Part shown: positions 1-53,580 of the stretch, piece after piece
How positions within the stretch are numbered: position 1 is the stretch's first letter
Layout: every line of letters begins with the position of its first letter
Assembly (NCBI GenBank): GCA_040006435.1
Contig: JBDTWZ010000001.1
Location: forward strand, 1-53,580
Origin: Acidobacteriota bacterium
Lineage (GTDB): Bacteria > Acidobacteriota > Blastocatellia > Pyrinomonadales > Pyrinomonadaceae
Direction: 5' to 3'
Length of the DNA stretch: 53,580 nucleotides
Program-made: the position numbers and the translations under genes
Notes under the pieces: generated by a model
Databases searched by the model: none
What the model saw: the letters and a program-made list of their open reading frames with translations, nothing else
What the model was told of the DNA's origin: nothing

Positions 1-113
1 ACGACGCTCTGCTTGTTTCCTGAATCATAGAACATTCGCAGGTCCGGAAGGCGGGCTTGCCCCCGCTCATTCGTTGCGTGAGAATATGCTTCACGCAGAC
101 AAAGAGGAATGCC

Positions 114-1808
114 ATGGTAACCAACTTAATTTCTTATTCCCTCACGCCTGATTTGCAGGACGCCGTGCAAGCTGAGGTCGAATCCTGGAAAGCGGACGAC
201 AAGGTCGCGCGCATTTGGGCGCGGGACGCTTCTGTCTGGACCGGCAACGACGAAGAACAGTGGCTCGGATGGCTGGATATTGTCGATCAAGAGTTAGGTG
301 ATCTTAAGAAATACCGAGACCTTGCCGCGGAAATCGAGCAAGCCGGATTCACAGACATTCTACTGATGGGAATGGGCGGCTCATCGTTGTGCCCCGAAGT
401 CCTCGCGATGACGTTTGGCAAAACAAACTTTCACATTCTCGACTCGACCGTGCCGGCGCGGGTCAAAGCCGTCGAGGACAAACTCGATCTCCCGAAAACT
501 CTTTTCATCGTCGCAAGCAAATCGGGCTCGACACTCGAGCCGAATTGTTTCAAACAATATTTCTTTGAACGCGTTTCTCAGATTTCCGAGACGCCCGGAA
601 AACAATTCGTCGCCATCACCGATCCCGGTTCGAAGATGGAGCAGATCGCGAAGGCCGATGGATTTCGACACATCTTCTACGGAAATCCGGAGATCGGGGG
701 GCGATTTTCGGCCCTGTCGGCGTTTGGCCTTGCGGCGGCTGCCTCGATGGGTTTGGATGTTGAGATCCTCTTGCAACGAGCCTCGGAGATGATTTCCGAA
801 TGCCGCAACCTCGTGCCGCAGGAAAATCCCGGCGCACCGCTTGGACTGATTCTCGGCGTATGCCATCGACATGGAAAGGATAAGCTGACGATCTTTGTTT
901 CGCCGGCGCTTCACGATGTCGGAGCGTGGCTCGAACAATTGATCGCCGAATCCACCGGCAAGAACGGCGTCGCGATAATTCCGGTGGATCGAGAGCCGAT
1001 GATCGACGCGGAGAATTATCACAGTGACCGGGTGTTCGTACACCTCGGTATGAAAGACTCGGCCACCGATGAGCGAATTCACCAAGGGTTGGAAGATATC
1101 GAACGCGCGGGACACCCGATGATCCGCATCGAACTCGAATCGCTCTATCACATCTCACAGGAATTTTTCCGTTGGGAGTTTGCGACAGCCGTCGCCGGTT
1201 CGGTGATGAAGATCAATCCGTTCAATCAGCCGGATGTCGAATCGGCAAAGATCGAGGCGCGGAGGATCACCGATCAGTATGAAGAGACCGGCTCGCTTCC
1301 CGACGAAACTCCGTTTTTCGAAGAGAGTGGAATCGCGTTATTCAGCAATGATGCGAACGTCGCGGCACTGGACGTTATCGCCGGTGATACCCGTTCGCTT
1401 GCCGGATATCTAAAAGCTCACATCTCGCGTATCGAGGCAAACGACTATTTCGCATTGCTCGCTTACGTTGAAATGAATTCGGAGAATGAAACTCTGTTGC
1501 AGGCCCTGCGCGAAACCGTCCTCAATCAGACCCTCGCTGCAACCTGTCTCGGCTTCGGTCCCCGATTCTTGCACTCTACCGGTCAGGCGTACAAGGGTGG
1601 CGGGAACAACGGAGTCTTTTTACAGATAACTGCCGACGACGAAGCCGATCTTCCGGTGCCGAAACAACAATATTCTTTTGGCATTGTGAAGTCGGCGCAG
1701 GCACGCGGCGACTTTCAGGTACTGCTGGATCGAGGACGGCGGGCGCTTCGTGTGCATTTACCGCCTGATGTTCGGAGCGGATTGTCTCGTCTTCTCGAGT
1801 GTCTCTGA
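114..1808 (+). CDS. pgi: glucose-6-phosphate isomerase
   Basis: Long ORF with SIS/PGI motifs MGMGGSSLCPEV and SKSGSTLEP. The ATG at 114 is preceded by AGAGGA and is preferred over the TTG at 57 used by the ORF track. Confidence 0.9.
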   Translation: MVTNLISYSLTPDLQDAVQAEVESWKADDKVARIWARDASVWTGNDEEQWLGWLDIVDQELGDLKKYRDLAAEIEQAGFTDILLMGMGGSSLCPEVLAMTFGKTNFHILDSTVPARVKAVEDKLDLPKTLFIVASKSGSTLEPNCFKQYFFERVSQISETPGKQFVAITDPGSKMEQIAKADGFRHIFYGNPEIGGRFSALSAFGLAAAASMGLDVEILLQRASEMISECRNLVPQENPGAPLGLILGVCHRHGKDKLTIFVSPALHDVGAWLEQLIAESTGKNGVAIIPVDREPMIDAENYHSDRVFVHLGMKDSATDERIHQGLEDIERAGHPMIRIELESLYHISQEFFRWEFATAVAGSVMKINPFNQPDVESAKIEARRITDQYEETGSLPDETPFFEESGIALFSNDANVAALDVIAGDTRSLAGYLKAHISRIEANDYFALLAYVEMNSENETLLQALRETVLNQTLAATCLGFGPRFLHSTGQAYKGGGNNGVFLQITADDEADLPVPKQQYSFGIVKSAQARGDFQVLLDRGRRALRVHLPPDVRSGLSRLLECL

Positions 1809-1829
1809 TCCAAGCATAAAACTGTAGTT

Positions 1830-1884
1830 ATAAAGGAGATGAAGGGGATCTGCTGCATAACAAATCCCCCTCCATCTCCTTTAT
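1830..1884. terminator. hairpin between convergent pgi and radical-SAM genes (possible bidirectional terminator)
   Basis: Imperfect inverted repeat ATAAAGGAGATGAAGGGGAT / ATCCCCCTCCATCTCCTTTAT with a 14-nt loop, lying between the two stop codons. There is no clean T-run, so the terminator role is inferred. Confidence 0.5.
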
Positions 1885-1897
1885 CCCTGCCAGAACT

Positions 1898-3847
1898 CTA
1901 GACACCAACCGTTTCGTCGTCTTCGATCAAATACGGCGAAACTGACGCCTTATCGATATCTTCTTCGAGAACCTTTGCGATCACAGGCAGAGACAGCGAA
2001 CGCGTTTTCTGGATTCCCGGAACTTCCTTTCCCTTCGCATAGACGGCGTGACGGCCGTTTTCCTGATACCACTCGGAAAGTGATGCCGTCTTGTGCATCT
2101 CTTCGATGATCTGCCGCCAGCCAACGCCGGTGTTGTATGCGCAAAAGCTGATCTCGCCTTCCTGCGTTCCGTACGGAATTACGCACATCTCGGTGCGGCG
2201 GAAGTCGTAGTTAAAAAGATCCTGGAACCACATTCCTTCGACACATAGAACGCGCCAAACGTCATCGTCGGATTTCTCGACCTTCATTCGATCGTTTCGG
2301 TCCGAGTTCGATGTCGTCGACGATGGTTTGAAAAGATTGATGATCTGCGAGATCGGGAATCCATCCGGAGCTTTCGCCGCGTCGTAATTGCGCATGATCG
2401 CCATCCCGAGTTGGGCCATCGTCAGCTTTTTGCCCCGGGCAGTATCGGTGATCGTCGCGACGTCCTTCATGAACTGCTCGTAGTTGAAAAATTCGAACAG
2501 CGATTTCGTCAGGCCGCTCTTTTTGTTGACGACCATCAGCGTGAATATCCCGCAATTCGGATGGCAATTGCACGACGACCAACCCCACGGAGCATCGGCA
2601 CCTTGCAGCATGTCCATGACGGATGTAAACGCGGAATAGCTGGACAGCGGAAACCAATCGCGCATCGGCTCGAGCACACCATCAAGCTGTTCTTTCAGAT
2701 CGTGCGTCATTCCCGCAAGTGTGTATCGCTGTTTGATGCGGTCCTCATCCGAAATGTCCTCATCGCGTCCGGTGAACGATACGGGCTGGAACGCGATCGT
2801 TTGAACCTTGTCGATGTTCTCCGCGGCAAATTTCACGATGCTGCCAATCCCGTTGTTGTTCCAGGAATTTACGATGGTCGTAACGAGCGTCACCTTAACA
2901 CCGACCGACGCGAGATTCTCGATCGCCTTGAGCTTGACGTCGAACAGATTGCCGACGCCACGATGCTCGTTGTCTTTCTCGTTGGTTCCGTCGAACTGAA
3001 GATAAACGCCGTGCTGGCCCGCTTCTTTCGCTGCCTTGCAAAACTCGATGTCCTCGGCATAACGGATGCCGTTAGTCGCGGCGAGAATCCGGTAGAATCC
3101 GACCTTCTTCGCGTAAGCAACGGCGTCGAGAAAGTATGGCGAGAGCGTCGGCTCGCCGCCTGAGAACAAAATGATGATCTGACGTTTTGGCTTGAACGAG
3201 ACGGCTCGATCGAGGATCGCTTTCGTATCTTCGAACGTCGGTTCGTGAACGTATCCAACCTGGTTCGCGTCCATAAAGCACGGATTGCACATCATGTTGC
3301 AGCGGTTGGTCAGATCTACGGTGAGCACCGCTCCGCGGCCGAACTTAATATCGCTCGTCCCGTGATGATGAACGTGTTTGTCCTCAGCCGCTTTGAAATC
3401 ACGTCCATAAAAAAGCGATTCGATACGGTTAAGAAAAGCGGAGTCGGTCGCCAGTACGTCAACGAACTCGCCGTGCGTTGTGCATGTCTTTCGCATCAGC
3501 ACCTGGCCGTTTTCTTCGACGATCTGGGCCTTGATCTCGCCCGGATGCGAATCCATCAAAATGTTCAGCGGAATGTCGCCGGAGATCACGCCGTTGCGGA
3601 CAGACTTTACGCATGAAGGACACAAGCTGTCGGTCTCGCGAGGAAATCCCAGCGGAGGCGCCGTACGTTCGTACGATTTCAAGAGCGGCTCGGCGGCCCA
3701 TGCGGGCTGTATCGACTCGCCTTCAGGAATCGCCTTATTGAGAGCCTGAAACGCCTTCCAGCCAAGATCGGCCATCTTTGAAACGGCCTTCGAACCTGTC
3801 TTGCCGTTCCCCTTTCCTTCACCTCGTCTGAAATTATCGCTAAACAT
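1898..3847 (-). CDS. large radical SAM enzyme with N-terminal Zn-ribbon-like segment and Cys-rich C-terminal half (possible tetraether-lipid-synthase-like protein)
   Basis: CNMMCNPC (CxxxCxxC) cluster motif, FSGGEPT SAM motif, N-terminal CPSC...CTTHGEF segment and C-terminal SSCNCHPNCG / CVIPYG...FCAYN cysteines. Start set at ATG 3847 (alternative 3775). The ORF-track extension to 4207 overlaps the divergent MOSC gene and is rejected. Confidence 0.85.
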   Translation of the reverse strand: MFSDNFRRGEGKGNGKTGSKAVSKMADLGWKAFQALNKAIPEGESIQPAWAAEPLLKSYERTAPPLGFPRETDSLCPSCVKSVRNGVISGDIPLNILMDSHPGEIKAQIVEENGQVLMRKTCTTHGEFVDVLATDSAFLNRIESLFYGRDFKAAEDKHVHHHGTSDIKFGRGAVLTVDLTNRCNMMCNPCFMDANQVGYVHEPTFEDTKAILDRAVSFKPKRQIIILFSGGEPTLSPYFLDAVAYAKKVGFYRILAATNGIRYAEDIEFCKAAKEAGQHGVYLQFDGTNEKDNEHRGVGNLFDVKLKAIENLASVGVKVTLVTTIVNSWNNNGIGSIVKFAAENIDKVQTIAFQPVSFTGRDEDISDEDRIKQRYTLAGMTHDLKEQLDGVLEPMRDWFPLSSYSAFTSVMDMLQGADAPWGWSSCNCHPNCGIFTLMVVNKKSGLTKSLFEFFNYEQFMKDVATITDTARGKKLTMAQLGMAIMRNYDAAKAPDGFPISQIINLFKPSSTTSNSDRNDRMKVEKSDDDVWRVLCVEGMWFQDLFNYDFRRTEMCVIPYGTQEGEISFCAYNTGVGWRQIIEEMHKTASLSEWYQENGRHAVYAKGKEVPGIQKTRSLSLPVIAKVLEEDIDKASVSPYLIEDDETVGV

Positions 3848-3955
3848 AATATTTGTCGGAGTGGGACGCACGAATCCCGGCGAACATCTTAACAAATATC
3901 TACCTGTCCTGCCCAATCTTGTGGCCCGTGGGCAAAATCGATATATTCGCCAATT

Positions 3956-4597
3956 ATGAGAGTTGTAACAGTTTCGGTGGGACAGCCGCAAATTGTTCAG
4001 ACTGGAAGCGAAGGATTTGTCCTCACGTCTATATTCAAGCATCGGGTTGACGGACGCGTGAGAGTGAATGAACTGAATCTTGCAGGCGATGCCCAGGCCG
4101 ACCTCACAGTACATGGCGGATGGAGCAAAGCTGTCTACGTTTACCCCGGTGAGCATTACGAATATTGGCGGAACGGGCTGCCGGAAATGGAACTGGGCGA
4201 TTCTCAATTCGGAGAGAACCTGACAACCGAAGGCTTGCTCGAAACCGAAGTATTTATCGGAGACAAAATTCGTATTGGAACAGCGGAGTTTGTCGTCACC
4301 GAACCCCGCATGCCGTGCTACAAACTCGGCATACGTTTTCGTCGAAAGGATATTCTTCGCCGGTTTCTACAGAGTCGAAAAAGCGGATTCTATCTTGCCG
4401 TAACAAAGACGGGGGAGCTTGCGGCCGGCGACGATATCGAAATTCTATCTCGAGATAAAAACGAGGTAACGGTCACGGATATCGTCAGGGTGTGGGTCCA
4501 GGACAAGGACGATCGAGAGACGATGGCGCGCGCTTTAAATATTGATGCGTTTCCCGAAAGCTGGAAGGAACCGTTCCGCGACCGACTCGCGGGTTAG
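3956..4597 (+). CDS. MOSC domain-containing protein (YiiM-like)
   Basis: 213 aa with typical MOSC beta-barrel motifs (GDAQADLTVHGG, TEPRMPCYKLG). The ATG start is divergent from the radical-SAM gene. Confidence 0.85.
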   Translation: MRVVTVSVGQPQIVQTGSEGFVLTSIFKHRVDGRVRVNELNLAGDAQADLTVHGGWSKAVYVYPGEHYEYWRNGLPEMELGDSQFGENLTTEGLLETEVFIGDKIRIGTAEFVVTEPRMPCYKLGIRFRRKDILRRFLQSRKSGFYLAVTKTGELAAGDDIEILSRDKNEVTVTDIVRVWVQDKDDRETMARALNIDAFPESWKEPFRDRLAG

Positions 4598-4614
4598 ACG
4601 TCGCCCCGCGGAAG

Positions 4615-5994
4615 CTACTCGGTGAGACGGGCAACGGCAAAAACACTACCGGTGATCGACATGTTCGGGTTCTGCGTGTAACCGACGACAAGCAGCTTCC
4701 CGTCCGGTTGGAGAGTAACGTCGCTGGCTCCCGCATTTTGGCCGGCGGTGAATGAAAATGACGTTTGCTCCTCGAACGCTCCAGTTGCAGAGAACCGGGC
4801 AACCAAAAAACTTGGAGTCGTCTCCGAGCCGATCTCGCCGGCTATTCGGATCTTACCGTCCGGTGAAATTGCGATCGAATTTGCAATATCCGTAGCGCCG
4901 GGAGCGAAGTCGTTTACCACAACGCCGTCGCTTCCAAACGTGGTGTCCCGTCTGCCGTTCGGTCTAAAGCGCGCCATCCATACATCCGTGTCTGAACTCA
5001 CAACGTTGCCGCAAAGAAGTATGTTGCCGTCAGCCTGCAGCAATGCCTTACGAACGGTACCAGTCAAGCCAGAGCCAAACGCAACACGCACAAAGCCAGA
5101 ACGACCGAACGTCTTGTCCCAATTTCCCGTCTCTGTCAGGCGGGCAAAGAAAAACTCACTCGAGCCGGTTGGCGAGTCGAACGGCGGGACGTGGCCAACA
5201 AGGAGAATCTTCCCGTCGTTCATTGCTATCATTTCGATAAAATTCGTCGGCGAAAATTTGTTAAAGCCAATTCTGAGAACGCCGTTTGCTCCGAAGGTCG
5301 TGTCGCGGGTGCCGTCTGAATTGAGGCGATAGAGAAAATACCCGCCTTCGTCCGTGACAAGCGCAAGAATTTTCCCGTCACTCCTGACGGCGATCTGGAC
5401 AGGTCGCGCGGTGAAAAAACCGAAGCAACATGGACCGATGCTTACGTTCGAAGCAAAGACATTGTCTACTCCTCCATTCGCCGTAAGGCGGACTGTTTGA
5501 ACAGTGCTTGATCCGACAGGAAGCCTTGAAACTTGCGCGATGCGCAAGGTTGATCCATCCGCGTACATCAGTGCATCCGTAAAATTCGTGCGGGCGTCCG
5601 ATCGCCAATCGGTGTGCGTTCCGCCGGAGCCAAAGCCTGAATCGAGGGCCCCGCTCGGCGTCAGTCCGGCCCAGGCAACTCCGGGCAACTGCCCGTCAGG
5701 GCTGATGTTTGAGAACGATCCGACGACAAGTATCCGATTGTTCGGCTGAAGGAAAACTCTAAATGCTTGTGATCTGTAGGTGGTAGACGAATCCGGAAAA
5801 GAGACCGTAACCTTTCCGCTGCCATTGAACGTCGGGTCGAGATTGAATGCGGCGTGTACCGGCAGGAGCCACACAAAGTTGAGGAGCGATATTGTTATGG
5901 ACTTCGTGATCGCACTCCGAAGTCGTGATCGGCGTGTTGTTATCGCGGTTTCCACCTCCACAAAAGAGCAGGTACGGTCCTGGGTGAGAAGCAA
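4615..5994 (-). CDS. secreted beta-propeller repeat protein (delta-60-type repeats)
   Basis: Hydrophobic signal-like segment SITISLLNFVWLLPVHA, followed by degenerate repeats with D-x-x-FG-x-x-G motifs (DPTFNGSG, DSGFGSGG, DTTFGANG, DKTFGRSG, DTTFGSDG). Confidence 0.65.
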   Translation of the reverse strand: MLLTQDRTCSFVEVETAITTRRSRLRSAITKSITISLLNFVWLLPVHAAFNLDPTFNGSGKVTVSFPDSSTTYRSQAFRVFLQPNNRILVVGSFSNISPDGQLPGVAWAGLTPSGALDSGFGSGGTHTDWRSDARTNFTDALMYADGSTLRIAQVSRLPVGSSTVQTVRLTANGGVDNVFASNVSIGPCCFGFFTARPVQIAVRSDGKILALVTDEGGYFLYRLNSDGTRDTTFGANGVLRIGFNKFSPTNFIEMIAMNDGKILLVGHVPPFDSPTGSSEFFFARLTETGNWDKTFGRSGFVRVAFGSGLTGTVRKALLQADGNILLCGNVVSSDTDVWMARFRPNGRRDTTFGSDGVVVNDFAPGATDIANSIAISPDGKIRIAGEIGSETTPSFLVARFSATGAFEEQTSFSFTAGQNAGASDVTLQPDGKLLVVGYTQNPNMSITGSVFAVARLTE

Positions 5995-6035
5995 TACTAT
6001 TTCGATATCTTTTTCCGGGCTAGCCTATCACAACT

Positions 6036-7346
6036 TTACTCGAAGGCCTCCAAATATTTCACGCCAGAACCGGTGTTGAATAGCACGACAGTTTCACCAT
6101 CTTTAACCTCGGCTCGATCGATCAGTGTTAGTAAGGCGGGCAGGCACGCAGCACCCTCGGGAGCGGCAAAAACACCTTCGGTCGCACCGATCTCGCCGAC
6201 GGCTTTCACTAATTCTTCATCGCTCACAGCAATCGCGGTTCCACCCGATGCTCGGATAGCATCTAGGATCAAAAAATCGCCGATGGCTTTTGGAACTCGA
6301 AGGCCGGACGCGACGGTCGAAGCATTCTCGAATTCGTCAGCAAATCTGTCTCCTTTCTCGAACGCCCGCACTATCGGAGCGCAAGTTGCCGATTGGACCG
6401 TTACCATTCTTGGACGGCGCGAATCGATCCAGCCCATCTGCTCCATCTCGTCGAACGCTTTCCACATTCCGATCAAGCCGGTGCCGCCGCCGGTGGGATA
6501 AATGATCACGTCGGGTAAGTAGCGGGCTCTCTGATCGGGCACCACCCCGTCATCCGCTTCGCGGATGCCACCCCTCCTTAAACCAGGAGGGGAGCTATGT
6601 GCCAAACTCCCCTCCTGGTTTAAGGAGGGGTGGCCGAGGCTTTGCGAGGCCGGGGTGGTGCTGTAAGCGCCAAACTGTTCGAAGAGCTCATACCCCATCG
6701 TCTTCTTGCCTTCGACACGATACGGCTCTTTCAGCGTAGATACGTCAAACCAGCCTTCGGCCTCTTTTCTCTCGGCGACTATCTTTCCGCAATCCGTGAT
6801 CAAGCCGTCGACGAGAGTGACGTGCGCTCCCGTCTGCTCGCATTCGACGATGTTCGCTCGCGGAGTGTCGGATGGCATAAAGATAAATGCTTCCATTCCG
6901 GCTCGTGCGGCATACGCTGCCATCGCTCCCGCGGCGTTCCCCGCCGAAGGGACGGCGACCTTTTTCACGCCTAGCTCCTTTGCCATCGAGATCGCGGCCG
7001 TCATGCCGCGGGCTTTGAAGCTCTGCGTCGGGTTCTGGCCCTCGTCCTTGATGAACAGGTTTAGTTTGATCGGCAGTTTTTCCGCAAGTCGGCCGGCTTT
7101 TAGAAGCGGTGTCCAGCCTTCGCCAAAACTAATAATGTTGTCGGGGTTTTCAACCGGCAACACTTCGCGGTATCGCCACAATGACGATTCCCTCGACGCG
7201 AGTGCATCCGGCGTTATTGTCGCCGCAGCTTTTTCGAGGTCATATCGAACGAGCAGCGGCTTGCCGCATTCGACGCAGAGATTCTGCAGTTTATTCGCTT
7301 CGTGCCGCAGTCCGCAGAGCGCGCATTCGAGGTGTGTGACGTTCAT
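6036..7346 (-). CDS. thrC: threonine synthase carrying a 41-codon in-frame repeat insertion
   Basis: N-terminal Cys4 ribbon (CALCG...CVECG), PLP lysine motif TQSFKARG and glycine loop YPTGGGTGLIG. Start set at ATG 7346 (MNVTHLE), which removes the overlap with the upstream gene. Confidence 0.9.
   Translation of the reverse strand: MNVTHLECALCGLRHEANKLQNLCVECGKPLLVRYDLEKAAATITPDALASRESSLWRYREVLPVENPDNIISFGEGWTPLLKAGRLAEKLPIKLNLFIKDEGQNPTQSFKARGMTAAISMAKELGVKKVAVPSAGNAAGAMAAYAARAGMEAFIFMPSDTPRANIVECEQTGAHVTLVDGLITDCGKIVAERKEAEGWFDVSTLKEPYRVEGKKTMGYELFEQFGAYSTTPASQSLGHPSLNQEGSLAHSSPPGLRRGGIREADDGVVPDQRARYLPDVIIYPTGGGTGLIGMWKAFDEMEQMGWIDSRRPRMVTVQSATCAPIVRAFEKGDRFADEFENASTVASGLRVPKAIGDFLILDAIRASGGTAIAVSDEELVKAVGEIGATEGVFAAPEGAACLPALLTLIDRAEVKDGETVVLFNTGSGVKYLEAFE
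6539..6661. repeat. 123-bp nested palindromic element inside thrC
   Basis: Outer 11-bp inverted repeat GCACCACCCCG/CGGGGTGGTGC (6539-6549, 6651-6661). Inner perfect 27-bp inverted repeat (6568-6594, 6607-6633) with a 12-nt loop. Each inner arm contains its own 8-bp hairpin CCCCTCCT-TAAACC-AGGAGGGG. Confidence 0.9.
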
Positions 7347-7383
7347 AGACCGAATCAATATAGCTCGAGCAGCGAGCTCCGGG

Positions 7384-8064
7384 TCACTTCTTCCAAACAA
7401 ATTCTTTGAACAAATTGAAGGCGGCATTAAAGCCGAGTGAGAGGGTACCGCTTCGAACGCCATCTTTCCAATCGTATCGATCCGGGTACCACGTTTCGTA
7501 GGCGATGATGCTCGACGTGAATGTTCCGGCTAAGTTCGGGACGCCGATGACACGCTTACCATACCTATCACGCGCCGTGACGGGCGAGATGAGTACGTTC
7601 CGGATGCGGGCGGACACGCTTTTTTTCCGACTGCGATAGAAATGACTGTCCAATTTCATCGCTTCGTCGAGACCAAACTTCGTAGTTTGTTTGATCGCAT
7701 TCTTACCAAAGTTGGATGCGACGCGGCGCCCAAAACCTTCCCATTTCGTTCCCCACTCTGCCGGCGAATTACGCCAGGTAGAAATTCCCGCGGTCGCGAT
7801 CATTCTTCCAAGAGCGAACGGCCCAACGGTGCTGTTGATGAACCGCTTTTGGCGCGTAGCAGCGGTAGGTCGAACATAGTCAGTAGACGGCTTCACCGTG
7901 AATAGCCCGGGCTGAACCGTCGACCTTTGGAGTTCTTTATTCTGGTCTTTATCCGCAAGGTCGGTTGCGGTCGTTGGATCTGGTGTCGGCGTCGGTGTGG
8001 GGTCCTGCGCTAGTGTGACAGACGTCGCGAACAGAAGAGTCATTAGCAAAAAGTGCGGTTTCAT
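7384..8064 (-). CDS. hypothetical secreted protein
   Basis: Signal peptide MKPHFLLMTLLFATSVTLAQ followed by a PTPTPTPDP linker. No recognisable catalytic motif. Confidence 0.6.
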   Translation of the reverse strand: MKPHFLLMTLLFATSVTLAQDPTPTPTPDPTTATDLADKDQNKELQRSTVQPGLFTVKPSTDYVRPTAATRQKRFINSTVGPFALGRMIATAGISTWRNSPAEWGTKWEGFGRRVASNFGKNAIKQTTKFGLDEAMKLDSHFYRSRKKSVSARIRNVLISPVTARDRYGKRVIGVPNLAGTFTSSIIAYETWYPDRYDWKDGVRSGTLSLGFNAAFNLFKEFVWKK

Positions 8065-8092
8065 GAAATCCCTCCCTTGATTGATAGTCTAT

Positions 8093-8791
8093 CTAAGAGC
8101 TCTTTAGCATCGGCTTCAGCTCTTTATAAATATTCACCATCATGATCTTCGTACCCTCGGCGTTCGGGTGGATGCCATCGGCTTGATTCAATTCTCTCTT
8201 GAGCGCGATGTTCTCCAAAAGGAACGGCAGGTATGCGACCTTGTGCGTCGTCGCGAGATCTGGGAAAGCGTTCGAGTATTCCCTCTGGTAATCCGCGCCC
8301 ATCGTCGGCGGCGCGAGCATTCCGCACAAGAGCACAGCGACATTTTTCGCCTTCGCTTTGCGAATGATCCTATCGAGATTCGTTCTCATCTTCGCAACCG
8401 GAACACCCCGAAGCAGATCGTTTGCACCGAGCTCAAGAACAATGATCTGAACATTCTCCTGTTCGAGAATCCAATCGGCGCGCTCGAGACCGCCAAGGCT
8501 CGTGTCGCCTGAGACACCTGCATTCACAACCTCATAATTGTATCCGTCGGCATTCAAGCGTTCCTGCAAAAGATAGGGGTATGACTCGCGTTCGGTGAGG
8601 CCAAACCCCGCGGTCAGGCTGTCGCCGAACGCGACGATCTTTGGCCGATTCGCCGTCACCTCCGGCGTCTTCAAAGGTTTGTTTGATCCAACGCCGATCT
8701 CGGACGGACGCCCACCCGAGGAACACGCGGCCGCCAGTGACCAGAGAAATATGAAACTTAGAAATGCTGTGTTTCGAATAATATGATTCAT
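8093..8791 (-). CDS. tesA: SGNH/GDSL hydrolase, TesA-like arylesterase/thioesterase
   Basis: Blocks FGDSLTAG, GANDLL and DGIHPN, plus a signal peptide. It is divergent from an ABC ATPase and FtsX permease pair, as in the E. coli tesA-ybbA-ybbP arrangement. Confidence 0.8.
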   Translation of the reverse strand: MNHIIRNTAFLSFIFLWSLAAACSSGGRPSEIGVGSNKPLKTPEVTANRPKIVAFGDSLTAGFGLTERESYPYLLQERLNADGYNYEVVNAGVSGDTSLGGLERADWILEQENVQIIVLELGANDLLRGVPVAKMRTNLDRIIRKAKAKNVAVLLCGMLAPPTMGADYQREYSNAFPDLATTHKVAYLPFLLENIALKRELNQADGIHPNAEGTKIMMVNIYKELKPMLKSS

Positions 8792-8843
8792 GTGAAACTA
8801 AATAATATGCTACGCGATTTAGTAAGCTTTGGATGCAGATTCT

Positions 8844-8937
8844 TTGAGGTGTGAGGTATGAAGTATAAGCGGTGAACTAAAAAGAGCCCGGTCAAAGGTT
8901 CTTTCATCATTCACCATGCATACTTCACACTTCACCG
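8844..8937 (+). repeat. heptamer-periodic GTGA/TCAC hairpin element (copy 1), ending 6 nt before the ybbA ATG
   Basis: Left arm GAGGTGT GAGGTAT GAAGTAT AAGCGGT, core CCGGTCAAA, right arm TTCATCA TTCACCA TGCATAC TTCACAC TTCACCG. The arms are partly complementary (GTGTGAGGTATG against CATACTTCACAC). Confidence 0.65.
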
Positions 8938-8943
8938 TTTTTT

Positions 8944-9609
8944 ATGATCCAACTGAACTCAGTCACAAAAACCGTCCGCTCGGGGACGGAAAATCTCACT
9001 ATCTTGTCCGACGTTTCGCTCGACATTCCCGGAGGGCAGTTTGTCGCATTGACCGGGGCGTCCGGCAGCGGCAAATCGACTCTGCTCGGTTTGATCGCCG
9101 GTCTGGATGCACCAAGTTCCGGAACGATCCTGATCGACGGTGACGACATAACAAGTATAAGCGAGGACGGTCTGGCAGAGATCCGAAGCGCAAAGATCGG
9201 GTTCGTATTCCAGTCGTTTCATCTGATCCCCAGTCTTACGGCGCTGGAGAACGTTCTTATTCCAATGGAGATCAGGGGGCTCAGCGACGCCGGTGATCGG
9301 GCGTCCGAGCTTTTGCGAGATGTTGACCTGACCGATCGGGGCCATCATTATCCGGCGGAGCTTTCGGGCGGCGAGCAACAGCGTGTCGCGATAGCTCGTG
9401 CATTTGCGAACCGGCCAAAGATCCTTCTCGCGGACGAACCGACCGGTAATCTCGATTCGAAAAACGGCCGGCACATTTTTGAGTTAATGACCCAGCTTCA
9501 TACGGAGCGGGCCGTGACACTTGTTCTCGTAACGCACGATCACGGGTTGGCGGCTGAGGCACAGCGTCAGATCGTTTTGAAAGACGGACGGGTGATTAGC
9601 GATGAGTGA
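8944..9609 (+). CDS. ybbA: ABC transporter ATP-binding protein (LolD/YbbA-like)
   Basis: Walker [10 protein letters not shown], signature LSGGEQQR, Walker [10 protein letters not shown]. Symbol assigned by synteny with tesA and the FtsX permease. Confidence 0.85.
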
Positions 9610-9690
9610 CGAGGTATGAGCGTCGTCGCGAGAATCGCCGCCGGTCAAACTCTTTTCACTTTTCACTTTTCACTCGTCACTCATCACTCG
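9599..9690 (+). repeat. heptamer-periodic GTGA/TCAC hairpin element (copy 2), spanning the ybbA stop and ending 7 nt before the ybbP ATG
   Basis: Perfect 13-bp inverted repeat GATGAGTGACGAG (9601-9613) / CTCGTCACTCATC (9673-9685). Core CCGGTCAAA. Tandem 7-mers ACTTTTC ACTTTTC ACTCGTC ACTCATC ACTCG (9658-9690). Confidence 0.8.
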
Positions 9691-9697
9691 CTTTATT

Positions 9698-12223
9698 ATG
9701 CGCTTCATCCTCAACCTAACTCGCCGCGAAATCCGCTCATCATGGCGCCGACTGTTATTTTTCTTCCTGTGCATTGCACTCGGTGTCGGTTCCGTCGTCG
9801 CGTTGAGATCGTTGATCCAGAATCTAACCCGCGCCGTCGGAACGGACGCCCGTGCTCTCATGACGGCTGACATCGATATCAGCTCGACAAATAATTTCAC
9901 ACCAACCGAGATTTCGAAGATAGAGACCGCGGTAACAGAATCGGGGATCGTCGATGGCCGAAACGAAACCATCACGACATCGTCGATGGTCCGGCCTTCG
10001 GACCCCGCCAACTCAAACGTAAAACTTGTCGAGCTCAAGGGAATCGAACCGCCGTTCCCGCTGGTTGGCAGTTTTGAGCTCGACGACGGAACGCCCTTTG
10101 ATTTTTCATTGCTTGAAGACAACGGAGTGATCCTCGCGAAAATTCTGCTCGAGGATCTGAATGTAAAAGTGGGTGACCGGATCCGCATTGGAGAAGGTGA
10201 ATTTCAGATACGAGGGATATTCGACCAGGAGCCGGGCGGCACGAGCGGATTTCGCCTGGGAGGCCGCGTCTTTATCGAGAAGAAAGCCTTCGATGACGCG
10301 GGCATCACGAGAAACGCCAGCCGCGTGCGCCGCCGTATCTTGTATCGCTTGACCGACAATCCGACCGAGCTTGTTCGCCAGCTTCGCGAAGCCTTGAAGG
10401 GAACGACCGTAACAGTTGGGTCGTACCGCGAGACCCAGGAAAATCTGAGCGAACAATTTGAGAGGACGGAAAATTACCTTTCGCTGACCGGGCTGCTGAT
10501 CCTCGTCCTTGGCGGCGTCGGGGTATGGAACGTTGCTCGAGCGTTCGTTGAGCAAAAAAGAAAGTCCGTTGCAGTTCTGAAGTGTCTCGGTGCCGGCGGT
10601 GGGCGGATCATTACCGTTTATCTGTTGCAGATCCTCACTCTCGGCTTTGTCGGAAGCATATTCGGAGTTCTTTTTGCACAGCTCGCGTTGCTGTTCGTCC
10701 GATGGCGTTTTGTCGAGGCACTTCCGGAAAAGATGACTTATGCCATCAACCTCTCTACGGTGATTCAAGGCGTCACGCTTGGCGTACTGATCTCGCTGCT
10801 GTTCTCTGCTTTGCCTCTCCTGCAAGTTCGAAACATAAAACCGAAGCTTCTGCTTCGCGATGAAAACAACTCCTCCATCCGACGGCTCGACTTCACGAAA
10901 TGGCTCTTTGGCGCGGTCTCCCTGCTCGGGCTTCTTGGGGTGGCGGTTTGGCAGGCAGGCTCGGTGAAAGTCGGCGCGTTTTTCCTGGGTGGCCTGGCCG
11001 CTACCTCCGCCGTTCTCTATTTGACCGCTTTAGTCCTGACATGGCTGCTTCGCCGATTTCGTCGCGTCGGTCCGTTCGCCTTGTCGCAGGCCGTAAACTC
11101 GCTCTACCGGCCGGGCAACCAAACCCGCACGATCCTGCTCGCTGTCGGGCTCGGAGCATTCGTCGTCCTCGCGGTCCAGTCGCTGCAGGCAAACCTCGTC
11201 AGAGAATTCGACTTCACAAGAAACCGACATCTGCCAAGCTTATTCTTTGTCGATATTCAGAAAAGCCAGATCGAAGCTCTTGCTCAGCTTATCCAGTCAC
11301 ATATCGGCGAGAAGCCCGAAACCATCCCGACCATCCGGGCGCGGATTTCGCACGTAAACGGCGAGCCATTCGACTTTGCTCAGCGCGAAACGCGTCAGCA
11401 GCAAGGCCAGATCGGGCGCGAGTTTGCCGTAACCTATCGCGCCGAGATGGACACGAATGAGAGCGTTCTCAGCGGCAAATGGTGGAATGCGGATCCGGAT
11501 AATGTACCCGAAGTTTCGGTCGAAGAAGAGATGGCTGGCCGGTTAAAGGTCTCGCCGGGCGACTCGATGACGTTCGACATTTCCGGCCGCCGGGTCACAG
11601 CGCGGGTTGCGAACATCAGGAAGTTGGATCTGCGCAATACACGAACGGCGTTTGTCTTTGTCTTTCGTCCCGGCGCTCTGGAAAAAGCACCGCAGACATT
11701 TGCCGCGACAATACTCAAACGCTCGTCAGCGACCGACCGCCAGCGGCTTCAGCGCGATGTACTCGAAGCATATCCGAACGTGCAGATCTTCGACGTGGCA
11801 GATATCGTCGCGACCGTACAAAAGCTCGTCGGCAACTTTGTGCTTGCGATATCTTTTGTTGGCAGCTTTGTGATCTTGAGTGGGATCTTGATCCTCATCG
11901 GGTCGGTCGCACTCACGAAATCCCAGCGGATCTACGAGAACGCAATATTGAAAACACTCGGAGCAAAGCGTCCCACTTTGACGGCGATCCTTTTCGCTGA
12001 ATACGGGCTGCTAGGATTGCTCTCCGGACTGATCGGCGCCGGTTTCGCGACGGTCCTTTCCTACACCGTAAGCCGTTATCTCTTACAGATCGATTGGGAA
12101 TTCGACCCGTTCCTGGCCGTAGGCGGGGTACTCGTGACGCTAGTGATAGTGATGCTGGTCGGCGCTGCGGCGAACTTTGACGTGCTCTTCAGAAAGCCCC
12201 TTTCCACCCTGCGATCGCAGTGA
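9698..12223 (+). CDS. ybbP: ABC transporter permease, FtsX family (YbbP-like, duplicated FtsX domains)
   Basis: 841 aa with two blocks of hydrophobic helices separated by large soluble loops. Lies immediately downstream of the ATPase. Confidence 0.85.
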   Translation: MRFILNLTRREIRSSWRRLLFFFLCIALGVGSVVALRSLIQNLTRAVGTDARALMTADIDISSTNNFTPTEISKIETAVTESGIVDGRNETITTSSMVRPSDPANSNVKLVELKGIEPPFPLVGSFELDDGTPFDFSLLEDNGVILAKILLEDLNVKVGDRIRIGEGEFQIRGIFDQEPGGTSGFRLGGRVFIEKKAFDDAGITRNASRVRRRILYRLTDNPTELVRQLREALKGTTVTVGSYRETQENLSEQFERTENYLSLTGLLILVLGGVGVWNVARAFVEQKRKSVAVLKCLGAGGGRIITVYLLQILTLGFVGSIFGVLFAQLALLFVRWRFVEALPEKMTYAINLSTVIQGVTLGVLISLLFSALPLLQVRNIKPKLLLRDENNSSIRRLDFTKWLFGAVSLLGLLGVAVWQAGSVKVGAFFLGGLAATSAVLYLTALVLTWLLRRFRRVGPFALSQAVNSLYRPGNQTRTILLAVGLGAFVVLAVQSLQANLVREFDFTRNRHLPSLFFVDIQKSQIEALAQLIQSHIGEKPETIPTIRARISHVNGEPFDFAQRETRQQQGQIGREFAVTYRAEMDTNESVLSGKWWNADPDNVPEVSVEEEMAGRLKVSPGDSMTFDISGRRVTARVANIRKLDLRNTRTAFVFVFRPGALEKAPQTFAATILKRSSATDRQRLQRDVLEAYPNVQIFDVADIVATVQKLVGNFVLAISFVGSFVILSGILILIGSVALTKSQRIYENAILKTLGAKRPTLTAILFAEYGLLGLLSGLIGAGFATVLSYTVSRYLLQIDWEFDPFLAVGGVLVTLVIVMLVGAAANFDVLFRKPLSTLRSQ

Positions 12224-12225
12224 CG

Positions 12226-13581
12226 CTATTTCGCCTGCGGATCGAACGGATAGGCAGCCAGAACCGTTCGCAAATTTACCTGAGCAAGAAGTGTTTCTAT
12301 GTAGGCGCCGAACCGATGAAGGATCGGAACGATATCTTTTTTCTCTGAGGTCGCGAAGATCTCTTCTGCAAATCGCTCGATAGTTTCGCGGTCTTTGTGA
12401 AAAAGAAACGACAGCGTCCGTTCGAGGAACTCATGTAACTCGCTATTGACCGCTTCGAGCAGTTTCTTGTCCGGGTTCTGCTCGGCTGCCTGCACAACCT
12501 GCAAGGCCTTCCACAGGTTCTGACGCAACGCCAGCGATTGTTCGAGCTTCGTTTGGAAATTGGGAAAAAGATCCGACGGAAGTATCTGCGGATCGACCGC
12601 ACCGGCAAAGCCCGCCAGGATCTGACGGAAACTGTCGCTCAAGAGTTCGAGCGCGGTTTCGACCCGGGCGAATACGGATGGAACCGGACGGATGCCGACA
12701 AGCCCGGTCAGTTCCCGCGAAAATACTTTCTTCAACTCGAGGGCCGCGGTGTACGAAGCTCCGTCCAGGGAATCGAACATCGTGGCTTCTTCATTCGGAA
12801 ACCGAGAGAGCCGGTTGTTCATGTGAACGATCAGATCGAAAGTCAGCTCATAAACACGCGCGAAAATTATTAGAGACGGCTTTAATGGTTCATCGTGACG
12901 GAGCATTTTTCCGACCACACCCAATGAGCCGAGTATCGTTCCGAACTGGGGAAGAATGACCCGAAGATCGACTTCGTCCGCAAAGGGGATCGACTTCCCT
13001 GTAACAAGGCTCTTGAGCTTGTCGGGAAGAAAAGATTCGCCTGCTGAATGTGTCCGCGAAATAAGTTTTCGAAAGACATGTGACGACTCGAGCTTATCGA
13101 TCAGAGTCGAGCTCCACGCCCTCCAGTCAGCGAAATTTAGGCTCTTGTTGGCGGCGAGAACGCTTTCGTTCAGGACGATCGAATCACGAAGAACCAGCGC
13201 GAACTGATCCAATTCCGCAGTCGTGATCGACCCACCTGCCGATTGATCGCCGTCCGATGGCAGCGGTCCGGCGACCGCCTTTCGGAGCCTGAAGTTTAAC
13301 TTGGACGAATTGAGCAATGCCGCCCGGGTAAGGCGGCATTCACGTGCCCAGTTTCCCGCAGCGTCGGTCGGCCGGTTCTTGTCGGAAAAAACTTGATCAC
13401 CACGATATAAGAAGCTCTCGAGGCCAGCCAACCAGACGCCGAGCTCAAATGAAAGTTCATCCGGGTCGAAAACCGCGATGATCGCGGAGTCTTTGAATTC
13501 TTCTCGACTGTCGGAAAACAAGGTTGCAGGGTTGAAGAGAGGTGTTTGAGTAGAAGCTAATTCCAACTGAGATTTCCTCAC
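12226..13581 (-). CDS. hypothetical protein (helical, no recognisable motif)
   Basis: 451-aa ORF convergent with ybbP (2-nt gap). Composition is coding-like, and only shadow ORFs compete with it. Confidence 0.6.
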   Translation of the reverse strand: MRKSQLELASTQTPLFNPATLFSDSREEFKDSAIIAVFDPDELSFELGVWLAGLESFLYRGDQVFSDKNRPTDAAGNWARECRLTRAALLNSSKLNFRLRKAVAGPLPSDGDQSAGGSITTAELDQFALVLRDSIVLNESVLAANKSLNFADWRAWSSTLIDKLESSHVFRKLISRTHSAGESFLPDKLKSLVTGKSIPFADEVDLRVILPQFGTILGSLGVVGKMLRHDEPLKPSLIIFARVYELTFDLIVHMNNRLSRFPNEEATMFDSLDGASYTAALELKKVFSRELTGLVGIRPVPSVFARVETALELLSDSFRQILAGFAGAVDPQILPSDLFPNFQTKLEQSLALRQNLWKALQVVQAAEQNPDKKLLEAVNSELHEFLERTLSFLFHKDRETIERFAEEIFATSEKKDIVPILHRFGAYIETLLAQVNLRTVLAAYPFDPQAK

Positions 13582-13695
13582 TATTAGTTGAAGACTCGAG
13601 GCGGGCAGCGAACAACATCGCCATTTATTTTATACAATTAAACCCGGCGTCTTGGCAACAAAAACTTTGCCTGTCAGGCTTTAACGCCCCTGATC

Positions 13696-14310
13696 ATGAA
13701 TATTCCGCAGAAGAGCTTGGTACTGGCAACCGGAAACGCGGGAAAGATCCGTGAGCTGACTGAATTGTTTCGCGATCTGCCCTTTGAAGTGAAGACCCTT
13801 CGCGACTTCGAACCCACAACCGATGTCGACGAAACCGGCTCCACATTCCTCGAGAACGCCGAACTAAAGGCCAGCGGAATTGCACGTCAGACAAATCATT
13901 TATCACTTGCCGACGACTCGGGACTCGAAATCGAAGCTCTCGGAAACGCGCCCGGAGTGTATTCTGCCCGGTTCGGCGGCGAAGGAACTGGTTACGACGT
14001 GAAGATACCGAAGCTCTTGACCATGCTGGAAGAGGCATGGGCCGCGGGCCGACGGGCTCGTTTCGTCTGTGTTATGGCCCTCGCCGACAAGCACGGCCGG
14101 ATAATTTACGCCGCAGAAGGTATATGTAACGGTTCGATCGCCGACGCCCCGAGAGGCAAAAACGGTTTTGGATTTGACCCGATCTTTGTGCCAGACGGAT
14201 TCAGCCTAACGTTCGGCCAACTGCATGACGACGTCAAGAGATCGATAAGTCACCGAGCGAAAGCGGCTGAGCTTATTATTCGATATTTACTGGATTTTAT
14301 TGCGGTCTGA
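13696..14310 (+). CDS. rdgB: non-canonical purine NTP pyrophosphatase (RdgB/HAM1 family)
   Basis: N-terminal LATGNAGKIREL, plus SARF and FGFDPIF motifs typical of the family. Confidence 0.9.
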   Translation: MNIPQKSLVLATGNAGKIRELTELFRDLPFEVKTLRDFEPTTDVDETGSTFLENAELKASGIARQTNHLSLADDSGLEIEALGNAPGVYSARFGGEGTGYDVKIPKLLTMLEEAWAAGRRARFVCVMALADKHGRIIYAAEGICNGSIADAPRGKNGFGFDPIFVPDGFSLTFGQLHDDVKRSISHRAKAAELIIRYLLDFIAV

Positions 14311-14374
14311 CTTGACCAATCAATTTTTCGCCAGTAAAATTCGACACTTGATACCGTTTCTAGCTGAAACGTGA

Positions 14375-14451
14375 CGGGGCGTAGCACAGCCTGGTAGTGC
14401 GCACGGTTTGGGACCGTGAGGCCGCAAGTTCGAATCTTGCCGCCCCGACCA
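14375..14451 (+). tRNA. tRNA-Pro (anticodon TGG)
   Basis: Manual cloverleaf. Acceptor CGGGGCG/CGCCCCG, D stem GCAC/GTGC, anticodon stem CACGG/CCGTG with loop TTTGGGA, T arm GCAAG-TTCGAAT-CTTGC, discriminator A and encoded CCA. 77 nt. Confidence 0.93.
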
Positions 14452-14564
14452 TCACGCGGGTCGATCAACTGATCATTTCCATTCTGCTGCTGTTTCTTTG
14501 CAGACTTTTCTGTTCGCGAAAGAAGTATTTATAATCACAAATCACTCTGGAGGTTAATTAAAAT

Positions 14565-14849
14565 ATGGCTCGTATGACTCAATCGGAGATCGTCAATACA
14601 TTGGCGGATTCGTCGGGACTCAAAAAATCGGATGTTAAAGGCTTATTTGACACTATTGCCGACCTCGCGGCAAAGGAAGTTAGAGCAAACGGCGAATTTA
14701 CGCTGCCAGGATTTGGCAAGCTCGTAAAAGCAACGCGGAAGGCCCGCGAAGGCCGCAACCCTGCAACTGGGGCGGTGATACAAATCCCTGCCAAAACTAC
14801 GGTTAAGTTCCGTCTCGGCAAATCGATGAAAGACGCTGTAGGTAAATAA
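14565..14849 (+). CDS. hup: HU family DNA-binding protein
   Basis: 94 aa with the HU/IHF signature GFGKL...R.GRNP.TG..I.IPA. GGAGG lies upstream. Confidence 0.9.
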   Translation: MARMTQSEIVNTLADSSGLKKSDVKGLFDTIADLAAKEVRANGEFTLPGFGKLVKATRKAREGRNPATGAVIQIPAKTTVKFRLGKSMKDAVGK

Positions 14850-14874
14850 GACACAAAGAATTCGATTCGAATCC

Positions 14875-14905
14875 GACCGGCCAGCTCACACTCGCCGGTC
14901 TTTTC
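14875..14905 (+). terminator. rho-independent terminator of the HU gene
   Basis: Stem GACCGGC (14875-14881) / GCCGGTC (14894-14900) followed by TTTTC. Confidence 0.7.
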
Positions 14906-15136
14906 TTTACAAGCCGCCCGAAAAAACTTCGTGACAAATCTGCGTTTTGTCTGTTAAAATTTCCTTACAAAGTTGGTTAGCGTTCGGAATCCCTCATTAT
15001 TTGCAACGTTGAAATCGCTTTTTTCAACTAAACACCGTCGGAGATATGCAGATTTTACGGCATGTTTCAGGGATTCGGCCGTGTCAGCTGAAGTGATATT
15101 TATTAGGGGTAATTTATCGAGTAAGGAGAGTATAAA

Positions 15137-15385
15137 GTGGCAGCAGCTAAACTTATGACATTGCAGGACCGGATCCTGCAAATCGATCACATCCAGGCGC
15201 GCCGGTATTCGAAATTGACGGAGGATGCGATTGAGATCGCAACCCAGGGAATCATCCGGCACCTTCGTGCATGCGCACGTATGGAAGTTAATCCGGACGC
15301 TTCGGCAGTTCGCGAGATCATCGACGACGCTTTGAACGGCAGGCGTGTTTTCGCTGAAACGTCGAACGATCTTTTAGCCGCTTAA
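15137..15385 (+). CDS. small hypothetical protein
   Basis: GTG start 7 nt after AAGGAGAG, 82 codons, followed by a strong terminator. The overlapping antisense ORF 14954..15262 is rejected. Confidence 0.6.
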   Translation: MAAAKLMTLQDRILQIDHIQARRYSKLTEDAIEIATQGIIRHLRACARMEVNPDASAVREIIDDALNGRRVFAETSNDLLAA

Positions 15386-15416
15386 GAAGTATTTATATTT
15401 ACTTAGCAATACATAT

Positions 15417-15442
15417 GACCGCCTTCCGAGGCGGTCTTTTTT
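15417..15442 (+). terminator. rho-independent terminator
   Basis: GACCGCCT-TCCG-AGGCGGTC followed by TTTTTT. Confidence 0.8.
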
Positions 15443-15530
15443 GCGCCCGTAAAACGGGTGAGGTCGCGTTAGCCGGACGATTAGGGTCAGGGTGATCTCT
15501 AGCGATCTGGTAAAGAATCGATTTATAGGA

Positions 15531-17408
15531 CTATTCCGCTCGAAGGATTAGTTTGTAGATCGTGTACATGCCCACGACCTCGCCGCCATCCCGTACGTAC
15601 CATTTATCGAGATTGCTGAGATCGGTGTCCGCATCGTTCCTTACCACGGCGTAGGACAGCATGGGGTTTGCGGCGTTGACGGCGTTGAATGCGGACCTAT
15701 AGGCGGCGTAGCGCTCGACCTCAGAGTCGATCTCACCATAGGTCAGCGGCGTTGCTTCGCTGCTCAGACGATCGGTGTGTCTTCCCCAACCAAAGAGCGC
15801 GATCTTCGTGACGAAGTCATTTTTCAAAAGATAATCCAGAACCTCTTCATCGACATTTGAGTAATAAAGATATTGAAAGTAACGGTCCTTATTTTCCTGC
15901 CAGGACATCCCGGCAAATACATGCTGATGACGCGACCACAGAACGTTCTGCGGCGCGATGCTCGGCAAATCGTCCGACTGGATCATGTCGTACGCCAGCA
16001 CGGTGGAGCGATACGGATCGACATCCTCTAGTGACAACTCTTCGAGTCGTTTCGCGACTGGCAGCGCAATATCGCGCTCGACGTTCGCACCGTCCAGGAC
16101 GCGCACCGTGTAATGGCACTCGACAAATCCCCAGAGGATCGCGACGATGGCAAGCGATGCGCAGGCTAGTTTCGCCCGGGCACTTTCTATACTCAACCAT
16201 TGGCGAAGCAAAACTCCGATGGTCACGATCAGAGCGAGTGCCGCAACATAATTCCCGATGAACACCTGATAATGGATCGGCTGCAGCGAACGTCCAGTGA
16301 CGATCTGCTGATTGAAGATAATAAAAGGAACAAGAGCCAGCGAGAGTGCGAATAGAGTCGACCTGTCGCCCGGAGCGATCATCCTTTTCGTGACGCCGAC
16401 AGCAAGCAACAGCAGACATATCAAGCTTACATATTCGGGCATCCGCCACAGGTCCGGCACCCGCGTGTAAACCAAGAGTTGGACGTCGTCCATCGTCTCG
16501 GACCGTTTCGAAAGCAGCCAGGCGTACGGAATGACGGCGAGTGCACAGCCGACCCCGACGGCGATAAGGTTCTTTATATCCCGCCCAAAACTTTCCGGCC
16601 GAAATACAAGCCAGACAACGAAAAGACATCCGAGCCAGGCGGCCGCAGTCGTCCAGATGTAGAAATAAGAGAAGACGGTGTAGGCGAAGAGAAAGATCGC
16701 GGCGGTGAGAAATAAATAGCGCTGGAGAGCGGAACCGGTAGCGACCGGTTTTCCCGGTGATGGATCGATCGCCTTGACGGGCGACCCGGTCGCTACCGCT
16801 CCCGGTTCTGACTTCCGTTCTTCAACAAGGCGCCAGACCACCGCAAACAAACCGAACACTGCGGCCATTGCCATCGCCGGAATATATCGGCGAAATCCGG
16901 GAAAGTACGGATAAGAGAATCCATCGAAGAATATCTCGGGCATCGCACCTTCGCCCGCGGCCAGGGCTCCGCCTGCGAATACGACAAGCGAACCGGCCAT
17001 TCCGAACCAACTGCTCCCGGTGATCCGCGCGATCAGCCAAAACGCAGCAAGCGCCGCCAGAAAGCCCGCGGCGGCTCCGGACAAGGTCATCGCCCACGGC
17101 GTTCCGACACCAAGGATCCGCGCAGGGATCGCGATCGAGTATGGCGCGGCGAATTGGATGGAAAAAAGTGATTCGGGCTGCGGCGTCAAAGGCGATTCGT
17201 CGCGACCCGAATAAGGATCATTCTTCCGCGGACGGCCGTCGATCAACGCACGAACGTAAGAGGCATAAGCAACTTCGTCGATGTCGTTGTATGCGTAGTG
17301 CCCGTTCCACTCCGACCCGCGCAGATAGAACATGTTCAACTGCGGGTAGAGGCAAAAAATTGCAAGGAATACAGCGGCGACAATGCCGAAGCGCCAGCGA
17401 AGCTTCAT
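15531..17408 (-). CDS. large polytopic membrane protein of unknown function carrying an in-frame palindromic repeat
   Basis: 625 aa with at least 10 hydrophobic segments and a soluble C-terminal domain. No catalytic motif recognised. Confidence 0.75.
   Translation of the reverse strand: MKLRWRFGIVAAVFLAIFCLYPQLNMFYLRGSEWNGHYAYNDIDEVAYASYVRALIDGRPRKNDPYSGRDESPLTPQPESLFSIQFAAPYSIAIPARILGVGTPWAMTLSGAAAGFLAALAAFWLIARITGSSWFGMAGSLVVFAGGALAAGEGAMPEIFFDGFSYPYFPGFRRYIPAMAMAAVFGLFAVVWRLVEERKSEPGAVATGSPVKAIDPSPGKPVATGSALQRYLFLTAAIFLFAYTVFSYFYIWTTAAAWLGCLFVVWLVFRPESFGRDIKNLIAVGVGCALAVIPYAWLLSKRSETMDDVQLLVYTRVPDLWRMPEYVSLICLLLLAVGVTKRMIAPGDRSTLFALSLALVPFIIFNQQIVTGRSLQPIHYQVFIGNYVAALALIVTIGVLLRQWLSIESARAKLACASLAIVAILWGFVECHYTVRVLDGANVERDIALPVAKRLEELSLEDVDPYRSTVLAYDMIQSDDLPSIAPQNVLWSRHQHVFAGMSWQENKDRYFQYLYYSNVDEEVLDYLLKNDFVTKIALFGWGRHTDRLSSEATPLTYGEIDSEVERYAAYRSAFNAVNAANPMLSYAVVRNDADTDLSNLDKWYVRDGGEVVGMYTIYKLILRAE
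16729..16812. repeat. palindromic GTAGCGACC-type element inside the membrane-protein gene
   Basis: Perfect 12-bp inverted repeat GGTAGCGACCGG (16737-16748) / CCGGTCGCTACC (16786-16797) around an ATCGAT centre. The right half (16778-16812) is 33/35 identical to 20597-20631. Confidence 0.85.
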
Positions 17409-17470
17409 AAGATGAAAACCCTAAAGTAGCACATCACTCGAAGCTTGTCCCTCGTGTTAAAATCGACAGC

Positions 17471-18181
17471 ATGAAAACTTATTTCGCGTCCTGTCGTCTG
17501 GTGGCGCTCGTAGGGTGTCTGACCATAGTTCTGTGCCTCGGACTGGATCTCAAGACACACGCGCAGGATACGGAACCTAGACTTCTATCACAGCCGGGAT
17601 TTGTTCTGTCGGAAAAAGCCGTTGCAGCCGGCATCGACGGTGTATTCAACGTATCCCTCTCGATAGACAAGACTGGTAAGGTGAAAACGGTAACTCTTCA
17701 TGGCGGTCCCGCGTGGCCATGCAACACCTCACCATGGTCCGAGATCGAATCGGTACGTGACGCAGTGAAAAAACATCTCATGTCGATAGTCTTCGCACCT
17801 GCGACAAAGAACGGAAAACCGTATGACGTGGATGTAAGGCTGGACTTTGCTATCGGCGAAGCGTATAAGCGTGCGGTAGCGATCGAAGAGGCTGAAAAGG
17901 CTGCCGCCGCGGGAAAGCTGATCGTCGTCAAAGCCGGAGTGGTCAATGGAAAAGCGATTCGCTTAACGAAACCTCGGTACGCGGGCATTCGGGGCGTGGT
18001 GACGATTCAGGTTTTGATAGATGAAAGGGGGAACATTGCGAACGCAGGGGGAATGAGCGGGCATCCATTTCTAGTAAAGAGCGCTCGTGAAGCCGCTTGC
18101 GAATCTAAGTTTTCACCCACGATCATAGAAGGCAAGCCGGTTAAAGTTACCGGGATTATCACGTACAACTATGTTCCTTAG
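17471..18181 (+). CDS. secreted protein with two TonB-C-like domains
   Basis: Signal peptide. The C-terminal module GIRGVVTIQVLIDERGNI...GHPFL..SAREAA..SKF.P....GKPVKV matches the TonB C-terminal fold signature. An N-terminal degenerate copy is present. Confidence 0.7.
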   Translation: MKTYFASCRLVALVGCLTIVLCLGLDLKTHAQDTEPRLLSQPGFVLSEKAVAAGIDGVFNVSLSIDKTGKVKTVTLHGGPAWPCNTSPWSEIESVRDAVKKHLMSIVFAPATKNGKPYDVDVRLDFAIGEAYKRAVAIEEAEKAAAAGKLIVVKAGVVNGKAIRLTKPRYAGIRGVVTIQVLIDERGNIANAGGMSGHPFLVKSAREAACESKFSPTIIEGKPVKVTGIITYNYVP

Positions 18182-18255
18182 CAGCTTGTTCTAAGCTTGG
18201 AAACTTAGGTCGTCGCCGCTAACATTCGTTCCACCATCTAATAGGGAGAGATACT

Positions 18256-18840
18256 ATGAAACTCGGACTACTCTGCCTGCTGCTGTTGTTACCCTCCTTT
18301 GCTTTCTCGGGCGAGATCGAGGAACAAAACAAAGCTCTCGCACGTCGCTTCTACGAAGAAGTATGGTTCAAAAACAATCCTGCGGCGGTCGATGAAAGCT
18401 TCGCGCCGACCTACATCGCCCACGACATCGGAGATCGCAAGAACTCGATGGAGCCGGCGGACGAGCAGAAGAAGATCGCCCAGTTCTTTTGGGACCGCGG
18501 ATCGATGACCGGTACGATCGATTACCAGATCGCCGAGGGCGATCTGGTCGCGACGCGCTGGCAGTGGTATTTCAAACCGAACGTCTGGTGGATGAAGCTG
18601 CTCGGCGGCAGCGAGCAGCACATCCCGATCATAAACGTCATGCGCATTCGCGATGGCAAGATAGTCGAGATCTGGAACCACCGACACGACATCGACACGA
18701 TGCAGGCGAACTTCATTTTTGTGAAAGGGTTGGTCGCGGGGCTGATTCCATCTATCATACTTCTGGTTTTGATGTTCTTGATGTGGCGAAGATCACGGAG
18801 GAATAGGATTTTGAGTCCGCGTCCGACGCGAGAAGCTTGA
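18256..18840 (+). CDS. SnoaL-like (ester cyclase-type) protein with C-terminal membrane anchor
   Basis: Signal peptide, NKALARRFYEEVW motif typical of SnoaL-like folds, and a C-terminal hydrophobic helix LVAGLIPSIILLVLMFLMW. Confidence 0.6.
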   Translation: MKLGLLCLLLLLPSFAFSGEIEEQNKALARRFYEEVWFKNNPAAVDESFAPTYIAHDIGDRKNSMEPADEQKKIAQFFWDRGSMTGTIDYQIAEGDLVATRWQWYFKPNVWWMKLLGGSEQHIPIINVMRIRDGKIVEIWNHRHDIDTMQANFIFVKGLVAGLIPSIILLVLMFLMWRRSRRNRILSPRPTREA

Positions 18841-18843
18841 TAT

Positions 18844-19548
18844 ATGAAAATCACAGTCTCATTCACATGCCTGATGCTTTTGTCCGCGACCACCGCGCAA
18901 TTCGCCCCGGCCCAATCGACCTTTAACTCCATGGCAGATATCAAACAGACACCGCCAATTTCGATACCGGAAGCGGCCGTGAAAAGCGGCATCAGCGGTG
19001 AAGTGCGCGTTTCCGTTAAGGTCGATCGGGAAGGAAATGTCGCAAGCGTCGCCGGTGCGTACGGACCTGGATCTGTATGCCAGCAGGTTACGCGGGCGGA
19101 CGTTATCGCCTTGCGAGAGGCGGCTCGCGACGCAGCAAAGAATGCTAAGTTTGAGCCGGCGAGAAAAGACGGACGATTTGCCGAGGTTGGATGGGTGCGT
19201 TTTGATATTCCCGTTCGCTCGGCAGACGACGATGAAAAGGTCCTACGTTTCAGTGCCGCGGGCGGCAACGGTGCCGACGGATACGGCTTTCTAAAAACTA
19301 ACGGTATCAGTCTCCCTAAGCCTCCCTACCCGGCCGCCGCACGGGCACTCCGAGCGACCGGCGGTGTTTCTATCGAATTGCTGATCGACGAGAATGGTGA
19401 CGTATTCTCTGCCGCGCCCGTTAGTGGCCATCCCCTACTGCGATTCGCGGCGCGGGACGCGGCATGCGAGGCCAAGTTCAAGCCAACTTTACTCGGCGGC
19501 AAGCCGGTGAAGATCGCCGGCGTGATCACCTATTCCTTTCGCCCGTAA
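18844..19548 (+). CDS. secreted protein with two TonB-C-like domains (paralogue of 17471..18181)
   Basis: Same architecture as 17471..18181. The C-termini are near-identical in pattern (GHPLLRFAARDAACEAKFKPTLLGGKPVKIAGVITYSFRP against GHPFLVKSAREAACESKFSPTIIEGKPVKVTGIITYNYVP). Confidence 0.7.
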   Translation: MKITVSFTCLMLLSATTAQFAPAQSTFNSMADIKQTPPISIPEAAVKSGISGEVRVSVKVDREGNVASVAGAYGPGSVCQQVTRADVIALREAARDAAKNAKFEPARKDGRFAEVGWVRFDIPVRSADDDEKVLRFSAAGGNGADGYGFLKTNGISLPKPPYPAAARALRATGGVSIELLIDENGDVFSAAPVSGHPLLRFAARDAACEAKFKPTLLGGKPVKIAGVITYSFRP

Positions 19549-19649
19549 TCCTCCCGCTTATCGTTTGTAAATTGAAGTTACCGCGCGAAAGTATTATTTT
19601 TGATGAACATTTTGCGCGACTTAGCGCCTGATCAAAGACGGAGACCCTG

Positions 19650-21545
19650 GTGAAACCGACAAACATTAACGATCCCGAATATTTTCATAAGGTGGTGGAT
19701 TGCCAGTACGCATGTCCGGCCCACACACCGGTGCCGGAGTACATTCGCCTCATCGCCGAGGGAAAGTACACCGAGGCGTACATGATCAACTGGGACTCGA
19801 ATGTATTTCCCGGAATCCTCGGGCGTACATGCGATCGCCCGTGCGAACCGGCATGCCGGCGCGGCCGCATTGACGAAGAGCCGGTTGCGATCTGTCGTCT
19901 GAAGCGCGTTGCCGCGGATAATAAAGACGATGTCAAACATTTGATGCCGCAGGCGCCGTTCAAGCCGAACGGAAAAAAGGTGGCGCTGATCGGCGCCGGT
20001 CCTGCTTCCCTGACGGTCGCACGCGATCTGGCACCGCTCGGCTACGAGATCCATCTGTTCGACGAACAGTACAAGGGCGGCGGGTTTATGCTCAGCCAGA
20101 TCCCCGCGTTTCGTCTGCCCGAAACGGTGCTCGACGAAGAGGTAAACTACATTCTCGACCTCGGCATTCACACACACTTCAAACATTACGTCTCGTCGCT
20201 GAAAGAAGTCCTAGAGCAGGATTACGACGCCGTGTTTGTCGGCACGGGCGCACCGCGCGGACGCGAACTGAAGATCCCCGGCCGTGAAGAAGGCGCGGCG
20301 AACATTCACATCGGCATTAACTGGCTCGGCAGCGTCGCATTCGAACACACGAGCAAGATCGGCAAGAACGTCATCGTGCTCGGCGGCGGCAACACCGCGA
20401 TGGACTGCTGCCGCACCGCGCGCCGTGTCGGCGGCGAAGACGTCAAGGTCATCGTCCGCTCGCCGTTCGCCGAGATGAAGGCATCGCCGTGGGAAAAAGA
20501 AGACGCACAGCACGAGGACATCCCGATCATCGACAACCACGTACCGAAGTCATTCGTGATCGAATACGACGAAGATAACGACGCCGGGACGGATCTGTCA
20601 GAACCGCGAGCGGTAGCGACCGGGTCACCCGGTGGGAGTTCGACGCCTAAGGGCCGTCTCAAGGGCGTCATGTTCGAAAAGGTAGAAGCGAAGTACGACG
20701 CCGCCGGCAAACGTTCGCTCGTCCCGACCGGCGAGCCCGACGTGTTCTTCCCCGCCGACGATGTTCTCGTCGCAATTGGTCAGGAAAACTCGTTCCCCTG
20801 GATCGAGCGCAACATCGGTCTCGATTTCGACAAGTGGGAGATGCCGATCGTCGACAAGACGACATTTCAATCGACGCATCCGAAAGTTTTCTTCGGCGGC
20901 GACGCGGCGTTCGGTCCCGAGAATGTCATCACCGCCGTCGCTCACGGACACCAGGCGGCCGTCTCGATAGATCTGCTTTGCAACAAAAAGAATCTGCTGA
21001 CCGAGCGACTTCACCCGATGGTCAATCTCGTCTCGCAAAAGATGGGTATCCACGAATGGGCATACGACAGCGAGATCGACGAATACGACCGACTCGTCGT
21101 CCCGCAGGCGCCGAAAACAAAGACGCTCGTCAATCGAAAACAGGAAGTCGAGATGGGATTCGACCGGCTCGCCGGATTCAAGGAAGCGGAACGGTGCTTG
21201 AACTGCGATGTTCAGACCGTCTTCGACGCACCGAAATGCATCGAGTGCGACGCCTGCGTCGACATCTGCCCGACAGCCTGCATCACCTTCACCGCGAACG
21301 GCGACGAAGAAGATCTTCGCTCGCGAACAAAAGTTCCCGCCCTCACTCTCACACAGGACCTCTACGTCTCTGAGCCGCTTATCCAAACCAAACGGATCAT
21401 GGTCAAGGACGAAGACGTGTGCCTCCATTGCGGCCTCTGCGCCGAACGCTGCCCGACCGCCGCCTGGGACATGCAAAAATTCTGGTACGACGTGACGAAG
21501 GCCGGCGAGGTCAAGTACGGGTGTAATGGAAATGGTGGGGGGTAA
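19650..21545 (+). CDS. GltD-like FAD/NAD(P)-dependent oxidoreductase fused to a 2x[4Fe-4S] ferredoxin domain, with an in-frame repeat insertion
   Basis: N-terminal Fe-S segment CQYACPAHTP...CDRPCEPAC, dinucleotide folds VALIGAGPASL and VIVLGGGNTAMD, C-terminal CLNCD...CIECDACVDICP and CLHCGLCAERCP. GTG start after GGAGA. Confidence 0.85.
   Translation: MKPTNINDPEYFHKVVDCQYACPAHTPVPEYIRLIAEGKYTEAYMINWDSNVFPGILGRTCDRPCEPACRRGRIDEEPVAICRLKRVAADNKDDVKHLMPQAPFKPNGKKVALIGAGPASLTVARDLAPLGYEIHLFDEQYKGGGFMLSQIPAFRLPETVLDEEVNYILDLGIHTHFKHYVSSLKEVLEQDYDAVFVGTGAPRGRELKIPGREEGAANIHIGINWLGSVAFEHTSKIGKNVIVLGGGNTAMDCCRTARRVGGEDVKVIVRSPFAEMKASPWEKEDAQHEDIPIIDNHVPKSFVIEYDEDNDAGTDLSEPRAVATGSPGGSSTPKGRLKGVMFEKVEAKYDAAGKRSLVPTGEPDVFFPADDVLVAIGQENSFPWIERNIGLDFDKWEMPIVDKTTFQSTHPKVFFGGDAAFGPENVITAVAHGHQAAVSIDLLCNKKNLLTERLHPMVNLVSQKMGIHEWAYDSEIDEYDRLVVPQAPKTKTLVNRKQEVEMGFDRLAGFKEAERCLNCDVQTVFDAPKCIECDACVDICPTACITFTANGDEEDLRSRTKVPALTLTQDLYVSEPLIQTKRIMVKDEDVCLHCGLCAERCPTAAWDMQKFWYDVTKAGEVKYGCNGNGGG
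20597..20660 (+). repeat. GTAGCGACC-type repeat inside the GltD-like gene
   Basis: GTCAGAACCGCGAGCGGTAGCGACCGGGTCACCCG (20597-20631) matches the reverse complement of 16778-16812 at 33/35. It is followed by GACGCCTAAGGGCCGTC, which resembles the REP hairpin core. Confidence 0.8.
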
Positions 21546-21556
21546 GTAAGGATTTG

Positions 21557-22168
21557 ATGGAGAAGTTAGTTTCGACAAGTATCGTTGTTAGTTTCGCTAT
21601 TGCGATTGCGGCATCGGTAAGTTGTTCTTTCTTTTCATCTGAAAGCCTCGTTGGCGCTCAATCTAATAACCCTGTTACCGTTCCAACGCCGTCGCCAACC
21701 GAGTCTGAGGTTTCCCCACTTAGTTCGAATGATTTAGCGACGCTTAAGAAGTACGCGGAGGCGTATGAACCAAAATCGGGACGAGAGGTTATTCCGTCAC
21801 CGCCAATCCCCAATGACCGGATTTCCGAGATAATAGCAAAGGCATCAAAGTCGAACTCGCGCGATCACGAGGCGTTCATCATTCTGATTTTCCTCCGGCT
21901 TTCTAGGTTTCAGATCGAACACTTTAGACAACGTTACGAATTGGGGCGTGATAATCCCCTAACGCGCGAGTTCTATCGGCTCATTGGCGAAAACGATTAC
22001 GCGCGGCGGGAGATCATGCTGGCTTACTTAGCCGATAACTACGTAGAGAAGAATCCCGAGCTCCTAAACTACCCGCTGATTGATGCCGAGATGCAAAGAA
22101 TCGATATGGCAGGGAAAAAGATCGAGAACGAGTTGAACAGGATAAGACGAACGTCAACAGTACGGTGA
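21557..22168 (+). CDS. hypothetical exported protein
   Basis: Hydrophobic N-terminus. Visibly more AT-rich than the neighbouring genes and adjacent to the RAYT/REP locus. ATG 21557 is preferred over TTG 21554. Confidence 0.55.
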   Translation: MEKLVSTSIVVSFAIAIAASVSCSFFSSESLVGAQSNNPVTVPTPSPTESEVSPLSSNDLATLKKYAEAYEPKSGREVIPSPPIPNDRISEIIAKASKSNSRDHEAFIILIFLRLSRFQIEHFRQRYELGRDNPLTREFYRLIGENDYARREIMLAYLADNYVEKNPELLNYPLIDAEMQRIDMAGKKIENELNRIRRTSTVR

Positions 22169-22183
22169 TCTTAGCGATTGTCG

Positions 22184-22501
22184 CGGAGCGACCACATGCA
22201 TTTAGCCGTGGCCTTAAGGCCACGGCTTCCGACGACCCGTTCCTGCCGCATCAGCGGTAGTTGGTTCAATTGCCGCTAACGCGGCAAGAATTACTTGCAT
22301 CCTCCAACCGTGGCCTGAAGGCCACGGCTAAAGGCGTCTGCCCGCTACGCGGTCAGCTCGCCGGATCGAGGGTCGAGGCGACGCGGTCGGGTCGAGGCAA
22401 GGTGGGCGAGGCAAGGTCGTCGCGTAGCGACCGCATGCATTTAGCCGTGGCCTTAAGGCCACGGTTTTCCGACGACCCCGTTCCTGCCGCGTCAGCGGTA
22501 G
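22184..22501. repeat. cluster of three REP units (alternating orientation, BIME-like)
   Basis: Units of about 80 nt. Each has a GTAG-containing head (CGCGTAGCGACC), hairpin core GCCGTGGCC-loop-GGCCACGGC (cores at 22205-22226, 22308-27, 22444-64) and a second small hairpin CTGCCGC-NTCA-GCGGTAG. The middle unit is inverted. Confidence 0.9.
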
Positions 22502-22507
22502 GTGAAA

Positions 22508-22960
22508 TCAATCGAAAACATATTGCAGGTCGTACTCGATGCCATGCAGCCTGAGCAGCGAGATATATTCCTCTTCGAAGGTCTCGCCATTGTGATGCTC
22601 CCGCTGGTTCTCGATGTATCGAATTACGTCCGGAACTTGTGATTTACTTACGGAGAATATCCCGTAGCCGTCCTGCCAGCCGAAATAGCTCAGGTTCGAG
22701 AATTCGTCGTGAATCCACTTGGAAGAGCCACCTTTTAGCCACATTGGGATCTTGCACGGCGGAACGACCGGCTTCGCCATAACAAGTCCGTGAACGTGAT
22801 TCTCGATGCCTCCAACTCTTAAAGAGGTTACGTCGTGTTTCCGTGCGATTCCGCCGATATAGTTCCAAACACGTTCTTCGATCTCTTGGTAAATAAAGTT
22901 ACGCCGCTCTTTCGTACTAAAGACGATGTGGTAGAAGAGTTGGGAATACGTGTTTGCCAT
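22508..22960 (-). CDS. REP-associated tyrosine transposase (RAYT; IS200/IS605 TnpA Y1 family)
   Basis: 150 aa with HUH motif HVHGLV, catalytic-Tyr region WQDGYG, and N-terminal YHIVFSTKERR typical of Y1 transposases. REPs flank it on both sides in inverted orientation. Confidence 0.9.
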   Translation of the reverse strand: MANTYSQLFYHIVFSTKERRNFIYQEIEERVWNYIGGIARKHDVTSLRVGGIENHVHGLVMAKPVVPPCKIPMWLKGGSSKWIHDEFSNLSYFGWQDGYGIFSVSKSQVPDVIRYIENQREHHNGETFEEEYISLLRLHGIEYDLQYVFD

Positions 22961-22978
22961 CGTCGTAGATTCCGTTCA

Positions 22979-23050
22979 TCTACCGCTGAGGCGGCAATGT
23001 GACCGTGGCCTAAAGGGCCACGGCTAAATGCGTGCGGCCGCTACGCGGCT
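22979..23050. repeat. REP unit (inverted relative to 22419-22501)
   Basis: CTACCGCTGAGGCGGCA...CCGTGGCCTAAAGGGCCACGGCTAAATGCGTGCGGCCGCTACGCGG. This is the reverse complement of the REP consensus, including the GTAG head. Confidence 0.9.
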
Positions 23051-23273
23051 GCTACCACATTTCGAGTTTGGTCCGCGGCCATCTTAGAAAGGCATCGACA
23101 AACTCGTCTTTAATTTTTCTGAATTGTTCCGAAATGCATCAGCATCCGCACGCCGAGCGACATCGCCGGTCATCCATTCAGGTCACGAAAGCTCGCACGG
23201 ACAGATGCATGTAGGGGGTAATCGGCTCCCGCGCTTGGTTCCAAGGGCACTTTCGGTTAATCCTACGTAGAGC

Positions 23274-24710
23274 ATGGAACACATCGACGTCGTAATTGTT
23301 GGAGCTGGCCTCTCCGGTATCGGAGCGGCCTGTCAGCTCAGCATGGCATGCCCGCAGAAAAGTTTCGCGATCCTCGAGGGTCGCGAGTCGATGGGCGGGA
23401 CGTGGGACTTGTTTCGATATCCCGGCGTCCGTTCCGACTCGGACATGTACACGCTTGGCTACAGGTTTCGGCCATGGCGGGATGCGAAGGCGATCGCCGA
23501 CGGACCGTCTATTCTGAATTACATCCGCGACACCGCAGCGGAGTTTGGCGTCGACAAAGAGATCCGCTACGGCCATCGGGTAAAGAAAGCTTCGTGGTCG
23601 TCAAATGACGCTCTCTGGACCGTCGAAGCGGAAACAGCGATCGGTGTCACGGAATTTACCTGCAGCTTTCTTTACACCTGCACCGGCTATTACGATTACG
23701 AGAACGGCTACACGCCCGAGTGGCCCGGCGTCGAGAAATTCCTAGGGCAGATCGTTCACCCGCAGAAGTGGCCCGAAGATCTCGACTATGTAAACAAACG
23801 CATCATCGTGATCGGCAGCGGCGCCACCGCCGTCACGCTCGTACCCGCGATGGCCGAGATAGCTGACCATGTCACGATGCTTCAACGGTCGCCGACGTAC
23901 ATCATGACGCTGCCGGCCGAAGACCGCGTAGCGAATTTTCTCCGCCGACAACTTCCCGACCGCACCGCGTACGCACTGACCCGTTGGAAGAACGTAATGC
24001 TGCAGATGTTTTTCTACGTCTTGTCACGGAAGCGTCCCGAGACGATGAAGCGTTTCATCGCCAAAGGTGCGCGGCGCGAGCTCGGCGACGCGTACGAAGC
24101 GAAACATTTCACACCACCTTACAATCCCTGGGACCAGCGTTTGTGCCTCGTGCCGGATTCGAATTTGTTTCGGGTGATCCGCGAAGGGCGTTCATCGATG
24201 GTGACGGACGAGATCGAGAGCTTTACCGAGACGGGTTTGCTCCTAAAATCAGGTGCGCGGCTCGACGCGAATATCATCGTCACCGCGACGGGCCTCAATC
24301 TGAAATTGATGGCGGGGCTACAGCTGATCGTCGATGGTTCGCCCGTGGATATGTCGAAGACGATGGCTTACAAGGGAATGATGTACAGCGACGTGCCCAA
24401 TCTCGCATCGGCCTTTGGCTACACGAATGCATCGTGGACATTGAAGTGCGACCTCACCGCGGAGTATGTCTGCCGAATATTGAATCACATGGACCGCCAC
24501 GGCTTTGCACAGTGCACACCGCGGCTGACCGATCCGTCGGTAAAGCCGGAGCGTGTGTTGGACTTCACCTCGGGTTACGTCGAGCGGGCCCTTCACACAT
24601 TGCCGAGCCAGGGTTCGAAAACGCCCTGGCGTCTTCACCAAAACTACATCAAGGATCTTTCGATGCTGCGTTACGGGCGGATCGAAGACGGGACGATGGA
24701 GTTCAAGTAG
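23274..24710 (+). CDS. flavin-containing (Baeyer-Villiger-type) monooxygenase
   Basis: FAD fold VIVGAGLSGIGAA, the FxGxxxHxxxW-like region FRYPGVRSDS, and a second dinucleotide fold VIGSGATA. Confidence 0.85.
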   Translation: MEHIDVVIVGAGLSGIGAACQLSMACPQKSFAILEGRESMGGTWDLFRYPGVRSDSDMYTLGYRFRPWRDAKAIADGPSILNYIRDTAAEFGVDKEIRYGHRVKKASWSSNDALWTVEAETAIGVTEFTCSFLYTCTGYYDYENGYTPEWPGVEKFLGQIVHPQKWPEDLDYVNKRIIVIGSGATAVTLVPAMAEIADHVTMLQRSPTYIMTLPAEDRVANFLRRQLPDRTAYALTRWKNVMLQMFFYVLSRKRPETMKRFIAKGARRELGDAYEAKHFTPPYNPWDQRLCLVPDSNLFRVIREGRSSMVTDEIESFTETGLLLKSGARLDANIIVTATGLNLKLMAGLQLIVDGSPVDMSKTMAYKGMMYSDVPNLASAFGYTNASWTLKCDLTAEYVCRILNHMDRHGFAQCTPRLTDPSVKPERVLDFTSGYVERALHTLPSQGSKTPWRLHQNYIKDLSMLRYGRIEDGTMEFK

Positions 24711-24867
24711 GATCTGCCTCCGGTGCGTGATCATCATTTACAGTGCGTCTATTCCAGGGGCAAGATCCCGGCTTCGGCGGTGTGACATGTCAGATATCGC
24801 AAGTTCACTTTTCGGCGCCGACGCAGCATCTATGAAATAATATCGGTCTTACCGCACATGGAACGTT

Positions 24868-25212
24868 ATGAACTTTCAAGCGATTCAGGACTGGTTCTTT
24901 AGCCTCGGGGCGGAATACGGGGTGAATCCGCTTATTTTCGGAGCGATCTATGTCGGGGCGATCCCATTCTTCTCTCTATCGATCGGCTGGTTGATCCGAA
25001 ATTACCGGAAAGGCAAGTCGATCGTTGCTCCTGCACTAACGGCAATGTTCTTTTTTGTTTCGGCGTACATATATTTGATTTTCGCCGGCAAGAACGTACC
25101 GTGGTGGGTGTACGGCGTCGTGGTCGTGCTTCTCGCCGTTGGTGCCTATTCAACTATTGCGAAGATACGGCGTCGGATCGCCGAACCAAGCTCGGAGAAC
25201 GTCGATGCCTGA
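24868..25212 (+). CDS. small integral membrane protein
   Basis: 114 aa with three hydrophobic helices. Its stop overlaps the next start (ATGCCTGA), which implies translational coupling. Confidence 0.65.
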   Translation: MNFQAIQDWFFSLGAEYGVNPLIFGAIYVGAIPFFSLSIGWLIRNYRKGKSIVAPALTAMFFFVSAYIYLIFAGKNVPWWVYGVVVVLLAVGAYSTIAKIRRRIAEPSSENVDA

Positions 25213-26665
25213 GATCTACGACCTGATCGTTATCGGAGGAGGATCGGCGGGCCTTGTCGCCGCCGGCGGTGCCGCGATCCTTGGAGCGCGCGTCGCCCTC
25301 ATCGAAAAGAACCGTCTCGGCGGGGATTGTCTCTACACAGGATGCGTGCCCTCGAAGACCTTGATCAAGTCTGCAAAGTTCGCCCATCAGATCCGAAACG
25401 CGAACGCTTTCGGATTCGAAGCTCTCGTACCGCGATTCGCCGGAGACTCATTCTCATCGATAACAAAACGCGTACAGGACGTGATCGAGGTGATCGAACG
25501 TCATGACGCGCCCGAGGTTTTCGAAAAGATGGGCGTTGAGGTCATCTTTGGATCGCCACAATTTTTCAATTCGGCTGAGCTGAAAGTAACGCTCAATGCC
25601 GATGGCGAGACGCGAACGATGAAGGCAAAGCGATTTTGTATTTCGACAGGTTCGCGGCCATTCGTTCCTCCGATCAAAGGACTAAAAGAGACCGGCTTCA
25701 TCACGAACGAAGAAGTTTTCCAGCTAACCGATTTGCCAAAGCGCCTCGTCGTTCTTGGCGGCGGTCCGATCGGTATCGAACTTGGGCAGGCATTTGCGCG
25801 TCTCGGTTCGAGAGTCACGATCATCGAGATGGGCGACCGAATTCTCAGCAAAGAGGACGTAGAAGTTTCGGCGTTGATCGAGGATGTCTTATCCGACGAA
25901 GGGCTCGTGATCCATACCGGGACAAAGGCGATCGAGGCCCGCACATCCGATGCCGGCACAAAGATCGTCACAGTAGAAGCCGATGGTAAGAAAGAGGAAA
26001 TCGAGTGCGACGAGATACTCGCGGCAGTCGGACGCCGGCCAAATCTTGACGGGCTCGAACTGGAGAAAGCGGGCGTCGAGTTCGATGAAAAGAAGATCAC
26101 GACCAATGATTATCTTCAGACATCACAGAAGCACATCTTCGCCGCGGGTGACGTGACCGGACACTTCCAGTTTACGCACATGGCCGATCACGAGGCCCAG
26201 ATCGTAATTCAGAATGCATTCGTTCCGTGGCCGTTCAAGAAGAAAACAGATTTTCGCGTCGTACCGTGGGCGACCTTTACCGATCCTGAGGTTGGCCGCG
26301 TCGGCGTTATCGAAGCCGAAGCCCGTGAACAGTTTGGCGATAAAGTGAAAACTTATACGGTCCGGTTCAGCGAGAATGATCGCGCTCAGGCCGAAAGTGC
26401 GACCGGTGGATTTGCAAAGGTCGTCTCGGTCGACGGCAGGATCGCCGGCGCGACGATCGTCGGTAAAAGCGCCGGCGAGTTGATCCACGAATTTGTTTGG
26501 GCCGTAAAGCAAAACCTCAAGGTCGCCGATCTTAACCGGATCATTCGCGTCTATCCGACGCTCGCCAAGATCACGCAGGCGATCGGTACCGAATCGACGC
26601 TTGAGACTCTAAGCTCGCCGTTCGTGCGGAAATGGTTCGCGCGATACCTGCGTATATGGCGGTGA
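25205..26665 (+). CDS. class I pyridine nucleotide-disulfide oxidoreductase (mercuric reductase / dihydrolipoyl dehydrogenase-like)
   Basis: DLIVIGGGSAGL FAD fold, redox-active disulfide GGDCLYTGCVPSK, NAD fold LVVLGGGPIGIELG, and a C-terminal dimerisation domain. Start moved to ATG 25205. Confidence 0.85.
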   Translation: MPEIYDLIVIGGGSAGLVAAGGAAILGARVALIEKNRLGGDCLYTGCVPSKTLIKSAKFAHQIRNANAFGFEALVPRFAGDSFSSITKRVQDVIEVIERHDAPEVFEKMGVEVIFGSPQFFNSAELKVTLNADGETRTMKAKRFCISTGSRPFVPPIKGLKETGFITNEEVFQLTDLPKRLVVLGGGPIGIELGQAFARLGSRVTIIEMGDRILSKEDVEVSALIEDVLSDEGLVIHTGTKAIEARTSDAGTKIVTVEADGKKEEIECDEILAAVGRRPNLDGLELEKAGVEFDEKKITTNDYLQTSQKHIFAAGDVTGHFQFTHMADHEAQIVIQNAFVPWPFKKKTDFRVVPWATFTDPEVGRVGVIEAEAREQFGDKVKTYTVRFSENDRAQAESATGGFAKVVSVDGRIAGATIVGKSAGELIHEFVWAVKQNLKVADLNRIIRVYPTLAKITQAIGTESTLETLSSPFVRKWFARYLRIWR

Positions 26666-27396
26666 ATCGAACCCCACGCGCGGTCGACCCCGATCCGCTG
26701 CCGCATTTTCGTCCGGTCATCATCGTGATGGCAAAGGTGCCGCGGATAGGTGTCGTGAAGACTCGGCTCCAGCCGTTCCTGACAGGCGAACAATGCTCGA
26801 GTCTTGCTGAAGCGTTTTTGAAAGACACGGTGCGAATGGCGACGAGTATTTGCGCTGACGTGATCGTCGCGTTCTATCCGCCCGACGGGCGGAACGAGAT
26901 CGCACAAATTGTAGGAGCTGACATCACACTGATCCCACAGGATGGAGCAGGCCTTGGCGAACGGCTGGACGGTGCGGTGTCCGAAGCCGCGCATCTGGAA
27001 TTTAGTCCGATCGTCGTAATCGGCACCGATAGCCCGACGCTGCCGTACGAGTTTCTCATCGATGCGATGGCGGCATTCCGCGAACCCGATACGGACGTCG
27101 TTCTCGGCGGTACCGAGGATGGCGGATACTATTTGATCGCGCTGCGCCGGCCGACGCCGGGAATCTTCGATGATATCCGTTGGAGTTCCGAGCACGTCTA
27201 TCGAGATACATTAGCCCGAGCTCAAACGCTCGGGCTAACACGTATAGGCGAGCTTCAACGTTGGTACGATGTCGATAATCCGCCGGACCTTATCCGCTTG
27301 CGAAAAGAGTTCGCGACCGACGGCTCACTCAAATCCCGGTGCCCGAACATGCACGCGTGGCTCGGAGAAAATCTCCTTCCTTTGGACGCGAGTTAA
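26656..27396 (+). CDS. DUF2064-type glycosyltransferase (TIGR04282-like, arsenosugar/rSAM-selenodomain-associated transferase 1)
   Basis: Motifs VIIVMAKVPRIGVVKTRL, IGTDSP and DGGYYLIAL. The start overlaps the preceding stop, and the gene converges on the second transferase with a 4-nt overlap. Confidence 0.75.
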   Translation: MAVNRTPRAVDPDPLPHFRPVIIVMAKVPRIGVVKTRLQPFLTGEQCSSLAEAFLKDTVRMATSICADVIVAFYPPDGRNEIAQIVGADITLIPQDGAGLGERLDGAVSEAAHLEFSPIVVIGTDSPTLPYEFLIDAMAAFREPDTDVVLGGTEDGGYYLIALRRPTPGIFDDIRWSSEHVYRDTLARAQTLGLTRIGELQRWYDVDNPPDLIRLRKEFATDGSLKSRCPNMHAWLGENLLPLDAS

Positions 27397-28094
27397 CCGA
27401 GCCGTCGGGCGGACCGTACAGGTTGATAGAGTTTGACGAGACGGTCAGGACGCACACCGCACCAGAAGAGCACCTGAAGAAAGGACCAGCGAGCAAACAT
27501 CATCGGAAAGCTGCGCCCCTCGAACCTTCGCGATGATGTGACCACTTTCGCATCCAGCGTTTTGAATTTTCCCTCGCGGCGGATGCGGTAGAGCAGATCG
27601 AGATCTTCGAAAAGAGGGAGCGGTTTGAATCCTTCCACCCTTTCGTAAACTCCGCGACGGACAAAGATGCCCGAGTCGCCATACGCAAGACCGAGCCGAG
27701 CAAGCTTCGGGTAAAGCCAACTCATAAAGCGTGCTGGCCGGGACGTACCGTCGAAGACCACCGTAAAATTTCCGCCTACGACAGATGCGTCAAGCAGAGC
27801 ATTCGTAATCTGCTCGAGAGCGTCGGTGTCGGGAATCGTATCAGCGTGAACGAACCAGAGCACATCGCCCGCCGCAGCTTCTGCTCCGACTCGAAGCTGA
27901 GCTCCTCGTCCTTTTTTTGAACGCACGACCCGAGAGCCTTGCTTCAACGCGACATCTGCGGTTCCATCCGAACTCTCTCCATCCGCGACGATAATTTCCG
28001 CGTCGGGACAACACAGCCGCAGCGCCGCGATTGTCGAGTACAAGCTACGCTCTTCATTGAACGTCGGAATTATGATCGATACCGTGGGCACCAA
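27393..28094 (-). CDS. family-2 glycosyltransferase (TIGR04283-like, arsenosugar-associated transferase 2)
   Basis: VSIIIPTFNEE and IVADGESSDGT motifs. Start reassigned to TTG 28094 (or GTG 28091), 5-8 nt after AGGAG. This removes the 86-nt overlap with the upstream gene. Confidence 0.8.
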   Translation of the reverse strand: MVPTVSIIIPTFNEERSLYSTIAALRLCCPDAEIIVADGESSDGTADVALKQGSRVVRSKKGRGAQLRVGAEAAAGDVLWFVHADTIPDTDALEQITNALLDASVVGGNFTVVFDGTSRPARFMSWLYPKLARLGLAYGDSGIFVRRGVYERVEGFKPLPLFEDLDLLYRIRREGKFKTLDAKVVTSSRRFEGRSFPMMFARWSFLQVLFWCGVRPDRLVKLYQPVRSARRLG

Positions 28095-28110
28095 AATATC
28101 TCCTGCTTGT

Positions 28111-28923
28111 TCAATTATCGGAAGATCGCGTTGAACTTGAATTAAATGGAAGGGCGAGCATTGCCGGCAGACCGACATCAACTCGATTTTTGTCACCGGG
28201 AGCTCCGATCACGATCGAACCTTGCGGAACGTCGGTCCGCATCGTGCCGTGCAAACGGTCCCAGACCGTGAGCCCGCTCGACCAATTCGAGTCTGTTTCC
28301 AAAAGTTCAGTGGAATGATGGATGCCGTGCAGCCGCGGCGTCATGATCAAGCGGCTCAGCTTTTTCTCGACATCGAGCGGCAGCCTGAGATTGGAATGGT
28401 GGAAAAGCACCGATGGTAGAAGGAAAGCCTGCCAGGCTTTGAACGACGACGTTGAAACTCCGATGACAACGATCTGCGCCGATCTCCACGCGATCGAAAT
28501 CAATAACTCGCCAAAGTGAAACCGGAGAGCTGTCGATGCGTCGAGATCGCGGTCCGCGTGATGGACCACGTGAAATCGCCAAAGAAAAGAGACCTTATGC
28601 GTCAGGACGTGCCAGATGTAAAGCGTGTAATCAAGCAAGACGACCGCAGCCGCGGTTTCAAGCCATTGCGGCAGTGGCGCGAGATTCAAAATTCCGACCC
28701 GATGTTTCTTGACCCATCTCGTCAACCGATCCGTTACCGGCTTTTCAACCAAATAAAGTGAGCACGCAGCCAAGCCTGCGATAGCGAGATTTCTGCCGGT
28801 GCGCGTAGTTGTCGACTCCACAGGCTTTCGCAGCGGACGTCGTCTCTCCATCACGACCAGCACCGCAAGAGCACCAATAGCTGTAGGAACCGATAATGCC
28901 TTTATTAGTTTCGCGATGCCCAT
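28111..28923 (-). CDS. fatty acid hydroxylase / sterol desaturase superfamily membrane protein
   Basis: His boxes HVLTHK, HVVHH and HGIHH, with several transmembrane helices. Start at ATG 28923, 1 nt after the arsS stop. Confidence 0.8.
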   Translation of the reverse strand: MGIAKLIKALSVPTAIGALAVLVVMERRRPLRKPVESTTTRTGRNLAIAGLAACSLYLVEKPVTDRLTRWVKKHRVGILNLAPLPQWLETAAAVVLLDYTLYIWHVLTHKVSFLWRFHVVHHADRDLDASTALRFHFGELLISIAWRSAQIVVIGVSTSSFKAWQAFLLPSVLFHHSNLRLPLDVEKKLSRLIMTPRLHGIHHSTELLETDSNWSSGLTVWDRLHGTMRTDVPQGSIVIGAPGDKNRVDVGLPAMLALPFNSSSTRSSDN

Positions 28924-28924
28924 T

Positions 28925-29932
28925 CTACGCTCCCGCAACCGCACCGCCGCACGACGAACCTGCACCACCCGTGCAGCCGAAACAATGCTCGGCGATCGTC
29001 ACTTGTCTATTCTCGAGCGCCGACATCTCAAAATCGAAGATCGTCTGCGGCCTGCCGCTTTCGACGGGCAGATCGAGCATCTGATTGAAATCGCAATCGT
29101 ATAACTTTCCGTTCCAGTCGACACTGATCAGATTCCGGCACATCAATCCCGAAACCGTCGCCGGGTTAAAGGCCGCGACAAGCTTCCGCATGTAAGACTC
29201 GGCGTTGCCGGAGCGGTGAAGCCATTCGTCAAATCGGGCGATCGGCATGTTCGTGATCGTGTATAGGTTATCGAAGACGATCGCGTATCGAGCTCTCAGC
29301 TCATGTTTGAAATCGGCTTCGATCGCAGCTTGCGGCGGCGGGAGAAAAGCTCCGACGGGATTGTACACAAGGTCCAGCGTCAGATGTTCCTGACGACCGT
29401 AACCGACATCATTCAACCGTCGAAGAGCCGTGATCGACTTGTCGAATACACCGCGACCGCGCTGCGCGTCGGTCTGCTGCGCGAGAAAATACGGGAGACT
29501 CGAAACAAGAGCCACCTCGTTGCGTGCAAAAAACTCCGGAAGATCTTCGTGACCCGGTTCGTGCATGACCGTCAGGTTGTGTCGAACGATGACCTTCGCC
29601 CCGATCCGCCGAGCCGCATTGACGAGATATCGAAAATCCGGGATCAGCTCCGGTGCTCCGCCCGTGACGTCGAGCGTCGGGATCCGGTGTTTTTCCAATA
29701 CCTGCAAACATGCGTCGACGACCTCGCGTCCCATGATCTCGGTCCGCGTCGGGGACGCATCGACATGACAGTGCTTGCACGCCTGATTGCACAATTTCCC
29801 GACATTGATCTGCAGTGTGCTGATCTCGGTCGAGCGAAGGACGCCGGTGTCGAGGTGATCGGCAAACGACCTCGGAGACGGCGCGATGGGTCTTGTGCGT
29901 TCGCGTGTTATTTGAATCGTAGCAGGCGTCAT
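28925..29932 (-). CDS. arsS: arsenosugar biosynthesis radical SAM protein (Cys form)
   Basis: CNQACKHC radical-SAM motif and a C-terminal Cys-rich tail HCFGCTGGAGSSCGG, typical of the rSAM/Cys-rich (seleno)domain family. Lies in an operon with arsM. Confidence 0.85.
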   Translation of the reverse strand: MTPATIQITRERTRPIAPSPRSFADHLDTGVLRSTEISTLQINVGKLCNQACKHCHVDASPTRTEIMGREVVDACLQVLEKHRIPTLDVTGGAPELIPDFRYLVNAARRIGAKVIVRHNLTVMHEPGHEDLPEFFARNEVALVSSLPYFLAQQTDAQRGRGVFDKSITALRRLNDVGYGRQEHLTLDLVYNPVGAFLPPPQAAIEADFKHELRARYAIVFDNLYTITNMPIARFDEWLHRSGNAESYMRKLVAAFNPATVSGLMCRNLISVDWNGKLYDCDFNQMLDLPVESGRPQTIFDFEMSALENRQVTIAEHCFGCTGGAGSSCGGAVAGA

Positions 29933-30262
29933 TTACATCGAGACCTTGTCGTGTGCGTTGTGCGACTGAATTCCATGGATCAAGCTCGCACCGCCGCGGA
30001 TCGCAGATGCAAGATGCATCGCCTCGGTCATCTGCTCCATATTCGATCCGTTCTCGAGACTCGAATTCGTAAACGCCTCGATGCAGTACGGACACTGGAC
30101 CGTGACAGCGACGGCGAGCCCGATCAACGCCTTTTCCCGCCGAGAGAGCGCTCCTTCTTCCTGACAGGCCTGGTACCACGCCATGAATTTTTCGAACAAG
30201 TGGGGCTGGTATTTTCCGATGTCGCCAAAGCGCTCGAGGTCGTCTTCGTTGTAGTAGTGCAT
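29933..30262 (-). CDS. carboxymuconolactone decarboxylase/AhpD-like protein (arsenosugar-associated peroxidase-like)
   Basis: 109 aa with the CPYC redox motif. Positioned with no gap between arsM and arsS. Confidence 0.8.
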   Translation of the reverse strand: MHYYNEDDLERFGDIGKYQPHLFEKFMAWYQACQEEGALSRREKALIGLAVAVTVQCPYCIEAFTNSSLENGSNMEQMTEAMHLASAIRGGASLIHGIQSHNAHDKVSM

Positions 30263-30271
30263 ACGTGTGTA

Positions 30272-31426
30272 TCAGCAGCAGCCCGTGTCCGGGTCGCACG
30301 AGGCGGCACCCGAAAGATCGGTCACAGTGTAGTCCATGCCCTTGGTCTCGCGCGGATGACGTTTCGCGTTGCGGCGGCAGTCAAATTCAATTGCGTCTTC
30401 CGCGGAAATCGGTTCACGCGGCTCGATACCAATAATGTCGTTCGCGTACGGTTCGCGCGTGTAGATCTCAAACGTCTTTTCGCAAACCGCCATTCGCGCT
30501 CCGCGTTCGAGGACGTGTCCGTCGTCGTCGATCACCTTCTTCCACGGGCCATTGTAGATGATCGCCTGATTCCCTTCCCTGCATTCGCCCTGCTTGCCCT
30601 TATAGGCGACGATGGTCACCGATCGAAACTCGATCCCCTCGACAACCCGCCACGGATTTTCGTCGCGCTTGACGATCTGCATCCCGTAAAAGCCGGCCCG
30701 CTCAAACGCCTCGATGAACGCGTCTTCTCTGAACGCACCCGATATGCAGCCGGACCAAAGATCCGGATCGTTCTGGAGATGCTCGGGGACGTCCTCATCA
30801 GATACGATATCCGAGATCGCAACGCGGCCGCCACGCTTGAGCACGCGGAACATCTCGGCGAACATCTGCTCTTTGTCCGCCGGCTTTACCAGATTAAGAA
30901 CACAATTCGACAGGATCACATCCACGGATGCGTCGGCGACGAGCGGCCGTTCACTTTTTGACTTGTCGATAAACGCTTCGTAGTCGAAAAGGTCCGCGGT
31001 CGTCTGCAGCGGTGTGCGCGACAAATATTCTTCGACAAGTTTTAGATCTAGCCTGAGGTCCTGGATCCGTCCGTACCGAAATTCTACATTGGCATAACCG
31101 ATCGTATCCGCCAGCGCATCACGATATTTATTTGCGAGCGCGAGCATCTCAGTGTTCGTGTCCACGCCGATCACCCTTCCCTTTTCGCCTACGATCTGCG
31201 ATGCGATATAGCAGATCTTCCCGCCACCCGAGCCGAGATCGAGCACGGTATCCCCGGGCCTTACAAACTGTGACGGGTCACCACACCCGTAGTCCCGCTC
31301 GATGATCTCGTCGGGCAGGATCTTCAAAAACTTCGGGTCATATTCTACCGGGCAGCAAAGCGCCTCTTCTTTTAATTTCGCGGCCGCTCCGTATCTCTCG
31401 CGGACCGCGGTCTCGATCTCATGCAT
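30272..31426 (-). CDS. arsM: arsenite S-adenosylmethionine methyltransferase
   Basis: SAM motif VLDLGSGGG and the conserved As-binding cysteines (LCCP, YGCGDP, SNCVLNL, SGCISGA). Confidence 0.88.
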   Translation of the reverse strand: MHEIETAVRERYGAAAKLKEEALCCPVEYDPKFLKILPDEIIERDYGCGDPSQFVRPGDTVLDLGSGGGKICYIASQIVGEKGRVIGVDTNTEMLALANKYRDALADTIGYANVEFRYGRIQDLRLDLKLVEEYLSRTPLQTTADLFDYEAFIDKSKSERPLVADASVDVILSNCVLNLVKPADKEQMFAEMFRVLKRGGRVAISDIVSDEDVPEHLQNDPDLWSGCISGAFREDAFIEAFERAGFYGMQIVKRDENPWRVVEGIEFRSVTIVAYKGKQGECREGNQAIIYNGPWKKVIDDDGHVLERGARMAVCEKTFEIYTREPYANDIIGIEPREPISAEDAIEFDCRRNAKRHPRETKGMDYTVTDLSGAASCDPDTGCC

Positions 31427-31528
31427 GTGTCTATTATAGACGATGCACGATCGAACTCTTTTTATTCCCTGAGACTTCTCTTATAATAGCCCGTCGAACG
31501 TATCGATCATCCCTGTTATGACTTGTTT

Positions 31529-33499
31529 ATGAAGATCAACGACTTTGTAGTCCGCTTTGCGAATGTGAACGGTACCGGTTCGGCATCGGCCAACGCACTG
31601 TTTACAAAGGCAGTGTTTCGCATGGGCGTGCCGGTGACGCCGAAGAATATCTTTCCGTCGAATATCCAGGGGCTGCCGACGTGGTACGAGGTGCGTATTT
31701 CGGAAGGCGGACATCTCGGCCGCCGCGAGGGCGTCGATCTGATGATCGCGGTCAATCCGCAGTCGATGAAAAAGGATTACGCCGATGTTCGCGAGGGCGG
31801 CTATTTTCTTTACGACTCCTCGAAGCCCCTCGCACCCGGTTACGATCGGACCGACATCACCCATATCGGCATCCCGCTGATGACTCTCTGCAATGCAGAG
31901 TTTACCGACGCACGCCAGCGCCAGCTTTTCAAGAACATCGTCTATATCGGAGCCCTTGTCGCTCTGTTCGGGATCGAGTTTGAAATGCTCGAGCAGCTCG
32001 TCGGCGAACAGTTCCGCGGTAAGGAAAAATTGATCGAGCCTAACATCCGGGCGCTCAACATCGGGGTGAAATACACGCGGGAGAATTTCGAATGTCCGTT
32101 AGACATACGCGTCGAACGCCGCGACCTGCTCGGCGATAAAGTTCTTTACAGCGGCAATTCGGCGTGCGCACTCGGTGCGATCTATGCCGGAGCAACCGTC
32201 GCCGCGTGGTATCCGATCACACCTTCAACATCGGTCGTCGATGCGTTTGCCAAGTATGCCGCTAAGTACCGCGTCGACGCCGAGACGGGTATGAACAACT
32301 ACGCGATCGTGCAGGCCGAGGACGAACTCGCGGCGATCGGAATGGTAATGGGCGCGTGCTGGAACGGCGCACGTGCGTTCACCGCGACGAGCGGCCCGGG
32401 CATCTCTCTGATGAACGAGTTCCTCGGCCTCGGCTATTTTGCCGAGGTGCCGACGGTGCTAATAGACGTACAACGAACCGGCCCATCCACCGGCATGCCG
32501 ACGCGGACACAGCAATCCGACATTTTGCTCGCGGCGTATGCGTCGCACGGCGATACAAAACATCCGCTGTTGTTCCCAGCCTCGCCGAAGGAATGTTTCG
32601 AGATGACGGCCGACGCCTTCGATCTGACCGAGCGTCTTCAGACGCCGGTCATCGTCATGACGGATCTCGATCTCGGGATGAACGATCACATCACCGAGCC
32701 TCTTGTTTGGGATGACGCCCGTAAATTTGACCGCGGCAAGGTCCTTACAGCCAGACATCTTGAACGCCTCGGCGGTGCGGCACTGGCTGATATCGTCGAG
32801 GGGATGGAGAACGAAACCGACGGCGACGCGTTCGCGGGCAGCGCCATTGAACAGTTTCGCGGTAAATTTGGCCGCTATCTTGACATCGACGACGACGGTA
32901 TTCCGTACCGCACAGTTCCCGGCGTTCATCCGACGCGCGGGGCATATGTCACACGCGGCTCATCGCGTGACGAGTACGCAGTCTACACCGAGGACGGCGA
33001 CGTCTATCGTCGCAACATGGACCGCCTCGCCCGCAAGTGGGACACGGCGAAGGAGCTGGTGCCGCAGCCGGAATTTTATGGCGACGCGGGGACGGGGCGA
33101 CACGGAGAAGGGGAGAAAGGGAGAAAGGGAGAGGGGCCGACCTCTGACTCGTCACTCGTCACTCGTCCCTCATCACTAAAAAATGACGCCGTCATTTTTT
33201 TCGGAACCTCCACATACGCAGCGATCGAGGCATTGGAGCTATTAGCCGATGAGGGAATCCGACTCGACGCGATGCGAGCCCGTGGATTCCCTTTTGGAAA
33301 GTCGTTTCGTGATTTCATCGACTCACACGACCGCGTCTTCGTCATCGAACAAAACCGCGATGCGCAGTTTCGCAGCCTGATGATGATCGAATTAGGAGTC
33401 GACGCATCAAAGCTTGTTTCGGTCCTAAACTACGACGGGATGCCGATCACGGCGGACAACATCTTCATACAGATTAATTCATTTTCTCAGGACCAATGA
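31529..33499 (+). CDS. korA: 2-oxoacid:ferredoxin oxidoreductase, fused gamma-alpha subunit, with an in-frame repeat insertion
   Basis: N-terminal gamma-like VNGTGSASANALF...PSNIQGLPTWYEVR, and alpha domain with TGPSTGMPTRTQQSD. ATG 31529 preferred over TTG 31523. No beta-subunit gene follows. Confidence 0.85.
   Translation: MKINDFVVRFANVNGTGSASANALFTKAVFRMGVPVTPKNIFPSNIQGLPTWYEVRISEGGHLGRREGVDLMIAVNPQSMKKDYADVREGGYFLYDSSKPLAPGYDRTDITHIGIPLMTLCNAEFTDARQRQLFKNIVYIGALVALFGIEFEMLEQLVGEQFRGKEKLIEPNIRALNIGVKYTRENFECPLDIRVERRDLLGDKVLYSGNSACALGAIYAGATVAAWYPITPSTSVVDAFAKYAAKYRVDAETGMNNYAIVQAEDELAAIGMVMGACWNGARAFTATSGPGISLMNEFLGLGYFAEVPTVLIDVQRTGPSTGMPTRTQQSDILLAAYASHGDTKHPLLFPASPKECFEMTADAFDLTERLQTPVIVMTDLDLGMNDHITEPLVWDDARKFDRGKVLTARHLERLGGAALADIVEGMENETDGDAFAGSAIEQFRGKFGRYLDIDDDGIPYRTVPGVHPTRGAYVTRGSSRDEYAVYTEDGDVYRRNMDRLARKWDTAKELVPQPEFYGDAGTGRHGEGEKGRKGEGPTSDSSLVTRPSSLKNDAVIFFGTSTYAAIEALELLADEGIRLDAMRARGFPFGKSFRDFIDSHDRVFVIEQNRDAQFRSLMMIELGVDASKLVSVLNYDGMPITADNIFIQINSFSQDQ
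33104..33200 (+). repeat. composite periodic repeat inside korA (purine octamers, ACTCGTC heptamers, 11-bp palindrome)
   Basis: GGAGAAGG GGAGAAAG GGAGAAAG GGAGAGGG (33104-33135). ACTCGTC x3 plus CCTCATC ACT (33147-33177), shared with 9672-9688. AAAAAATGACG-C-CGTCATTTTTT (33178-33200). Confidence 0.8.
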
Positions 33500-33569
33500 G
33501 ACCCACGCTGAAGTCAAGGCACGCATCTGACGGAGGCGCGAGGAGCGTCTTGTCTCGTTCCGCATAACC

Positions 33570-34400
33570 TCACGATGTTTGGCGGAATGAATGTGATAGT
33601 ACCCGGGCCATGTTTAGATTTTCAGTTTCGGAAAGATCAGATACAACGAACACGGCCCGCCTATCCTGAGCAAAGCTTGCGACCTGCAATCCATCTTCGA
33701 ACTCGCTGGTGATCGGGCCAGGTACGCCGTCTCGGGATTCCGCGACGACATCAGTCTTGTCGAAAAAAACTGACACTATGTTGCGGCCGTTCCTGACAAC
33801 GACGTGGGTAAATTCCTTTCCCCGGAATTCACAGTCGTGGACGCTCAACATCTCCATCGAATCGGAATATTTTTCTTTTAGCGGAGCGAGTATCTTGTCA
33901 CTATAAACTGCCTTTTCGGGATAGTCCGTCTCCGACATGCGTTCCCACCTGGCGAGCTTTTCCAGTGCGCAGTCCTTGTGGTTTCCTGAAGCAAAGTGCA
34001 CCAGCTCAGCTACGCCATTTGAAAGCGGGTCGTTCCCGTTCGGCCCGCCGAACCCTAGGCTGCTCAGATAATACGAGCCAAATCCGAAGGCGATCAGTAG
34101 AGATGCAACAATCGGGATCAGCACTCGGCGGCTTGTCGATAATTTTGTCCAGAGGCCGGCACCAAGTGCATCTTCCCTCAGACGATTTTTCAATCCCGTA
34201 GCGAAAGAAGGATCGATCCGAAACTCGGCGGCGTTCACGGCAGCCGACGACACGCGTCTGCGCAGCGCACGACGCGATGCAAAGTCTGTTCGGCAATCCG
34301 AACAGTGTTCGAGGTGATGATTTACCTGATGATGGGTTTCCACCAAAAGCTCGTCACTCAGGTACGATTCTGAAATTTCTCGAAATTCCCGGCACTTCAT
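33570..34400 (-). CDS. anti-sigma factor (zf-HC2, single-pass membrane)
   Basis: MKCREF...HLEHCSDC zinc-finger motif, one transmembrane helix and a periplasmic C-terminal domain. Start at ATG 34400, 13 nt after the sigma-factor stop. Confidence 0.8.
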   Translation of the reverse strand: MKCREFREISESYLSDELLVETHHQVNHHLEHCSDCRTDFASRRALRRRVSSAAVNAAEFRIDPSFATGLKNRLREDALGAGLWTKLSTSRRVLIPIVASLLIAFGFGSYYLSSLGFGGPNGNDPLSNGVAELVHFASGNHKDCALEKLARWERMSETDYPEKAVYSDKILAPLKEKYSDSMEMLSVHDCEFRGKEFTHVVVRNGRNIVSVFFDKTDVVAESRDGVPGPITSEFEDGLQVASFAQDRRAVFVVSDLSETENLNMARVLSHSFRQTS

Positions 34401-34413
34401 TACATCTACCTCT

Positions 34414-34983
34414 CTATCGGGCCCCAGCCCTTTCCTGATCTCCAAATCCATGTCGGCTCGCGTAATCCGCCAGTTCGATCCTCAACACGCGACGGCCACG
34501 CGATAGCCGAGACATAACAGTTCCCATCGGAATATCCATTATCGACGAGATCTCCTTGTAAGAGAGTTCTTCCACATCGGCTAAAACCAATACAATCCGG
34601 TAAATTTCGGGGAGACGCCCGATCGCCGCAATGACCTCTTCGTCGGCGATCTCCTGTGGTATCTGAGGTTCAAAGGGAATGGTGTGCGCGATCTCATCGT
34701 CCACGTCTTGGACCAGTTTCAATCTAAGCACCTTTTGAAGCCGACGGACATTTTGCACGTAAAGGATTCGCGTCAGCCATGCCTTGCAGTTCGTGCCCAT
34801 CTGATACGAGTGAAAGGATCTCATCGCCTGGAACATAGTCTCCTGCACGAGGTCCTCCGCCTCGTCGCGGTTACGCGCCAACCACATTGCTGTCCGGAAA
34901 AGGTCAGGAAGCAACGGCATGGCTTCGGATTCGAAGTGCCGCCATTTGTCCTCTCTATTTTCGAGCCACTTTATTCCAAGCAT
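34414..34983 (-). CDS. ECF-type RNA polymerase sigma-70 family factor
   Basis: Region 2 DLVQETMFQAMRSF and region 4 LSYKEISSIMDIPMGTVMSRLSRGR. Confidence 0.85.
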   Translation of the reverse strand: MLGIKWLENREDKWRHFESEAMPLLPDLFRTAMWLARNRDEAEDLVQETMFQAMRSFHSYQMGTNCKAWLTRILYVQNVRRLQKVLRLKLVQDVDDEIAHTIPFEPQIPQEIADEEVIAAIGRLPEIYRIVLVLADVEELSYKEISSIMDIPMGTVMSRLSRGRRVLRIELADYASRHGFGDQERAGAR

Positions 34984-35274
34984 TCGTTAACGAACCCAGA
35001 TTTACGATCTCTGATAATACGATTTACTTCTTATTCTAATTTATTCCGAACATCGAAACTTTTTTCCCTTCGGGAATATTCTCGATCGAAACGCCCATTC
35101 TGTATAAAAGGGAGTACGCGCCTCCGTGGGTTGGAATGAACGATGTGCTTTGAGCAACGAAACCCTATCCACGGCGGGAATTTTTACCTCGCATCTTCGG
35201 GTTGGGTTTGCGGACCAATATTTGTGGGCAACGAACCCGATATTCCGAGGTAATTTCTATTAGAGGAGGATTAG

Positions 35275-35745
35275 ATGAAATCAAGAATAGTGGCAGGGGT
35301 GGTCGCCGGCATTATCGCCGGTGTGGTCTTTGGGATGATGATGACGATGATGTCGGCTCCAACACCCGAAGGGGGTTCGATGCCGATGATGGGCATGGTT
35401 GCGATGGTCGTGGGCTCGACAAGCCTGGTCGTCGGCTGGCTCTATCATCTGTTCAATAGTGTGGTGATCGGCGCGATCTTTGGCGGAGCGTTAGGTGGCC
35501 GAGCCGGGAGCTATGGCTCGGGTATCGGGCTTGGTGCGGTCTATGGATTTGTGTGGTGGATACTGGGAGGATTGATCCTGATGCCGATGATGCTCGGCAT
35601 GCCTATGTTCGCACCGCTGATGATGGCCCCGATGCGCATGATCGCGATGGCGAGCCTGGTCGGTCATCTCATCTTCGGAGTTATCCTCGGCGGCGCATAT
35701 GTAATGCTGTTTCGTCGCAGTTCCGACGCATCCCCGGCGGATTAA
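35275..35745 (+). CDS. Met-rich integral membrane protein
   Basis: AGAGGAGGA lies 5 nt upstream. 156 aa with four hydrophobic helices and loops rich in Met (MMMTMMS, MPMMGM, MPMFAPLMMAPMRM). Confidence 0.75.
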   Translation: MKSRIVAGVVAGIIAGVVFGMMMTMMSAPTPEGGSMPMMGMVAMVVGSTSLVVGWLYHLFNSVVIGAIFGGALGGRAGSYGSGIGLGAVYGFVWWILGGLILMPMMLGMPMFAPLMMAPMRMIAMASLVGHLIFGVILGGAYVMLFRRSSDASPAD

Positions 35746-35989
35746 CTAAATAGATCGCCAGGCAATTAGGTTTGGCGGGAATCCGATAGCCATTTAATTC
35801 GAAACCGGCACGCTGCTCACGAGCGCGCCGGTTGGAGCGCGCTCTCGTCGCTCCTGGATTCGCCAATTTGCGACCGACGAGCCTCCGAAAAGACGATCAC
35901 CACGGACAATTTGCGGCTGCTGCCAGACAATCATTTTTGATTGACGGTTGGTTCTCGTTTAATGTGAAGAAGGCACTTTCTTCAACGGC

Positions 35990-37087
35990 TTGAATGCGGG
36001 AACAATCGACCAAGAGATTATGACCGATCTGGTAGACAAAGAAATTGGCAGCTACAAGCTAGTTGAGATGATCGGTAAGGGTGGGCAGGGCCGTGTCTAC
36101 CGCGCCGTGGACCTATCAAATGACAGAGCGGCCGCGGTCAAGGTATTCACATTCCAGGGCAGTGACCGGCGCGAAAAGCTAGCCCGCTTCAAATACGAAG
36201 CCCACCTTGCATCTGCACTTGACCACCCGAACATATGCACCGTCTACGAGCTGTTCGAGGATGCTGATCACACATACATGGTGATGGAACATGTGGACGG
36301 CAAGAACCTGTTTGAACTCGCGTTTGCGCGGCCGCTGGCAGTGACGAGCGCTCTGAGCATCGCGATCCAGGTCACGGACGCGTTGACCGCCGCCCACGCG
36401 GCAGGCATAATTCACCGCGACATCAAGCCGAGAAACGTGATCGTCGAGGACAGCGGACGCGCTGTACTTTTGGATTTCGGGTTGGCCAAGCTTATCGAAG
36501 AGGGAGGCGCCGAAAGCGAGCAATTATCTCGGGAAACTTTCTTTGCGGATATCGAAGAGGATATTTTTGAAACGCAGGAGGGCTTCCCTATGGGAACGCC
36601 TTCCTCAAGTCCGCCGGAGATGGCGCTTGGCAGACCTAGCGATCATCGCGGCGACGTCTTCTCGACCGGGGTTCTCCTTTACCTCTCGTTGACGGGAAAG
36701 TATCCGTTCCTCGGTAAGACAAAGCGGGAAGTTCGCAAGCAAATAATCGAGGACGATCCGACGCCGATCAACGCCGCGCGCCGAGCGATCGAGGCTGTTT
36801 CTCCCGAACTGATCGCGGTCGTTGAACGCTCCATCAGCAAAGATCCCGAGAATCGATTTCAGAATATGTCCGAGATGCGCGATGCTCTTCGAAGCATCCT
36901 TTATTCGGAACTTGGCGAGACGAGCGGTGTGGGTAATCTCGAAACGACAATTTTTCCTGGGGTGGCGACCAGACCGGTCCATGCTCCTCTGATTTCCACT
37001 AGAGATCGAAAAAAGGCTGTGATGATAGGAATTGCAGGGCTGATTCTCTTGCTTTTGCTCCTCGCGGCGCTCTATTTCCTGTTTTGA
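35990..37087 (+). CDS. Ser/Thr protein kinase with C-terminal membrane anchor
   Basis: GKGGQGRVY...AVK, HRDIKPRN and DFGLAK motifs, with a C-terminal helix IGIAGLILLLLLLAALYFLF. The true start may be ATG 36020. Confidence 0.85.
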   Translation: MNAGTIDQEIMTDLVDKEIGSYKLVEMIGKGGQGRVYRAVDLSNDRAAAVKVFTFQGSDRREKLARFKYEAHLASALDHPNICTVYELFEDADHTYMVMEHVDGKNLFELAFARPLAVTSALSIAIQVTDALTAAHAAGIIHRDIKPRNVIVEDSGRAVLLDFGLAKLIEEGGAESEQLSRETFFADIEEDIFETQEGFPMGTPSSSPPEMALGRPSDHRGDVFSTGVLLYLSLTGKYPFLGKTKREVRKQIIEDDPTPINAARRAIEAVSPELIAVVERSISKDPENRFQNMSEMRDALRSILYSELGETSGVGNLETTIFPGVATRPVHAPLISTRDRKKAVMIGIAGLILLLLLLAALYFLF

Positions 37088-37099
37088 GGATTAAAACCG

Positions 37100-38536
37100 A
37101 TGAGTTCTCTTCGTATGAAAAAAGATCATTCACAAGCCAGTTTTCTTCTAAATGTTTCGACATATTTTGACCGAGCGGCTCTTCTGACCGGACATCCCGA
37201 AGATCTGCTGAAGCAGATCAAGACGTGCAACAGCATGTATCATTTTCGTTTCCCTGTCCGCACGACGCGCGGCTTCGAGGTCATCGACGGATGGCGTGCG
37301 GAACACAGCCACCACAAGTTGCCGACAAAGGGCGGCATACGTTTTTCGGAAGACGCCAATGAAGACGAGGTCGCGGCATTGGCCGCATTGATGACCTATA
37401 AATGCGCCGTAGTCGATGTACCTTTCGGCGGCGCCAAGGGAGCGATCCGCATCGACCCGTCAAAATATACGGTTGGCGAGTTGGAAAATATTACCCGCCG
37501 GTACACGCACGAACTTGTTCGAAAGAACTTTATTGGACCGGGTATCGACGTGCCCGCTCCGGACTACGGTACGGGTGCCCGTGAAATGGCGTGGATCGCT
37601 GACACTTATGCGGCGTTTCACCCGGGCGAGCTCGATGCGCTCGGCTGCGTCACCGGGAAATCGGTTTCACAGGGCGGAATTCGCGGACGTCTGGAGGCAA
37701 CAGGACGCGGTGTATTTTTTGCTCTTCGCGAAGCCTGCGCCCGGGCCGCCGACATGAAAGATCTTGGCCTCACGGCCGGCATCGAAGGCAAAAGGATCGT
37801 TGTCCAGGGACTCGGAAATGTCGGTTATCATGCGGCGCTTTTCTGCCAGACGGGCGGCGGCGTGATCGTCGGTATCGCAGAATACGAGGGCTCGATCCAC
37901 AAGGCGAGCGGCATCGAGATCCAGGATCTCATGCGGCACCGGAAAGAAAACGGTTCGATCCTCGATTATCCCGGCGCGACAAATCTGAAGAATCGCGCCG
38001 ATGGACTGGAGATCGATTGCGATATCCTTATTCCAGCCGCGCTTGAAAATCAGATAACGGCCGAGAACGCGCCGCGGATCAAGGCCCGGATCATCGCCGA
38101 AGGAGCCAACGGCCCGACAACCGCCGAGGCCGAAGCGATCTTGTTGCAGAAGGGCGTTCTAATTCTTCCGGACATCTACGCCAATGCCGGCGGCGTGACC
38201 GTCTCGTTTTTCGAATGGTTAAAGAATCTTTCTCACGTGCGGTTTGGAAGAATAGGAAAGCGTTTTGACCAGGCTTCGTTCGGAGCCGTCGTGGCCGCCG
38301 TCGAAGATATAACCGGCAAGTCGATGTCGGACCTGCAGCGAAGCGTGATCGTCCGTGGGGCCGACGAGATTGACCTCGTAAATTCAGGGCTCGAGGAAAC
38401 AATGAGTACCTCTTACGACGAGATACGCGAAATATGGAAAGCGGCTCCGGAGATTGGCGATCTCAGGACAGCAGCATTCGTGAGCGCGATAAACAAGATC
38501 GCAGTTTCTTACGGGGAACTGGGCATATTTCCTTAG
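37100..38536 (+). CDS. gdh: Glu/Leu/Phe/Val dehydrogenase family (glutamate dehydrogenase)
   Basis: KGGIRF and FGGAKG catalytic motifs, Rossmann fold VVQGLGNVG, and GAGGA upstream. Confidence 0.88.
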
Positions 38537-38558
38537 GATTGATTCGGGACTAATTCGG

Positions 38559-39914
38559 ATGGACAATATACTCAATTATTTTCGGCTCGGCAGTGAACGA
38601 GAAGATGTCGAAAAGGTTATTGAGAATGTCGATAGCGGCGTGGAATTCAAGGGCACTAATCTCTGGATCCTCGTCTTTGCGATCTTCATAGCCTCGCTCG
38701 GCCTTAATGTTAACTCGACGGCCGTGGTGATCGGTGCGATGCTCGTGTCTCCGCTTATGGGCCCCATCATCGGGCTCGGAATGGGGATGGCGATCAACGA
38801 TCTCGCCCTACTTCGAAAGGCTCTGTTCAGCTACGCATTCGCAGCGGTTGTCGGTCTTGCGACCTCGACAGTTTTTTTCTCGCTTTCGCCGCTTACCGAT
38901 GCTTCGTCCGAGATCCTCGCCCGGACATCGCCTAACATATACGACGTATTGATCGCGCTCTTCGGTGGGTTTGCGGGTATTCTCGCCGTTGCGAGCAGGA
39001 AAAAAGCGAACGTCATCCCCGGCGTTGCTATCGCCACCGCCCTGATGCCTCCGCTCTGCACCGCGGGATTTGGTCTCGCAAACTGGAACTTCACTTTTTT
39101 TGGCGGTGCGATGTATTTGTTTGTCATCAACACCGTTTTCATAGCCCTCGCCACGCTAGTCACGGCCCGCTTTTTGAAATTCCCATATAAGCACCTTCCG
39201 GAGGAGAGAGACGAAGTGATCGCCAACCGGATAGTCTGGGGTGTCGTATTAATTACGCTGCTGCCGAGCATTTATTTTGGTTATGACATTGTTCAGCAAA
39301 ATCGTTTCCGCAATCGGGCCAATCAGTTTGTTGATAACGAGGCGGTGTTTCAAAACGACTACCTTCTCAAGAAAAATATCGATCCGAAAAAGCATCAGAT
39401 CACACTCACATATGGCGGTGAGTTTATTAACGAAACGGAGATCGAAGCTCTGCGAAGCAAGATGTCCAGATACAAACTTGATTCCGCCAAGCTCGAGATA
39501 CTTCAGGGCTTCGCATATCTGAACGACACCAAGGACTCAGACACCACCAACCAATCTGATCAGTTGACCGCTGTGCTAAATGAGAAAGAAAAGCTGATAC
39601 GGGATCTGCAGAGCCAGGTTGATGCGGCCCGTTCCGCGGAAAAGCAGGGACAACAGATACTTGCAGAACTCAGGGTACAATATCCGGAGATCGAGTCCGC
39701 TATTATCCAACCGGCCGCCGATCTGGGCGTGAGTGAGCCCCGCAAGATCTGGATCGCAATAATTCGATCGAATAAGATCATCGGCGACAAGGATCGCAAG
39801 ACAATGGGAGACTGGTTAAAGGTGAGAATCAACACCGACGCCATAAGCATGTATTTCGACGAAACGCCCGGTAAACCTCCGGACGTTTCGCAAATTAAAA
39901 AATCTGACGAGTAA
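38559..39914 (+). CDS. DUF389-type hydrophobic-domain protein with soluble C-terminal extension
   Basis: The N-terminal half matches the DUF389 pattern (NSTAVVIGAMLVSPLMGPI.G). The C-terminal part, about 200 aa, is polar and coiled-coil-like. Confidence 0.7.
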   Translation: MDNILNYFRLGSEREDVEKVIENVDSGVEFKGTNLWILVFAIFIASLGLNVNSTAVVIGAMLVSPLMGPIIGLGMGMAINDLALLRKALFSYAFAAVVGLATSTVFFSLSPLTDASSEILARTSPNIYDVLIALFGGFAGILAVASRKKANVIPGVAIATALMPPLCTAGFGLANWNFTFFGGAMYLFVINTVFIALATLVTARFLKFPYKHLPEERDEVIANRIVWGVVLITLLPSIYFGYDIVQQNRFRNRANQFVDNEAVFQNDYLLKKNIDPKKHQITLTYGGEFINETEIEALRSKMSRYKLDSAKLEILQGFAYLNDTKDSDTTNQSDQLTAVLNEKEKLIRDLQSQVDAARSAEKQGQQILAELRVQYPEIESAIIQPAADLGVSEPRKIWIAIIRSNKIIGDKDRKTMGDWLKVRINTDAISMYFDETPGKPPDVSQIKKSDE

Positions 39915-39928
39915 ACAAGGACTTTATT

Positions 39929-41710
39929 TTGAACATCGAGATCATTCTGGTTTTCGCGGTCGCTATCGGCGCCGTCATTCTATTCGCAACCGAAAAGCTT
40001 TCGGTTGACCTGATAGCTTTGCTCATAATGGCTTCGTTGCTGAGCCTTGGCATCATCAAATCGGACGAAGCGATCGCCGGGTTTAGCAACAAGGCGACCG
40101 TCACGGTCGCGGCGATGTTTGTCCTGAGCGCGGGGCTCTTTAAAACCGGAGCCGTTAGCTATCTGGCCAAGCTGACGACGATTGTTTTTAAGAAGAACTA
40201 TTGGCTCGGTTTGATCACGGTCATGGTCTCGGTCGCCTTTTTCTCGGCGTTTATCAACAACACTCCGGTCGTTGCGGTATTCATTCCGATCCTTCTCGGT
40301 GTCGCGAGGGAAATAAAGGCAAGCGCCTCAAAGCTGCTGATGCCGATGTCATTTGCTTCGATGTTCGGCGGTGTCTGCACACTGATCGGAACGTCGACCA
40401 ACATCCTTGTCAGTTCGATCGCTGAAGAAAGAGGACAGCCGGCATTCTCGATGTTTGAGATCGCGCCGCTCGGGTTGATCATGTTCACGGTCGGTATGCT
40501 CTACATGCTCCTAGTCGGGATACGATTGATTCCCGATCGCCGCCATGAAGGAGACCTTATCGAATCGTTCGATCTCCAGGAATATATAACCGAGGTTGTT
40601 TTGTTGGAGAACGCCTCCTCGGTCGGTCACGCGATCAAAGACGCGCCGATCGTCAAAGACCTTGATATTGCGATCATTGATATCCAGCGGGGAGACGAGA
40701 TGATCTCAGTGCCGTCGCCCGACTTTGTCTTGCGCGAGGGTGATGTTCTGCGAGTTCGCTGTGACCTTGAAAAGTTTAATAAGATTCAGGAGCGAAGCGG
40801 CGTTTTATTCAAGTCTCAGTTCAAATGGCACGACTCTGACGTCGAAACGACCGACGCAAAATTAGTGGAAGTTGTTGTCGTGTTCAATTCCAACCTTGTC
40901 GGAAAATCGCTCGCGGAATTACGGTTTCGGGAAACATTCGGGGCGATCGTTTTGGCCCTTCGGCATCGCGGCAAATTGATGCGCGACAAGATTGCCGATA
41001 CCAGGTTGAGTGCCGGCGACACGCTGCTATTAGAGGTCAAATCCGAGCGGATCAACGTACTGCGCCAGGATCCGTCCTTTGTCATTATTTCAGACACGGA
41101 CCAGGTCGTGTATCGCAGAAGCAGGCTTATTCCTGCACTCGTGATCGTCGCCGGTGTGATCGTAACCGCAACGCTCGGGGTAGCTCCGATCGTCGTCAGC
41201 TCGGTGATCGGAGCAATACTCCTCATACTGGTCGGCTGCATAAAAATGGAAGAGGTGTATCAGGCCATCGAATGGCGGATCATCTTTTTGCTTGCAGGTG
41301 TATTAACTCTCGAAGCCGCGATGGAGAATAGCGGAGCAGCTCCTTTGATCTCATCGACAATTATTTCCGTCGTAAGCAGTTGGGGCGGGTTGGTCGCGCT
41401 TCTATCTGCATTTTATTTGATGACTTTTGTTTTCACGGAAATGATGTCAAATAACGCGACTGCCGCGCTTTTGACACCGATCGCGATCGCCACGGCAAAC
41501 ACCCTTCATGTAAGCCCTCGCCCCTTTTTAGTTGCTGTAATGTTTGCCGCCTCGGCAAGTTTCATGACGCCCGTCGGTTATCAAACTAACACTTTGATCT
41601 ACGGGCCGGGACGATACAGATTTGCGGATTTTCTGCGCGTAGGAACTCCGCTTAATTTGTTATTTTGGATCCTCGCAACCATTTTCATTCCGTATTTTTG
41701 GAGTTTCTAA
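39929..41710 (+). CDS. SLC13/DASS family permease with central TrkA-C (RCK_C) domains
   Basis: Two transporter halves flank two soluble repeats (GHAIKD...GDVLRVRC, GKSLAEL...GDTLLLEV). TTG start. Confidence 0.8.
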   Translation: MNIEIILVFAVAIGAVILFATEKLSVDLIALLIMASLLSLGIIKSDEAIAGFSNKATVTVAAMFVLSAGLFKTGAVSYLAKLTTIVFKKNYWLGLITVMVSVAFFSAFINNTPVVAVFIPILLGVAREIKASASKLLMPMSFASMFGGVCTLIGTSTNILVSSIAEERGQPAFSMFEIAPLGLIMFTVGMLYMLLVGIRLIPDRRHEGDLIESFDLQEYITEVVLLENASSVGHAIKDAPIVKDLDIAIIDIQRGDEMISVPSPDFVLREGDVLRVRCDLEKFNKIQERSGVLFKSQFKWHDSDVETTDAKLVEVVVVFNSNLVGKSLAELRFRETFGAIVLALRHRGKLMRDKIADTRLSAGDTLLLEVKSERINVLRQDPSFVIISDTDQVVYRRSRLIPALVIVAGVIVTATLGVAPIVVSSVIGAILLILVGCIKMEEVYQAIEWRIIFLLAGVLTLEAAMENSGAAPLISSTIISVVSSWGGLVALLSAFYLMTFVFTEMMSNNATAALLTPIAIATANTLHVSPRPFLVAVMFAASASFMTPVGYQTNTLIYGPGRYRFADFLRVGTPLNLLFWILATIFIPYFWSF

Positions 41711-41758
41711 AAGGGCGAACCCATTTATCCGGTCAGAGCTTCGGGCTTTGACCGGTCG

Positions 41759-43345
41759 TCAGTCGGTCGCCGGCTCCAATCCGGTGGCGATCCTTTCGAG
41801 GGCGTGATCTACTTCGGTTACAAGTTCTTCGTAAACCGCGTCAGAGATAAAACCGCTGCTGAGCATTCCCGTTAGAGCGGCGCGTTGGGCGTTCAGCCCT
41901 TCACGGCGCGCGTCTTCGTGCTCCTCGCGCTGCAGCTCTGGATGTTCCTTGAGCAATGCGTTCTGTTGTGCAAGAGCATCTTCAACCTGCTTTTGCAGTT
42001 CCGGTTCATACTTCTGCCATATCGTCAGCGAAAATAAATTATCGCGAAACATCTCTTCAACGCGGCGAAAGGCGGCTTGCGCGGCGACAAGGCGGCCGTG
42101 ACGTCGTTCGTATTCGAGTTCGAGCTCGGGCGCCACCCCGATCCCGAGTCGCCTCAGCAAAAACTGCATCGTTGTTCCCTGCGCTAAGAGCGTGAACAGA
42201 ACGACCCCGAACGTCATGACGCGCAGGAGATCGCGATCTGCAAGGGCAAGTGGCAGGCTCAGGGCGAGGGCTAGACTTATCGCGCCGCGCAGGCCACCCC
42301 AGAACAGCACGTGCCGATACGCAAGCGGAAGCTTATCTGCCATGCGAAAGTTCGTAAGGGCGGTAAGGCCATAGACGACCACGGCCCGACTGAGCAGAAC
42401 AGCTCCTAACGCAATGAGTATAGGGACAAGGTTCGCGCCGATCTCCCGAAGGTTCACGTCCAGGCCGATCAACAGGAAGACGAGCGAATTCGCGACGAAC
42501 GCCAGGAATTCCCAGAAGTTGAAGAGGACGATTCGCGTCGTCGGCGACATCCCTTTTAAACCGATGTTTCCCGTCACGATTCCTGCCGCGACGACCGCGA
42601 GCACGCCAGAAACGTGAAATCTTTCGGCGACGAGGTATGTGCCGAAAGCGAGGACCGTCGTCAGCATTGTCTCGATAAGATAGTCATCCACGCGGGCGAT
42701 GACCTGCGCGATGATCCATCCCAGACCCACGCCCACGAGCAGCCCGCCAGCCGAAACGCGAATGAAATCGACCGCCGCTGTAAGAAAGTCGAACGATTCA
42801 CCCGTGTCGCCCGTGACCGATGCTGCGGAGGCAACGGCCGCGACGACCAGCAGTTTGAAAACTACAATCGCCGTTCCGTCGTTAAAGAGGCTCTCGCTCT
42901 CAACAAGCGTCGTGAGCCGTTTTGGTGCTCCCAAGGCTTTGAACAGCGAAACGACTGCCACCGGATCGGTCGCAGCGATGAGCGCTCCGAAAACCAAACC
43001 ACTCGACAAAGAGATTCCGACACCCCACGAGACCAACACGCCGACGACAACTGTCGTGAACAGGACGCCCGGAATCGCGAGCCCGACAATCGGACGCCAG
43101 TTTTGGCGCAAGCTTTTAAACTCGAGATGAAACGCTGCTTCGAAAACGAGGGGCGGGATAAATATCGAGAGGATAAGGCCCGGTGTGAGCTCGATCTCGA
43201 TCGGCTGCTGAAACGTGATCAGCAATCCGACGACGACAAGTGCCACGGTGTACGGGATCCTCAGACGCCTGACCGCAAGCGCGACGAGGGAAACGATCAG
43301 CAGCAGCTCGATGATGAGAGTTTCGGTCGCTAAGAATTGTTCCAT
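41759..43345 (-). CDS. Na+/H+ antiporter (CPA1/NhaP-type) with cytoplasmic C-terminal domain
   Basis: About 11 transmembrane segments, the conserved ATDPVAV motif, and a helical C-terminal tail. Confidence 0.85.
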   Translation of the reverse strand: MEQFLATETLIIELLLIVSLVALAVRRLRIPYTVALVVVGLLITFQQPIEIELTPGLILSIFIPPLVFEAAFHLEFKSLRQNWRPIVGLAIPGVLFTTVVVGVLVSWGVGISLSSGLVFGALIAATDPVAVVSLFKALGAPKRLTTLVESESLFNDGTAIVVFKLLVVAAVASAASVTGDTGESFDFLTAAVDFIRVSAGGLLVGVGLGWIIAQVIARVDDYLIETMLTTVLAFGTYLVAERFHVSGVLAVVAAGIVTGNIGLKGMSPTTRIVLFNFWEFLAFVANSLVFLLIGLDVNLREIGANLVPILIALGAVLLSRAVVVYGLTALTNFRMADKLPLAYRHVLFWGGLRGAISLALALSLPLALADRDLLRVMTFGVVLFTLLAQGTTMQFLLRRLGIGVAPELELEYERRHGRLVAAQAAFRRVEEMFRDNLFSLTIWQKYEPELQKQVEDALAQQNALLKEHPELQREEHEDARREGLNAQRAALTGMLSSGFISDAVYEELVTEVDHALERIATGLEPATD

Positions 43346-43877
43346 ATCAATTTGGCAGCGGACCTTGGATCATCGCCAACAGTCAGGCTTAGAATGACTA
43401 ATCCGTTTTATTTACCTTGAATCGATTTGATTGTTACATTATTGCACGATAGTTTTCGTCACTGTAAACAGGAATAAGTTCGCCCTTGACGATGTGATTG
43501 CTGGATCGTTTCCGCTGGCATCGGAGCACTCTGCAGCGTGTGTGATGACCGGTGCGAAAGGATTCCCACAGCGCGGCCCGCCGCTCCAAAGCGCGGTGAT
43601 TCCTTGCAGACGGCTCGCCCTAATTGCAGCATCCGTATGGGTTATCGTCGCCACTGATTTGCATTAATGATGAGGTTGTGTCATACTTATTAATGTCGGA
43701 ACACAACATGATCCGGTCGAACGCGGTCAACGCGTGATATAAACATCGCCTCTTGGCTCTTGCGCCGCTGAGTACCTCGTTCGCTTTTTTCAACGATCCC
43801 GGCTTCCGACAATCCCAAAAAGAAATCGTAAACCCGGGCGTCCGGCGCAGGGCGTCCTACAAACATAAGGAGTGTAA

Positions 43878-44189
43878 ATGTTTTTAAGTATTAGAAAGTT
43901 CTCGAATGTTAAATCGCATGACGAAGTTATCAAGAAAGTGAGGGAGGAACTGTTTCCGACCCTAAAGAAACTTCCTGGCTTCGTGAATTATTATGCGACC
44001 AAGTTTGAGGACGGCGACCTTGGTGCGATCAGCATGTTCAACACTAAGGCTGAGGCTGATAAAGCGGCAGACACTGCGACGGACTGGATCAAACAGAATC
44101 TGGCGACGCATCTGCCGAGTGAACCGATGGTCCTTCGCGGCGACGTACTGTTCAGTACCGCTGACAAGACTATTGGAGCTTCCGCATAG
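43878..44189 (+). CDS. ABM-fold (antibiotic biosynthesis monooxygenase-like) small protein
   Basis: AAGGAG upstream. 103 aa with a ferredoxin-like beta-alpha-beta pattern. A hairpin follows. Confidence 0.6.
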   Translation: MFLSIRKFSNVKSHDEVIKKVREELFPTLKKLPGFVNYYATKFEDGDLGAISMFNTKAEADKAADTATDWIKQNLATHLPSEPMVLRGDVLFSTADKTIGASA

Positions 44190-44211
44190 ACTGCGTTGAG
44201 GCTCGACGTTT

Positions 44212-44245
44212 GGGCGCGTGTGGCATGCCATGCGCGCCCCTTTTT
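44212..44245 (+). terminator. rho-independent terminator
   Basis: GGGCGCG (44212-18) ... CGCGCCC (44233-39) followed by CTTTTTATTT. Confidence 0.7.
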
Positions 44246-44303
44246 ATTTAAAAGTTCGGAGTCCGCGCTGTAATACCCGCTGTTCGTGAGGACCTGGATC
44301 CCG

Positions 44304-44876
44304 CTATTTCCGTAGCTTCCGCATCGTTATCGTCGTTAGCGGTTTCTTATTCGACATAATTCGACTGTACGCGACCCAATAACCCGCCGCCCGATAACGA
44401 ATCAACTTATAAATGCCGCCGTCCTTTTTCGTCACCACCTTTACATCGGGGCCGAAGATGTCCTCAAATTTCGGAACGTCCGCATCTCCATTTGAATAGC
44501 TCAGAGCTACGGTGCGAACCTTTCCCCGCGCATCGAGTCCGATCTGTGCGGACTCGTTCTCCGAGAACAAATAGTACATTCCGGTTTCGTCTCCCGAATC
44601 GGGCTTTCCAAGCTTGTCCTTTACTTCGTCGCTCGTCATTCCAAGCGAGATGCCTTTCAGCTCCGTTACAAAAGGAGTCAACGGGGTCGGTGTCGGCATC
44701 GGTGTCGGCTTCGGTGTCGCCATCGGCGTCGGTGCTGGCGTCGCGGTCGGCGTCGGCTTAGACATCGTATCCTGGCCGAACGCCGTCGTCCCGATGATAA
44801 GTAATGTAGCCGCAAGTAATGCCGCTCTGGCTGTAAAGCTTGAAATTATTTTCCTGAAATCCTGTTTCTCTCTCAT
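44304..44876 (-). CDS. exported protein with Pro/Thr linker and BamE/SmpA-like domain
   Basis: Signal-anchor, TPTATPAPTPMATPKPTPMPTPTP linker, and a GMTSDEVKDKLGKPD motif. Confidence 0.65.
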   Translation of the reverse strand: MREKQDFRKIISSFTARAALLAATLLIIGTTAFGQDTMSKPTPTATPAPTPMATPKPTPMPTPTPLTPFVTELKGISLGMTSDEVKDKLGKPDSGDETGMYYLFSENESAQIGLDARGKVRTVALSYSNGDADVPKFEDIFGPDVKVVTKKDGGIYKLIRYRAAGYWVAYSRIMSNKKPLTTITMRKLRK

Positions 44877-45063
44877 AGAATTATCCTCTTCCGCTTACCT
44901 AAGCCCTATAGATCCGGTTCTCGGAAACGCCTACTGGTTCGCAACGACATGTGGAGATAGGATACACCGTAATCCGTCATGGCGTGATGCAAACGACTCC
45001 GTCACGACCGCAAAGCTCTCCAAAACAACGTTCCGCACTTCCATCAAAATATTGAATGTTACA

Positions 45064-46308
45064 ATGTCAGCGAACATGCCCAAACACGTCGGCATCGCAT
45101 TTGTCACGGGACGCAAGCACTTTCAAAATGTGCTTCGCTCGTATGTCAACAACTGGCTCGAACATGGCTTGATCGACGATAAGAGCGTCCGCTTACATCT
45201 TTTCGTCGTTTACGACGTTAGTTATTCCAACACTGAACCAAGCGACTACAAGAACATTCCCGCGGAATTGAGGGAGATGGTCGAGTCGATCAATTTTTAC
45301 GGCCGCGAGGCTTTGGACGATGAGCGCCGGACGTTGATCCACGAAGGAGTTATCGACGACGCGGAAGGCGATCTTCTCTTCGGCGAAGGTTACGCGAAAA
45401 AGAGAAATGCGGCTCTTTATTTCGCGAGCAAGAACGGGATGGACCGTCTTCTATTCATCGACGATGACGAGTATCCGATAGCGGTCTTAAGAAACAAGGC
45501 AAACAATCTAATCTGGATGGGTCAAAGCATCCTCGGCCCACATCTGAAATTCGGCGAGAACGCCGACATTACCCACGGTCATCACTGCGGATACATTTCG
45601 CCGATACCCCGCTTAGAGTTCAACCGTACCCTTACCGAAAACGATTTCCGCGACTTCATCGATGCGACCAGCAACGACATCGTCACGTGGGCGAAGGTCA
45701 AGGAAACGATTATCGGCAACAACGGCGTGACCTATGCCGATGGAGAAATTATCGATCGACAAATAACGTCCGAGGTTCTCGAGACGACGGGGATGAAGTT
45801 CATTTCCGGTGCGAATCTTTGCTTTAATCTCAAGCGGCTTCATAGCCTTCCGGTTTTCTACAATCCGCCCGGAGCCCGCGGCGAAGACGCGTTCATGAGT
45901 ACGACGCTTACCGATCACAAGGTCGTAAAAGTTCCCTGCTACACATTTCACGACGCGTTTCTGGAGTACAAAAATATTTTGAATGGAGTGCTGCCCGTCG
46001 AACTTAGCGGCGTCGACGCTCACTCGCCGGCGGTTCGCCAGCGATTCATACGAGCGGCAATAGGATGGATTCGTTATAAGCCGCTGCTTACGTTAATAAC
46101 TCAACCGGAAAAGTACGATTCGATAATCGAAGAAATGACGCGAAAGCTGGACTCCGCAATTCCGAAGCTCTGCAGGTATTTCGATACCCCGCAGTTTGAA
46201 GGTGTTCAGACCGAAATGCGGCGATACCATCGCAACGTACGTCGGCATCATCGCACCTTCGAAGCCACTCGCACAGCATGGGCCAAGGTTACAAAAGCGC
46301 TACTTTAG
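45064..46308 (+). CDS. GT-A-like (DxD) protein of unknown specificity
   Basis: LFIDDDEYP (DxD-like) and ARGEDAF motifs. Start set to ATG 45064, because the upstream part of the ORF is antisense to the preceding gene. AT-richer than its surroundings. Confidence 0.6.
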   Translation: MSANMPKHVGIAFVTGRKHFQNVLRSYVNNWLEHGLIDDKSVRLHLFVVYDVSYSNTEPSDYKNIPAELREMVESINFYGREALDDERRTLIHEGVIDDAEGDLLFGEGYAKKRNAALYFASKNGMDRLLFIDDDEYPIAVLRNKANNLIWMGQSILGPHLKFGENADITHGHHCGYISPIPRLEFNRTLTENDFRDFIDATSNDIVTWAKVKETIIGNNGVTYADGEIIDRQITSEVLETTGMKFISGANLCFNLKRLHSLPVFYNPPGARGEDAFMSTTLTDHKVVKVPCYTFHDAFLEYKNILNGVLPVELSGVDAHSPAVRQRFIRAAIGWIRYKPLLTLITQPEKYDSIIEEMTRKLDSAIPKLCRYFDTPQFEGVQTEMRRYHRNVRRHHRTFEATRTAWAKVTKALL

Positions 46309-46317
46309 ATCTCATCC

Positions 46318-47637
46318 TCAGTGTGCTTTTGCCGATACCTTTTTGACCATTCCTCCGATGACATCGCAAAAGCGATCCAGCTCGCTTAATTTCGTAAAAA
46401 TATTTGGTGTGATGCGGATACCCGAAAACTCATCGTGGACGGTGGGCGTCGCGATTATCTTGTGTTTCGCGATCAGCTCTGTGGCGATCTTTACCGGATC
46501 GGCGCCCCGCATATTAAAGTTTGCGATCGCGCAATATTGAGCCGGATCGAACGATGTGTTGAAGCTGATCCCATCCAGCCCCTTCAGCCGGTCCATCCAA
46601 TAACGCGAAAGATATCGGAGCCGCTCTTCTTTGCGTTTGGCACCGATGGCTTCGTGAAACAACAACGCCTCGCCGATCGAGAATCGCGTTGCCGACGAGT
46701 GTGTCCCGATCTCTTCGAACTTGCGGATATCGTTCTTGCCCTTATCGACCGACGCCATCAACGGCCAGACGTTGGAGATCTTGTCCTTGCGGACATACAG
46801 CAGGCCCGCCCCTTTCGGAGCATAGAGCCATTTATGAAGCGAGCTTCCGAGGTAGTCGCATTGCAGATCGTCGCGTTTAAAATTGAGCTGGGCAAAGGAA
46901 TGTGCTCCGTCGACGATCGTCTCGATCCCGCGCGCCCGAGCCATGTCGCAGATCTTCCGAACAGGCATTATTTGACCCGTCAGATAGGTCATGTGCGAGA
47001 TCAGAATGACCTTCGTTTTCGATGTGATCGCGGCCTCGATGGCATTGACGATCTCGTCCGTATTTTCGGGTGCGAGCGGGATCTTCACCAATTTTAGCGA
47101 CGGGCCCTCGCGCGCTTCCCGCTGTCTGAGAGCGGTCAGCATCCGCGGATAATCCTGCGTCGTGGTGAGCACTTCGTCACCGGACCTTAGATCGATACCG
47201 AACAACAATATCTGCAGCGATTCTGAAGCGTTTCGCGTGATGGCGATCTCATCCGGGTCGCAGCCAAACAACCGGGCGAGACCGGAGCGGATCGTTTCGG
47301 CCTGTGGAAGGAGCGTTTGCCACATCGTGTATGATGTCGCGTCTTCGTTGTACTTGTATCGGAAAAACGCCTCGGTGACCATGCGGGGGCTGGGGCTCGT
47401 CCATCCGCTGTTGAGGTTGAGATTTGTCCGCGAGATGGCGAACGCCTCGGCGATTACGTTCCAGTAGTCTTCATTCGTCGCGGCTTCAGCCGGAGAGAGA
47501 TAATCCACCACGCGGCCCGCTTCCAACACAGTTTCGTACAGCGATGAAACGGTTCTGGACAACAGCGCCATTAGCCCGAGACCCTTTCCGGCAGACGCGA
47601 GAAGCTTGCCGCGGCTCAATTTTATTGCTGTATCCAT
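46318..47637 (-). CDS. class V aminotransferase-fold PLP-dependent enzyme (isopenicillin-N-epimerase/cysteine-desulfurase-like)
   Basis: PLP-lysine motif SSLHKWLYAP and DGAHS. The N-terminus SRGKLLASAGKGLGLMALL looks signal/Tat-like. Confidence 0.8.
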   Translation of the reverse strand: MDTAIKLSRGKLLASAGKGLGLMALLSRTVSSLYETVLEAGRVVDYLSPAEAATNEDYWNVIAEAFAISRTNLNLNSGWTSPSPRMVTEAFFRYKYNEDATSYTMWQTLLPQAETIRSGLARLFGCDPDEIAITRNASESLQILLFGIDLRSGDEVLTTTQDYPRMLTALRQREAREGPSLKLVKIPLAPENTDEIVNAIEAAITSKTKVILISHMTYLTGQIMPVRKICDMARARGIETIVDGAHSFAQLNFKRDDLQCDYLGSSLHKWLYAPKGAGLLYVRKDKISNVWPLMASVDKGKNDIRKFEEIGTHSSATRFSIGEALLFHEAIGAKRKEERLRYLSRYWMDRLKGLDGISFNTSFDPAQYCAIANFNMRGADPVKIATELIAKHKIIATPTVHDEFSGIRITPNIFTKLSELDRFCDVIGGMVKKVSAKAH

Positions 47638-47640
47638 TTC

Positions 47641-47691
47641 GCAGTGTGATGAAGTAAAGCTGGGAACGCCTTCGCTTTTTTACTCACGCAC
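47641..47691 (-). repeat. GTGA/TCAC hairpin element (copy 3), ending 6 nt before the aminotransferase ATG
   Basis: Read on the minus strand: GGTGCGTGAGTAAAAAAGC...TTTACTTCATCACAC-TGCGAA-ATG. It shares GTG.GTGAG.TA and TACTTCA(T)CACAC with copy 1. The arms are only imperfectly complementary. Confidence 0.5.
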
Positions 47692-47758
47692 CTATCTTCA
47701 AGTGGTGATCCGCATCCAAACTCGGTAGCCATCATCATTTCTGTCTCAATATTCAAGG

Positions 47759-47791
47759 TTGATAATACGTTTCGCCGAGCCGTATTATCAA
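47759..47791. repeat. perfect 11-bp inverted repeat in intergenic region
   Basis: TTGATAATACG - 11 nt - CGTATTATCAA. No T-run on either side. Confidence 0.8.
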
Positions 47792-47951
47792 AGGGTCGAT
47801 GTTAATCGCTAGTTGAGCTTCCGCGAGTGGCTAAAGACTTTTGCAGTGCGTGGACGGCCGGTGATGTGGGGCGTTGGACGTATCTTTTAGGAAGTAAGCC
47901 ATCTAGCCTTTGGCGAACTCAATTCAAATTTCTGGTTTGATGTAAATACCC

Positions 47952-48521
47952 ATGCATAAAATTACAACCACACTTTTTGTTTTCCTTATTTCGGCCTTTT
48001 GCGGCGTCTCAACTTTTGCCCAGGGTCCGACGCTTGAAAACAAAAACTCCTTGATTTCACAGTTTCGTAAATTGACCGGCGCCGACAAAGTTAATTTGAC
48101 TCTAAATGTTTCGACGGATATTCGTGACGATTTCAAATCGCTATTGGCGGAGGAAAAAGACCTCACTGACGCGCAAAAACAGGAACTCACAAAATATATT
48201 GACGAGGCGAATGAGCGAATCGACAAAATAGCAAAGAGTGTTTTTGCCGACGAGCAAGCGATGACGAAGCTATCGGAGGAAGTCATTTTCCAAATTTATG
48301 ACAAGACGTTCACGGAGAACGAACTGAAAGAGCTGATCGCTTTCTACCAGACGCCCACGGGACAAAAGGCCGCGGCGTTTTTGCCGAGTTTGTCGAAGCA
48401 AGTTGAAGAGTCGTTTCGTCAATCAACTCTCGCACTGTTGCAGACTTTAGTCAGTCCGAAAATCGAAGCGGAACAGGCCCAGTTCCGACAAAAGCTGAAA
48501 GAGTTGAAAACCAAGAAATAG
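47952..48521 (+). CDS. DUF2059-like periplasmic protein
   Basis: Signal peptide and a LIAFYQTPTGQKA motif. Confidence 0.65.
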   Translation: MHKITTTLFVFLISAFCGVSTFAQGPTLENKNSLISQFRKLTGADKVNLTLNVSTDIRDDFKSLLAEEKDLTDAQKQELTKYIDEANERIDKIAKSVFADEQAMTKLSEEVIFQIYDKTFTENELKELIAFYQTPTGQKAAAFLPSLSKQVEESFRQSTLALLQTLVSPKIEAEQAQFRQKLKELKTKK

Positions 48522-48625
48522 CACTAAGCGTCACGAGAGCTCCAACGACTTAACGAGCCCCTTGCGAGACCGGGCCTTTCAATCACCGTCGCGTCGGGCG
48601 TCCTCACTTACGCGGGAGAGATAAC

Positions 48626-49039
48626 ATGCCGCCGTTAGTAATGCTCGCTTCGATCATTGTTCTGCTTGCCGGGCTGTACCTGGTCGTTCTAGCTGTTGTT
48701 GCGTTTGTCTCGCCCGAGCGGGCAAAGAGCTTTCTCTCCAGCTTCGCCGGTTCGGCAAATGCCCACTATCTCGAATTAATGTTGCGCTTCGTAACCGGAG
48801 CGGCGTTCGTCATATACGCGCCGGAGATGAAGTTCCCCGTTATCTTCTTTGTATTCGGTTGGGTCCTTATCGTGACGACGATCGTTCTGGTAGTGCTTCC
48901 CTGGCGACTGCATCATCGATTCGCGTCGTGGTCGGTTCCGATGGCGACACGCAGGATGCCGCTCCTTGCACTCGGGTCTCTCGCGGGTGGAGCGTTTGTG
49001 CTCCTGTCTGCCTTTCTCGGGGCTATATCTGAAAGGTAG
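48626..49039 (+). CDS. small integral membrane protein
   Basis: 137 aa with four hydrophobic helices. Confidence 0.6.
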   Translation: MPPLVMLASIIVLLAGLYLVVLAVVAFVSPERAKSFLSSFAGSANAHYLELMLRFVTGAAFVIYAPEMKFPVIFFVFGWVLIVTTIVLVVLPWRLHHRFASWSVPMATRRMPLLALGSLAGGAFVLLSAFLGAISER

Positions 49040-49088
49040 GGTCGATCTAAGATTCAAACGCCGACGAATCCCTGGCGTTCATTCCCGC

Positions 49089-49757
49089 TCAAATAACTTC
49101 CATGATTTCATCGAGCGGTTTTCGTTTGATGTCCGGTACTTTTGCGTCGTCAGCCGGACAACCTACCGGGATCAAAACAAAAGGCACTTCGTTCTTTGGC
49201 CGGCCGAGAATTTCCTGTAGAAACTTCATCGGGCTCGGCGTGTGCGTCAGCGTTGCGAGACCCATGTTATGAAGCGCGGCGAGCAGCATTCCGACCGCGA
49301 TGCCGACTGATTCCTGCGAATAATAGGTCGGCTCCGTGTCGCCGTCCTCGGCAACGGTCGTGATGCGAAACACGACTATCAAATACGGCGCGATCTCGAG
49401 AAAAGGCTTGTGCTCATCCGTCCCGAGCACCGCAAGCCTCCGCAGCCACTTCTCGCTCATACGGCCGTGATAGCTTTCGTATTCTTCTTTCTCCGCAGCC
49501 TCGCGGATTTTCCGCTTTACTTCAGCATCCCGGACGACGACAAACCGCCATGGCTGCATATTCGCACCCGATGGCGCCGTTCCGGCGGTCGCTATCGCTC
49601 GTTCGATCAAATCAAACGGCACGTCGCGGTCCGAGTAATCACGGACCGTGCGGCGGCTGTTCAGCAGATCGAAAAACTCGGTCGCGCGTGCTGCCTGCTC
49701 ACTATCCGCTACTTCGTGAAATTTAAGCGGAATGAAGATCGGTTCGGGTAAGTTCAT
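49089..49757 (-). CDS. nitroreductase-superfamily flavoprotein, iodotyrosine-deiodinase-like
   Basis: RRTVRDYS...TAGTAPSGANMQPWRFVVV FMN-binding core, EKEEYESYHGRM lid segment, and a C-terminus VPDIKRKPLDEIMEVI very close to the animal IYD C-terminus as I remember it. Confidence 0.75.
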   Translation of the reverse strand: MNLPEPIFIPLKFHEVADSEQAARATEFFDLLNSRRTVRDYSDRDVPFDLIERAIATAGTAPSGANMQPWRFVVVRDAEVKRKIREAAEKEEYESYHGRMSEKWLRRLAVLGTDEHKPFLEIAPYLIVVFRITTVAEDGDTEPTYYSQESVGIAVGMLLAALHNMGLATLTHTPSPMKFLQEILGRPKNEVPFVLIPVGCPADDAKVPDIKRKPLDEIMEVI

Positions 49758-49897
49758 ACTTCGGTATCTTTACAAACATCTGGCACTCGATATTATTATC
49801 TATCGATGCAATCGGCAATCGATGTGTTCGGCTGGAACTGCCACGCCAATCGGGGCATAATACCCCCACAACAAACAACCAGAAAAGGAGTGAGAAA

Positions 49898-50929
49898 ATG
49901 TCCACTGCACAACAGACTGAACCCGAGTTTCCGCCCCACGTGCAACTCGTACAGATGGTCAACGGCACTTGGATCGCGAAGATCATCTATGCGGCGGCGA
50001 AGCTCGGCCTTGCCGATCACCTTGCCGACGGTCCTAAGACGGCCGACGAATTGGCCGGGCCGACCGGGACGCACGCACAGTCGCTCCATCGTCTGATGCG
50101 GACGCTCGCGAGCCTCGGCGTTCTGACGTCGGTCGATGATCGAACCTATTCGCTCACGCCGATGGGAGAGGCGTTGAAGACCGGCGCTCCGGGTTCCGCC
50201 CGGTCCATCGCCCTCTCTTTCGGCAGCCCCGCGTTCGTGCTCGCGTTCGAAGAGATCATGCATTCTCTGAAGACTGGTGAGACTGGATTCGAAAAGGCAT
50301 TCGGAATGCCGGTCTTCGACTACTTCGCCCAGCATACGGATGAGGCGTCGTTGTTCAGCGAGACAATGGTCGGCCTCAACGGCGGTGAGGCTCTTGCGGT
50401 CGCGGAGGCATACGATTTCTCAGGCGTCGGCAGCGTGGTCGATGTCGGTGGAGCCACGGGCGGCATGCTCTCCGCAATACTCACTCGTCATGCCGGTCCG
50501 CGAGGCATATTGTTCGATATGGCACACGTCGTGGCCGATGCTCCGGCGCTCCTGGAAAAGAACGGCGTCGCGGATCGAGTCACGATCGAGAGCGGTAGTT
50601 TCTTTGAAAGCGTTCCGGCCGGCCACGACGCGTACGTGCTGTCGCACATCATCCACGACTGGGACGAAGAAAAGTGTCTTACCATCCTCGGCAACATTCG
50701 CAAAGCCATGAAGCCGGACGGCAAGTTGCTGATCGTCGAGATGGTCCTTCCGCCGGGCGACACTCCGCATCCGGGCAAGATCCTCGACATCGTGATGCTC
50801 GTCTGTCCCGGCGGCCAGGAACGAACTCCGGATGAATACGACGCGCTGCTCTCCAAGGCCGGCTTCCGCATGACCCGAGTTGTTCCTACCGATTCAGCGG
50901 TGAGTATCGTTGAGGCGATGATCGCGTAG
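49898..50929 (+). CDS. class I SAM-dependent O-methyltransferase (family 2, with N-terminal dimerisation/winged-helix domain)
   Basis: SAM motif VVDVGGATGG, the HIIHDW motif typical of plant/bacterial OMT family 2, and AAAGGAG upstream. Confidence 0.85.
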   Translation: MSTAQQTEPEFPPHVQLVQMVNGTWIAKIIYAAAKLGLADHLADGPKTADELAGPTGTHAQSLHRLMRTLASLGVLTSVDDRTYSLTPMGEALKTGAPGSARSIALSFGSPAFVLAFEEIMHSLKTGETGFEKAFGMPVFDYFAQHTDEASLFSETMVGLNGGEALAVAEAYDFSGVGSVVDVGGATGGMLSAILTRHAGPRGILFDMAHVVADAPALLEKNGVADRVTIESGSFFESVPAGHDAYVLSHIIHDWDEEKCLTILGNIRKAMKPDGKLLIVEMVLPPGDTPHPGKILDIVMLVCPGGQERTPDEYDALLSKAGFRMTRVVPTDSAVSIVEAMIA

Positions 50930-51012
50930 CAATGAGTGGTCGGTCGCGGCCAACAAAGATGCGGCAGTTGATCTCCGAGGCCAAGTGCCCGGGGAGCCAC
51001 GGCTACCGGCTG

Positions 51013-51207
51013 TTTAAATTGCCCCAACCTTTAGGTCGGGGTCACATGAGCGCTAAGCTCCGGCTTTAGCCGAAATATAAACAAAGCTTCCTTTTTGGCT
51101 ATAGGCGAATTCAGCTAAAGCTAAAGGGATTTTTTTTTCGATCGCATTCGGCTAAAGCCGGGTTCCGGACTCTTCTTACCCCGACCTAAAGGTCGGGGCA
51201 ATTTAAA
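51013..51207. mobile_element. 195-bp MITE-like palindromic element
   Basis: 30-bp terminal inverted repeats TTTAAATTGCCCCAACCTTTAGGTCGGGGT / ACCCCGACCTAAAGGTCGGGGCAATTTAAA (1 mismatch). Internal inverted repeat CCGGCTTTAGCCGAA (51060-74) / TTCGGCTAAAGCCGG (51147-61). No ORF. Confidence 0.8.
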
Positions 51208-51274
51208 TGATCCGGGGAAGGTTCTAATCTTGGAATCTGGGCGCCTTCCCCGCCTCGGCGGTAAGAGCCTCAAC

Positions 51275-51937
51275 CTAATCCAACACACCCAACTCATCAA
51301 GCGCTGTGAGCAGCTCCGACGGATCGCGATAGACGCGATAAGCGCCGGCGCTCGTTAATTCATCCTCGCCATAGCCGCCACTCAGAAGCCCGACGCTGAG
51401 CATCCCGGCACGACGCGCCGCGAGGATGTCCCAGACCGCATCGCCGACGACATAACAATCGAGAGGCGATGCGCCCAGGCGCTGCTGACACGCCAGAAAA
51501 AGATCCGGCGCCGGTTTCGCTCGAACGACGATGCCGCGATCGACGACTACGACATCGTCCCCGACACCGAGCGCCTCGAGCGACTTATCGATCTCCGGTC
51601 TTCTGCCGGAAGTCGCGATGCCGTACGTCACACCGTTCTGTTTCAAAAACTGAAGAAGCTCGACCGCACCGGGCAGCGGCCTCCGCGTCGGAGCAAGCTC
51701 TGTAAAGATCTCTCCATGTCGCCGCTGCAATGATTCCGTCTCGTCTTGTGTGAGCTTACGTTCAAGCTCGCGTGCAACGGCACGTGCAAACAACCCGCCG
51801 CTCATCCCGATCCGCCGGTGTATCCGCCATCCGTCGATCGCCATCCCAGCCTCTTCAAACGCCCGCTGCCACGAGAAAACGTGAGCATAAACCGTATCGA
51901 TCAATGTCCCGTCGAGATCGAAAATAAGTGCGTGCAT
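51275..51937 (-). CDS. HAD-superfamily hydrolase (phosphoglycolate phosphatase / beta-phosphoglucomutase-like)
   Basis: Motif I FDLDGTLIDT, motif II ATSG, motif III/IV VGDAVWD. Confidence 0.85.
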   Translation of the reverse strand: MHALIFDLDGTLIDTVYAHVFSWQRAFEEAGMAIDGWRIHRRIGMSGGLFARAVARELERKLTQDETESLQRRHGEIFTELAPTRRPLPGAVELLQFLKQNGVTYGIATSGRRPEIDKSLEALGVGDDVVVVDRGIVVRAKPAPDLFLACQQRLGASPLDCYVVGDAVWDILAARRAGMLSVGLLSGGYGEDELTSAGAYRVYRDPSELLTALDELGVLD

Positions 51938-52003
51938 GAATGAAGTTTAGCAGACGCGTACCCGCAAATCGGCGAGATGCCGACAAGGCACGCCGCGTCG
52001 GGC

Positions 52004-52175
52004 CGCGTAGCGGCCGCTCGCATTTAGCCGTGGCCTTCAGGCCACGGATGAAGGTCAACAAATCTTGCCGCGTCAGCGGCAATTGAGAATTCGTGCGGTC
52101 GCTACGCGACGCAATTGATTTTTCCGACTACCCGTGGCCTAAGGGCCACGGCTAAACTCGATTGACCGCGACGGG
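52004..52175. repeat. REP doublet of the same family as at 22.2-23.0 kb
   Basis: CCGCGTAGCGGCCGCTCGCATTTAGCCGTGGCCTTCAGGCCACGG...CTTGCCGCGTCAGCGGCAA, then an inverted, partly rearranged unit with core CCGTGGCCTAAGGGCCACGGCTAAA (52132-52155). Confidence 0.85.
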
Positions 52176-52260
52176 GGCAAAGAATTTGTAGGCCGTCGGC
52201 GTGAGCTCAGTCAAGATTGAAGCAGTGCGTGCATTTCACGAGATGGGTTAAAATATCTCC

Positions 52261-52476
52261 ATGTCAGTCGTAACAGATATAGAAAAACAAGCTCTCAACC
52301 TTCCCGAACAGGAAAGGGCGAAACTTGCGGATCGTTTGATCGCGTCGTTGCCACCCGACTTTGCTTCCGAGAAAGAGTTGGAAGAGGCCGAAAAACGCCG
52401 GCGTGAGTTAGACGAAGACCCCAGCAAGGCAATCACGCTTGAAAGGCTCGATGAAATGATCGCAATCGGCTGGTAA
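52261..52476 (+). CDS. putative addiction-module antitoxin component (TIGR02574-like)
   Basis: 71 aa with a LPEQERAKLADRLIASL...EEAEKRRRELDED pattern typical of this small helical antitoxin family. Confidence 0.65.
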   Translation: MSVVTDIEKQALNLPEQERAKLADRLIASLPPDFASEKELEEAEKRRRELDEDPSKAITLERLDEMIAIGW

Positions 52477-52601
52477 CTCGGCTGCCGTGTTAATAAACCG
52501 ACACCCAAAGCGACTTATCTCGACCCTCACCTCACCAAATGCCGATGGTGGCGGATAGTATTTACAGTTAGATTAGTCGTGCAAGTCCCTCGGACAAACA
52601 C

Positions 52602-52841
52602 ATGACAGATTTTGAGGTCGTCAGCGAGATAACTGACATCGAAACAATAGCTACCGGCACGGGCGTTCGGTATCGAGCGAGGCTTCGGAAACAATACGGC
52701 GGTGGTCGGTGTTGAAAATTGAAAGGAACAGCCTATGTCCGCCTGGCCAGTGATAGAATACGGTTAGCAGAAGTTCACTGGTACGAGGCACACGGTATCG
52801 GCAAGAAGGAATATAAGCTGAAAGTGCCGTTTTTGGACTGA
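52602..52841 (+). pseudogene. small conserved hypothetical gene interrupted by an in-frame TGA at 52713-52715
   Basis: A single 79-codon frame runs ATG 52602 to TGA 52839 with one internal TGA (codon 38). The downstream half ends in EVHWYEAHGIGKKEYKLK. A 1-nt gap separates it from the next ORF. Confidence 0.55.
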
Positions 52842-52842
52842 T

Positions 52843-53085
52843 ATGAAAGGAAGACATTTGGCACTCTGTCTGAACAACGATGGATATAAGGCGTCGCTCG
52901 AGGTGGGCAAAGTTTACCCCGTAATAAAGGATAGGACGGCAGAAAAGGAAGGGTATTTACGCGTGATCGATGAGAGTGGCGACGACTATGCCTTTGCCGC
53001 AGATCGTTTTCATATAGTTGAGGTTCCTCTGAAGGTGAAGAGGACACTCGCCGCACATGCGGACGTATTTGCGAGTTTAGCTTAA
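52843..53085 (+). CDS. small conserved hypothetical protein (partner of the interrupted upstream ORF)
   Basis: 80 aa. The motif GYKASLEVGKVYPV...GYLRVIDESGDDYAFAADRF recurs, to my memory, in small two-gene cassettes of cyanobacteria and soil bacteria. Confidence 0.6.
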   Translation: MKGRHLALCLNNDGYKASLEVGKVYPVIKDRTAEKEGYLRVIDESGDDYAFAADRFHIVEVPLKVKRTLAAHADVFASLA

Positions 53086-53238
53086 TGCACCAAACCGCGA
53101 ATGCCCAGTTCCCCAGCTTGATAATATCGAACCCGCCACTAACCGTAAGCACTGATCTCGGTGCTTAATTGCGATGACATGCGGAGGATGGCGCACAATA
53201 TTTGATTGGAAAAAGAGTAATGTCAGAATCGAAACGCA

Positions 53239-53493
53239 ATGACTGAATTAGTTTGGGCAATCCCTCTACCAGTTATCGTATTTCTATGGTCGCTCAATGA
53301 GTTCATGCGAGGGCGCCTTACCCAGATTATTAGTGGCGCCCTAGCGTTGCTCATATTGGGATTTATTCTCACAGCCTTCATTTTGTCCGGATGGGTTTAT
53401 GGTCTAATCGCCCTGATCGGGTCGTTTGTGCTAGGAGCGGTATTTCATTACCACGCAGGATTGATAGCCAGTACATTTATCAAATATCAATGA
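53239..53493 (+). CDS. small integral membrane protein
   Basis: 84 aa with three hydrophobic helices. The stop overlaps the next ATG (ATGA). Confidence 0.5.
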   Translation: MTELVWAIPLPVIVFLWSLNEFMRGRLTQIISGALALLILGFILTAFILSGWVYGLIALIGSFVLGAVFHYHAGLIASTFIKYQ

Positions 53494-53580
53494 CTTACGT
53501 ACGATCTACATTTCGACATCCGGCACTGCCGAAGAACGATCTCGGCTATACCGTCGATTATTACGAGGGCTCGCTGAGCA
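53490..53580 (+). CDS. 5-prime fragment of a CDS running off the window (possibly a 2-oxoacid:ferredoxin oxidoreductase beta subunit)
   Basis: ATG 53490 is coupled by ATGA overlap and the frame stays open to the window end. Peptide MTYVRSTFRHPALPKNDLGYTVDYYEGSLS. The functional guess rests only on remembered N-termini of beta subunits and cannot be verified from 30 codons. Confidence 0.3.
   Translation, partial: MTYVRSTFRHPALPKNDLGYTVDYYEGSLS

Follow-up and report, generated by a model that had tools for sequence, protein, structure and literature searches.

A nested palindrome in the threonine synthase gene of an Acidobacteriota bacterium is probably a dimer of a dispersed REP-like unit

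Introduction

Palindromic repeats that lie in frame inside protein-coding genes were first a rickettsial curiosity and were later seen in a handful of other genomes. The Rickettsia palindromic elements, RPE-1 to RPE-8, are dispersed repeats of this kind, adding an extra peptide to the host protein at permissive sites. Two of them, RPE-4 and RPE-6, belong, as CGTC-4 and CGTC-1, to the CGTC-tagged REP superfamily described by Di Nocera, De Gregorio and Rocco in 2013 (BMC Genomics 14:522; PMC3733652). Its members carry an unpaired CGTC tag directly 5' of a hairpin whose stem sequence is heterogeneous and which is followed by a CCA tail; they form head-to-head dimers more often than tail-to-tail ones and tandems rarely, with frequent heterodimers, have no adjacent transposase, and occur within housekeeping genes such as uvrA, polA and those of tRNA synthetases. 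In the four families described, the hairpin has a stem of 8-9 bp and a loop of 4-5 nt. The repeats were reported in five phyla, Acidobacteria not being among them, and the supplementary list of genes with intragenic REPs does not include threonine synthase (PMC3733652).

Two other systems are built on similar lines. In the REPIN/RAYT system, hairpin repeats with an unpaired GTAG tag pair up as inverted dimers, each able to fold into one long hairpin, and the single-copy gene standing among them, RAYT, encodes a Y1 HUH transposase. REPINs are understood to be copied as a whole. The BIMEs of E. coli are extragenic mosaics in which Y and Z REPs alternate in orientation, comprising inverted heterodimers of two subtypes with variable linkers.

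Here, we analyze a 53.6-kb stretch of DNA (53,580 nucleotides, referred to as the window) from an Acidobacteriota bacterium of the family Pyrinomonadaceae, in which an earlier note, made from the letters alone, had described a 123-bp nested palindrome inside thrC and likened its behavior to that of the rickettsial elements. We propose that the palindrome probably joins two non-autonomous, REP-like units of ~55-60 nt tail to tail as a heterodimer, the units belonging to a family dispersed through genomes and this dimer having landed in frame in thrC. While this kind of repeat is known, the family, its phylum and its composite architecture appear to be undescribed.

Results

The insert lies in a variable loop of threonine synthase

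The host gene, thrC, occupies positions 6036-7346 of the minus strand within an intact open reading frame of 6036-7463, and its true start is probably the MNVTHLEC codon at 7346, as in all homologues. The resulting protein of 436 aa (P0001) contains the PF00291 (PALP) domain, matches ThrC structures in the PDB and has homologues named threonine synthase. Between EQFGAY and DQRARYLPDVIIYPTGGG it carries the peptide that the earlier note had read, encoded by the 41 codons STTPASQSLGHPSLNQEGSLAHSSPPGLRRGGIREADDGVVP (residues 229-269); checked on the sequence, these codons run from 6540 to 6662 on the minus strand, offset by one base from the limits of the palindrome itself (6539-6661).

ThrC had been taken to be contiguous at this point, which is true of the solved structures, in which 50 query residues stand opposite a one-residue turn (residues 178 and 180 of 2zsj align to query residues 226 and 277), and is not true of close relatives, which carry a loop of 3-52 aa among 97 ThrC homologues. 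Accordingly, the gap against the nearest homologue measures 39 aa instead of a clean 41. The site is a pre-existing, permissive hypervariable loop, its flanking loop residues being unconserved, and AlphaFold predicts residues 231-273 to be disordered, with a pLDDT of ~33 and no secondary structure. The homologues were drawn from a collection of 5.8 billion proteins, and among the 120 top-scoring ones listed only the window's own protein has the insert peptide. An intein or intron was rejected, as 41 aa or 123 nt is too small, no Rfam intron matched at 6400-6800, and Pfam found no domain besides PALP in ThrC.

The palindrome consists of two convergent units

Every repeat that had been reported within the hairpin-in-hairpin structure is present, and the structure as a whole resolves into a dimer of a smaller unit rather than a single 123-bp element, as judged from its repeats, its fold, two convergent covariance-model hits and alignment with two further doublets (below). 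Unit 1, of the CGTC type, lies on the plus strand at 6538-6597 (model R1, 56.7 bits, E = 9e-12) and comprises a box, hairpin A1, CCACCCC and hairpin B; unit 2, with the variant tag CGGC and a weak A segment, lies on the minus strand at 6604-6662 (model R1, 45.7 bits, E = 3e-9). Their head boxes, at 6539-6549 on the plus strand and at 6651-6661 on the minus strand, form the two arms of the outer inverted repeat, GCACCACCCCG / CGGGGTGGTGC, which can be extended to 16 nt at 88% complementarity.

In unit 1, the CGTC tag (6548-6551) is followed on the plus strand by hairpin A1, ATCCGC-TTC-GCGGAT (6552-6566), and a GCCA tail (6567-6570), the longer hairpin CATCCGC-TTC-GCGGATG spanning 6551-6567. The corresponding A2 segment of unit 2, GCCTCGCAAAGCCTCGG (6634-6650, minus strand), makes a poor hairpin; it is the same in one of the further doublets (L010) and changed at 2 positions in the other (L014). 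The inner inverted repeat is perfect, as had been stated, with a length of 28 bp instead of 27: inner arm 1 (6567-6594, plus strand) contains hairpin B1, CCCCTCCT-TAAACC-AGGAGGGG, at 6571-6592, and inner arm 2 (6607-6634, minus strand) contains hairpin B2 at 6609-6630, so that the same 8-bp stem stands in both arms around a 12-nt spacer (6595-6606). Folded as RNA, the 123 nt reach -99.7 kcal/mol, against -54.3 +/- 4.4 for shuffled sequences (z = -10.3, 0/200), and the DNA fold gives z = -10.8.

The unit belongs to a dispersed family

The consensus of the unit reads ACCACCCCG(T/G)C, a covarying hairpin, (G/T)CCACCCC, a hairpin CCCCTCCT-loop-AGGAGGGG, then A(G/A), with the tag embedded in a longer conserved box, ACCACCCCGTC; the unit boxes are also given as ACCACCCC. 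A 20-mer scan located 12 loci in four Pyrinomonadaceae MAGs, one Chloracidobacterium-labelled MAG and one Roseivirgaceae MAG, and a metagenome scan found units in at least 120 stretches, yielding 153 distinct units, so the further copies that the earlier note anticipated do exist. The box ACCACCCCG and the CCA motif were part of the search pattern for these 153 units and are not independent evidence there; the box is also common to family copies found via the B hairpin alone. The units are dispersed in Pyrinomonadaceae and in many other soil bacteria. The 53.6-kb window and its closest relative, L001 (21 kb), contain no further unit, so activity of the family in this genome is at most a possibility; BLAST of the element against plasmids gave no match, and Rfam, at the gathering threshold and at permissive E-values, returned only generic hairpins of microRNA models far below their thresholds.

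The units occur as singletons, head-to-head and tail-to-tail dimers and tandem arrays. In a census of 236 units, 125 were single, and the pairs were head-to-head in 30 cases, tail-to-tail in 15 and tandem in 14. The tail-to-tail pairs, which have gaps of 4-12 nt in 13/15 cases, usually join a CGTC-type unit to a variant one, as in the window. The first three positions of hairpin A are paired in 94-99% of copies, and all four Watson-Crick pairs are represented; a shifted register brings the figure down to 19-28%. In alignment A3, the share of paired cells is 96.2%, while shuffles reach 54.3% (0/500) and sliding the partners gives 21-46%. This covariation points to the structure, not the sequence, being recognized.

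Many copies lie in frame inside genes

About a quarter of the sampled units (38/153) fall within frames that stay open for 60 codons or more to either side. Ten host genes were confirmed by Pfam, most of them having domains that flank the insert on both sides or span it, and the hosts include UvrA, PolA (Pol I), ValRS, GluRS, AtpG (ATP synthase gamma), CopA and PGI. The comparison with RPEs drawn in the earlier note is borne out by this in-frame behavior and by the place of RPE-4 and RPE-6 in the CGTC superfamily (PMC3733652). Neither of the two outcomes that the note had named as refuting it came about, be it a homologous segment in distant ThrC orthologues or a lack of further copies combined with loss of the palindrome in close relatives that keep the peptide. 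Searching with the 41-aa peptide gave a single candidate in a word-indexed protein search and three more weak hits in an exhaustive HMMER search; peptide searches therefore count in-frame copies poorly.

The same doublet at other loci and the alternatives it bears on

A 123-nt doublet was found at two other loci. In the thrC gene of a second species (L010) it occupies the same position in the same reading frame with its palindromy kept, the reverse of the outcome named as refuting in the earlier note, in which relatives retain the peptide and lose the palindrome. In a third organism (L014) it is intergenic, between FecCD and ABC-ATPase genes. Identity among the three copies is 86-90% over the full length and 94-96% with the spacer left out. 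The spacer is unrelated in sequence among them although the unconstrained hairpin loops are nearly identical, a pattern that simple copying of the whole dimer leaves unexplained. Between the window and L010, the thrC flanks are 79% identical (51% at third codon positions) and the inserts 90% (37/41 third positions); of the 12 differences within the insert, 7 fall in the spacer, 2 in one loop and 3, among them a compensatory pair, in hairpin A1, with 0 in the boxes and B stems. The nucleotide sequence and structure of the element are conserved above the surrounding codons.

This conservation of stems and boxes next to third positions that are only 51% identical, together with the extreme fold stability, the compensatory change and the unconserved loop residues on either side, might be read as a palindrome kept in thrC as a nucleic-acid element, acting in mRNA through its ~30-bp hairpin (as an RNase III site, an inter-domain translational pause or a bypassed segment) or in DNA as a protein-binding or cruciform site. 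However, the intergenic, non-orthologous L014 copy matches that of the window just as closely as the L010 thrC copy does, so conservation tracks the family consensus and not a role specific to thrC. Intragenic units can point either way with respect to the gene around them, which speaks against an RNA role tied to one strand; most thrC relatives are without the insert, and bypass would not need the open frame that is present. We regard a retained nucleic-acid element as unlikely.

Still less probable is a classical MITE, that is, an insertion-sequence deletion derivative that a DDE transposase would mobilize, with the 11-bp outer repeat as its terminal inverted repeats. The outer repeat of 11-16 bp at the ends and the presence of a small, non-coding, dispersed 123-bp doublet at three loci would suit such an origin, whereas the commonest form of the family is the single unit (125/236), which has no terminal inverted repeats. 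Besides, the three doublet sites show no target-site duplication and no visible conserved target sequence, no parent insertion sequence was found, and the hairpin covaries.

That the insert is a lineage-specific ThrC loop kept for a function of the protein, with incidental palindromy, has very little to commend it: the same 41-residue peptide does occur in two species, but third codon positions are 90% identical within the insert versus 51% outside it, the same DNA is intergenic in L014, the peptide is predicted to be disordered, and it is confined to the window's own protein among the 120 top-scoring homologues listed. A fold-back chimera of assembly or amplification, although such chimeras can yield a perfect 28-bp palindrome, is very improbable, as the structure recurs at this thrC site in a MAG that another study assembled independently (L010) and elsewhere in a third assembly, its arms differ in their A segments as those of a fold-back product would not, and the reading frame is intact.

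The history of the insert in thrC is less direct than its anatomy. The thrC of the window is nearer to that of the insert-free L001 (87.5% nucleotide identity) than to that of L010 (79%), so either relatives have lost or replaced the insert, or it was acquired on two occasions at one codon. In a neighbor-joining tree of ThrC drawn to count gains of the insert, the internal branches are so short that the pairing of the window protein with P0002 alone is secure. The thrC loop of two other loci, L015 and L016, holds units in the opposite orientation. The commonest loop of the relatives, IQNPKSKIQN, was considered as a dispersed repeat and rejected, its DNA, AATCCAAAATCCAAAATC, occurring only in thrC within the 0.8 Mb examined. 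Another loop type, ARTLLSA...DRSVRAP, has in its L155 copy a short hairpin, GCGGACA-CTCT-TGTCCGC, and no long inverted repeat; the hairpin is like the repeat flanking a RAYT gene at L037, a resemblance that is suggestive only.

Discussion

Among described systems, the unit most closely resembles the CGTC-tagged REP superfamily. In unit 1 of the window the CGTC tag stands directly before the stem ATCCGC, unpaired at its 5' foot as CGTC or TGTC/CCTC is in that superfamily, and most of the ~35 copies found via the B hairpin alone carry CGTC; unit 2 has the CGGC variant seen in the second partners of other tail-to-tail dimers. The (G/T)CCA tail after the hairpin is present in the copies found via the B hairpin and in unit 1 of the window. 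Stem sequences are heterogeneous, heterodimers frequent and copies within housekeeping genes shared, and head-to-head dimers outnumber tail-to-tail ones, with a higher share of tandems than PMC3733652 describes. No transposase adjoins the units, DUF559 genes being associated instead. In contrast to the described families, the stems here measure 3-10 bp (mostly 3-6, with modes at 3 and 5) and the loops 3 to >20 nt, hairpin A1 of the window having a 6-bp stem and a 3-nt loop, and the unit has a second, sequence-conserved hairpin as well as the longer box.

With RPEs the units share dispersal, palindromy and in-frame insertion into protein-coding genes, whereas the present host is a free-living soil Acidobacteriota, different in phylum and lifestyle, and its two hairpins and conserved boxes set it apart from RPEs as these are described, the comparison being one of descriptions rather than of consensus sequences. 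Like REPINs, the units are tagged hairpins whose inverted dimers fold into a long hairpin, possibly with DUF559 as the single-copy gene among them; unlike REPINs, they carry CGTC or CGGC in place of GTAG, their dimer spacers are not conserved, and no RAYT (Y1_Tnp) flanked by the same units was found. The inverted heterodimers of two subtypes and the variable linkers recall BIMEs, whose sequence is unrelated and which are extragenic, whereas many copies here are intragenic.

DUF559 genes, encoding Vsr-like PD-(D/E)xK endonucleases, consistently lie inside unit clusters. By this association, the DUF559 endonuclease is a candidate partner enzyme, although the geometry of units around the genes varies. 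Two DUF559 loci of different genomes, L148 and L154, share the same two downstream neighbors (Suc_Fer-like and Trypsin_2), which an old resident gene fits as well as a mobile one. RAYT itself was rejected as the mobilizing enzyme: tblastn with RAYT found only L037, the one Y1 transposase (Y1_Tnp) in 0.9 Mb, and the inverted repeat on its flanks is not that of the units. We tentatively raise a wider possibility, which we consider less likely than not, that DUF559 is the missing partner of CGTC-type REP/RPE-like repeats in a REPtron-like system with a nicking endonuclease in place of the HUH transposase, its hairpin units spreading through soil-bacterial genomes and repeatedly seeding translated loops in essential enzymes, with the ThrC loop as one recurrent landing site.

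From the dimer of REP-like units, a plausible course of events can be sketched. Like REPs, which depend on RAYT, the units would move, or have moved, by means of an enzyme that works in trans and recognizes the structure of folded single-stranded DNA. One dimer probably landed in thrC where solved ThrC structures have a turn of a single residue; its 123 nt contain no stop codon in the thrC frame and so leave the gene intact. Most likely the insert is carried into both mRNA and protein, where it would form a disordered surface loop of 41 residues that does the enzyme no harm. The perfection of the inner palindrome may stem from templated (quasi-palindrome) correction or from recent origin rather than from a role in thrC.

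The ThrC turn offers a tractable case, the site being empty in some close relatives and filled in others by a single unit, a dimer or different repeat-like sequences, and the DUF559 association supplies a testable candidate for the enzyme that CGTC-type repeats are said in the literature to lack. The units also account for many spurious small ORFs and odd N- and C-terminal tails (TTPSAEAAATPPS, SSPPYEGGVAAASADGVV) in MAG proteomes. What is added here to the known in-frame repeats is one well-defined unit, very common in soil metagenomes and often in frame; with about one quarter of the sampled copies so placed, the family amounts to a sizeable natural experiment in making new protein segments from selfish DNA.

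A palindromic dimer within thrC

The 123-bp element at 6539-6661, whose palindromy had been remarked in an earlier note, is genuine, and it proves to be a dimer made of a dispersed repeat with conserved structure. The outer 11-bp inverted repeat, GCACCACCCCG / CGGGGTGGTGC, is present at 6539-6549 and 6651-6661 as described, and so are the 8-bp hairpin CCCCTCCT-N6-AGGAGGGG, one per inner arm, and the extra hairpin CATCCGC-TTC-GCGGATG at 6551-6567. The inner repeat (6567-6594 and 6607-6634) is perfect with arms 12 nt apart, as had been claimed, but measures 28 bp instead of 27. Folded as thrC-sense RNA, the element reaches -99.7 kcal/mol, compared with -54.3 +/- 4.4 in dinucleotide shuffles (z = -10.3; z = -10.8 when folded as DNA). 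A covariance model drawn from 43 units resolves it into two convergent, tail-to-tail units scoring 56.7 and 45.7 bits, with no third unit in the window, where the next best match attains only 7.5 bits.

The window also carries repeats of other kinds. Another family, with units of about 50-100 nt in five or more copies grouped into two clusters, occupies 22180-22504, 23004-23051 and 52002-52180, its hairpins being AGCCGTGGCC-TTAA-GGCCACGGCT and a second one, GCCGC..GCGGC. The imperfect palindrome CGGAACCGGTAGCGACCGG...CCCGGTCGCTACCGCTCCCG at 16730-16804 represents a third type, with a partial copy 3.9 kb away at 20611-20643, and a 7-nt repeat (CACTTTT / CACTCGT) forms short runs at 9644-9689 and 33133-33178.

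The repeat unit and its covarying hairpin

Searching for other copies of the palindrome, as the earlier note had proposed, identified 12 loci sharing an exact 20-mer of the inner hairpin in a collection of species-representative genomes: nine in three Pyrinomonadaceae metagenome-assembled genomes (MAGs), two in a Chloracidobacterium-labelled MAG and one in a Roseivirgaceae MAG. Comparison of the copies gives the order of the unit as a head box ACCACCCCG(T/G)C, a variable hairpin A, (G/T)CCACCCC, hairpin B (CCCCTCCT-loop-AGGAGGGG) and A(G/A). With a pattern leaving hairpin A free, at least 120 stretches with units were recovered from a metagenome collection and 11 matching stretches from viral contigs.

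Hairpin A is conserved in structure. Among 153 distinct units, its first three positions are paired in 94-99% of copies, using A-T, T-A, C-G and G-C pairs, against 19-28% in a shifted-register control. When 73 units are aligned, 96.2% of hairpin A cells are paired versus 54.3% in shuffles (0/500), and sliding the partners lowers pairing to 21-46%. An nhmmer census counted 236 units, 125 of them singletons, the pairs comprising 30 head-to-head, 15 tail-to-tail and 14 tandem arrangements. The gap is 4-12 nt in 13 of the 15 tail-to-tail pairs, and the usual tail-to-tail pair, like the window element, is a heterodimer that joins a CGTC-type unit to a variant one.

Units are often found in frame within genes

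The unit family often lies in frame within genes: 38 of the 153 units fall in a frame that meets no stop for 60 codons or more to each side, and both orientations relative to the host gene are seen. Ten such ORFs are real genes by Pfam, and in most of them the domains flank or span the insert. These hosts are a CopA-type P-type ATPase with several inserts (at least three unit segments in L004, 4330-7167, plus strand), an M16 peptidase, glucose-6-phosphate isomerase, an acetyl-CoA-synthetase-like enzyme, UvrA with a head-to-head dimer (L095, 2-5833, minus strand), DNA polymerase I, ValRS, GluRS, an FtsX-type permease and the ATP synthase gamma subunit with two inserts (L135, 2-1099, plus strand).

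The ThrC loop as an insertion site

Homologue names and MAG titles identify the host protein as the threonine synthase of a Pyrinomonadaceae acidobacterium. Its ORF, on the minus strand at 6036-7463, is unbroken and runs ...EQFGAY-STTPASQSLGHPSLNQEGSLAHSSPPGLRRGGIREADDGVVP-DQRARYLPDVIIYPTGGG..., which places the peptide between EQFGAY and DQRARYLPDVIIYPTGGG, where it had been reported; the 41 in-frame codons are likewise free of stops, although they span 6540-6662, one base off the palindrome limits. Because homologues begin at MNVTHLEC, thrC is probably 6036-7346, encoding 436 aa. The long ORF has 39 further codons before MNVTHLEC (7347-7463); they are probably outside the gene, and overlap the 3' end of a neighbouring ORF at 7384-8064.

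The insertion site is permissive. The nearest homologues have about 397 aa, the extra length of the window protein lying between GYELxEQ and LPDVIIYPTGGG. Window residues 226 and 277 align two residues apart in solved ThrC structures (2zsj, 2d1f), such that fifty window residues stand for a single tight-turn residue. Known ThrC sequences had been described as contiguous here, which is true of these two structures, whereas the loop (window residues 225-276) ranges from 3 to 52 aa among 97 relatives in which it can be delimited, LDWT being a four-residue short state. AlphaFold2, run on a 120-sequence alignment, predicts a confident ThrC fold (pTM 0.80) in which residues 231-273 lack secondary structure (pLDDT ~33), between helix 210-229 and strand 280-284. 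Given an open frame, a catalytic C-terminal half downstream and no sign of splicing, the insert would be translated, as a disordered surface loop that the enzyme tolerates.

Divergence and history of the doublets

Two further doublets align with the window's without gaps over 123 nt: one in L010 (MAG swi_bin.309), which occupies the identical codon and frame of thrC (FSTTPASQSLGHPSLDKEGSQERNSPPGLRRGGIREANDGVVPEEKAGP), and one in L014, a forest-soil contig, where it lies between genes for a FecCD permease and an ABC ATPase and had previously been called as a 53-aa ORF. The window and L010 doublets differ at 12 positions, seven in the 12-nt spacer, two in a B loop and three in hairpin A1 of window unit 1, two of the last forming a compensatory pair; boxes and B stems show no difference. 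Third codon positions are identical at 37 of 41 sites within the insert, while the rest of thrC shares 79% identity, and 51% at third positions. Yet the non-orthologous L014 doublet differs from the window's at only 15 positions, eight in the spacer, so the likeness of the thrC copies reflects closeness to a subfamily consensus and not specifically shared descent.

The spacer (window 6595-6606 and its equivalents) is unrelated across all three doublets, whereas the unconstrained hairpin loops are nearly identical; spacers of 4-12 nt are also unrelated among otherwise near-identical tail-to-tail dimers (L017, L069, L078, L116, L126). If the dimer were copied whole, unrelated spacers beside near-identical loops would not be expected. 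They might instead arise when units of two types are assembled pairwise, or from a hypermutable hairpin tip. Within doublets, the two inner arms of the window match exactly (loop TAAACC in both), those of L014 almost match (loop TAGACA in both, and a single stem mismatch, at position 47), and those of L010 differ (TAAACC and TAGACA). Templated correction within quasi-palindromes is a known mutational process; this pattern would fit it, and it may account for the perfect arms.

The window thrC is nearer to the insert-free gene of its closest relative (L001/P0002, 87.5% nucleotide identity) than to that of L010 (79%), and in a loop-masked NJ tree, whose internal branches are short and which carries no support values, the two genes with a doublet do not group as sisters. 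One old insertion, afterwards lost or overwritten in relatives, remains an account of the two thrC doublets. Two insertions at the same codon remain another, but would require a target preference, and the immediately flanking loop codons are unrelated.

The ThrC loop has certainly been struck independently more than once, as the thrC loops of L016 (P0093) and L015 (P0056) hold units of the same family in opposite orientation. The corresponding peptide, ...PP.(E/G)GGVAAASADGVV..., appears in at least six further ThrC homologues. Recurrent loop types are scattered over the tree of homologues P0002-P0120: IQNPKSKIQN, KLQFA..KLKFA, VRTGSGSDWV, ARTLLSA..DRSVRAP, GVPASAG..AKAGTPN and PPYEGGVAAASADGVV, the last being the only one verified at the DNA level. 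ARTLLSA...DRSVRAP, VRTGSGSDWV and KLQFA...KLKFA look like translated repeats of other kinds; IQNPKSKIQN is unconfirmed as a dispersed repeat, its DNA occurring only in thrC within the 0.8 Mb examined.

A candidate partner enzyme

Recognition of a folded single strand is established for IS200/IS605 and REP-associated Y1 transposase (RAYT) systems. The units may be mobile and recognised in this way, as REPs are by RAYT, because a covarying hairpin between invariant unpaired boxes is its signature. No association with RAYT emerged, with one Y1_Tnp gene (L037) in 0.9 Mb around the 236 units, flanked by a different 30-nt inverted repeat. This IS200-like, RAYT-like transposase (PF01797) lies in frame and without stops inside an acetyl-CoA-synthetase-like gene (L037, 1753-4620, minus strand), the transposase part spanning about 2749-3294 and the REP-like inverted repeat 2621-2650 / 3366-3395; AMP-binding domain matches lie on either side of it, and one unit lies near the C-terminus.

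Unbiased ORF clustering points to a different enzyme. The most recurrent ORF near units is a DUF559 (PF04480, Vsr-like) endonuclease, whose gene lies 15-210 nt from units at seven loci. A search with the DUF559 core alone found unit-encoded peptides as an N-terminal extension or C-terminal tail in 64 of 120 homologues. Four tail-less homologues checked at the DNA level all had 2-5 units within 260 nt, on both sides, the remainder of each 3.4-kb locus being free of them. DUF559 genes are embedded in unit clusters, with units at no more than 260 nt on either side, at L154 1418-1951, L148 1361-2170, L149-L152 1246-2156, L153 1350-2029, L138 1137-1795, L070 964-1528 and L082 700-1277. As limits on this link, unit geometry around the gene is variable, and L148 and L154, from different genomes, share the same two downstream neighbours. 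This embedding, together with the unit peptides, makes DUF559 a candidate partner, by association, for a repeat class described as having none. The window has no DUF559 gene, and we found no link between DUF559 and such repeats in the literature. At L039 (about 4413-4874, minus strand), a DUF559 gene is interrupted by a hairpin-rich insertion that brings a stop codon.

Relation to known repeats

Rfam contains no family matching the element, and the literature yielded no description of the unit family, nor of REP-like repeats of any sort in Acidobacteria. Most similar among described repeats is the CGTC-tagged REP superfamily (Di Nocera et al. 2013, PMC3733652), whose defining features are an unpaired CGTC tag followed by a hairpin and a CCA tail. 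Its repeats form mostly head-to-head dimers, often heterodimers, have no dedicated transposase and include intragenic copies in several species, with uvrA, polA and tRNA-synthetase genes as notable hosts. The unit has its tag and tail in common with this superfamily, as well as its dimer statistics and intragenic habit. It differs in its stem and loop sizes, in a tag set within a longer conserved box, in its second, sequence-conserved hairpin, and in a phylum outside the five reported (Proteobacteria, Chlorobi, Bacteroidetes, Spirochaetes and Thermotogae; PMC3733652). Taken together, these shared features and four differences lead us to treat the unit as a variant of the CGTC type, outside its four families. 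The analogy with Rickettsia palindromic elements (RPE) drawn in the earlier note is sound, since R. conorii RPE-6 and RPE-4 are CGTC-1 and CGTC-4 (PMC3733652) and the unit has the tag, tail and intragenic habit of that scheme; its reading as an in-frame palindromic element is supported.

REP- and RPE-like repeats able to live inside genes are known, and the unit family, though apparently undescribed, belongs to that known kind. Three points make it of interest: the abundance of the family in soil bacteria and the frequency of its intragenic copies, the recurrent use of the ThrC loop as a landing site, and the DUF559 lead.

Follow-up and report, generated by a model that had tools for sequence, protein, structure and literature searches.

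Four genes in one short stretch of an acidobacterial genome appear to carry repetitive DNA inside their reading frames, which raises the question of whether these are local coincidences or the products of a process by which dispersed repeats enter and persist in protein-coding sequences. The stretch, referred to here as the window, covers positions 1-53,580 of contig JBDTWZ010000001.1 of the metagenome-assembled genome (MAG) GCA_040006435.1 (Pyrinomonadaceae), and it is the one contig of this genome that was analysed (Table 1). Comparison of all four hosts with homologs bears out the proposal of the initial annotation that thrC, a korA-like gene, a GltD/NfnB-like oxidoreductase gene and a membrane protein gene contain in-frame repeat inserts. 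Each host has 27-48 extra codons of repeat DNA, and each insert lies in a loop that many orthologs have in short form. The repeat patterns are more numerous than in shuffled controls, and a chance origin of the repeat matches is excluded. A motif scan of all proteins encoded in the window yielded no fifth host. Events of this kind are already known from the Rickettsia palindromic elements and the intragenic GTAG/CGTC REPs; the lineage and the repeat families are new. We infer from the open frames only that the inserts are translated, and read them as disordered excursions from the host proteins.

Table 1. Host genes, inserts and other repeats in the window (z, fold significance)
Feature	Position	Strand	Remarks
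thrC (threonine synthase), host gene	6036..7346	-	mechanical ORF extends to 7463
thrC insert core, nested palindrome	6539..6661	-	123 nt (41 codons), in frame
Intergenic hairpin, heptamer-array arms (GAGGTAT/GAAGTAT...TTCACCA/TTCACAC)	8845..8935	.	z = -3.9
Heptamer-array hairpin GATGAGTGACGAG...(CACTTTT)3 CACTCGT CACTCAT	9598..9690	.	z = -4.3
Multi-pass membrane protein, host gene	15531..17408	-	585 homologs in representative library
Inverted doublet of GTAG-tagged REP, membrane protein	16722..16812	-	in frame
GltD/NfnB-like FAD and Fe-S oxidoreductase, host gene	19650..21545	+	Pfam Fer4_20, Pyr_redox_2, Fer4_7
Oxidoreductase insert	20562..20654	+	in frame, 31 codons in place of three-residue beta-turn
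U-repeat cluster	22180..22504	.	z = -6.5
Y1 (HUH) transposase	22508..22960	-	150 aa; Pfam Y1_Tnp
Inverted U repeat, other side of transposase gene	23004..23051	-	
2-oxoacid:ferredoxin oxidoreductase alpha subunit (korA-like), host gene	31523..33499	+	Pfam POR, POR_N
korA insert, periodic	33080..33187	+	in frame, 36 codons
MITE-like element	51013..51207	.	195 nt
Full U element and inverted partial copy, downstream of HAD hydrolase gene	52002..52176	.	z = -6.9

Repeat inserts in four host genes

The thrC product (436 residues in the database protein, which begins MNVTHLE) matches the NCBIfam threonine synthase model with 575 bits, its Pfam PALP domain being split into two stretches. Threonine synthases in the PDB align on either side of the insert, and nothing in the solved structures corresponds to residues 266-315 of the ORF. 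The loop, which is 13 residues long in its minimal form (ELAEQLDWTLPDV), extends to 61 residues in the source genome. The palindrome at its core has outer arms GCACCACCCCG/CGGGGTGGTGC and inner arms 6567-6594/6607-6634, matched at 28 of 28 positions, each of which is itself a CCCCTCCT-loop-AGGAGGGG hairpin; it also contains two small internal modules, with a clear hairpin only in the CATCCGC...GCGGATG module. The DNA fold is strong (-57.6 kcal/mol, z = -11.3), and in this orientation one of the three frames is open, with the translation TTPASQSLGHPSLNQEGSLAHSSPPGLRRGGIREADDGVV. The AlphaFold2 model, otherwise confident (pTM 0.80), has a pLDDT of about 33 across the insert (residues 231-273), which is predicted to be disordered. 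The family is dispersed in soil metagenomes, where nine contigs contain the exact 22-mer core within the same modular architecture; its unit, CACCACCCCG-hairpin-CCCCTCC...GGAGGGG, occurs singly or as the 123-nt inverted doublet. The stem of the small inner hairpin varies among family members yet stays paired (CAGCCG/CGGCTG, CAGCGG/CCGCTG, CATCCGC/GCGGATG), which suggests that the fold matters at the nucleic-acid level.

The membrane protein, for which no Pfam or NCBIfam match was found, contains the REP unit GTCAGAACCGGGAGCGGTAGCGACCGGGT as a doublet with a significant fold (z = -4.2), translated as SEPGAVATGSPVKAIDPSPGKPVATGSALQ; the insert adds about 27 residues to an inter-helix loop of 4-6 residues in 14 distant homologs. 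The oxidoreductase, with NfnA, NfnI and the GltD small chain as its PDB relatives, has an insert translated as LSEPRAVATGSP that holds one unit of the same REP (20597-20631), the fold of which is not significant on its own (z = -0.5). The turn in question (VIEDGKLKGVMF) comprises 12 residues in 51 of 120 orthologs and 40 in the source, an example of the empty site being GAGAACGGAAAGCTA in ortholog P0223. The two GTAG-REP copies are identical at 33 of 35 nucleotides and are read in the same frame, as 'SEP(G/R)AVATGSP'; by our own estimate, about 1e-8 such matches are expected by chance in 53.6 kb. Thus, where the initial annotation counted four hosts and at least four families, the hosts stand and one family, GTAG-REP, is common to two of them. 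In GTDB genomes this family occupies at least 119 loci, and about half of the 80 labelled ones belong to Pyrinomonadaceae, Blastocatellia or other Acidobacteriota. Among the matches listed, most loci are intergenic inverted doublets, with in-frame copies in ArgRS, ThiC, GH92, a radical-SAM protein, a type ISP restriction enzyme and a histidine kinase.

The korA-like product (NCBIfam OAFO_sf, 544 bits; PDB match 6n2n) contains two arrays, one of purine octamers, (GGAGAAAG)x3.6 (33104-33132), and one of heptamers, (ACTCGTC)x4.4 (33147-33177), together translated with the rest of the insert as GDAGTGRHGEGEKGRKGEGPTSDSSLVTRPSSLKND. The loop 'PEFY...GVIFFGTS' spans 20 residues in the shortest orthologs and 48 in the source. 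No hairpin was found in this insert (z = 0.04), which corrects the initial annotation: it is periodic without being palindromic. Its heptamer array shares 81% identity with the intergenic copy at 9658-9689.

Intergenic repeats and the Y1 transposase

Intergenic copies had been proposed beside ybbA, an aminotransferase gene, the transposase gene and the HAD gene. Of these, the aminotransferase-flanking repeat is not significant (z = -0.7). The first of the two ybbA-associated hairpins lies between a GDSL lipase gene and ybbA, whereas the second overlaps the 3' end of ybbA. In the closest relative, GCA_041745575.1, the arm units of the first differ, and both arms of the second are jointly replaced by GTGAGAA/TTCTCAC.

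The sole Y1 transposase gene in the window is bracketed by inverted U repeats, which are dispersed nested palindromes (5 matches against 0.02 expected). In the cluster on one side, two copies (22180-22263 and 22419-22504) share one orientation and a partial copy (22301-22352) is inverted; the core hairpin, CCGTGGCC-TTAA-GGCCACGG, is preceded by GCGTAGCGACCGC. In the full element at 52003-52111, outer arms GCGTAGCGGCCGC/GCGGTCGCTACGC enclose two hairpins, and an inverted partial copy follows at 52132-52176. The 195-nt element has 38-nt terminal inverted repeats, each with a CCCCGACC-TTTA-GGTCGGGG hairpin, and an inner inverted repeat (51060-51074/51147-51161). The design suggested at the outset, G+C stems with TTAA or TTTA loops nested within longer arms, can be recognised in the thrC element, the transposase-adjacent U repeats and the 195-nt element.

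With respect to the enzyme, a RAYT-type mechanism had been offered, and remains, as a candidate. By sequence, the transposase in the window is IS200/IS605-like and not RayT-like: it scores 71 bits against the NCBIfam IS200/IS605 transposase equivalog (cut-off 55), and its PDB matches, with IS608 TnpA as the best, do not include E. coli RayT. Moreover, the U repeats that flank it differ from the intragenic repeats. The genic copies can be linked to RAYT-type chemistry only by analogy, through the GTAG tag of the REP found in two hosts (PMC3733652).

Turnover and reuse of the loops

The polymorphism among relatives that was expected of an active process is seen at three of the four loops of GCA_041745575.1, which shares about 90% nucleotide identity with the source: its thrC, membrane-protein and oxidoreductase loops hold another repeat family, an (AATGCGG)n/(CCGCATT)n hairpin lying at the same site of the membrane protein, and the thrC palindrome is missing. 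Among 33 ortholog pairs, these three loops are the only large coding differences. The korA insert, in contrast to these, is common to both genomes, CACTCGT having changed in concert to CACTCAT.

Beyond this pair, the ThrC, oxidoreductase and KorA loops of other Pyrinomonadaceae hold more than 10 translated repeat families in sets of 120 orthologs per enzyme, these being the best matches and mostly from MAGs. Orthologs with and without an insert are intermixed on the trees, and parsimony gives at least 16 (ThrC), 8 (oxidoreductase) and 12 (KorA) presence/absence changes, approximate counts given the rough neighbor-joining trees; the genomes with empty and filled sites are too diverged for exact junctions. 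These patterns point to many independent gains or replacements at the three loops. Some oxidoreductase loops, e.g., those of P0137 and P0139, are composite arrays of two or three families. Furthermore, identical peptide classes recur in the three unrelated enzymes, and the half-unit peptide of the thrC family, 'SSPPxxxGGVxxASADGVV', is found in other lineages at the loops of all three, ThrC, the oxidoreductase and KorA. The view of coding-region colonisation as an ongoing, lineage-wide process rather than a coincidence of the window is accordingly sustained by this reuse. All four inserts, and all those in the ortholog sets, are open in frame with lengths divisible by three, and the families are dispersed and mostly intergenic elsewhere, which fits the earlier suggestion that copies survive only where reading frame and protein structure permit.

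Origin of the inserts and comparison with known systems

We consider it probable that dispersed hairpin repeats spread, persist in frame in protein loops and then turn over. The inserts, their family membership, their absence or replacement in relatives and the reuse of loops are directly seen, as is the disorder in the prediction. Under this scheme, the genome would harbor dispersed repeats of several families, all short (about 35-195 nt), rich in G+C and able to form hairpins, namely GTAG-REP (often as inverted doublets), the thrC-type unit, the U element, the family of which is associated with a Y1 transposase, the 195-nt MITE-like element, and heptamer/octamer hairpins or arrays. Copies would move to new sites and mostly insert or persist intergenically; a genic copy would survive only if its length is divisible by three, the frame used is free of stop codons and the site is tolerant, that is, a surface loop, turn or inter-helix linker, where it would be translated as a disordered excursion. 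The occupied loop would keep changing as further families displace the first or are added to it, and slippage could expand and homogenise its tandem units. As for the mode of movement, the leading candidate for GTAG-type units, which we advance tentatively, is single-strand transposition by HUH/Y1 (RAYT- or IS200-like) enzymes; sequence analysis revealed no transposition intermediate, target-site signature or donor copy.

The most serious competitor, unlikely in our judgment yet deserving weight, is spread chiefly through homologous recombination or gene conversion among copies together with hairpin-templated repair, with no transposase and with the occupied loops as recombination hotspots. 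Such a mechanism would accommodate the replacement, rather than gain or loss, at three loops of the two close genomes, the joint change of paired arms in orthologous intergenic hairpins and the composite loops. Conversion, however, cannot make the first copy in an empty turn, while loops with and without inserts are intermixed on the tree, and flanking homology is not evident at the empty site. Growth of low-complexity linkers in place, through replication slippage or local duplication, is improbable as a general account. It suits the korA insert best: these two tandem arrays form no hairpin and thus could have arisen in place, their units change in concert between two genomes, they resemble products of slippage no less than insertions, and heptameric simple repeats are enriched in some bacteria (PMC4692102). 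Against it stand the presence of one 35-nt REP in two unrelated genes, the family members of the 123-nt palindrome on unrelated contigs, the intergenic match of the korA heptamer array itself and the identical peptide classes in three unrelated enzymes.

Retention of the inserts for their usefulness, whether in the protein as flexible or interaction loops or in mRNA/DNA as hairpins tuning expression, appears less probable still; the conservation of the korA insert in two genomes and the persistent pairing of the thrC-family hairpin speak for it, but loop content is unrelated between lineages, many orthologs lack an insert, the insert is predicted to be disordered and the same units are mostly intergenic. 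We regard as very improbable that the inserts are excised at the RNA level or that ribosomes skip them, the argument being that the strong thrC hairpin would hinder translation rather than any direct evidence; the open frames and frame-keeping lengths count against excision, which would not need them, and there is no match to a known intron, intein or Rfam family. An assembly or binning artefact, with repeat reads misjoined into genes, has hardly any likelihood: although the contig is metagenome-assembled and short-read assemblies are prone to error at repeats, the inserts keep the frame and contain no stop codons, the same loops are repeat-filled in hundreds of independent NCBI, JGI, ENA and Logan assemblies, and an independent genome reproduces the korA insert.

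The dispersed repeats that we favor as the source of the inserts have several known parallels. Rickettsia palindromic elements (Ogata et al.) are repeats of about 100-150 nt in several families, present in frame in unrelated metabolic or housekeeping genes, where they are translated as fold-compatible segments, with other copies intergenic (PMC10969869, PMC3733652). The resemblance extends to each of these locations but is one of kind, no sequence relationship being expected; moreover, the present host is a free-living soil acidobacterium rather than a reduced intracellular genome, more than 10 peptide classes recur in one set of loops throughout a bacterial family and turn over between closely related genomes, and some inserts are tandem heptamer/octamer arrays, not palindromes. 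Rickettsia-like in-frame repeat insertion would thus extend to Pyrinomonadaceae, with many families reusing the same loops family-wide. The GTAG/CGTC REPs (Di Nocera et al., 2013) occur as singles and inverted dimers, mostly intergenic, with a minority in ORFs that encode 20-30 residues and have been suggested to sit in flexible linkers; in recB of two Xanthomonas species, different REPs lie at about the same site (PMC3733652). Our family shares the short GTAG-tagged stem-loop, the single and inverted-dimer forms and the mostly intergenic location; in contrast, its tag is located within the unit's loop (GAACCGG-GAGCGGTAGCGA-CCGGGTTC) and not at the 5' end, it is common to many Pyrinomonadaceae and Blastocatellia genomes, and site reuse is far larger in scale.

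A Y1 transposase gene bracketed by inverted repeat copies recalls the arrangements of REPIN-RAYT and of TIR-flanked tyrosine transposases, 'TIRYT' (PMC3116915, PMC3733652), and the U repeat likewise forms inverted doublets, about 82-84 nt apart (22180-22352, 52003-52176). Unlike REPIN-RAYT, the enzyme matches the IS200/IS605 TnpA equivalog, and the repeats on either side of it are distinct from the intragenic ones; these flanking units, nested palindromes of about 85-110 nt, are closer to the 'TIRYT' picture of Koribacter (PMC3733652). Bacterial MITEs, such as the Coxiella QMITEs, are short inverted-repeat elements without coding capacity, from which annotated proteins sometimes gain residues (PMC5896051, PMC10969869). 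The present elements also add residues, but internally and in conserved enzymes, whereas QMITEs mostly affect gene ends or hypothetical proteins, and target-site duplication is not evident here. Heptameric simple-sequence repeats and the cyanobacterial STRR sequences are tandem 7-nt units abundant in certain lineages; the present arrays differ in that they form complementary hairpin arms, change together and are apparently also translated inside genes.

Repeat-bearing loops in the window and its closest relative

Comparison of the window with its closest relative, GCA_041745575.1 (~90% nucleotide identity), over ~51 kb of syntenic sequence reveals that, among 33 ortholog pairs, large coding differences occur only in three loops, those of thrC, the membrane protein and the GltD/NfnB-like oxidoreductase. 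In all three a repeat is present in both genomes and belongs to a different family in each. These loops differ by replacement, not by simple gain or loss, and the variation among relatives that the initial annotation had expected of an active spread of repeats takes here the form of a change of repeat family. The window is an entire metagenome-assembled contig of 53,580 nt, ~89% coding with ~48 genes, the best protein matches of which are to MAGs of Pyrinomonadaceae (Acidobacteriota, Blastocatellia). All four genes for which in-frame repeats had been proposed, the three named here and korA, were located, and each carries an insert relative to its homologs; a motif scan of the window for a fifth host gene yielded chance matches only. 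On the evidence of the open frames, the inserts are predicted to be translated. Inteins, introns and artefact were ruled out as sources of the inserts by size, open reading frame and reproducibility, and an Rfam scan of the window placed no described RNA family over any repeat.

Coordinates of repeats, host genes and other features in the window (z, fold energy relative to shuffled sequence)
Feature	Position	Strand	Remarks
Intergenic hairpin	1830-1884		18-bp arms; z = -4.8
thrC	6036-7346	minus	database protein start MNVTHLE; ORF continues to 7463
Nested palindrome in thrC	6539-6661		123 nt, 41 codons
Hairpin with heptamer-array arms	8845-8935		intergenic
Hairpin with heptamer-array arms	9598-9690		intergenic; array compared with korA, 9658-9689
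tRNA-Pro(TGG)	14375-14451		single tRNA gene; only Rfam match
Multi-pass membrane protein	15531-17408	minus	without family assignment
REP unit in membrane protein	16778-16812		doublet arms 16730-16756 and 16778-16804
Three-gene block	17471-19548		TonB_C protein, SnoaL-like protein, TonB_C protein
GltD/NfnB-like FAD and Fe-S oxidoreductase	19650-21545	plus
REP unit in oxidoreductase	20597-20631
U inverted doublet	22180-22352
Block of Y1 transposase, U repeats and FMO-like gene	22419-24704
U unit	22419-22504	plus
Y1 transposase	22508-22960		150 aa; Pfam Y1_Tnp
U unit	23004-23051	minus
korA-like gene	31523-33499	plus	alpha subunit of 2-oxoacid:ferredoxin oxidoreductase
Second hypervariable KorA loop	~32730-32860		DRGKVLT...FRGKF
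korA insert	33080-33187		36 codons; (GGAGAAAG)x3.6 + (ACTCGTC)x4.4
Heptamers compared in korA	33147-33177
Ser/Thr protein kinase gene	35990-37087
ORF over tandem repeat	44614-46308	plus	no Pfam match
Tandem repeat	44682-44757		6/12/24-nt periods (TCGGTGTCGGCA)
MITE-like element	51013-51207		195 nt; hairpin-bearing terminal repeats
U inverted doublet	52003-52176

Solved threonine synthases align with the thrC ORF up to residue 265 and resume at residue 316; since position 178 of the chain directly neighbours position 180 in the A. aeolicus structure, the ThrC of the window contains ~50 extra residues. The palindrome has outer arms GCACCACCCCG/CGGGGTGGTGC, and 28-nt inner arms of perfect complementarity, each forming in turn a CCCCTCCT-loop-AGGAGGGG hairpin. 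Of its two small internal modules, only CATCCGC...GCGGATG gives a clear hairpin. As single-stranded DNA, the element folds at -57.6 kcal/mol, against -23.0 +/- 3.1 in shuffles (z = -11.3), and in this orientation the only stop-free frame is the one in use, with a peptide that includes an SSPPGLRRGG stretch. In an AlphaFold2 model built with 120 orthologs, which is otherwise confident (pTM 0.80), residues 231-273, between helix 210-229 and strand 280-284, are predicted with pLDDT ~33 and no secondary structure. The ThrC of the relative, in which the gene order is that of the window, lacks the palindrome and has instead a short AATCCAAA-type array, translated as 'RGIQNPKSRIQN'.

The exact 22-mer core of the thrC palindrome occurs on nine metagenome contigs, and the copies of the family, both singles and full inverted doublets, mostly do not lie within long ORFs. 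These copies retain the module order (CACCACCCCG, small hairpin, CCCCTCC hairpin), and the stem of the small hairpin varies in sequence while its pairing is kept, with compensatory changes that can be read directly from the sequences. With RNAalifold on ten half-units, misalignment of the small hairpin left the invariant big hairpin as the sole structure recovered. Judging from these copies, the thrC palindrome is a member of a real repeat family.

The membrane protein and the oxidoreductase share a REP unit, the two copies being 94% complementary over 35 nt. On the coding strands they are one unit, GTCAGAACCG(G/C)GAGCGGTAGCGACCGGGT, in an identical frame (SEPGAVATGSP and SEPRAVATGSP). Written as GAACCGG-GAGCGGTAGCGA-CCGGGTTC from the window copies and the orthologs P0204 and P0239, the unit is a short imperfect palindrome that can form a stem-loop, as REPs (20-40 nt) do. 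Its GTAG does not vary among the three window copies or the pattern matches listed, and lies inside the loop or 5' of a second small stem, whereas in the previously described REPs it is found at the element end (PMC3733652). The membrane-protein copy is succeeded by another in inverted orientation (z = -4.2 for the doublet); the lone oxidoreductase copy is degenerate (z = -0.5). The affected inter-helix loop of the membrane protein comprises 4-6 residues in 14 distant homologs and in the relative carries a different element, (AATGCGG)4 ... (CCGCATT)n. In the oxidoreductase, the REP unit is part of 31 codons that stand in for a three-residue turn, with a AVATGSPGGSSTPK stretch in the peptide; at the DNA level, P0204 and P0239 represent simple filled sites and P0223 an empty one.

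The korA insert forms no hairpin (z = 0.04) and is common to the window and the relative, the KorA proteins of which are 96% identical. Its heptamers have changed in a concerted manner, CACTCGT x3 in the window versus CACTCAT x4 in the relative (locus L003), with four residues altered (SSLVTRPSSL to SSLITHHSSP). An intergenic array of the window matches the heptamer array at 81% identity, and elsewhere the same KorA loop holds full hairpins with complementary heptamer-array arms (e.g., VTSDE...SSLVT). Both intergenic hairpins with such arms have orthologs in the relative that keep the position, the architecture and the small core (CCGGTCA); the arm units are GTGACGA/TCGTCAC versus GTGAGAA/TTCTCAC, with both arms changed together and still complementary.

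Several other differences were noted in passing. The second hypervariable loop of KorA contains translated repeats in some lineages (SSPPYEGGVPEGRGGS; ARTLLSP...GDKSVPAP), and the loop of the window, at 47 aa, is one of the short ones and shows no recognisable repeat. In the syntenic region of the relative, the three-gene block that separates the membrane protein gene from the oxidoreductase gene is missing. The Ser/Thr protein kinase gene likewise lacks a full-length counterpart at its position in the relative; all that aligns there is a 133-aa ORF, at 47% identity.

Turnover of loop content among orthologs

The 120 best database orthologs of each enzyme (75-96% identical to the window protein) show that the same loops are occupied again and again. 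The minimal loop is present in 51 of 120 oxidoreductases (a 12-aa turn), 10 of 120 KorA proteins (~20 aa) and 19 of 120 ThrC proteins (12-13 aa), and the longest loop segments, flanks included, reach 89, 64 and 61 aa, respectively, the last being that of the window, whose ThrC insert exceeds all others compared. Fitch parsimony on NJ trees with the loop masked gives at least 16, 8 and 12 presence/absence changes for the oxidoreductase, KorA and ThrC, and 54-69 changes of class, all of these being rough counts subject to a biased sample, crude trees and possible recombination. The oxidoreductase loop is filled in 69 of the 120 orthologs by at least 12 recognisable classes of translated repeats, in some cases two or three in tandem. 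Several peptide classes are common to all three enzymes, namely AVATG/GSGSDRV, SSPPxxGGV...ADGVV, NPxSxIxN, DTPV...DKSV, VPPSGG and others.

Dispersed repeat families and the Y1 transposase

A scan of GTDB species genomes with CGGTAGCGACCGGKT detected at least 119 loci; among the matches listed, ~40 of the 80 labelled loci belong to Pyrinomonadaceae, Blastocatellia or other Acidobacteriota. Lone matches in unrelated taxa are read as chance because, by our estimate, a 15-mer is expected ~2000 times in 596 Gb. Many of the Acidobacteriota loci among the matches listed are paired in plus/minus orientation at distances of 45-100 nt, and the majority fall outside long ORFs, in keeping with a dispersed, mainly intergenic repeat that often forms inverted dimers across genomes. 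The unit is also found in frame elsewhere, in an FAD-linked oxidase, a GH92 glycosidase, ThiC, a type ISP restriction enzyme, a radical-SAM/DUF512 protein, ArgRS and a histidine kinase (L013, L018, L030, L048, L080, L110 and L111; the taxon labels, which cover the loci other than L110 and L111, are Acidobacteriota). Among these MAG copies, at least three different frames or orientations are in use (AVATG, GSGSDRV, PVATAPG).

With respect to the enzymes that might move these repeats, the initial annotation had named a RAYT-type or unknown single-strand transposition mechanism as a candidate. The Y1 gene is bracketed by inverted units of the U repeat, a nested palindrome in its full form (z = -6.9) with the core CCGTGGCC-TTAA-GGCCACGG preceded by GCGTAGCGACCGC, and inverted U doublets with 82-84 nt between arms are dispersed within the 53.6-kb window. 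Such an arrangement recalls that of REPIN-RAYT systems, or of the TIR-flanked tyrosine transposases of an acidobacterium (PMC3733652). The enzyme itself appears to fall outside the RAYT clade: its only NCBIfam match is the IS200/IS605 equivalog, and its PDB matches are IS608 (the best, TnpA), ISDra2 and Sulfolobus TnpA, with E. coli RayT absent at E <= 0.01, which points to an IS200/IS605 TnpA. Nor does this transposase appear to serve the repeats of the four hosts: the genic repeats belong to families other than U, with a short GTAGCGACCG motif as the sole common piece, and the U core CCGTGGCCNNNNGGCCACGG occurs within the window at intergenic sites only. Of the candidate mechanisms for moving the GTAG-type units, single-strand transposition driven by Y1 enzymes leads, by analogy with the REP literature; no link to an enzyme emerged for the thrC-type palindrome or the heptamer arrays.

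Two elements have features of MITEs. The noncoding 195-nt element, with 38-nt arms that are 89% complementary, has the terminal inverted repeats and the size (70-300 nt) of a MITE, and the nested arms of the 123-nt thrC element can be counted as terminal repeats as well. Neither element shows an obvious direct repeat at its ends, and no IS with matching ends is present in the window; the empty sites compared, which might have revealed a target-site duplication, are too diverged for that purpose. The repeat previously reported to flank the aminotransferase gene folds no better than shuffled sequence.

In the relative, the block of the Y1 transposase, U repeats and adjoining FMO-like gene is located elsewhere, between a methyltransferase gene and korA, which points to local rearrangement around the transposase; the relative also encodes a second Y1_Tnp protein of 165 aa.

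Parallels with known systems and a possible mechanism

Discussion of palindromic inserts that keep genes in frame has centred on Rickettsia, with a few REP-rich genomes besides, and both their route of arrival and their tolerance by proteins are unsettled. The phenomenon itself is known in kind: RPEs occur as in-frame inserts within genes of Rickettsia (PMC10969869), GTAG and CGTC REPs within ORFs of several species encode 20-30 aa with a suggested linker location, two Xanthomonas species carry different REPs at about one recB site (PMC3733652), and MITEs are able to produce in-frame fusions (PMC5896051). As with RPEs, the repeats studied here lie in frame in ORFs of unrelated function with homologs that lack them (thrC, the membrane protein, the oxidoreductase and hosts elsewhere), and their predicted positions are on the surface and compatible with the fold, namely a disordered insert in ThrC, a three-residue turn in the oxidoreductase and an inter-helix loop in the membrane protein. 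The likeness is one of behaviour; homology to RPE-1 to RPE-10 is not expected because the phylum and G+C content differ. A search of the searchable library of literature returned no report of such repeats in Acidobacteria or Blastocatellia. The novelty lies in the lineage and the repeat families, in how extensively sites are reused, and in the arrays with co-changing arms.

We propose, as the most probable reading, that hairpin repeats of several dispersed families insert, or are copied, at many sites, and that selection clears most genic copies. The survivors would be stop-free, of a length divisible by three and located in loops that tolerate a disordered excursion; loops once occupied would go on changing as repeats are added or replaced and as slippage acts on them. 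With lower probability, an occupied loop may be preferentially entered or replaced by other families, through repeat-into-repeat targeting or hairpin-templated conversion. It is conceivable, if rather doubtful, that a few loops of conserved enzymes are landing pads in Pyrinomonadaceae and that, jointly, the hairpins with co-varying heptamer/octamer arms form an undescribed class of structured repeats; landing pads, if real, would subject housekeeping proteins to an 'insertion scan' that runs in nature and turns over fast.

The same behaviour is now seen in abundant free-living soil Acidobacteria, on a larger scale and with many repeat families, and loop content turns over even at ~90% genome identity. 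Public metagenomes already contain hundreds of natural ortholog pairs with and without inserts, which can address the sites that tolerate 10-90 disordered residues, targeting versus selective filtering, and the enzyme that moves each family. Furthermore, the inserts inflate and fragment protein families, intergenic copies give rise to spurious 'hypothetical proteins', and alignment, annotation and structure prediction in Acidobacteriota can be misled.

Two further features of the window deserve mention. The strong hairpin that separates the convergent PGI-like and radical-SAM genes has the look of a bidirectional terminator and no relation to the repeat families. The plus-strand ORF over the tandem repeat reads GVGVGIGVG..., and the opposite strand would encode a Pro/Thr-rich linker, so that the gene may lie on either strand.

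Follow-up and report, generated by a model that had tools for sequence, protein, structure and literature searches.

The spacer between the divergent tesA-like and ybbA-like genes of this contig is occupied for the most part by a single palindromic element, which ends directly before the ybbA-like start codon. The question that this arrangement raises is whether the palindrome is a hairpin dedicated to the control of ybbA, as the original prediction had proposed, or whether it is repeat DNA that happens to lie beside a start codon. We analysed the element, which we call E1, within the whole stretch of DNA available (the window; 53,580 bp, 54% GC, from a bacterium of the Pyrinomonadaceae, Acidobacteriota), in the same locus of relatives and strains, and by comparison with known repeat families.

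Genes and conserved block of the tesA-ybbA spacer

By homology, the open reading frame at 8093..8791 on the minus strand encodes a TesA-like GDSL/SGNH esterase, its best NCBIfam match being TesA (acyl-CoA thioesterase I); Pfam Lipase_GDSL is annotated for the same gene on an identical contig. On the plus strand, the open reading frame at 8944..9609 encodes a YbbA/LolD-like ABC ATPase, with NCBIfam matches to both LolD and YbbA, and that at 9698..12223 a YbbP-like permease, whose best NCBIfam match was YbbP. The names TesA, YbbA/LolD and YbbP hold at the level of homologues, all of the scores lying under the curated cut-offs. The same divergent order, tesA / ybbA-ybbP, is that of E. coli. Among GTDB genomes, the YbbA proteins most similar to that of the window came from Pyrinomonadaceae/Acidobacteriota MAGs, with 70-93% identity, and an identical copy of the locus was found on a root-metagenome contig.

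Between the tesA-like start and E1 there is a block of 48 nt (8792..8839, containing TATGCTACGCGATTTAGTAAGMTTTGGATGCA) which was kept in the window and in the relatives L001, L002, L004, L086, L087 and L102; past TTGGATGCA the sequence was variable. Considering that this block is the only part of the spacer common to relatives with different elements or with none, the ybbA promoter probably lies within it, and the block is the probable location of both divergent promoters. No good sigma-70 match was found in 8792-8839, and neither the ybbA nor the tesA promoter could be placed there by eye. From the position of the conserved block upstream of it, E1 is very probably transcribed as part of the ybbA leader. 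A search for RNA-seq or metatranscriptome runs containing the locus gave none.

Sequence and periodicity of E1

E1 is formed on the plus strand by a purine-rich left arm (8846..8873; GAGGTGT GAGGTAT GAAGTAT AAGCGGT), a centre (8874..8902) and a pyrimidine-rich right arm (8903..8937; TTCATCA TTCACCA TGCATAC TTCACAC TTCACCG), the left arm pairing with the right through inverted repeats. The heptamers of both arms and the core were exactly those originally described. The limits given at first, 8844-8937, were correct at the right-hand end and had to be corrected at the left, where 8844-8845 is TT and the first heptamer, GAGGTGT, begins at 8846. The left arm contains three similar units and a degenerate one, and the right arm contains five. 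As had been pointed out, the right arm ends 6 nt short of the start codon (ATG at 8944), with no Shine-Dalgarno (SD) sequence in between: the intervening positions, 8938..8943 on the plus strand, are a run of six T that leads from the hairpin to the start codon, and a search for GGAG, GAGG or AGGA in the 40 nt upstream of this ATG gave none.

Over 8844-8937 there were 44 self-matches at lag 7 against 21.4 expected (z 5.8), a number that was reached in none of 5000 shuffles. Lag 14 was also elevated (z 4.5), and among lags 1 to 13 none other than 7 was prominent. The periodicity was present in each arm separately, with lag-7 z values of 3.8 on the left and 4.8 on the right; TRF reported period 7 at 8845-8866, in the left arm, with a modest score of 30. 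E1 contains the three or more tandem 7-nt units, beyond chance expectation, that define a heptameric simple sequence repeat (SSR) array. Two small open reading frames run over the element, one of 40 aa at 8788..8910 on the minus strand and one of 75 aa at 8916..9143 on the plus strand; they overlap the real genes or are out of frame.

Folding of the element

Two inverted repeats relate the arms, one of 26 nt (8851-8876/8910-8935) with 77% complementarity and one of 16 nt (8845-8860/8919-8934) with 88%, in agreement with their description as partly complementary. The minimum free energy of 8840-8950 as RNA was -37.5 kcal/mol for the plus strand and -38.8 kcal/mol for the minus strand, while the mean of the shuffled sequences was -20.5; the z scores were -5.4 and -5.7, respectively, and none of 200 shuffles was equal. 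The claim that the spacer is mostly one structured element was thus borne out, the hairpin being far beyond chance. In the predicted structure a hairpin of three tiers spans 8845-8934, with an outer stem (8845-8860/8919-8934), a middle stem (8871-8876/8910-8915) and, around the centre of the element, an apical stem (8881-8888/8897-8904) that closes a loop at 8889-8896, CGGTCAAA. The end of the stem is separated from the ybbA-like ATG by 9 nt (CCGTTTTTT|ATG).

Related elements in the window

Among short tandem periods, 7 stood out in the window, and the two tracts stronger than E1 proved to be related elements, E2 and E3. E2 (9598..9690, plus strand), a homologue of E1 and E3, is a heptamer palindrome that fills the spacer between ybbA and ybbP, and the ybbA-like stop codon (9607-9609) falls within its left arm. 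This left arm is AGCGATGAGTGACGAG, and the right arm is composed of TTTTCAC three times, TCGTCAC and TCATCAC; the inverted repeat has 16 nt with 94% complementarity and the fold a z of -3.1. As in E1, there are 9 nt between the end of the stem and the following start codon, here the ybbP-like ATG at 9698 (CGCTTTATT|ATG).

E3 (33080..33179, plus strand) lies inside the korA-like coding sequence 31523..33499, the gene of a 2-oxoglutarate:ferredoxin oxidoreductase alpha. It consists of a purine 8-mer array (GGAGAAAG) followed by an array of TCGTCAC heptamers, and it is translated in frame as GTGRHGEGEKGRKGEGPTSDSSLVTRPSSLKN. As an RNA hairpin E3 was no better than its shuffles (z +0.35), since the purine 8-mer arm and the TCGTCAC arm are not complementary; its relationship to the other elements is one of sequence. 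A direct repeat GACGC flanks E3, perhaps by chance.

The three elements are linked by common motifs. E1 and E2 share GAGGTATGA, the 9-mer CCGGTCAAA (8888-8896 in the centre of E1, 9641-9649 in E2) and TCTTTYCA, in addition to the TCAC heptamers; E2 and E3 share CACTCGTCNCTCATCACT, and E3 shares GCGACACGGAGAAKGGGAGA with the E2 of the relative L002. The local alignments of E1 with E2, of E2 with E3 and of E3 with the E2 of L002 each scored above all of 1000 composition-preserving shuffles. Dispersed copies that are recognisably similar, as expected of a MITE family, are what E1, E2 and E3 represent.

In the source metagenome, words from the right arms of E2 and E3 had a depth of 160-230, compared with about 13 in the rest of the genome, and several contigs at genome-like depth carried such words with unrelated flanks. 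E1 itself was single-copy: no extra copy was found in the source metagenome at 85% identity or above, and its depth showed no excess. Because of this, its membership in the family rests on the short common motifs and on the architecture. Neither a target-site duplication nor a clean empty site for E1 was found among the relatives and strain contigs, and at the E1 site L003, L102 and one of the strains described below have a replacement rather than a precise absence. Mobility of the E1 family, as opposed to purely local evolution, is accordingly a proposal.

The E1 site in relatives and strains

A hairpin is present at the same place of the tesA-ybbA spacer in L001, L002, L086 and L087, whose YbbA proteins are 89-93% identical to that of the window. 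The five orthologous copies, counting that of the window, fold at -25 to -44 kcal/mol with heptamers that differ from one to another; in L002, for instance, they are GAATGGT GAACGGT on the left and TTCACCA TTCACCG on the right. The RNAalifold consensus, calculated from these five orthologues only, contained 29 pairs, and double compensatory changes occurred in 4 of these.

Other relatives have something else at the site. In L003 (YbbA 88%) the spacer is of 57 nt and carries no element, and its ybbA is also SD-less; L102 (YbbA 86%) has an unrelated REP-like palindrome, and in L004 (YbbA 84%) the two arms are about 150 nt apart. Variation was also found between strains, which were compared through Logan contigs, not reads, with flanking DNA about 93% identical. 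The strain of run X4 has only 33 nt, resembling the left arm (ATTTCTTAAAAGTGTGAACTATGAAGTGTGAAC), directly before the ATG, and the strain of run X3 has a different stretch of 82 nt instead of E1 and a different one of 151 nt instead of E2. The E1 orthologues and these strain variants display the polymorphism of unit number and content at one site that is characteristic of SSRs. In the distant relatives L005 and L088-L092, ybbA and ybbP overlap as ATGA, from which it follows that E2 was inserted into, or expanded within, a junction at which the two genes had been translationally coupled.

Counterparts inside korA and census of heptamer tracts

The site of E3 was compared in 23 korA homologues, in the interval from ELVPQPEF to GVIFFGTSTYAA. 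The site proved hypervariable: some homologues lacked an insert, and the others had one of about 15-60 aa, of which there were several types. Elements of the same kind as E3 are present in korA of many Pyrinomonadaceae, and at the DNA level the inserts of L082, L083, L084 and L085 were heptamer-armed palindromes, placed in frame. That of L083 has GAAGGAT five times and ATCCTTC four times (-65 kcal/mol), and that of L085 is built from GGAATGC and GCATTCC (-84 kcal/mol). In-frame palindromic inserts that are missing from some homologues, the pattern of the Rickettsia palindromic elements (RPEs), are thus represented by E3 and its korA counterparts and not by the intergenic E1. A different palindrome was noticed in threonine synthase, possibly a further case of an enzyme with an element in a surface loop. 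When folding energy and G.U counts of the two strands were compared over 16 elements, no consistent direction appeared; this lack of strand preference fits a palindrome at the DNA level as well as an RNA structure.

A census of tracts with period 7 was carried out on 1.6 Mb of fetched related loci, in which a tract needed 4 or more units and a lag-7 identity of 80% or higher, and genes were called crudely as the longest open reading frames. Half of the 48 tracts were inside long open reading frames (24), 18 were closest to a gene end, which was often no more than about 5 nt away, and 6 were nearest a gene start; the other half were intergenic even though about 85% of the sequence falls within the longest-ORF calls. 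The original prediction had asked for a test of enrichment immediately upstream of start codons and had named a lack of positional bias, together with a transcript 5' end downstream of the element, as what would refute it; with 6 of 48 tracts nearest a start in this crude census, the first of these two is what was obtained. Tract density was 7.9 per 100 kb in the Pyrinomonadaceae-related loci versus 2.3 elsewhere, a contrast inflated by the picking of loci around known copies. Heptamers of the GTGAA/TTCAC type were also seen in other acidobacterial loci (L117, L119, L134). We considered as well a general rule of pyrimidine heptamers upstream of starts in the window and rejected it, because among about 45 open reading frames only ybbA and ybbP follow it.

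Control hairpin or repeat DNA

Considering the structure and periodicity of E1, its membership in a family, its turnover between relatives and the other contexts in which the family occurs, all of them observed, we conclude with a probability of roughly two in three that E1 (8845-8937) belongs, as one copy among others, to a palindrome family which is lineage-specific and turns over fast, and in which the arms are inverted heptameric SSR arrays, purine-rich on the 5' side and pyrimidine-rich on the 3' side. Any effect of E1 on expression would, in our best reading, be incidental or a matter of tuning.

A dedicated cis-regulatory hairpin in the ybbA leader, controlling translation initiation or transcription and possibly engaging the ribosome through its GAGGUG/CACC strings, would account for the strength of the fold, for the compensatory changes among the five orthologues and for the distance of 9 nt between the end of the stem and an SD-less AUG, in E1 and likewise in E2 before ybbP. 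In the alignment of the orthologues, G.U pairs in the ybbA sense occupied 9 stem positions against 5 for A.C, a slight excess which is not significant and may be a weak hint of constraint at the RNA level. The strings themselves, however, do not behave as such a mechanism would demand. The GAGGT(G) units, which had been proposed as SD-like partners of the 16S rRNA tail, lie 85-98 nt upstream of the ATG, and in the orthologues GAGGTG is replaced by GAAGTAT, GAATTAT, GAATGGT or GAACGGT; the right arm, which was thought to mimic that tail, never contains CCUCC. E1 does not offer the paired SD, about 5-13 nt from the start, that is required for sequestering, and the ybbA of L003 is SD-less even without the element. 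The idea of an SD/anti-SD switch is not supported. Also against a dedicated device, close relatives lack E1, have another sequence in its place or carry only half of it, and related copies are found in an intercistronic spacer, within coding sequences such as the korA-like gene, and at gene ends. The 16 elements gave no consistent folding strand preference, and there was no Rfam match: a permissive scan of 8600-9200 with Rfam 15 returned chance-level results only (best E 0.31, far under the gathering scores), and at gathering thresholds tRNA-Pro was the sole match in the whole window. Taking both sides into account, we consider the dedicated hairpin improbable, although the compensatory changes and the 9-nt spacing between stem and ATG in E1 and E2 could instead reflect selection on the structure of the leader.

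It would also be conceivable that the hairpin and the U6 run terminate or attenuate transcription intrinsically, or that they make up the 3' end of a small RNA produced from the conserved block, so limiting read-through into ybbA. In the window and in L001 the hairpin is immediately followed by the T6 run, an alternative pairing (8867-8876/8931-8940) sets the U-run flush with a stem, and the periodic arms permit alternative stems shifted in register. The T-run is missing, however, from L002, L086 and L087, and E2 and E3 have no comparable U-tract. The stem is long, branched and rich in AU and GU, atypical in comparison with the compact GC-rich stem of a terminator, and a sigma-70/terminator consensus scan of 8600-9900 did not call E1; the same scan found no promoter-like site on the plus strand in E1 or just upstream of it. 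A terminator is for these reasons very improbable.

No more credit can be given to the arrays as binding sites for a protein, similar to an operator or to iterons, or as a spacer that sets the geometry of the tesA/ybbA promoters and makes transcription phase-variable. Direct repeats in a fixed phase of 7 bp, located in a divergent promoter region and varying in number and content of units between strains, would suit such a function, and the heptameric SSRs upstream of hmw in H. influenzae do act as expression dials (PMC12721329). Against it, the heptamers are not conserved between orthologues, which makes a sequence-specific binder unlikely, the conserved block that precedes E1 makes a better candidate for the promoter, and the same arrays occur in coding sequences and at 3' ends. 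An artefact of chance or composition, to which only the modest TRF score of the left arm could point, is practically out of the question, given that none of 200 shuffles folded as well, none of 5000 equalled the lag-7 score, and related copies and orthologues exist.

Comparison with known repeat systems

The repeat family to which we assign E1 was compared with several described systems. Heptameric SSRs are over-represented in many bacteria, where they occupy the same intergenic sites in close species with strongly varying length and sequence and come sometimes as inverted pairs; examples are GGGAATC in Xanthomonas and GGGGA(T/C)T and the STRR heptamers in Nostoc, Anabaena and Calothrix (PMC4692102). 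The E1 family agrees with those of Xanthomonas and Nostoc in its tandem 7-nt units, its intergenic enrichment, its variation at one site and the formation of stem-loops by inverted pairs, occasional in those genera, where the repeats are ascribed to polymerase slippage. The Xanthomonas and Nostoc repeats, in contrast, are G-rich, prone to form quadruplexes and mostly one-armed, whereas the E1 family has GARGTRT / TTCACNN units, arranged in regular purine and pyrimidine arms around a loop, belongs to an acidobacterial host and has copies in frame within proteins. The elements of Geobacter metallireducens (4 x GGGACCG at 49 sites and 5 x MTYCTGA), within and between genes (PMC2700814), are also dispersed short heptamer arrays, for which a regulatory role was proposed and is unproven; they differ in their units, in having a fixed number of 4-5 of them, and in not being described as long two-armed hairpins.

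A further parallel is given by the 5'-UTR of hmw1A and hmw2A of H. influenzae with its (ATCTTTC)n hairpin, for which transcription, RNase III cleavage and phase variation have been demonstrated by experiment (PMC12721329). There too a heptameric SSR is one arm of a long leader hairpin whose other arm is complementary and purine- or G-rich, the leader position being a probable one in the case of E1; in hmw, expression depends on the hairpin and the number of repeats varies. The pyrimidine-type arm is 5' in hmw and 3' in E1, and the gene downstream is a surface adhesin in the former and a housekeeping-type ABC transporter in the latter.

RPEs insert in frame in metabolic genes (PMC10969869). In common with RPEs and with in-frame MITEs, the present family is palindromic, measures about 100-150 nt, is found in frame in unrelated metabolic genes (the korA-like gene here) at positions resembling surface loops, and occurs between genes as well. 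RPEs have a conserved family consensus and are not made of tandem heptamers, whereas in the E1 family close strains have different sequences at the same site, a sign of probable turnover in situ, and E1 is intergenic. MITEs are defined by terminal inverted repeats between target-site duplications, with clean empty sites in relatives; the arms of E1 are inverted repeats, and no target-site duplication is evident.

REP/BIME, ERIC and Correia palindromes are intergenic and transcribed, can make an mRNA more stable or terminate it, can keep cistrons apart, and have the same kind of placement. REPs sit in malE-malF, as E2 does between ybbA and ybbP. Unlike all of them, E1 has internal heptamer periodicity, and neither conserved terminal inverted repeats nor target-site duplications could be found for it. 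REPs proper are palindromes of 20-40 nt with a conserved GTAG or CGTC head and high copy number (PMC3733652); we discarded E1 as a REP because it has about 95 nt, carries neither GTAG nor CGTC at either end, and is single-copy at 85% identity or above in the source metagenome. A literature search for repeats in Pyrinomonadaceae gave no description of them.

Proposed origin and significance

As a copy of a fast-evolving palindrome family, E1 could be explained by the following sequence of events. Heptamer-armed elements would arise and change by replication slippage in steps of 7 nt, and the complementarity of the arms would be kept by hairpin-templated correction or by gene conversion. Some form of dispersal must be added, because related copies exist at unlinked sites. 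Lying between the block that would bear the promoter and the start codon, E1 would be transcribed as the ybbA 5' leader, whose RNA is predicted to form a stem of -37 kcal/mol; 9 nt would lie between the end of this stem and an AUG that is unstructured, U-rich and SD-less. Such a leader may modulate the expression of ybbA-ybbP in a non-specific manner, by stabilisation through the 5' stem, as a target of double-strand RNases or by partial termination at U6, and the effect would vary from strain to strain as the element changes.

A wider proposal, which goes further than the data and which we advance tentatively as possible but rather unlikely, is that the heptamer-armed palindromes constitute an undescribed class of dispersing and self-homogenising elements of the Pyrinomonadaceae, perhaps of Acidobacteriota more widely. 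They would have colonised 5' leaders, intercistronic junctions (splitting the ancestral ATGA overlap of ybbA and ybbP) and surface loops of housekeeping enzymes (the korA-like one and possibly threonine synthase), and the leader copies, E1 among them, would set expression differently from strain to strain, as dials comparable to the hmw hairpin.

If E1 is a repeat copy, as we favour, the locus is a guard against over-reading: a solid hairpin beside a start codon would be repeat DNA and not a bespoke riboregulator. The finding places heptameric-SSR palindromes in an uncultured soil acidobacterial family, where they differ between strains with flanks about 93% identical, interrupt genes that are otherwise translationally coupled, and are tolerated in frame within enzymes of central metabolism. 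Repeats of this kind break contigs and inflate protein regions that appear hypervariable, with consequences for the assembly and annotation of MAGs. They are relevant to the origin of 7-nt repeats and to the upkeep of complementarity between arms, and in these bacteria they may supply variation at the level of strains, both in expression and in the loops of proteins.

Junctions and Start Regions around ybbA

The spacer between the ybbA-like (8944..9609, + strand) and ybbP-like (9698..12223, + strand) genes is occupied by E2, an element at 9598-9690 related to E1, the heptamer-armed palindrome of the tesA/ybbA spacer (8845-8937). It was possible to see in the window (9607-9700) that ybbA and ybbP are set apart by 88 nt of E2, that the left arm of this element includes the ybbA stop codon, and that the ybbP start lacks a Shine-Dalgarno sequence (SD). 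In distant relatives (loci L005 and L088-L092) the two genes overlap by ATGA, which makes a translationally coupled junction. On the other side of E1, the start codon of the tesA-like gene (8093..8791, − strand) is also devoid of an SD (8782-8796), and an AT-rich stretch, TATTAT/TATTTA, precedes this codon on the − strand by just 8-12 nt. Considering the lack of an SD and the closeness of this stretch, the tesA-like mRNA could possibly be leaderless or carry a very short leader.

In two Nitrospirota ybbA loci (L053, 5870-5907, and L059, 5873-5901) and in one unclassified metagenome locus (L145, 9881-9911), arrays of the heptamer AAATTGS precede the ybbA start by about 100 nt. The three arrays are probably orthologous to one another.

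Other Palindromic Repeats

Clusters of REP/BIME-like palindromes, a repeat different from the heptamer elements, were located at 22180-22470, 23004-23051, and 52002-52180 in both orientations, with CCGTGGCCTTAAGGCCACGG cores flanked by GCCGCGTAGCGGCCGC...ATTTAG. An element similar to this repeat stands in the place of E1 in locus L102, and another adjoins an array of nine GGGATTT units in locus L082. There was also a MITE-like pair at 51013-51207, formed by 38-nt inverted repeats (TTTAAATTGCCCCAACCTTTAGGTCGGGG...) that are 89% complementary and separated by a gap of 119 nt. The ORF 57..1808 (+) converges on the ORF 1898..4207 (−), and the spacer that separates them includes an 18-nt inverted repeat (ATAAAGGAGATGAAGGGG / CCCCTCCATCTCCTTTAT, 94% complementary) at 1830-1884, which is likely to be a bidirectional terminator. 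Its arms follow the order purine then pyrimidine, as in the heptamer palindromes.

Repeats within Coding Sequences

E3, a further related element, is an in-frame insert at 33080-33179 of the korA-like CDS (31523..33499, +; korA, 2-oxoglutarate:ferredoxin oxidoreductase alpha), in which an array of purine 8-mers (GGAGAAAG) precedes one of TCGTCAC heptamers. At this site the korA homologues had either no insert or inserts of 15-60 aa with several heptamer types; a related strain had GGAGACA and CCAAAAT arrays, and its contig ends there. Arrays of the GGGTTTT/CCAAAAT type were also observed within ORFs in locus L004 (3568-3603) and in the homologues P0001, P0004, and P0006; in korA homologues they give the peptide IQNPKSKIQN, with all three frames read through. 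The family alignment showed a second hypervariable low-complexity stretch, NGNG-rich and 0-50 aa long (columns about 240-290), which corresponds approximately to 32760-32830 and is long in many homologues and short in the protein of the window.

At 6567-6634, the threonine-synthase-like CDS 6036..7463 (−) contains an inverted repeat with perfectly matching 28-nt arms (GCCACCCCTCCTTAAACCAGGAGGGGAG and the complementary sequence, 12-nt gap), and the repeat is translated in frame. This palindrome has no heptamer periodicity. In the alignment with the solved structure of threonine synthase 2zsj, the chain advances just from 178 to 180 where the query runs from residue 265 to residue 316, and the palindrome is therefore held in an insert of about 50 aa. 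It is the second in-frame palindrome of the window, in likeness to the Rickettsia palindromic elements, which are inserted in frame in genes.

Follow-up and report, generated by a model that had tools for sequence, protein, structure and literature searches.

A heptamer-repeat hairpin at the ybbA-ybbP junction of a Pyrinomonadaceae genome and its possible part in translational coupling

Genes and features of the locus

The DNA analysed here, a stretch of 53,580 nucleotides (JBDTWZ010000001.1:1-53580, assembly GCA_040006435.1; hereafter the window), belongs to a Pyrinomonadaceae genome (Acidobacteriota, Blastocatellia). In a species-representative genome collection the 80 loci closest in YbbP are all from MAGs of this family or its order, and a 7.8-kb contig identical to window sequence is present in a root metagenome. 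The genes of interest follow the order tesA / ybbA / ybbP, the same arrangement as in E. coli (Table 1), and the names ybbA and ybbP given in the initial annotation are borne out by YbbA- and YbbP-like profile matches, with a tesA-like esterase gene beside them. For the ybbA product the YbbA profile NF007879 is the second-best match, LolD being first, and the ybbP product matches the YbbP profile NF041854 over positions 8-793 of 806. The conserved core of YbbA ends in ...GRVISDE, and in the window the stop codon follows directly after Glu221.

Table 1. Features of the tesA-ybbA-ybbP locus and of the third heptamer tract
Feature	Coordinates	Strand	Basis
tesA-like GDSL/SGNH esterase, divergent from ybbA	8093..8791	-	ORF and profile matches
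Copy 1, degenerate period-7 hairpin between the divergent genes tesA and ybbA	8845..8940	+	inverted repeat, TRF, fold z = -4.45
ybbA-like ABC transporter ATPase CDS, 221 aa	8944..9609	+	ORF; PF00005; C-terminal comparison
Copy 2, purine-rich 5' arm AGC GAT GAG TGA CGAGGTATGAG	9598..9620	+	inverted repeat, stop inside palindrome
Copy 2, loop with small inner hairpin GCGAGAATCGC and the 9-mer CCGGTCAAA common to copy 1	9621..9651	+	
Copy 2, pyrimidine-rich 3' arm, tandem heptamer tract	9652..9690	+	TRF, lag-7 scan, inverted repeat
Unpaired U-rich linker CTTTATT from hairpin to ybbP ATG, without Shine-Dalgarno sequence	9691..9697	+	
ybbP-like duplicated FtsX/MacB-type permease CDS, 841 aa	9698..12223	+	ORF; PF12704, PF02687
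Third heptamer tract, ACTCGTC x4.4 after GGAGAAAG x3.6	33102..33177	+	same heptamer family as copy 2

The 88-nt spacer between ybbA and ybbP consists, as the initial annotation held, practically entirely of repeat and hairpin. Its backbone is the 13-bp inverted repeat reported there, formed by GATGAGTGACGAG (9601-9613) and its perfect complement CTCGTCACTCATC (9673-9685), which can be widened to 16 nt with one mismatch (94%; 9598-9613 pairing with 9673-9688). The left arm indeed runs over the last codons of ybbA, the TGA at 9607-9609 lying within the palindrome, and comprises the last three codons, the stop and the degenerate heptamers GATGAGT / GACGAGG / TATGAG. The first 12 nt of this arm are the conserved Ser-Asp-Glu codons of ybbA plus TGA, and the heptamer GATGAGT is the GAT-GAG-T(GA) of the gene end itself, so that the stop codon was not simply imported with an element, as had been proposed. 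In the loop the 9-mer occupies 9641-9649. The tandem 7-mers described earlier are likewise present, a degenerate ACTCTTTTC being followed by ACTTTTC at 9658-9664 and 9665-9671, ACTCGTC at 9672-9678, ACTCATC at 9679-9685 and a partial ACTCG at 9686-9690 (about 4.7 units); TRF gives calls of period 7, of 3.3 and 3.0 copies, which merge to 9652-9690. The right arm stops, as noted before, 7 nt short of the ybbP ATG (9698).

That the repeat and hairpin structure of copy 2 goes beyond chance is clear. Together with the last 25 nt of ybbA the spacer folds at -43.4 kcal/mol (z = -3.9), in agreement with the earlier reading of the spacer as a stem-loop, the predicted stem being interrupted and open to several pairing registers. 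The 13-mer GAYGAGTGAYGAG occurs five times against 0.55 expected, and a lag-7 scan of the 53.6-kb window finds period-7 tracts at two places only. The missing Shine-Dalgarno sequence before ybbP, also correctly observed at the outset, is the norm in this genome and not special to the site, an SD-like 4-mer being found at 8/39 gene starts against a 15% background.

The upstream hairpin, the third tract and a possible mobile origin

Three loci of the window carry the heptamer family, namely the two hairpins (8845-8940 and 9598-9690) and a tract at 33102-33177. The upstream hairpin, copy 1, has arms of 26 nt that are 77% complementary (8851-8876 / 8910-8935), holds CCGGTCAAA in its loop (8888-8896) and ends a few nt short of the ybbA ATG (8944). 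A weak promoter-like site (8759-8787) was seen upstream of it in a promoter and terminator scan. Copy 1 is orthologous in three relatives (L070, L002 and L003), where the arms are altered, and its 9-mer is retained in the closest relatives as CCGGTCGAA or CCGGGTCAG. More generally, the tesA-ybbA spacer of relatives consists of a conserved promoter-proximal block followed by a variable repeat hairpin just before the ybbA ATG; this region folds with z < -3 at 19/67 loci, and 7 is the best period in 13 of these 19.

The initial annotation regarded copy 2 as the same element as copy 1. This holds for layout and orientation; the sequences are only weakly alike, the right halves, counted from CCGGTCAAA up to the ATG, agreeing at about 71% over 62 nt with a score matched by 1/1000 shuffles. 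Scored for similarity to copy 2, copy 1 reaches 27, compared with 29 for unrelated coding sequence elsewhere in the window and 37 for the tract at 33 kb, the last being the best non-self match within the window. We therefore reject a duplication of copy 1 as the source of copy 2, its score being no higher than that of unrelated coding sequence. The 9-mer CCGGTCAAA occurs three times against 0.57 expected, a count equalled in 3/100 shuffles; as a functional core of copy 2 it is rejected because it is missing from the ybbA-ybbP spacer in all relatives.

The third tract lies in frame within a POR/KorA-like ORF (31523-33499) and has no significant fold (z = -1.1); heptamer tracts can thus also enter coding sequence in frame. 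Rickettsia palindromic elements (RPE), conserved palindromes of 100-150 bp, are likewise found in frame in protein-coding genes. The third tract resembles them in adding a low-complexity linker to its host protein, and differs in being a short tandem repeat without significant fold.

A miniature mobile element, MITE- or REP-like, that inserted twice in direct orientation round ybbA would explain why the two hairpins are alike in layout and orientation and have a 9-mer in common. It would also accommodate the multi-copy character of the heptamer tract in the source metagenome, where 9624-9711 is covered about 10 times as deeply as its flanks, and the recurrence of the same heptamers, as the pattern ACTCRTCACTCRTCACTC, in at least 120 metagenome contigs. 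These contigs, however, span a GC range of 0.35-0.69 and have the repeat unit alone in common; the two copies are barely alike; the left arm is conserved coding sequence; and orthologous sites carry different units. Neither copy has the features expected of a MITE: a flanking target-site duplication is missing, and apart from the arms themselves terminal inverted repeats are not seen. Nor does the hairpin contain a conserved palindromic unit beyond the heptamer of the kind that defines REP sequences or REPINs, and the genome's real REP-like family, GCCGTGGCCTTAAGGCCACGG at five sites, is of different sequence. We consider a mobile element very unlikely, and the earlier idea of a discrete unit inserted as two direct copies is not sustained by so little common sequence and the lack of a target duplication. 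Because the left arm is the coding end itself, and because neither a target duplication nor ends distinct from the arms are seen, we read the origin of copy 2 as local.

A heptameric simple-sequence repeat in Acidobacteriota

It is highly probable that the element, in class and anatomy, is of the heptameric simple-sequence-repeat or STRR kind. At least three units stand head to tail, the loci are dispersed, the tracts are hypervariable between relatives, and they lie near start codons. Other classes fit poorly. No AAC...GTT core pair of an integron attC site is found at the arm ends (9598-9697), and ybbA belongs to the syntenic core in the 66 relatives compared below and in E. coli. An intrinsic terminator scan of 8700-9800 returns nothing at either hairpin, the loops being 33 and 59 nt compared with the 3-8 nt of such terminators; both hairpins are followed by U-rich stretches (TTTTTT and CTTTATT), which leaves room for weak attenuation. 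With Rfam 15 at gathering level a tRNA-Pro is the sole match in the window, and a permissive search of 8750-9750 yields no match at E < 0.5, all scores being far under the gathering thresholds. The literature searched contains no report of heptamer repeats in Acidobacteria and nothing relevant on the exact repeat strings. The copy-2 hairpin thus extends the heptameric repeats known as STRR and those of Xanthomonas and Beggiatoaceae to another phylum. It stands out by its inverted arrangement, by a 5' arm taken from the end of the gene upstream, and by the conservation of shape, as predicted by folding, at one orthologous site.

The intergenic regions of Anabaena nif clusters have reportedly been described as 'highly variable but structured'. 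According to the accounts in which the original study is cited, no long simple repeats are more over-represented in many bacteria than heptameric ones, for which polymerase slippage is the proposed cause (Mrazek 2007, via PMC4679880 and PMC4692102). The STRR heptanucleotides of heterocystous cyanobacteria (as cited in PMC4692102, with Nostoc examples in PMC2408588) resemble the tracts described here in that those of Calothrix and Nostoc/Anabaena are tandem 7-nt intergenic units at many loci, with several unit families per genome. The units have a similar flavour, xxxxAGT in STRR compared with GAYGAGT here, and Nostoc ttgtcagttgtcag (PMC2408588, Table 3) compared with the GTCAGTT and CTGACAA tracts of relatives L036 and L044. 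They differ in phylum and in unit, and in that the present tracts pair with each other as a hairpin, in which the upstream CDS supplies its own end as the 5' arm. The GGGAATC / GGGGA(C/T)T heptamers of Xanthomonas and Nostoc occupy the same intergenic sites with variable length and sequence, some being inverted (Rehm 2015, PMC4692102). Here, too, arrays are site-conserved and variable, and some are inverted and able to form stem-loops; the units of Xanthomonas and Nostoc, however, are G-rich and quadruplex-forming, whereas those at the present locus are without G-tracts.

[quoted passage not shown] In the genome described there 169 are direct and one is indirect, with one unit dominating (PMC4679880). 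Like the present tracts they comprise 2-6 heptamers a few nt before start codons, in one orientation and sometimes in ORFs; a translational role has been proposed for them, and canonical ribosome-binding sites are missing from the intergenic regions, much as the genome studied here is SD-poor. One relative (L028) even has TCAGTTA, the reverse complement of TAACTGA, in its ybbA-ybbP spacer. Unlike them, the tracts studied here are built from many units and arranged as inverted arms. For the TAACTGA repeats a binding array for a heptamer-recognising protein has been proposed, and by analogy such a protein, binding DNA or RNA, might regulate ybbA and ybbP at the level of transcription or translation. 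This is the least probable of the readings that we weigh. It draws on the position of the tract directly upstream of a start codon in an SD-poor genome, as in PMC4679880, on the enrichment of tracts upstream of ATG, and on deletion constructs suggesting that Nostoc heptamers beside start codons modulate the expression of recF and recO (10.1101/2022.06.06.494920). The units vary, however, both from site to site within a genome and, at a given site, among close relatives, so that a sequence-specific binder would have to change along with the unit.

A derived spacer with rapidly changing units

Our comparison of the ybbA-ybbP junction took in 66 related genomes, in which, as in E. coli, ybbA is syntenic. 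The two genes are usually tightly coupled, as the initial annotation assumed: in E. coli K-12 their ends share 4 nt, and in the basal Pyrinomonadaceae of the YbbP tree the spacer is -4 to +17 nt. Across all 66 relatives it ranges from -4 nt (an ATGA overlap) up to 1875 nt. Hairpin spacers are restricted to two clades of the YbbP tree, including 9/9 members of the window's clade, and are about 40-200 nt long and made of tandem 7-10-mers. Because of the overlap in E. coli and the very short spacers of basal relatives, we take the ancestral junction, on this sequence comparison, to be a 4-nt stop/start overlap, and the 88-nt spacer to be derived.

Two points on which the initial annotation had let its reading depend are settled by these relatives, their spacers having repeat character and the heptamer tract being neither invariant nor unique, as it varies among them and among metagenome contigs. 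The unit GACGAGT / GATGAGT of the window is found in L023, L004 and L005, while the spacers of L003 and L002, each with 96% identical YbbP, are built of the 8-mers GTGAGAAA and CGGAGACA, respectively. Further units are GGTGAAT (L029 and L038), ACACAGAT (L027 and L035), AACTGAT (L028) and the 9-mers of L039. Genomes with 83-96% identical YbbP have orthologous spacer hairpins of different units. Contigs whose flanking genes are about 90% identical to those of the window carry other sequence at both hairpin sites, with 33 nt instead of 103 nt at copy 1 in one contig and 151 nt instead of 107 nt at copy 2 in two others. Counted over 763 kb of related DNA, period-7 tracts come to 35, compared with one in shuffled sequence; 44 tracts assigned in the relatives fall into the ybbA-ybbP spacer (13), the tesA-ybbA spacer (13) and other places (18). 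Repeat sequence also reaches into the protein, the YbbA tails past the conserved ...GRV(I/V)SDE comprising 0-20 repeat-encoded residues.

Whole genes have been inserted at the ybbA-ybbP junction of relatives as well. These include a Phd/YefM-type toxin-antitoxin pair, a module that restores the ATGA overlap with ybbP, a 1.9-kb insert, and a gene of the PF05635 family ('23S rRNA intervening sequence protein') that lies within the loop of a repeat hairpin in L019 and L062. A tblastn search with this protein against the window and the 80 loci recovers those two genes only. The association is most simply a single event in a common ancestor of these two related genomes, and is a lead, not a pattern.

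Conservation of the predicted fold and its alternative explanations

While the units change, the predicted fold is kept. Among 45 orthologous spacers of 35-210 nt the median z is -3.4, with z < -3 in 25, compared with a median of -0.8 for 73 other co-directional spacers (Mann-Whitney p = 3e-4). An alignment of five spacers shows a 32-bp helix in which 23/32 pairs have changed on both sides; the share of paired cells is 88.8%, where shuffles reach 66% and slid partners 24-42%. Long-range pairing takes in the stop codon of 19/25 ybbA-ybbP hairpins and of 4/17 hairpins at other junctions (Fisher p = 0.0014), and the 3' end of the helix mostly lies 6-11 nt ahead of the ATG, 7 nt in the window. As far as fold models can tell, then, the shape of the spacer is conserved across relatives and its sequence is not. 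A sense-specific RNA signature was sought in the hairpins and not found, mean energies being -43.5 kcal/mol for the sense and -41.7 kcal/mol for the antisense strand (Wilcoxon p = 0.32); G-U pairs make up 8.9% of pairs. Palindromes of this kind are strand-symmetric and so carry no RNA-specific signature, and the covariation could stem from homogenisation of the arms at the DNA level without selection. The symmetry fits a DNA-level mechanism.

The main rival to a functional reading is accordingly a neutral one, in which slippage and hairpin-templated copying inflate tracts in tolerant non-coding DNA, the hairpin has no role, and it lies where it does because no other DNA is free between the two genes. 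We think it unlikely on balance, with a substantial residual chance of being right. Heptamer repeats are mutationally favoured, going by the citations of Mrazek 2007 in PMC4679880 and PMC4692102, and turnover is extreme between near-identical genomes. The palindromes are strand-symmetric, the junction accepts unrelated inserts, and many relatives have no spacer at all. Against neutrality stand the persistence of the fold in every member of the window's clade despite replacement of the sequence, the entry of the helix into the coding end far oftener than in other hairpins, the one-sided order of the arms, at the junction as well as in metagenome contigs (see below), and the enrichment of tracts just upstream of start codons.

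Next to it comes the possibility that the hairpin acts on the stability of the message. Intercistronic stem-loops, such as the REP/BIME hairpins between malE and malF of E. coli and the RNase III hairpins between the early genes of phage T7, are able to set relative expression by giving transcript segments different half-lives. REP units are conserved, occur in hundreds of copies and are linked to RAYT transposases. The present hairpin has in common with these systems a stable stem-loop between genes and differs from them in lacking a conserved unit. An RNase III-type site or a barrier to 3'-exonucleases might in this way confer unequal half-lives on the ybbA and ybbP segments. The stems of relatives, at 25-50 bp, are long enough for RNase III, and the PF05635 gene in a hairpin loop reproduces the architecture of rRNA intervening sequences, which are excised by RNase III. 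A YbbA2:YbbP1 stoichiometry, as suggested by the duplicated FtsX permease, would in addition need unequal output. The window's own helix, however, is short and interrupted, its perfect core of 13-16 bp being marginal for RNase III processing, which takes about 20 bp or more, and the PF05635 association is one event in two related genomes. On these grounds a processing or stability element seems rather improbable to us.

Arm order and occurrence in metagenomes

At the ybbA-ybbP junction the purine-rich half of the hairpin is 5' in 22/25 cases (p = 1.6e-4), a bias part of which would follow from seeding on the coding end. The same order prevails in metagenomes. Of 119 ACTCRTC tracts clear of the contig ends, 33 are preceded by a (GAYGAGT)n partner at a distance of up to 160 nt and none is followed by one, the partnered tracts representing at least 17 independent hairpins with the purine arm upstream and none reversed. 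An ATG-led ORF of at least 100 aa begins within 30 nt downstream of 21/119 tracts, compared with 6/119 on the other side (p = 0.0035). The heptamer family (GAYGAGT)n...(ACTCRTC)n is thus widespread in metagenomes, has one arm order and often stands shortly before start codons. Whatever the frame, TGA and ATG are both present in the purine arm (GATGAGT)n and both missing from the pyrimidine arm, and ATG occurs 41 times in the 5' halves of ybbA-ybbP hairpins and six times in the 3' halves. With purines first and pyrimidines second, upstream frames would be ended and false starts kept from the downstream leader.

A possible role in translational coupling

The account that we favour is that of a locally grown, fast-turnover heptamer quasi-palindrome which has a coupling role and is not a transposed unit; as a whole we give it an even chance of being correct. 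The ybbA-ybbP overlap would have been opened in the window's clade, replication slippage growing a tract seeded on the purine-rich last codons of ybbA (AGC GAT GAG TGA), while inverted copying between the arms by template switching would keep them complementary as the units drift. In the mRNA the resulting stem-loop would hold the ybbA stop in its 5' arm, and its 3' arm would end 7 nt ahead of the ybbP AUG, so that in this SD-poor genome only a brief single-stranded leader rich in U remains. If ybbA and ybbP are co-transcribed, a ribosome arriving at the ybbA stop could melt the stem and free the 3' arm over the region from -8 to -45 needed by the 30S subunit, such that translation of ybbP would depend on that of ybbA. 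The closed stem would also loop out the extra 88 nt and hold stop and start near each other in space, and in both cases ybbP would depend on ybbA for its translation.

The coupling function by itself, a hairpin that keeps translation of ybbP tied to that of ybbA, is a tentative proposal to which we accord less than an even chance. Hairpins of the same class are found upstream of ybbA, without a gene to couple to, and at other junctions, so that coupling is not the general reason for the class. The strand symmetry of the palindromes, the whole genes accepted at the junction in relatives and the interrupted stem of the window itself also speak against the account. The suggestion of the initial annotation that a stem-loop may set the ATPase:permease ratio is compatible with the evidence; under coupling, stem strength, through heptamer number, could tune the ratio. 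For a duplicated FtsX permease a 2:1 ratio of ATPase to permease is plausible from the domain architecture.

Heptamer repeats at start codons have been reported for decades, in cyanobacteria, Xanthomonas and Beggiatoaceae, and have no established function. The ybbA-ybbP junction constitutes a natural experiment in this respect, being one orthologous site with a known ancestral overlap and with dozens of lineages that have hairpins of different sequence and the same geometry, and it lets one ask whether the shape is selected or a mutational by-product. It is conceivable, though we think it doubtful, that selection maintains such hairpins in Shine-Dalgarno-poor bacteria as a means of coupling translation that does not depend on sequence. 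The ribosome terminating upstream would open a stem that includes its stop codon and so permit initiation a few nt past the stem, while heptamer slippage would serve as an evolvable dial on subunit ratios. If true, the device would also explain the start-codon heptamers of cyanobacteria, Bacteroidetes and Beggiatoaceae, a puzzle since 1990.

Genes inserted at the ybbA-ybbP junction

The ybbA-ybbP spacer, which in the window is filled by the heptamer-repeat hairpin, accommodates entire genes in related genomes. At the related loci L019 and L062 the loop of a hairpin is occupied by a PF05635 gene encoding 121-122 aa, the arms being tandem 9-mers (GAGAGAGTC / GACTCTC...), and the YbbA tail of L062 (...ESRESRESRES) is the translated 5' arm of this hairpin. 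Since L019 and L062 are related and no further such gene occurs in the 763 kb of related DNA examined, the presence of these two genes probably reflects one event. At two other loci (L077 and L034) the insert is a toxin-antitoxin pair, the final stop codon of which overlaps the ybbP ATG (ATGA), an arrangement that restores tight coupling. The corresponding spacer of L025 holds a remnant of this toxin gene, its last ~30 nt only, and the L061 junction carries an insert of 1875 nt with a 412-aa ORF.

Coordinates of palindromes, inserted genes and the intragenic heptamer tract
Feature	Location	Context	Details
REP-like sites	window 22205-22225, 22307-22327, 22444-22464, 52027-52047, 52131-52151		GCCGTGGCCTTAAGGCCACGG
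Perfect inverted repeat, 28 bp	window 6567-6634		GCCACCCCTCCTTAAACCAGGAGGGGAG, 12-nt loop, complement
Inverted repeat, 18 bp	window 1830-1884	between ends of convergent genes	94% complementary
PF05635 '23S rRNA intervening sequence protein' gene	L019 3532-4000; L062 217-686	ybbA-ybbP spacers	E = 1e-35
Phd/YefM antitoxin + YoeB-like toxin pair	L077 3448-4000; L034 3468-4000	between ybbA and ybbP	
Heptamer tract	window 33102-33177	within ORF 31523-33499	GGAGAAAG x3.6, then ACTCGTC x4.4

Other spacers and palindromes

In the tesA-ybbA divergent spacer the ybbA-side half is a variable hairpin in both window and relatives, and the tesA-side half (e.g. window 8792-8845; ...TATGCTACGCGATTTAGTAAG.TTTGGATGCAGA...) is kept across relatives and probably contains a promoter or operator region. 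Separate from the heptamer repeats is a REP-like palindrome family with five sites in the window against none expected, three of which cluster within 300 nt, in alternating orientation, between the convergent genes 21554-22168 (+) and 22508-22960 (-). The 18-bp inverted repeat, on which genes 57-1808 (+) and 1898-4207 (-) converge, resembles a terminator acting in both directions. L001, an independent Logan contig, starts at window 6635, directly after the 28-bp palindrome, and its assembly therefore broke exactly there.

Heptamer tracts within coding sequence

The heptamer family of the ybbA-ybbP spacer recurs, as the ACTCGTC units, in frame within a gene for a 658-aa POR/KorA-like 2-oxoacid:ferredoxin oxidoreductase. 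The translated tract (...GDAGTGRHGEGEKGRKGEGPTSDSSLVTRPSSLKND...) follows the POR_N domain and precedes the VIFFGTS domain at the C terminus, and relative to the solved KorA 6n2n the protein has ~67 more residues between the two aligned parts. No significant RNA fold was found for this tract (z = -1.1).

Two related genomes (L007 739-772 and L008 1605-1643) carry a tract of the heptamers (GGATTTT)n / (GGGTTTT)n, which appears to lie within a conserved minus-strand coding region; if so, it would constitute a further case of in-frame heptamers.

Follow-up and report, generated by a model that had tools for sequence, protein, structure and literature searches.

In-frame copies of a palindromic hairpin repeat family in Acidobacteriota and a candidate class 3-like Y1 transposase

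REP-type elements are usually defined as extragenic. The REPIN/RAYT systems of Pseudomonas and E. coli combine a class 2 transposase (TnpA_REP) with inverted doublets of REP hairpins. To our knowledge, the class 3 HUH-Y1 proteins have not yet been the subject of experiments. The background on REPIN/RAYT is reportedly that of Bertels & Rainey 2011 and Nunvar et al. 2010.

[quoted passage not shown] Intragenic GTAG/CGTC REPs are treated by Di Nocera et al. (2013, BMC Genomics 14:522, PMC3733652), where the Rickettsia palindromic elements (RPE) are cited. The portion of that paper used here also presents TIRYT/TIRtron, Acidobacteria-specific RAYT-like genes whose inverted-repeat flanks are able to form repeat families.

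In the window (the whole stretch of DNA analysed, 53.6 kb) two protein-coding genes carry in-frame copies of one palindromic hairpin repeat, here called family A. We consider it probable (about 0.78) that family A is a REPIN-like repeat family, spread through the Blastocatellia/Pyrinomonadales (soil Acidobacteriota) and moved by a Y1 enzyme, that its intragenic copies are in-frame survivors in slow decay, and that the window element is one such doublet in partial decay. Family A is an addition to the already known class of REP-type repeats; the insertion hot spot and the strand bias described below are unexplained.

The doublet in the window and its host genes

The element at 16727-16812 is an inverted doublet, nearly symmetric about ATCGAT at 16764-16769. 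The sequence-only reading had noted this near-symmetric palindrome and a perfect 12-bp inverted repeat within it, both of which are read directly in the sequence, with GGTAGCGACCGG at 16737-16748 and its reverse complement at 16786-16797. The longer arms (16730-16756 and 16778-16804, 27 nt) are 81% complementary. In all, the 53.6-kb window holds two intact arms and one decayed arm of family A, arranged in their host genes as follows.

15531..17408, minus strand: host gene 1, encoding a 625-aa polytopic membrane protein without a Pfam or NCBIfam family
16727..16748, plus strand: decayed partner arm, GAGCGGAACC-GGTAGCGACCGG, with a mutated foot; gene-strand reading PVATGSAL
16749..16782, minus strand: spacer between the arms, ~34 nt, translating as PVKAIDPSPGK
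16783..16812, minus strand: intact arm of family A, foot GTCAGAA at 16812-16806; sense reading SEPGAVATGS
16805-16786, minus strand: 20-nt hairpin of the intact arm, CCGGGAGC-GGTA-GCGACCGG, then the tail GTC
19650..21545, plus strand: host gene 2, encoding a 631-aa GltD-like FAD/NAD(P) oxidoreductase with Fe-S domains
20597..20626, plus strand: solo arm in the second gene, GTCAGAA-CCGCGAGC-GGTA-GCGACCGG-GTC, one stem mismatch; sense reading SEPRAVATGS

Against the family consensus and the orthologous copy at locus L200, the left arm is 6 nt (two codons) short in its 5′ half-stem, and the spacer has diverged, with indels, from that of L200. The reported match of the 35-nt right arm (16778-16812, minus) to 20597-20631 (plus) is confirmed at 33/35 positions; a match of this kind arose in none of 100 dinucleotide shuffles. 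Folded as single-stranded DNA, the 97-nt element region reaches −27.3 kcal/mol (z = −3.8 against shuffles). The 30-nt arm contains the 20-nt hairpin, and the lowest-energy DNA structure of a single arm consists of exactly 4 bp, a 2x2 loop, 2 bp and a tetraloop. The solo arm in the oxidoreductase folds no better than its shuffles (z = −0.5).

Both reading frames run open through the repeat, as the sequence-only reading had stated for the palindrome: the membrane-protein frame reads ...RKSEPGAVATGSPVKAIDPSPGKPVATGSALQRY... and the oxidoreductase frame ...DLSEPRAVATGSPGGS..., and from these intact frames the inserts are presumably translated. In the membrane protein the insert covers aa 200-228, between the hydrophobic segments 174-196 and 231-251, which agrees with the placement in a loop proposed earlier. 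In the oxidoreductase it stands in place of an ancestral turn, E-DG-KL. Distant orthologues of both proteins lack the insert, so that the loop is lineage-specific, a point which had been left to an orthologue alignment. Among close orthologues, many unrelated palindromic repeats are found at one and the same loop. One empty oxidoreductase site was compared with filled sites at the DNA level, and its sequence, GAG GAC GGC AAG CTG, contains neither a hairpin nor anything resembling a foot by which the hot spot could be explained. An AlphaFold2 model of the oxidoreductase (32 close orthologues; mean pLDDT 42, pTM 0.43) is too poor for use and only weakly suggests strands on either side of a low-confidence insert at residues 309-335.

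The first arm of the doublet is identical at 37/37 positions between the window and L200, in genes that are 81% identical. This is not predicted by simple neutral decay and hints at constraint or homogenisation; extra conservation is hinted at solely by this pair. The orthologous solo arms at loci L201-L203 bear substitutions, in keeping with ordinary decay. The oxidoreductase solo arm is common to the L091 species, where the flanks are ~90% identical to those in the window, so that this comparison is uninformative as a test of DNA-level constraint. Under the preferred explanation the membrane-protein doublet is older than the split from the L200 species.

Hairpin design and distribution of family A

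Each arm is a hairpin. After a conserved 5′ foot, CAG[A/T]A, comes a stem of 8 positions that is interrupted by a tandem G.A mismatch and ends in a GNNA loop. The stem runs in the order 4-bp outer stem, tandem G.A/A.G internal mismatch, 2-bp inner stem, GNNA tetraloop; the tandem G.A and GNNA features are present on the top strand only. The motif CAG[AT]A-N8-GNNA-N8 occurs 343 times, compared with 15 times in reversed-sequence controls, and its occurrences resolve into 22 recurrent stem families that retain GA/GA, GC/AA or CT/GG at the internal positions. All six stem pairs have changed on both sides. The sequences in this covariation set were pre-selected for pairing, so that ‘percent paired’ is circular and information comes only from how varied the pair types are. 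In the sister families the loop is GTAA, GTGA or GTCA and GTAG is not kept. The label ‘GTAG-type REP’ given to the element earlier is not supported: in family A, GTAG is the loop GGTA read into the first 3′ stem base, and the foot is CAG[A/T]A.

The 19-nt core GAGCGGTAGCGACCGGGTC is found at more than 119 loci in at least 68 species-level assemblies, against a chance expectation, by arithmetic, of ~4 matches in 596 Gb. Among the matches listed, the loci are nearly all from Blastocatellia, Pyrinomonadaceae or Chloracidobacterium, and several assemblies have at least 5-8 family A loci each. The sequence-only reading had taken the element for an interspersed palindromic repeat and not a conserved protein motif, and this is upheld: neither confinement to the two window genes nor orthologues from other phyla with the same loop sequence but no DNA palindrome were found. 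The listed loci (825 kb) contain 240 arms. Convergent pairs number 76, and their spacer is most often 32-35 nt long; 88 of the 240 arms lie outside such pairs, some of them in tandem arrays. Two inverted arms ~34 nt apart make up a REPIN-like element of roughly 100 nt, and the full convergent doublet folds at −49 kcal/mol (z = −13). No target-site duplication was seen at the flanks of 53 full elements. An Rfam search with the window and eight full-element loci returned no family, only sub-threshold chance hairpin matches to microRNA models.

About 23% of arms (52/227) lie in long open frames and 77% outside. Arms are thus depleted from open frames, where 71% of random positions fall. Those inside genes are mostly sense-oriented singles (33:4 sense for single arms), even though an arm has two stop-free frames on each strand; four different frames are in use. 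The 33:4 bias is not predicted by a filter for peptide tolerance alone. Host proteins with Pfam domains include ThiC, ArgRS, Mfd, FAD oxidases and MoCo enzymes, among others, and a UvrD-like protein is also a host. Several intragenic arms have Pfam domains on both sides, and the inserts tend toward inter-domain positions. The decapeptide SEPGAVATGS recurs in many unrelated proteins. Annotation is affected, because recurrent peptides such as SEPGAVATGS, and likewise LSVPPAVAGGS and NAECGMRNAEF, are translated repeats; the repeats also bear on orthologue alignment and on the origin of protein loops.

The coding DNA of Pyrinomonadaceae may even be a regular target of single-strand hairpin transposition, with one ‘landing-pad’ loop per protein repeatedly taking in many unrelated families, in frame, in sense and often nested. 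We offer this tentatively, as possible but doubtful. If true, it would mean that insertion is directed to hairpins already present or to the transcription-exposed non-template strand, and that hypervariable surface loops of housekeeping proteins are being built throughout the lineage. The sense bias and the single hot spot per protein offer a handle on the place and timing of target finding by single-strand transposases.

Candidate transposases and competing explanations

A link to a tyrosine (HUH-Y1) transposase had been proposed from the sequence, and one is found at locus L095, where inverted family A arms lie on both flanks of a Y1 gene (NHVH, YVEYDQ). It is the sole locus at which a Y1 gene is flanked by family A itself, and the gene is frameshifted. 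An intact homologue at L024 (176 aa; TNHVHSVV, PWA, YVINGQ) passes the Pfam Y1_Tnp cut-off (26.8 bits, cut-off 23) and fails that of NCBIfam NF047646, REP_Tyr_transpos (24.5 bits, cut-off 80). Hairpins of the same design lie within 200 nt of 57 of 80 metagenomic homologue genes, often two per side, and on both sides in 42 of the 80. Typically the hairpin upstream of the gene shares its strand, and the one downstream is inverted; half of the feet are CAGT, departing from CnGA. The homologues carry NHVH (79/80), Y[VIL]xxxQ, mostly as YVxxxQ (73/80), and PW[AT] (44/80). By its motifs and length this flanked, divergent HUH-Y1 clade appears to fit class 3 TnpA_Y1, an assignment made with the published signatures and not the authors' profile and with a one-position difference in the Y motif (G for E). 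A tblastn search of the 53.6-kb window gave no class 3-like Y1 gene, and as the family A enzyme of the window's organism such a protein is a candidate, as yet unproven.

Family A is probably moved by this little-studied type of single-strand DNA transposase. By analogy with IS200/IS605 and RAYT, the class 3-like HUH-Y1 enzyme would most likely bind the arm hairpin on single-stranded DNA, cut at the foot, and copy or move arms or doublets with no target duplication. Intragenic copies would survive only where the frame is kept, the site is a permissive surface loop and the peptide is stop-free, small and flexible (mostly SEPGAVATGS), and would then decay slowly as parts of the protein. The two window copies would be survivors of such insertion, and no host function needs assuming.

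The sequence-only reading had instead pointed to the Y1 gene at 22508-22960 as the enzyme of a canonical GTAG-tagged REP. This gene does encode a genuine Y1_Tnp protein (Pfam, 92 bits) at 2-6 kb from both family A copies, and one of its flanking hairpins, GTCGC-GTA-GCGAC (22419-22431), has the 10-mer GTAGCGACCG in common with family A, though nothing more is shared. The proposal is nevertheless probably wrong, because both the subclass and the flanking hairpins are different. NCBIfam names the protein IS200-like, not REP_Tyr_transpos, and its Y motif YIENQREHH has the Y---Q--HH signature of TnpA_Y1 subclass 1.2 (PMC6006769), neither RAYT class 2 nor class 3. Its flanks consist of a composite unit, GTCGCGTAGCGAC / CCGTGGCC-TTAA-GGCCACGG / CTGCCGC-GTCA-GCGGTAG, which recurs at 52002-52180 and is unrelated in design to family A. 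Homologues of the protein were also followed as a route to the cognate enzyme, and this route was rejected: tblastn found five in related loci, each with other hairpins of its own and none (0/5) next to family A. With GTAG unconserved in the sister families as well, mobilisation by this gene is very unlikely. A further alternative is a MITE that descends from a DDE-type insertion sequence sharing its terminal inverted repeats and is mobilised by it. The element size (about 85-108 nt), the long terminal inverted repeats and a central region partly conserved in one subfamily are as such a reading would have it, but it is made highly improbable by the missing target-site duplication, by covariation within every arm as a structured hairpin in its own right, by the common solo arms and tandem arrays, and by HUH-Y1 being the only gene found between such arms.

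Two further explanations concern the copies inside genes. The hairpin could be kept for a DNA- or RNA-level role in the host that yields the peptide only incidentally. It might make ribosomes or RNA polymerase pause between domains, act as a site of mRNA processing or stability, or be bound by a protein. The sense bias of single arms despite stop-free frames on both strands, the top-strand restriction of tandem G.A and GNNA, the identity of the first arm in two species and the inter-domain tendency of the inserts all speak for such a role. Yet intragenic arms lose stem bases and gather substitutions, the oxidoreductase arm folds like its shuffles, many orthologues have no insert or have unrelated repeats in its place, and arms are depleted from open frames; we judge a host role, in any of these forms, unlikely. 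That the proteins share a conserved module, a flexible linker owed to common descent or to convergence, with an incidental DNA palindrome, is suggested by the recurrence of SEPGAVATGS in unrelated proteins and is barely credible: it is already contradicted by the existence of non-coding copies, which are the majority, and further by the use of four reading frames, by the missing peptide in distant orthologues and by identical DNA flanking a transposase gene.

Comparison with described systems

For the class 3 HUH-Y1 proteins, family A provides a precise candidate DNA substrate, backed by covariation: a CAG[A/T]A foot, 4 bp, tandem G.A, 2 bp and a GNNA loop. The protein linked to family A shares NHVH, W[TA], Y----Q and a length of about 176-178 aa with class 3 TnpA_Y1, as far as the latter is described in the sections of PMC6006769 used here; an acidobacterial host, a gene with several inverted flanking hairpins, a CAGA foot and hairpins dispersed without the gene as well are further points in common. 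Unlike there, half of the feet are CAGT, and the Y motif is YVxNGQ instead of YV[VI][AENY]EQ. Neither family A and its Blastocatellia hosts nor the covarying tandem G.A and GNNA stem design with frequent in-frame intragenic copies feature in those sections. The Y1 clade is plausibly the TIRYT/TIRtron group, to which it is likened by description alone.

With REPIN/RAYT, family A has in common the inverted doublets, a single-copy Y1 gene between inverted REPs, clusters, solo units and the lack of target duplication. It differs in its foot and hairpin design, in a protein that scores 24.5 bits against the 80-bit REP_Tyr_transpos cut-off, and in not being confined to extragenic space. Like the intragenic REPs and RPE, in the part of PMC3733652 that describes them, family A consists of short palindromes, single or dimeric, which lie in frame in genes for known proteins, add ~10-30 residues and have hosts in DNA repair (here Mfd and the UvrD-like protein). 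Unlike these, it has no GTAG/CGTC tag at the stem end and goes with another transposase class; an intragenic share of ~23%, a sense bias and a single hot spot for many families are not reported in that part of the paper. The resemblance to RPE extends to an in-frame palindromic insert in genes that stay intact and have orthologues without it (the window genes, ThiC, ArgRS, Mfd), in contrast to which the arm GTCAGAACCGGGAGCGGTAGCGACCGGGTC is without the CGTC tag of RPE and CGTC-tagged repeats and the hosts are Acidobacteriota. Judged from the reading frames, stretches of essential proteins throughout an entire bacterial class may here come from REP-type elements.

The palindromic element and its host frames

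The element that the sequence-only reading placed in the membrane-protein gene is present as described, with GGTAGCGACCGG at 16737-16748, its perfect complement at 16786-16797 and symmetry about ATCGAT (16764-16769). This 12-bp repeat and its complement are nested within longer, imperfect arms; when the region is folded as single-stranded DNA, it outperforms all 200 shuffles. The claimed match of the 35-nt right arm to 20597-20631 also holds (identity 33/35, nothing comparable in 100 shuffles). We refer to the repeat as family A, to one hairpin unit as an arm, to two inverted arms as a doublet and to an unpaired arm as solo.

Family A in the window and its host genes
15531-17408, minus strand: membrane protein, 625 aa
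16727-16812: family A doublet
19650-21545, plus strand: GltD-like oxidoreductase, 631 aa
20597-20626: solo family A arm

Both host reading frames continue through the repeats, which are read in frame as proposed, giving ...SEPGAVATGSPVKAIDPSPGKPVATGSAL... for the membrane protein and ...SEPRAVATGS... for the oxidoreductase. The membrane-protein insert (aa 200-228) indeed lies between hydrophobic segments (174-196 and 231-251). The doublet is shared with the species of locus L200 (81% DNA identity), in which both arms are near-intact; the window copy lacks 6 nt of one arm and the other is identical at 37/37 positions. The solo arm is shared with a close relative (L091), and a comparable solo arm in L201-L203 carries substitutions. 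At L200, in the long-read assembly of the closest relative, the oxidoreductase orthologue (3206-5146) is called as three genes (185/232/111 aa), which could stem from indel errors or from a genuine disruption close to repeat inserts.

Other repeats lie in the window. A perfect 28-nt inverted repeat, GCCACCCCTCCTTAAACCAGGAGGGGAG and its complement (6567-6634), is in frame in a PLP-dependent enzyme gene (6036-7463, minus strand), where it interrupts the PALP domain match and reads ...GHPSLNQEGSLAHSSPPGLRRGG.... A heptamer-type repeat (ACTCGTC/ACTTTTC units, 33133-33178) is read as ...GEGEKGRKGEGPTSDSSLVTRPSSL... in a 2-oxoacid:ferredoxin oxidoreductase alpha-like gene (31523-33499, plus strand), and a related copy (9644-9689) separates an ABC ATPase gene from a permease gene. 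A 38-nt inverted repeat, TTTAAATTGCCCCAACCTTTAGGTCGGGGTCACATGAG (51013-51050 / 51170-51207, 89% complementary, 119 nt apart), is another hairpin repeat.

Spread and hairpin design of family A

Scanning one genome per bacterial species (596 Gb) with the 19-mer GAGCGGTAGCGACCGGGTC, for which about 4 chance matches are expected by arithmetic estimate, located the motif well beyond the two window genes, in at least 119 stretches from at least 68 assemblies. Nearly all assembly labels among the matches listed are Blastocatellia, Pyrinomonadaceae, Pyrinomonadales, Chloracidobacterium or unclassified Acidobacteriota. Three element-bearing contigs (L090, L093, L094) come from bins labelled Heliomicrobium, Clostridia and Terriglobia; these may be mis-binned, because the distribution is otherwise strict. 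An Rfam search gave no family corresponding to family A.

Within 825 kb of retrieved loci we counted 240 arms (≤ 4 mismatches to the 24-nt core), 152 of which are arranged as 76 convergent pairs (modal spacer 32-35 nt); the remaining 88 lie outside such pairs, some as tandem arrays. The typical unit is ~85-108 nt, its inverted repeat mostly terminates at GTCAG, and no target-site duplication was found at full elements. Arms repeat head to tail in L043 (6779-6980), L097 (6-166) and L101 (9-245), all from Fractures_MAG_02, at periods of 48, 45 and 35 nt; the L043 array repeats PASEPGAVATGSLATS in an open frame, between two FAD-linked oxidase domain sets of one 890-codon frame.

Each arm consists of CAG[A/T]A followed by a hairpin, CCGG-GA-GC, loop GGTA, GC-GA-CCGG, and a single arm has exactly this hairpin as its minimum-energy DNA fold. 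Sister families share the design with altered stems.

Example stems of sister families
GCCC-GA-CC/GG-GA-GGGC
GCCC-GC-GC/GC-AA-GGGC
CCGC-GC-GC/GC-AA-GCGG
CGGG-GA-GC/GC-GA-CCTG
CCGC-CT-GC/GC-GG-GCGG

The hairpin motif was counted 343 times in related loci as compared with 15 in reversed-sequence controls. Across 22 recurrent stem families there are changes on both sides at all six stem pairs, of which only the variety of pair types is evidential since the sequences were preselected for pairing. The loop is GNNA across families (GGTA, GTAA, GTGA, GTCA, GTTA); therefore the 'GTAG' that had suggested a REP tag is in family A made up of loop plus stem and is not the 5' foot conserved in classical REPs. 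One sister family, GTCAGTA-CCGCCTGC-GGTA-GCGGGCGG-GTC, is read LSVPPAVAGGS (proteins P0124, P0126, P0127, P0137; L056 ~7860-7885); it differs from family A by compensatory stem changes, and the two adjoin each other in some loci and proteins.

Arms inside genes and insertion at single loops

Long open frames hold 52 of 227 arms (23%) as against 71% of random positions, thus genes are disfavoured as sites yet far from excluded. Solo and tandem arms make up 37 of the 52 intragenic arms and pairs 119 of the 175 outside genes (Fisher p = 8e-7); where intragenic arms are unpaired, sense outnumbers antisense 33:4. Four of the six frames of an arm are stop-free. Hosts with Pfam matches flanking the arm include ThiC, arginyl-tRNA synthetase, Mfd, FAD-linked oxidases, molybdopterin enzymes, M14 and M36 peptidases and a UvrD-like protein. 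Judged by eye, an arm seemingly also lies in the activation-loop region of a Ser/Thr protein kinase (..LGLAKLSEPRAVATGS...TPGMVMGTVS; L053 ~4950-5060, L106 ~700-800).

Peptides read from the 36 exact-core arms located in long frames
SEPGAVATGS: 23/36
VRTGSGSDRV: 7/36
DPVATAPGSD: 4/36
TRSLPLPVL: 2/36

We compared 120 orthologues of each host protein, and all internal insertions of ≥ 8 aa are confined to one region per protein. The expectation of a lineage-specific loop was borne out: more distant membrane-protein orthologues (~600 aa) have a short loop without the insert. In close orthologues the loop holds either family A (SEPGAVATGS ... DPVATAPGSD) or different repeats of palindromic or heptamer type (NAECGMRNAEF ... 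SAFRIPHSA; ADLGLRIADL ... IRNPQS), some of them nested. From the peptides only, NAECGMRNAEF ... SAFRIPHSA (P0003, P0005, P0012, P0034 and others) resembles translated (GCGGAAT)n plus its inverse, and the P0034 loop has a ~60-residue run of (GCGGAAT)n-like peptide repeats. The oxidoreductase keeps the ancestral turn FVIE-DG-KLKGV in ~45 of 120 orthologues; the remainder have inserts of ~15-75 aa exactly at this turn, composed of at least eight repeat families, among them family A and the sister LSVPPAVAGGS.

Candidate transposase and known systems

The Y1 gene at 22508-22960, which the sequence-only reading had put forward as a RAYT that might act on the element, encodes a clear Y1_Tnp protein; its Y motif YIENQREHH (Y---Q--HH) is the subclass 1.2 signature, NCBIfam groups it with IS200, and its flanks carry unrelated composite hairpins, all of which argues against it as the family A enzyme. 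The composite repeat has three hairpins, GTCGC-GTA-GCGAC, CCGTGGCC-TTAA-GGCCACGG and CTGCCGC-GTCA-GCGGTAG, and overlaps with family A in GTAGCGACCG only.

Composite three-hairpin repeat in the window
22180-22504 and 22962-23060: inverted around the Y1 gene
52002-52180: 29 kb off, without a transposase gene

The 53.6-kb window contains no class 3-like Y1 gene. At locus L095, an HUH-Y1 gene (SNHVHTVV ... YVEYDQ), frameshifted in that assembly, has family A arms on both flanks, two upstream and two downstream in inverted orientation; in every arm the foot is on the side away from the gene. An intact homologue of 176 aa in L024 clears the Pfam Y1_Tnp cut-off of 23 with 26.8 bits, scores far under the NCBIfam RAYT model and is flanked by GTCAGAA-GCCCGACC-GTAA-GGGAGGGC hairpins. 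With this protein as query, a metagenome scan returned 80 loci; same-design hairpins lie ≤ 200 nt from the Y1 gene in 57 and on both flanks in 42, mostly with the upstream copy oriented like the gene and the downstream one inverted. NHVH is present in 79/80 homologues and Y[VIL]xxxQ (mostly YVxxxQ) in 73/80. These features agree with class 3 TnpA_Y1, for which Quentin et al. (2018; PMC6006769) give NHVH, W[TA], Y----Q, ~178 aa and acidobacterial hosts, together with several CnGA-footed structures at the flanks and a high copy number, and which they term uncharacterised. By analogy with IS200/IS605 and RAYT biochemistry, a class 3-like enzyme would act on the hairpin.

Our literature search found no paper on Blastocatellia family A or on single-loop insertion hot spots. 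In-frame palindromic inserts (RPE) have already been described in Rickettsia, intragenic GTAG/CGTC REPs are reported for several species by Di Nocera et al. (2013; PMC3733652), and PMC6006769 describes class 3 Y1 genes whose flanking structures are dispersed.
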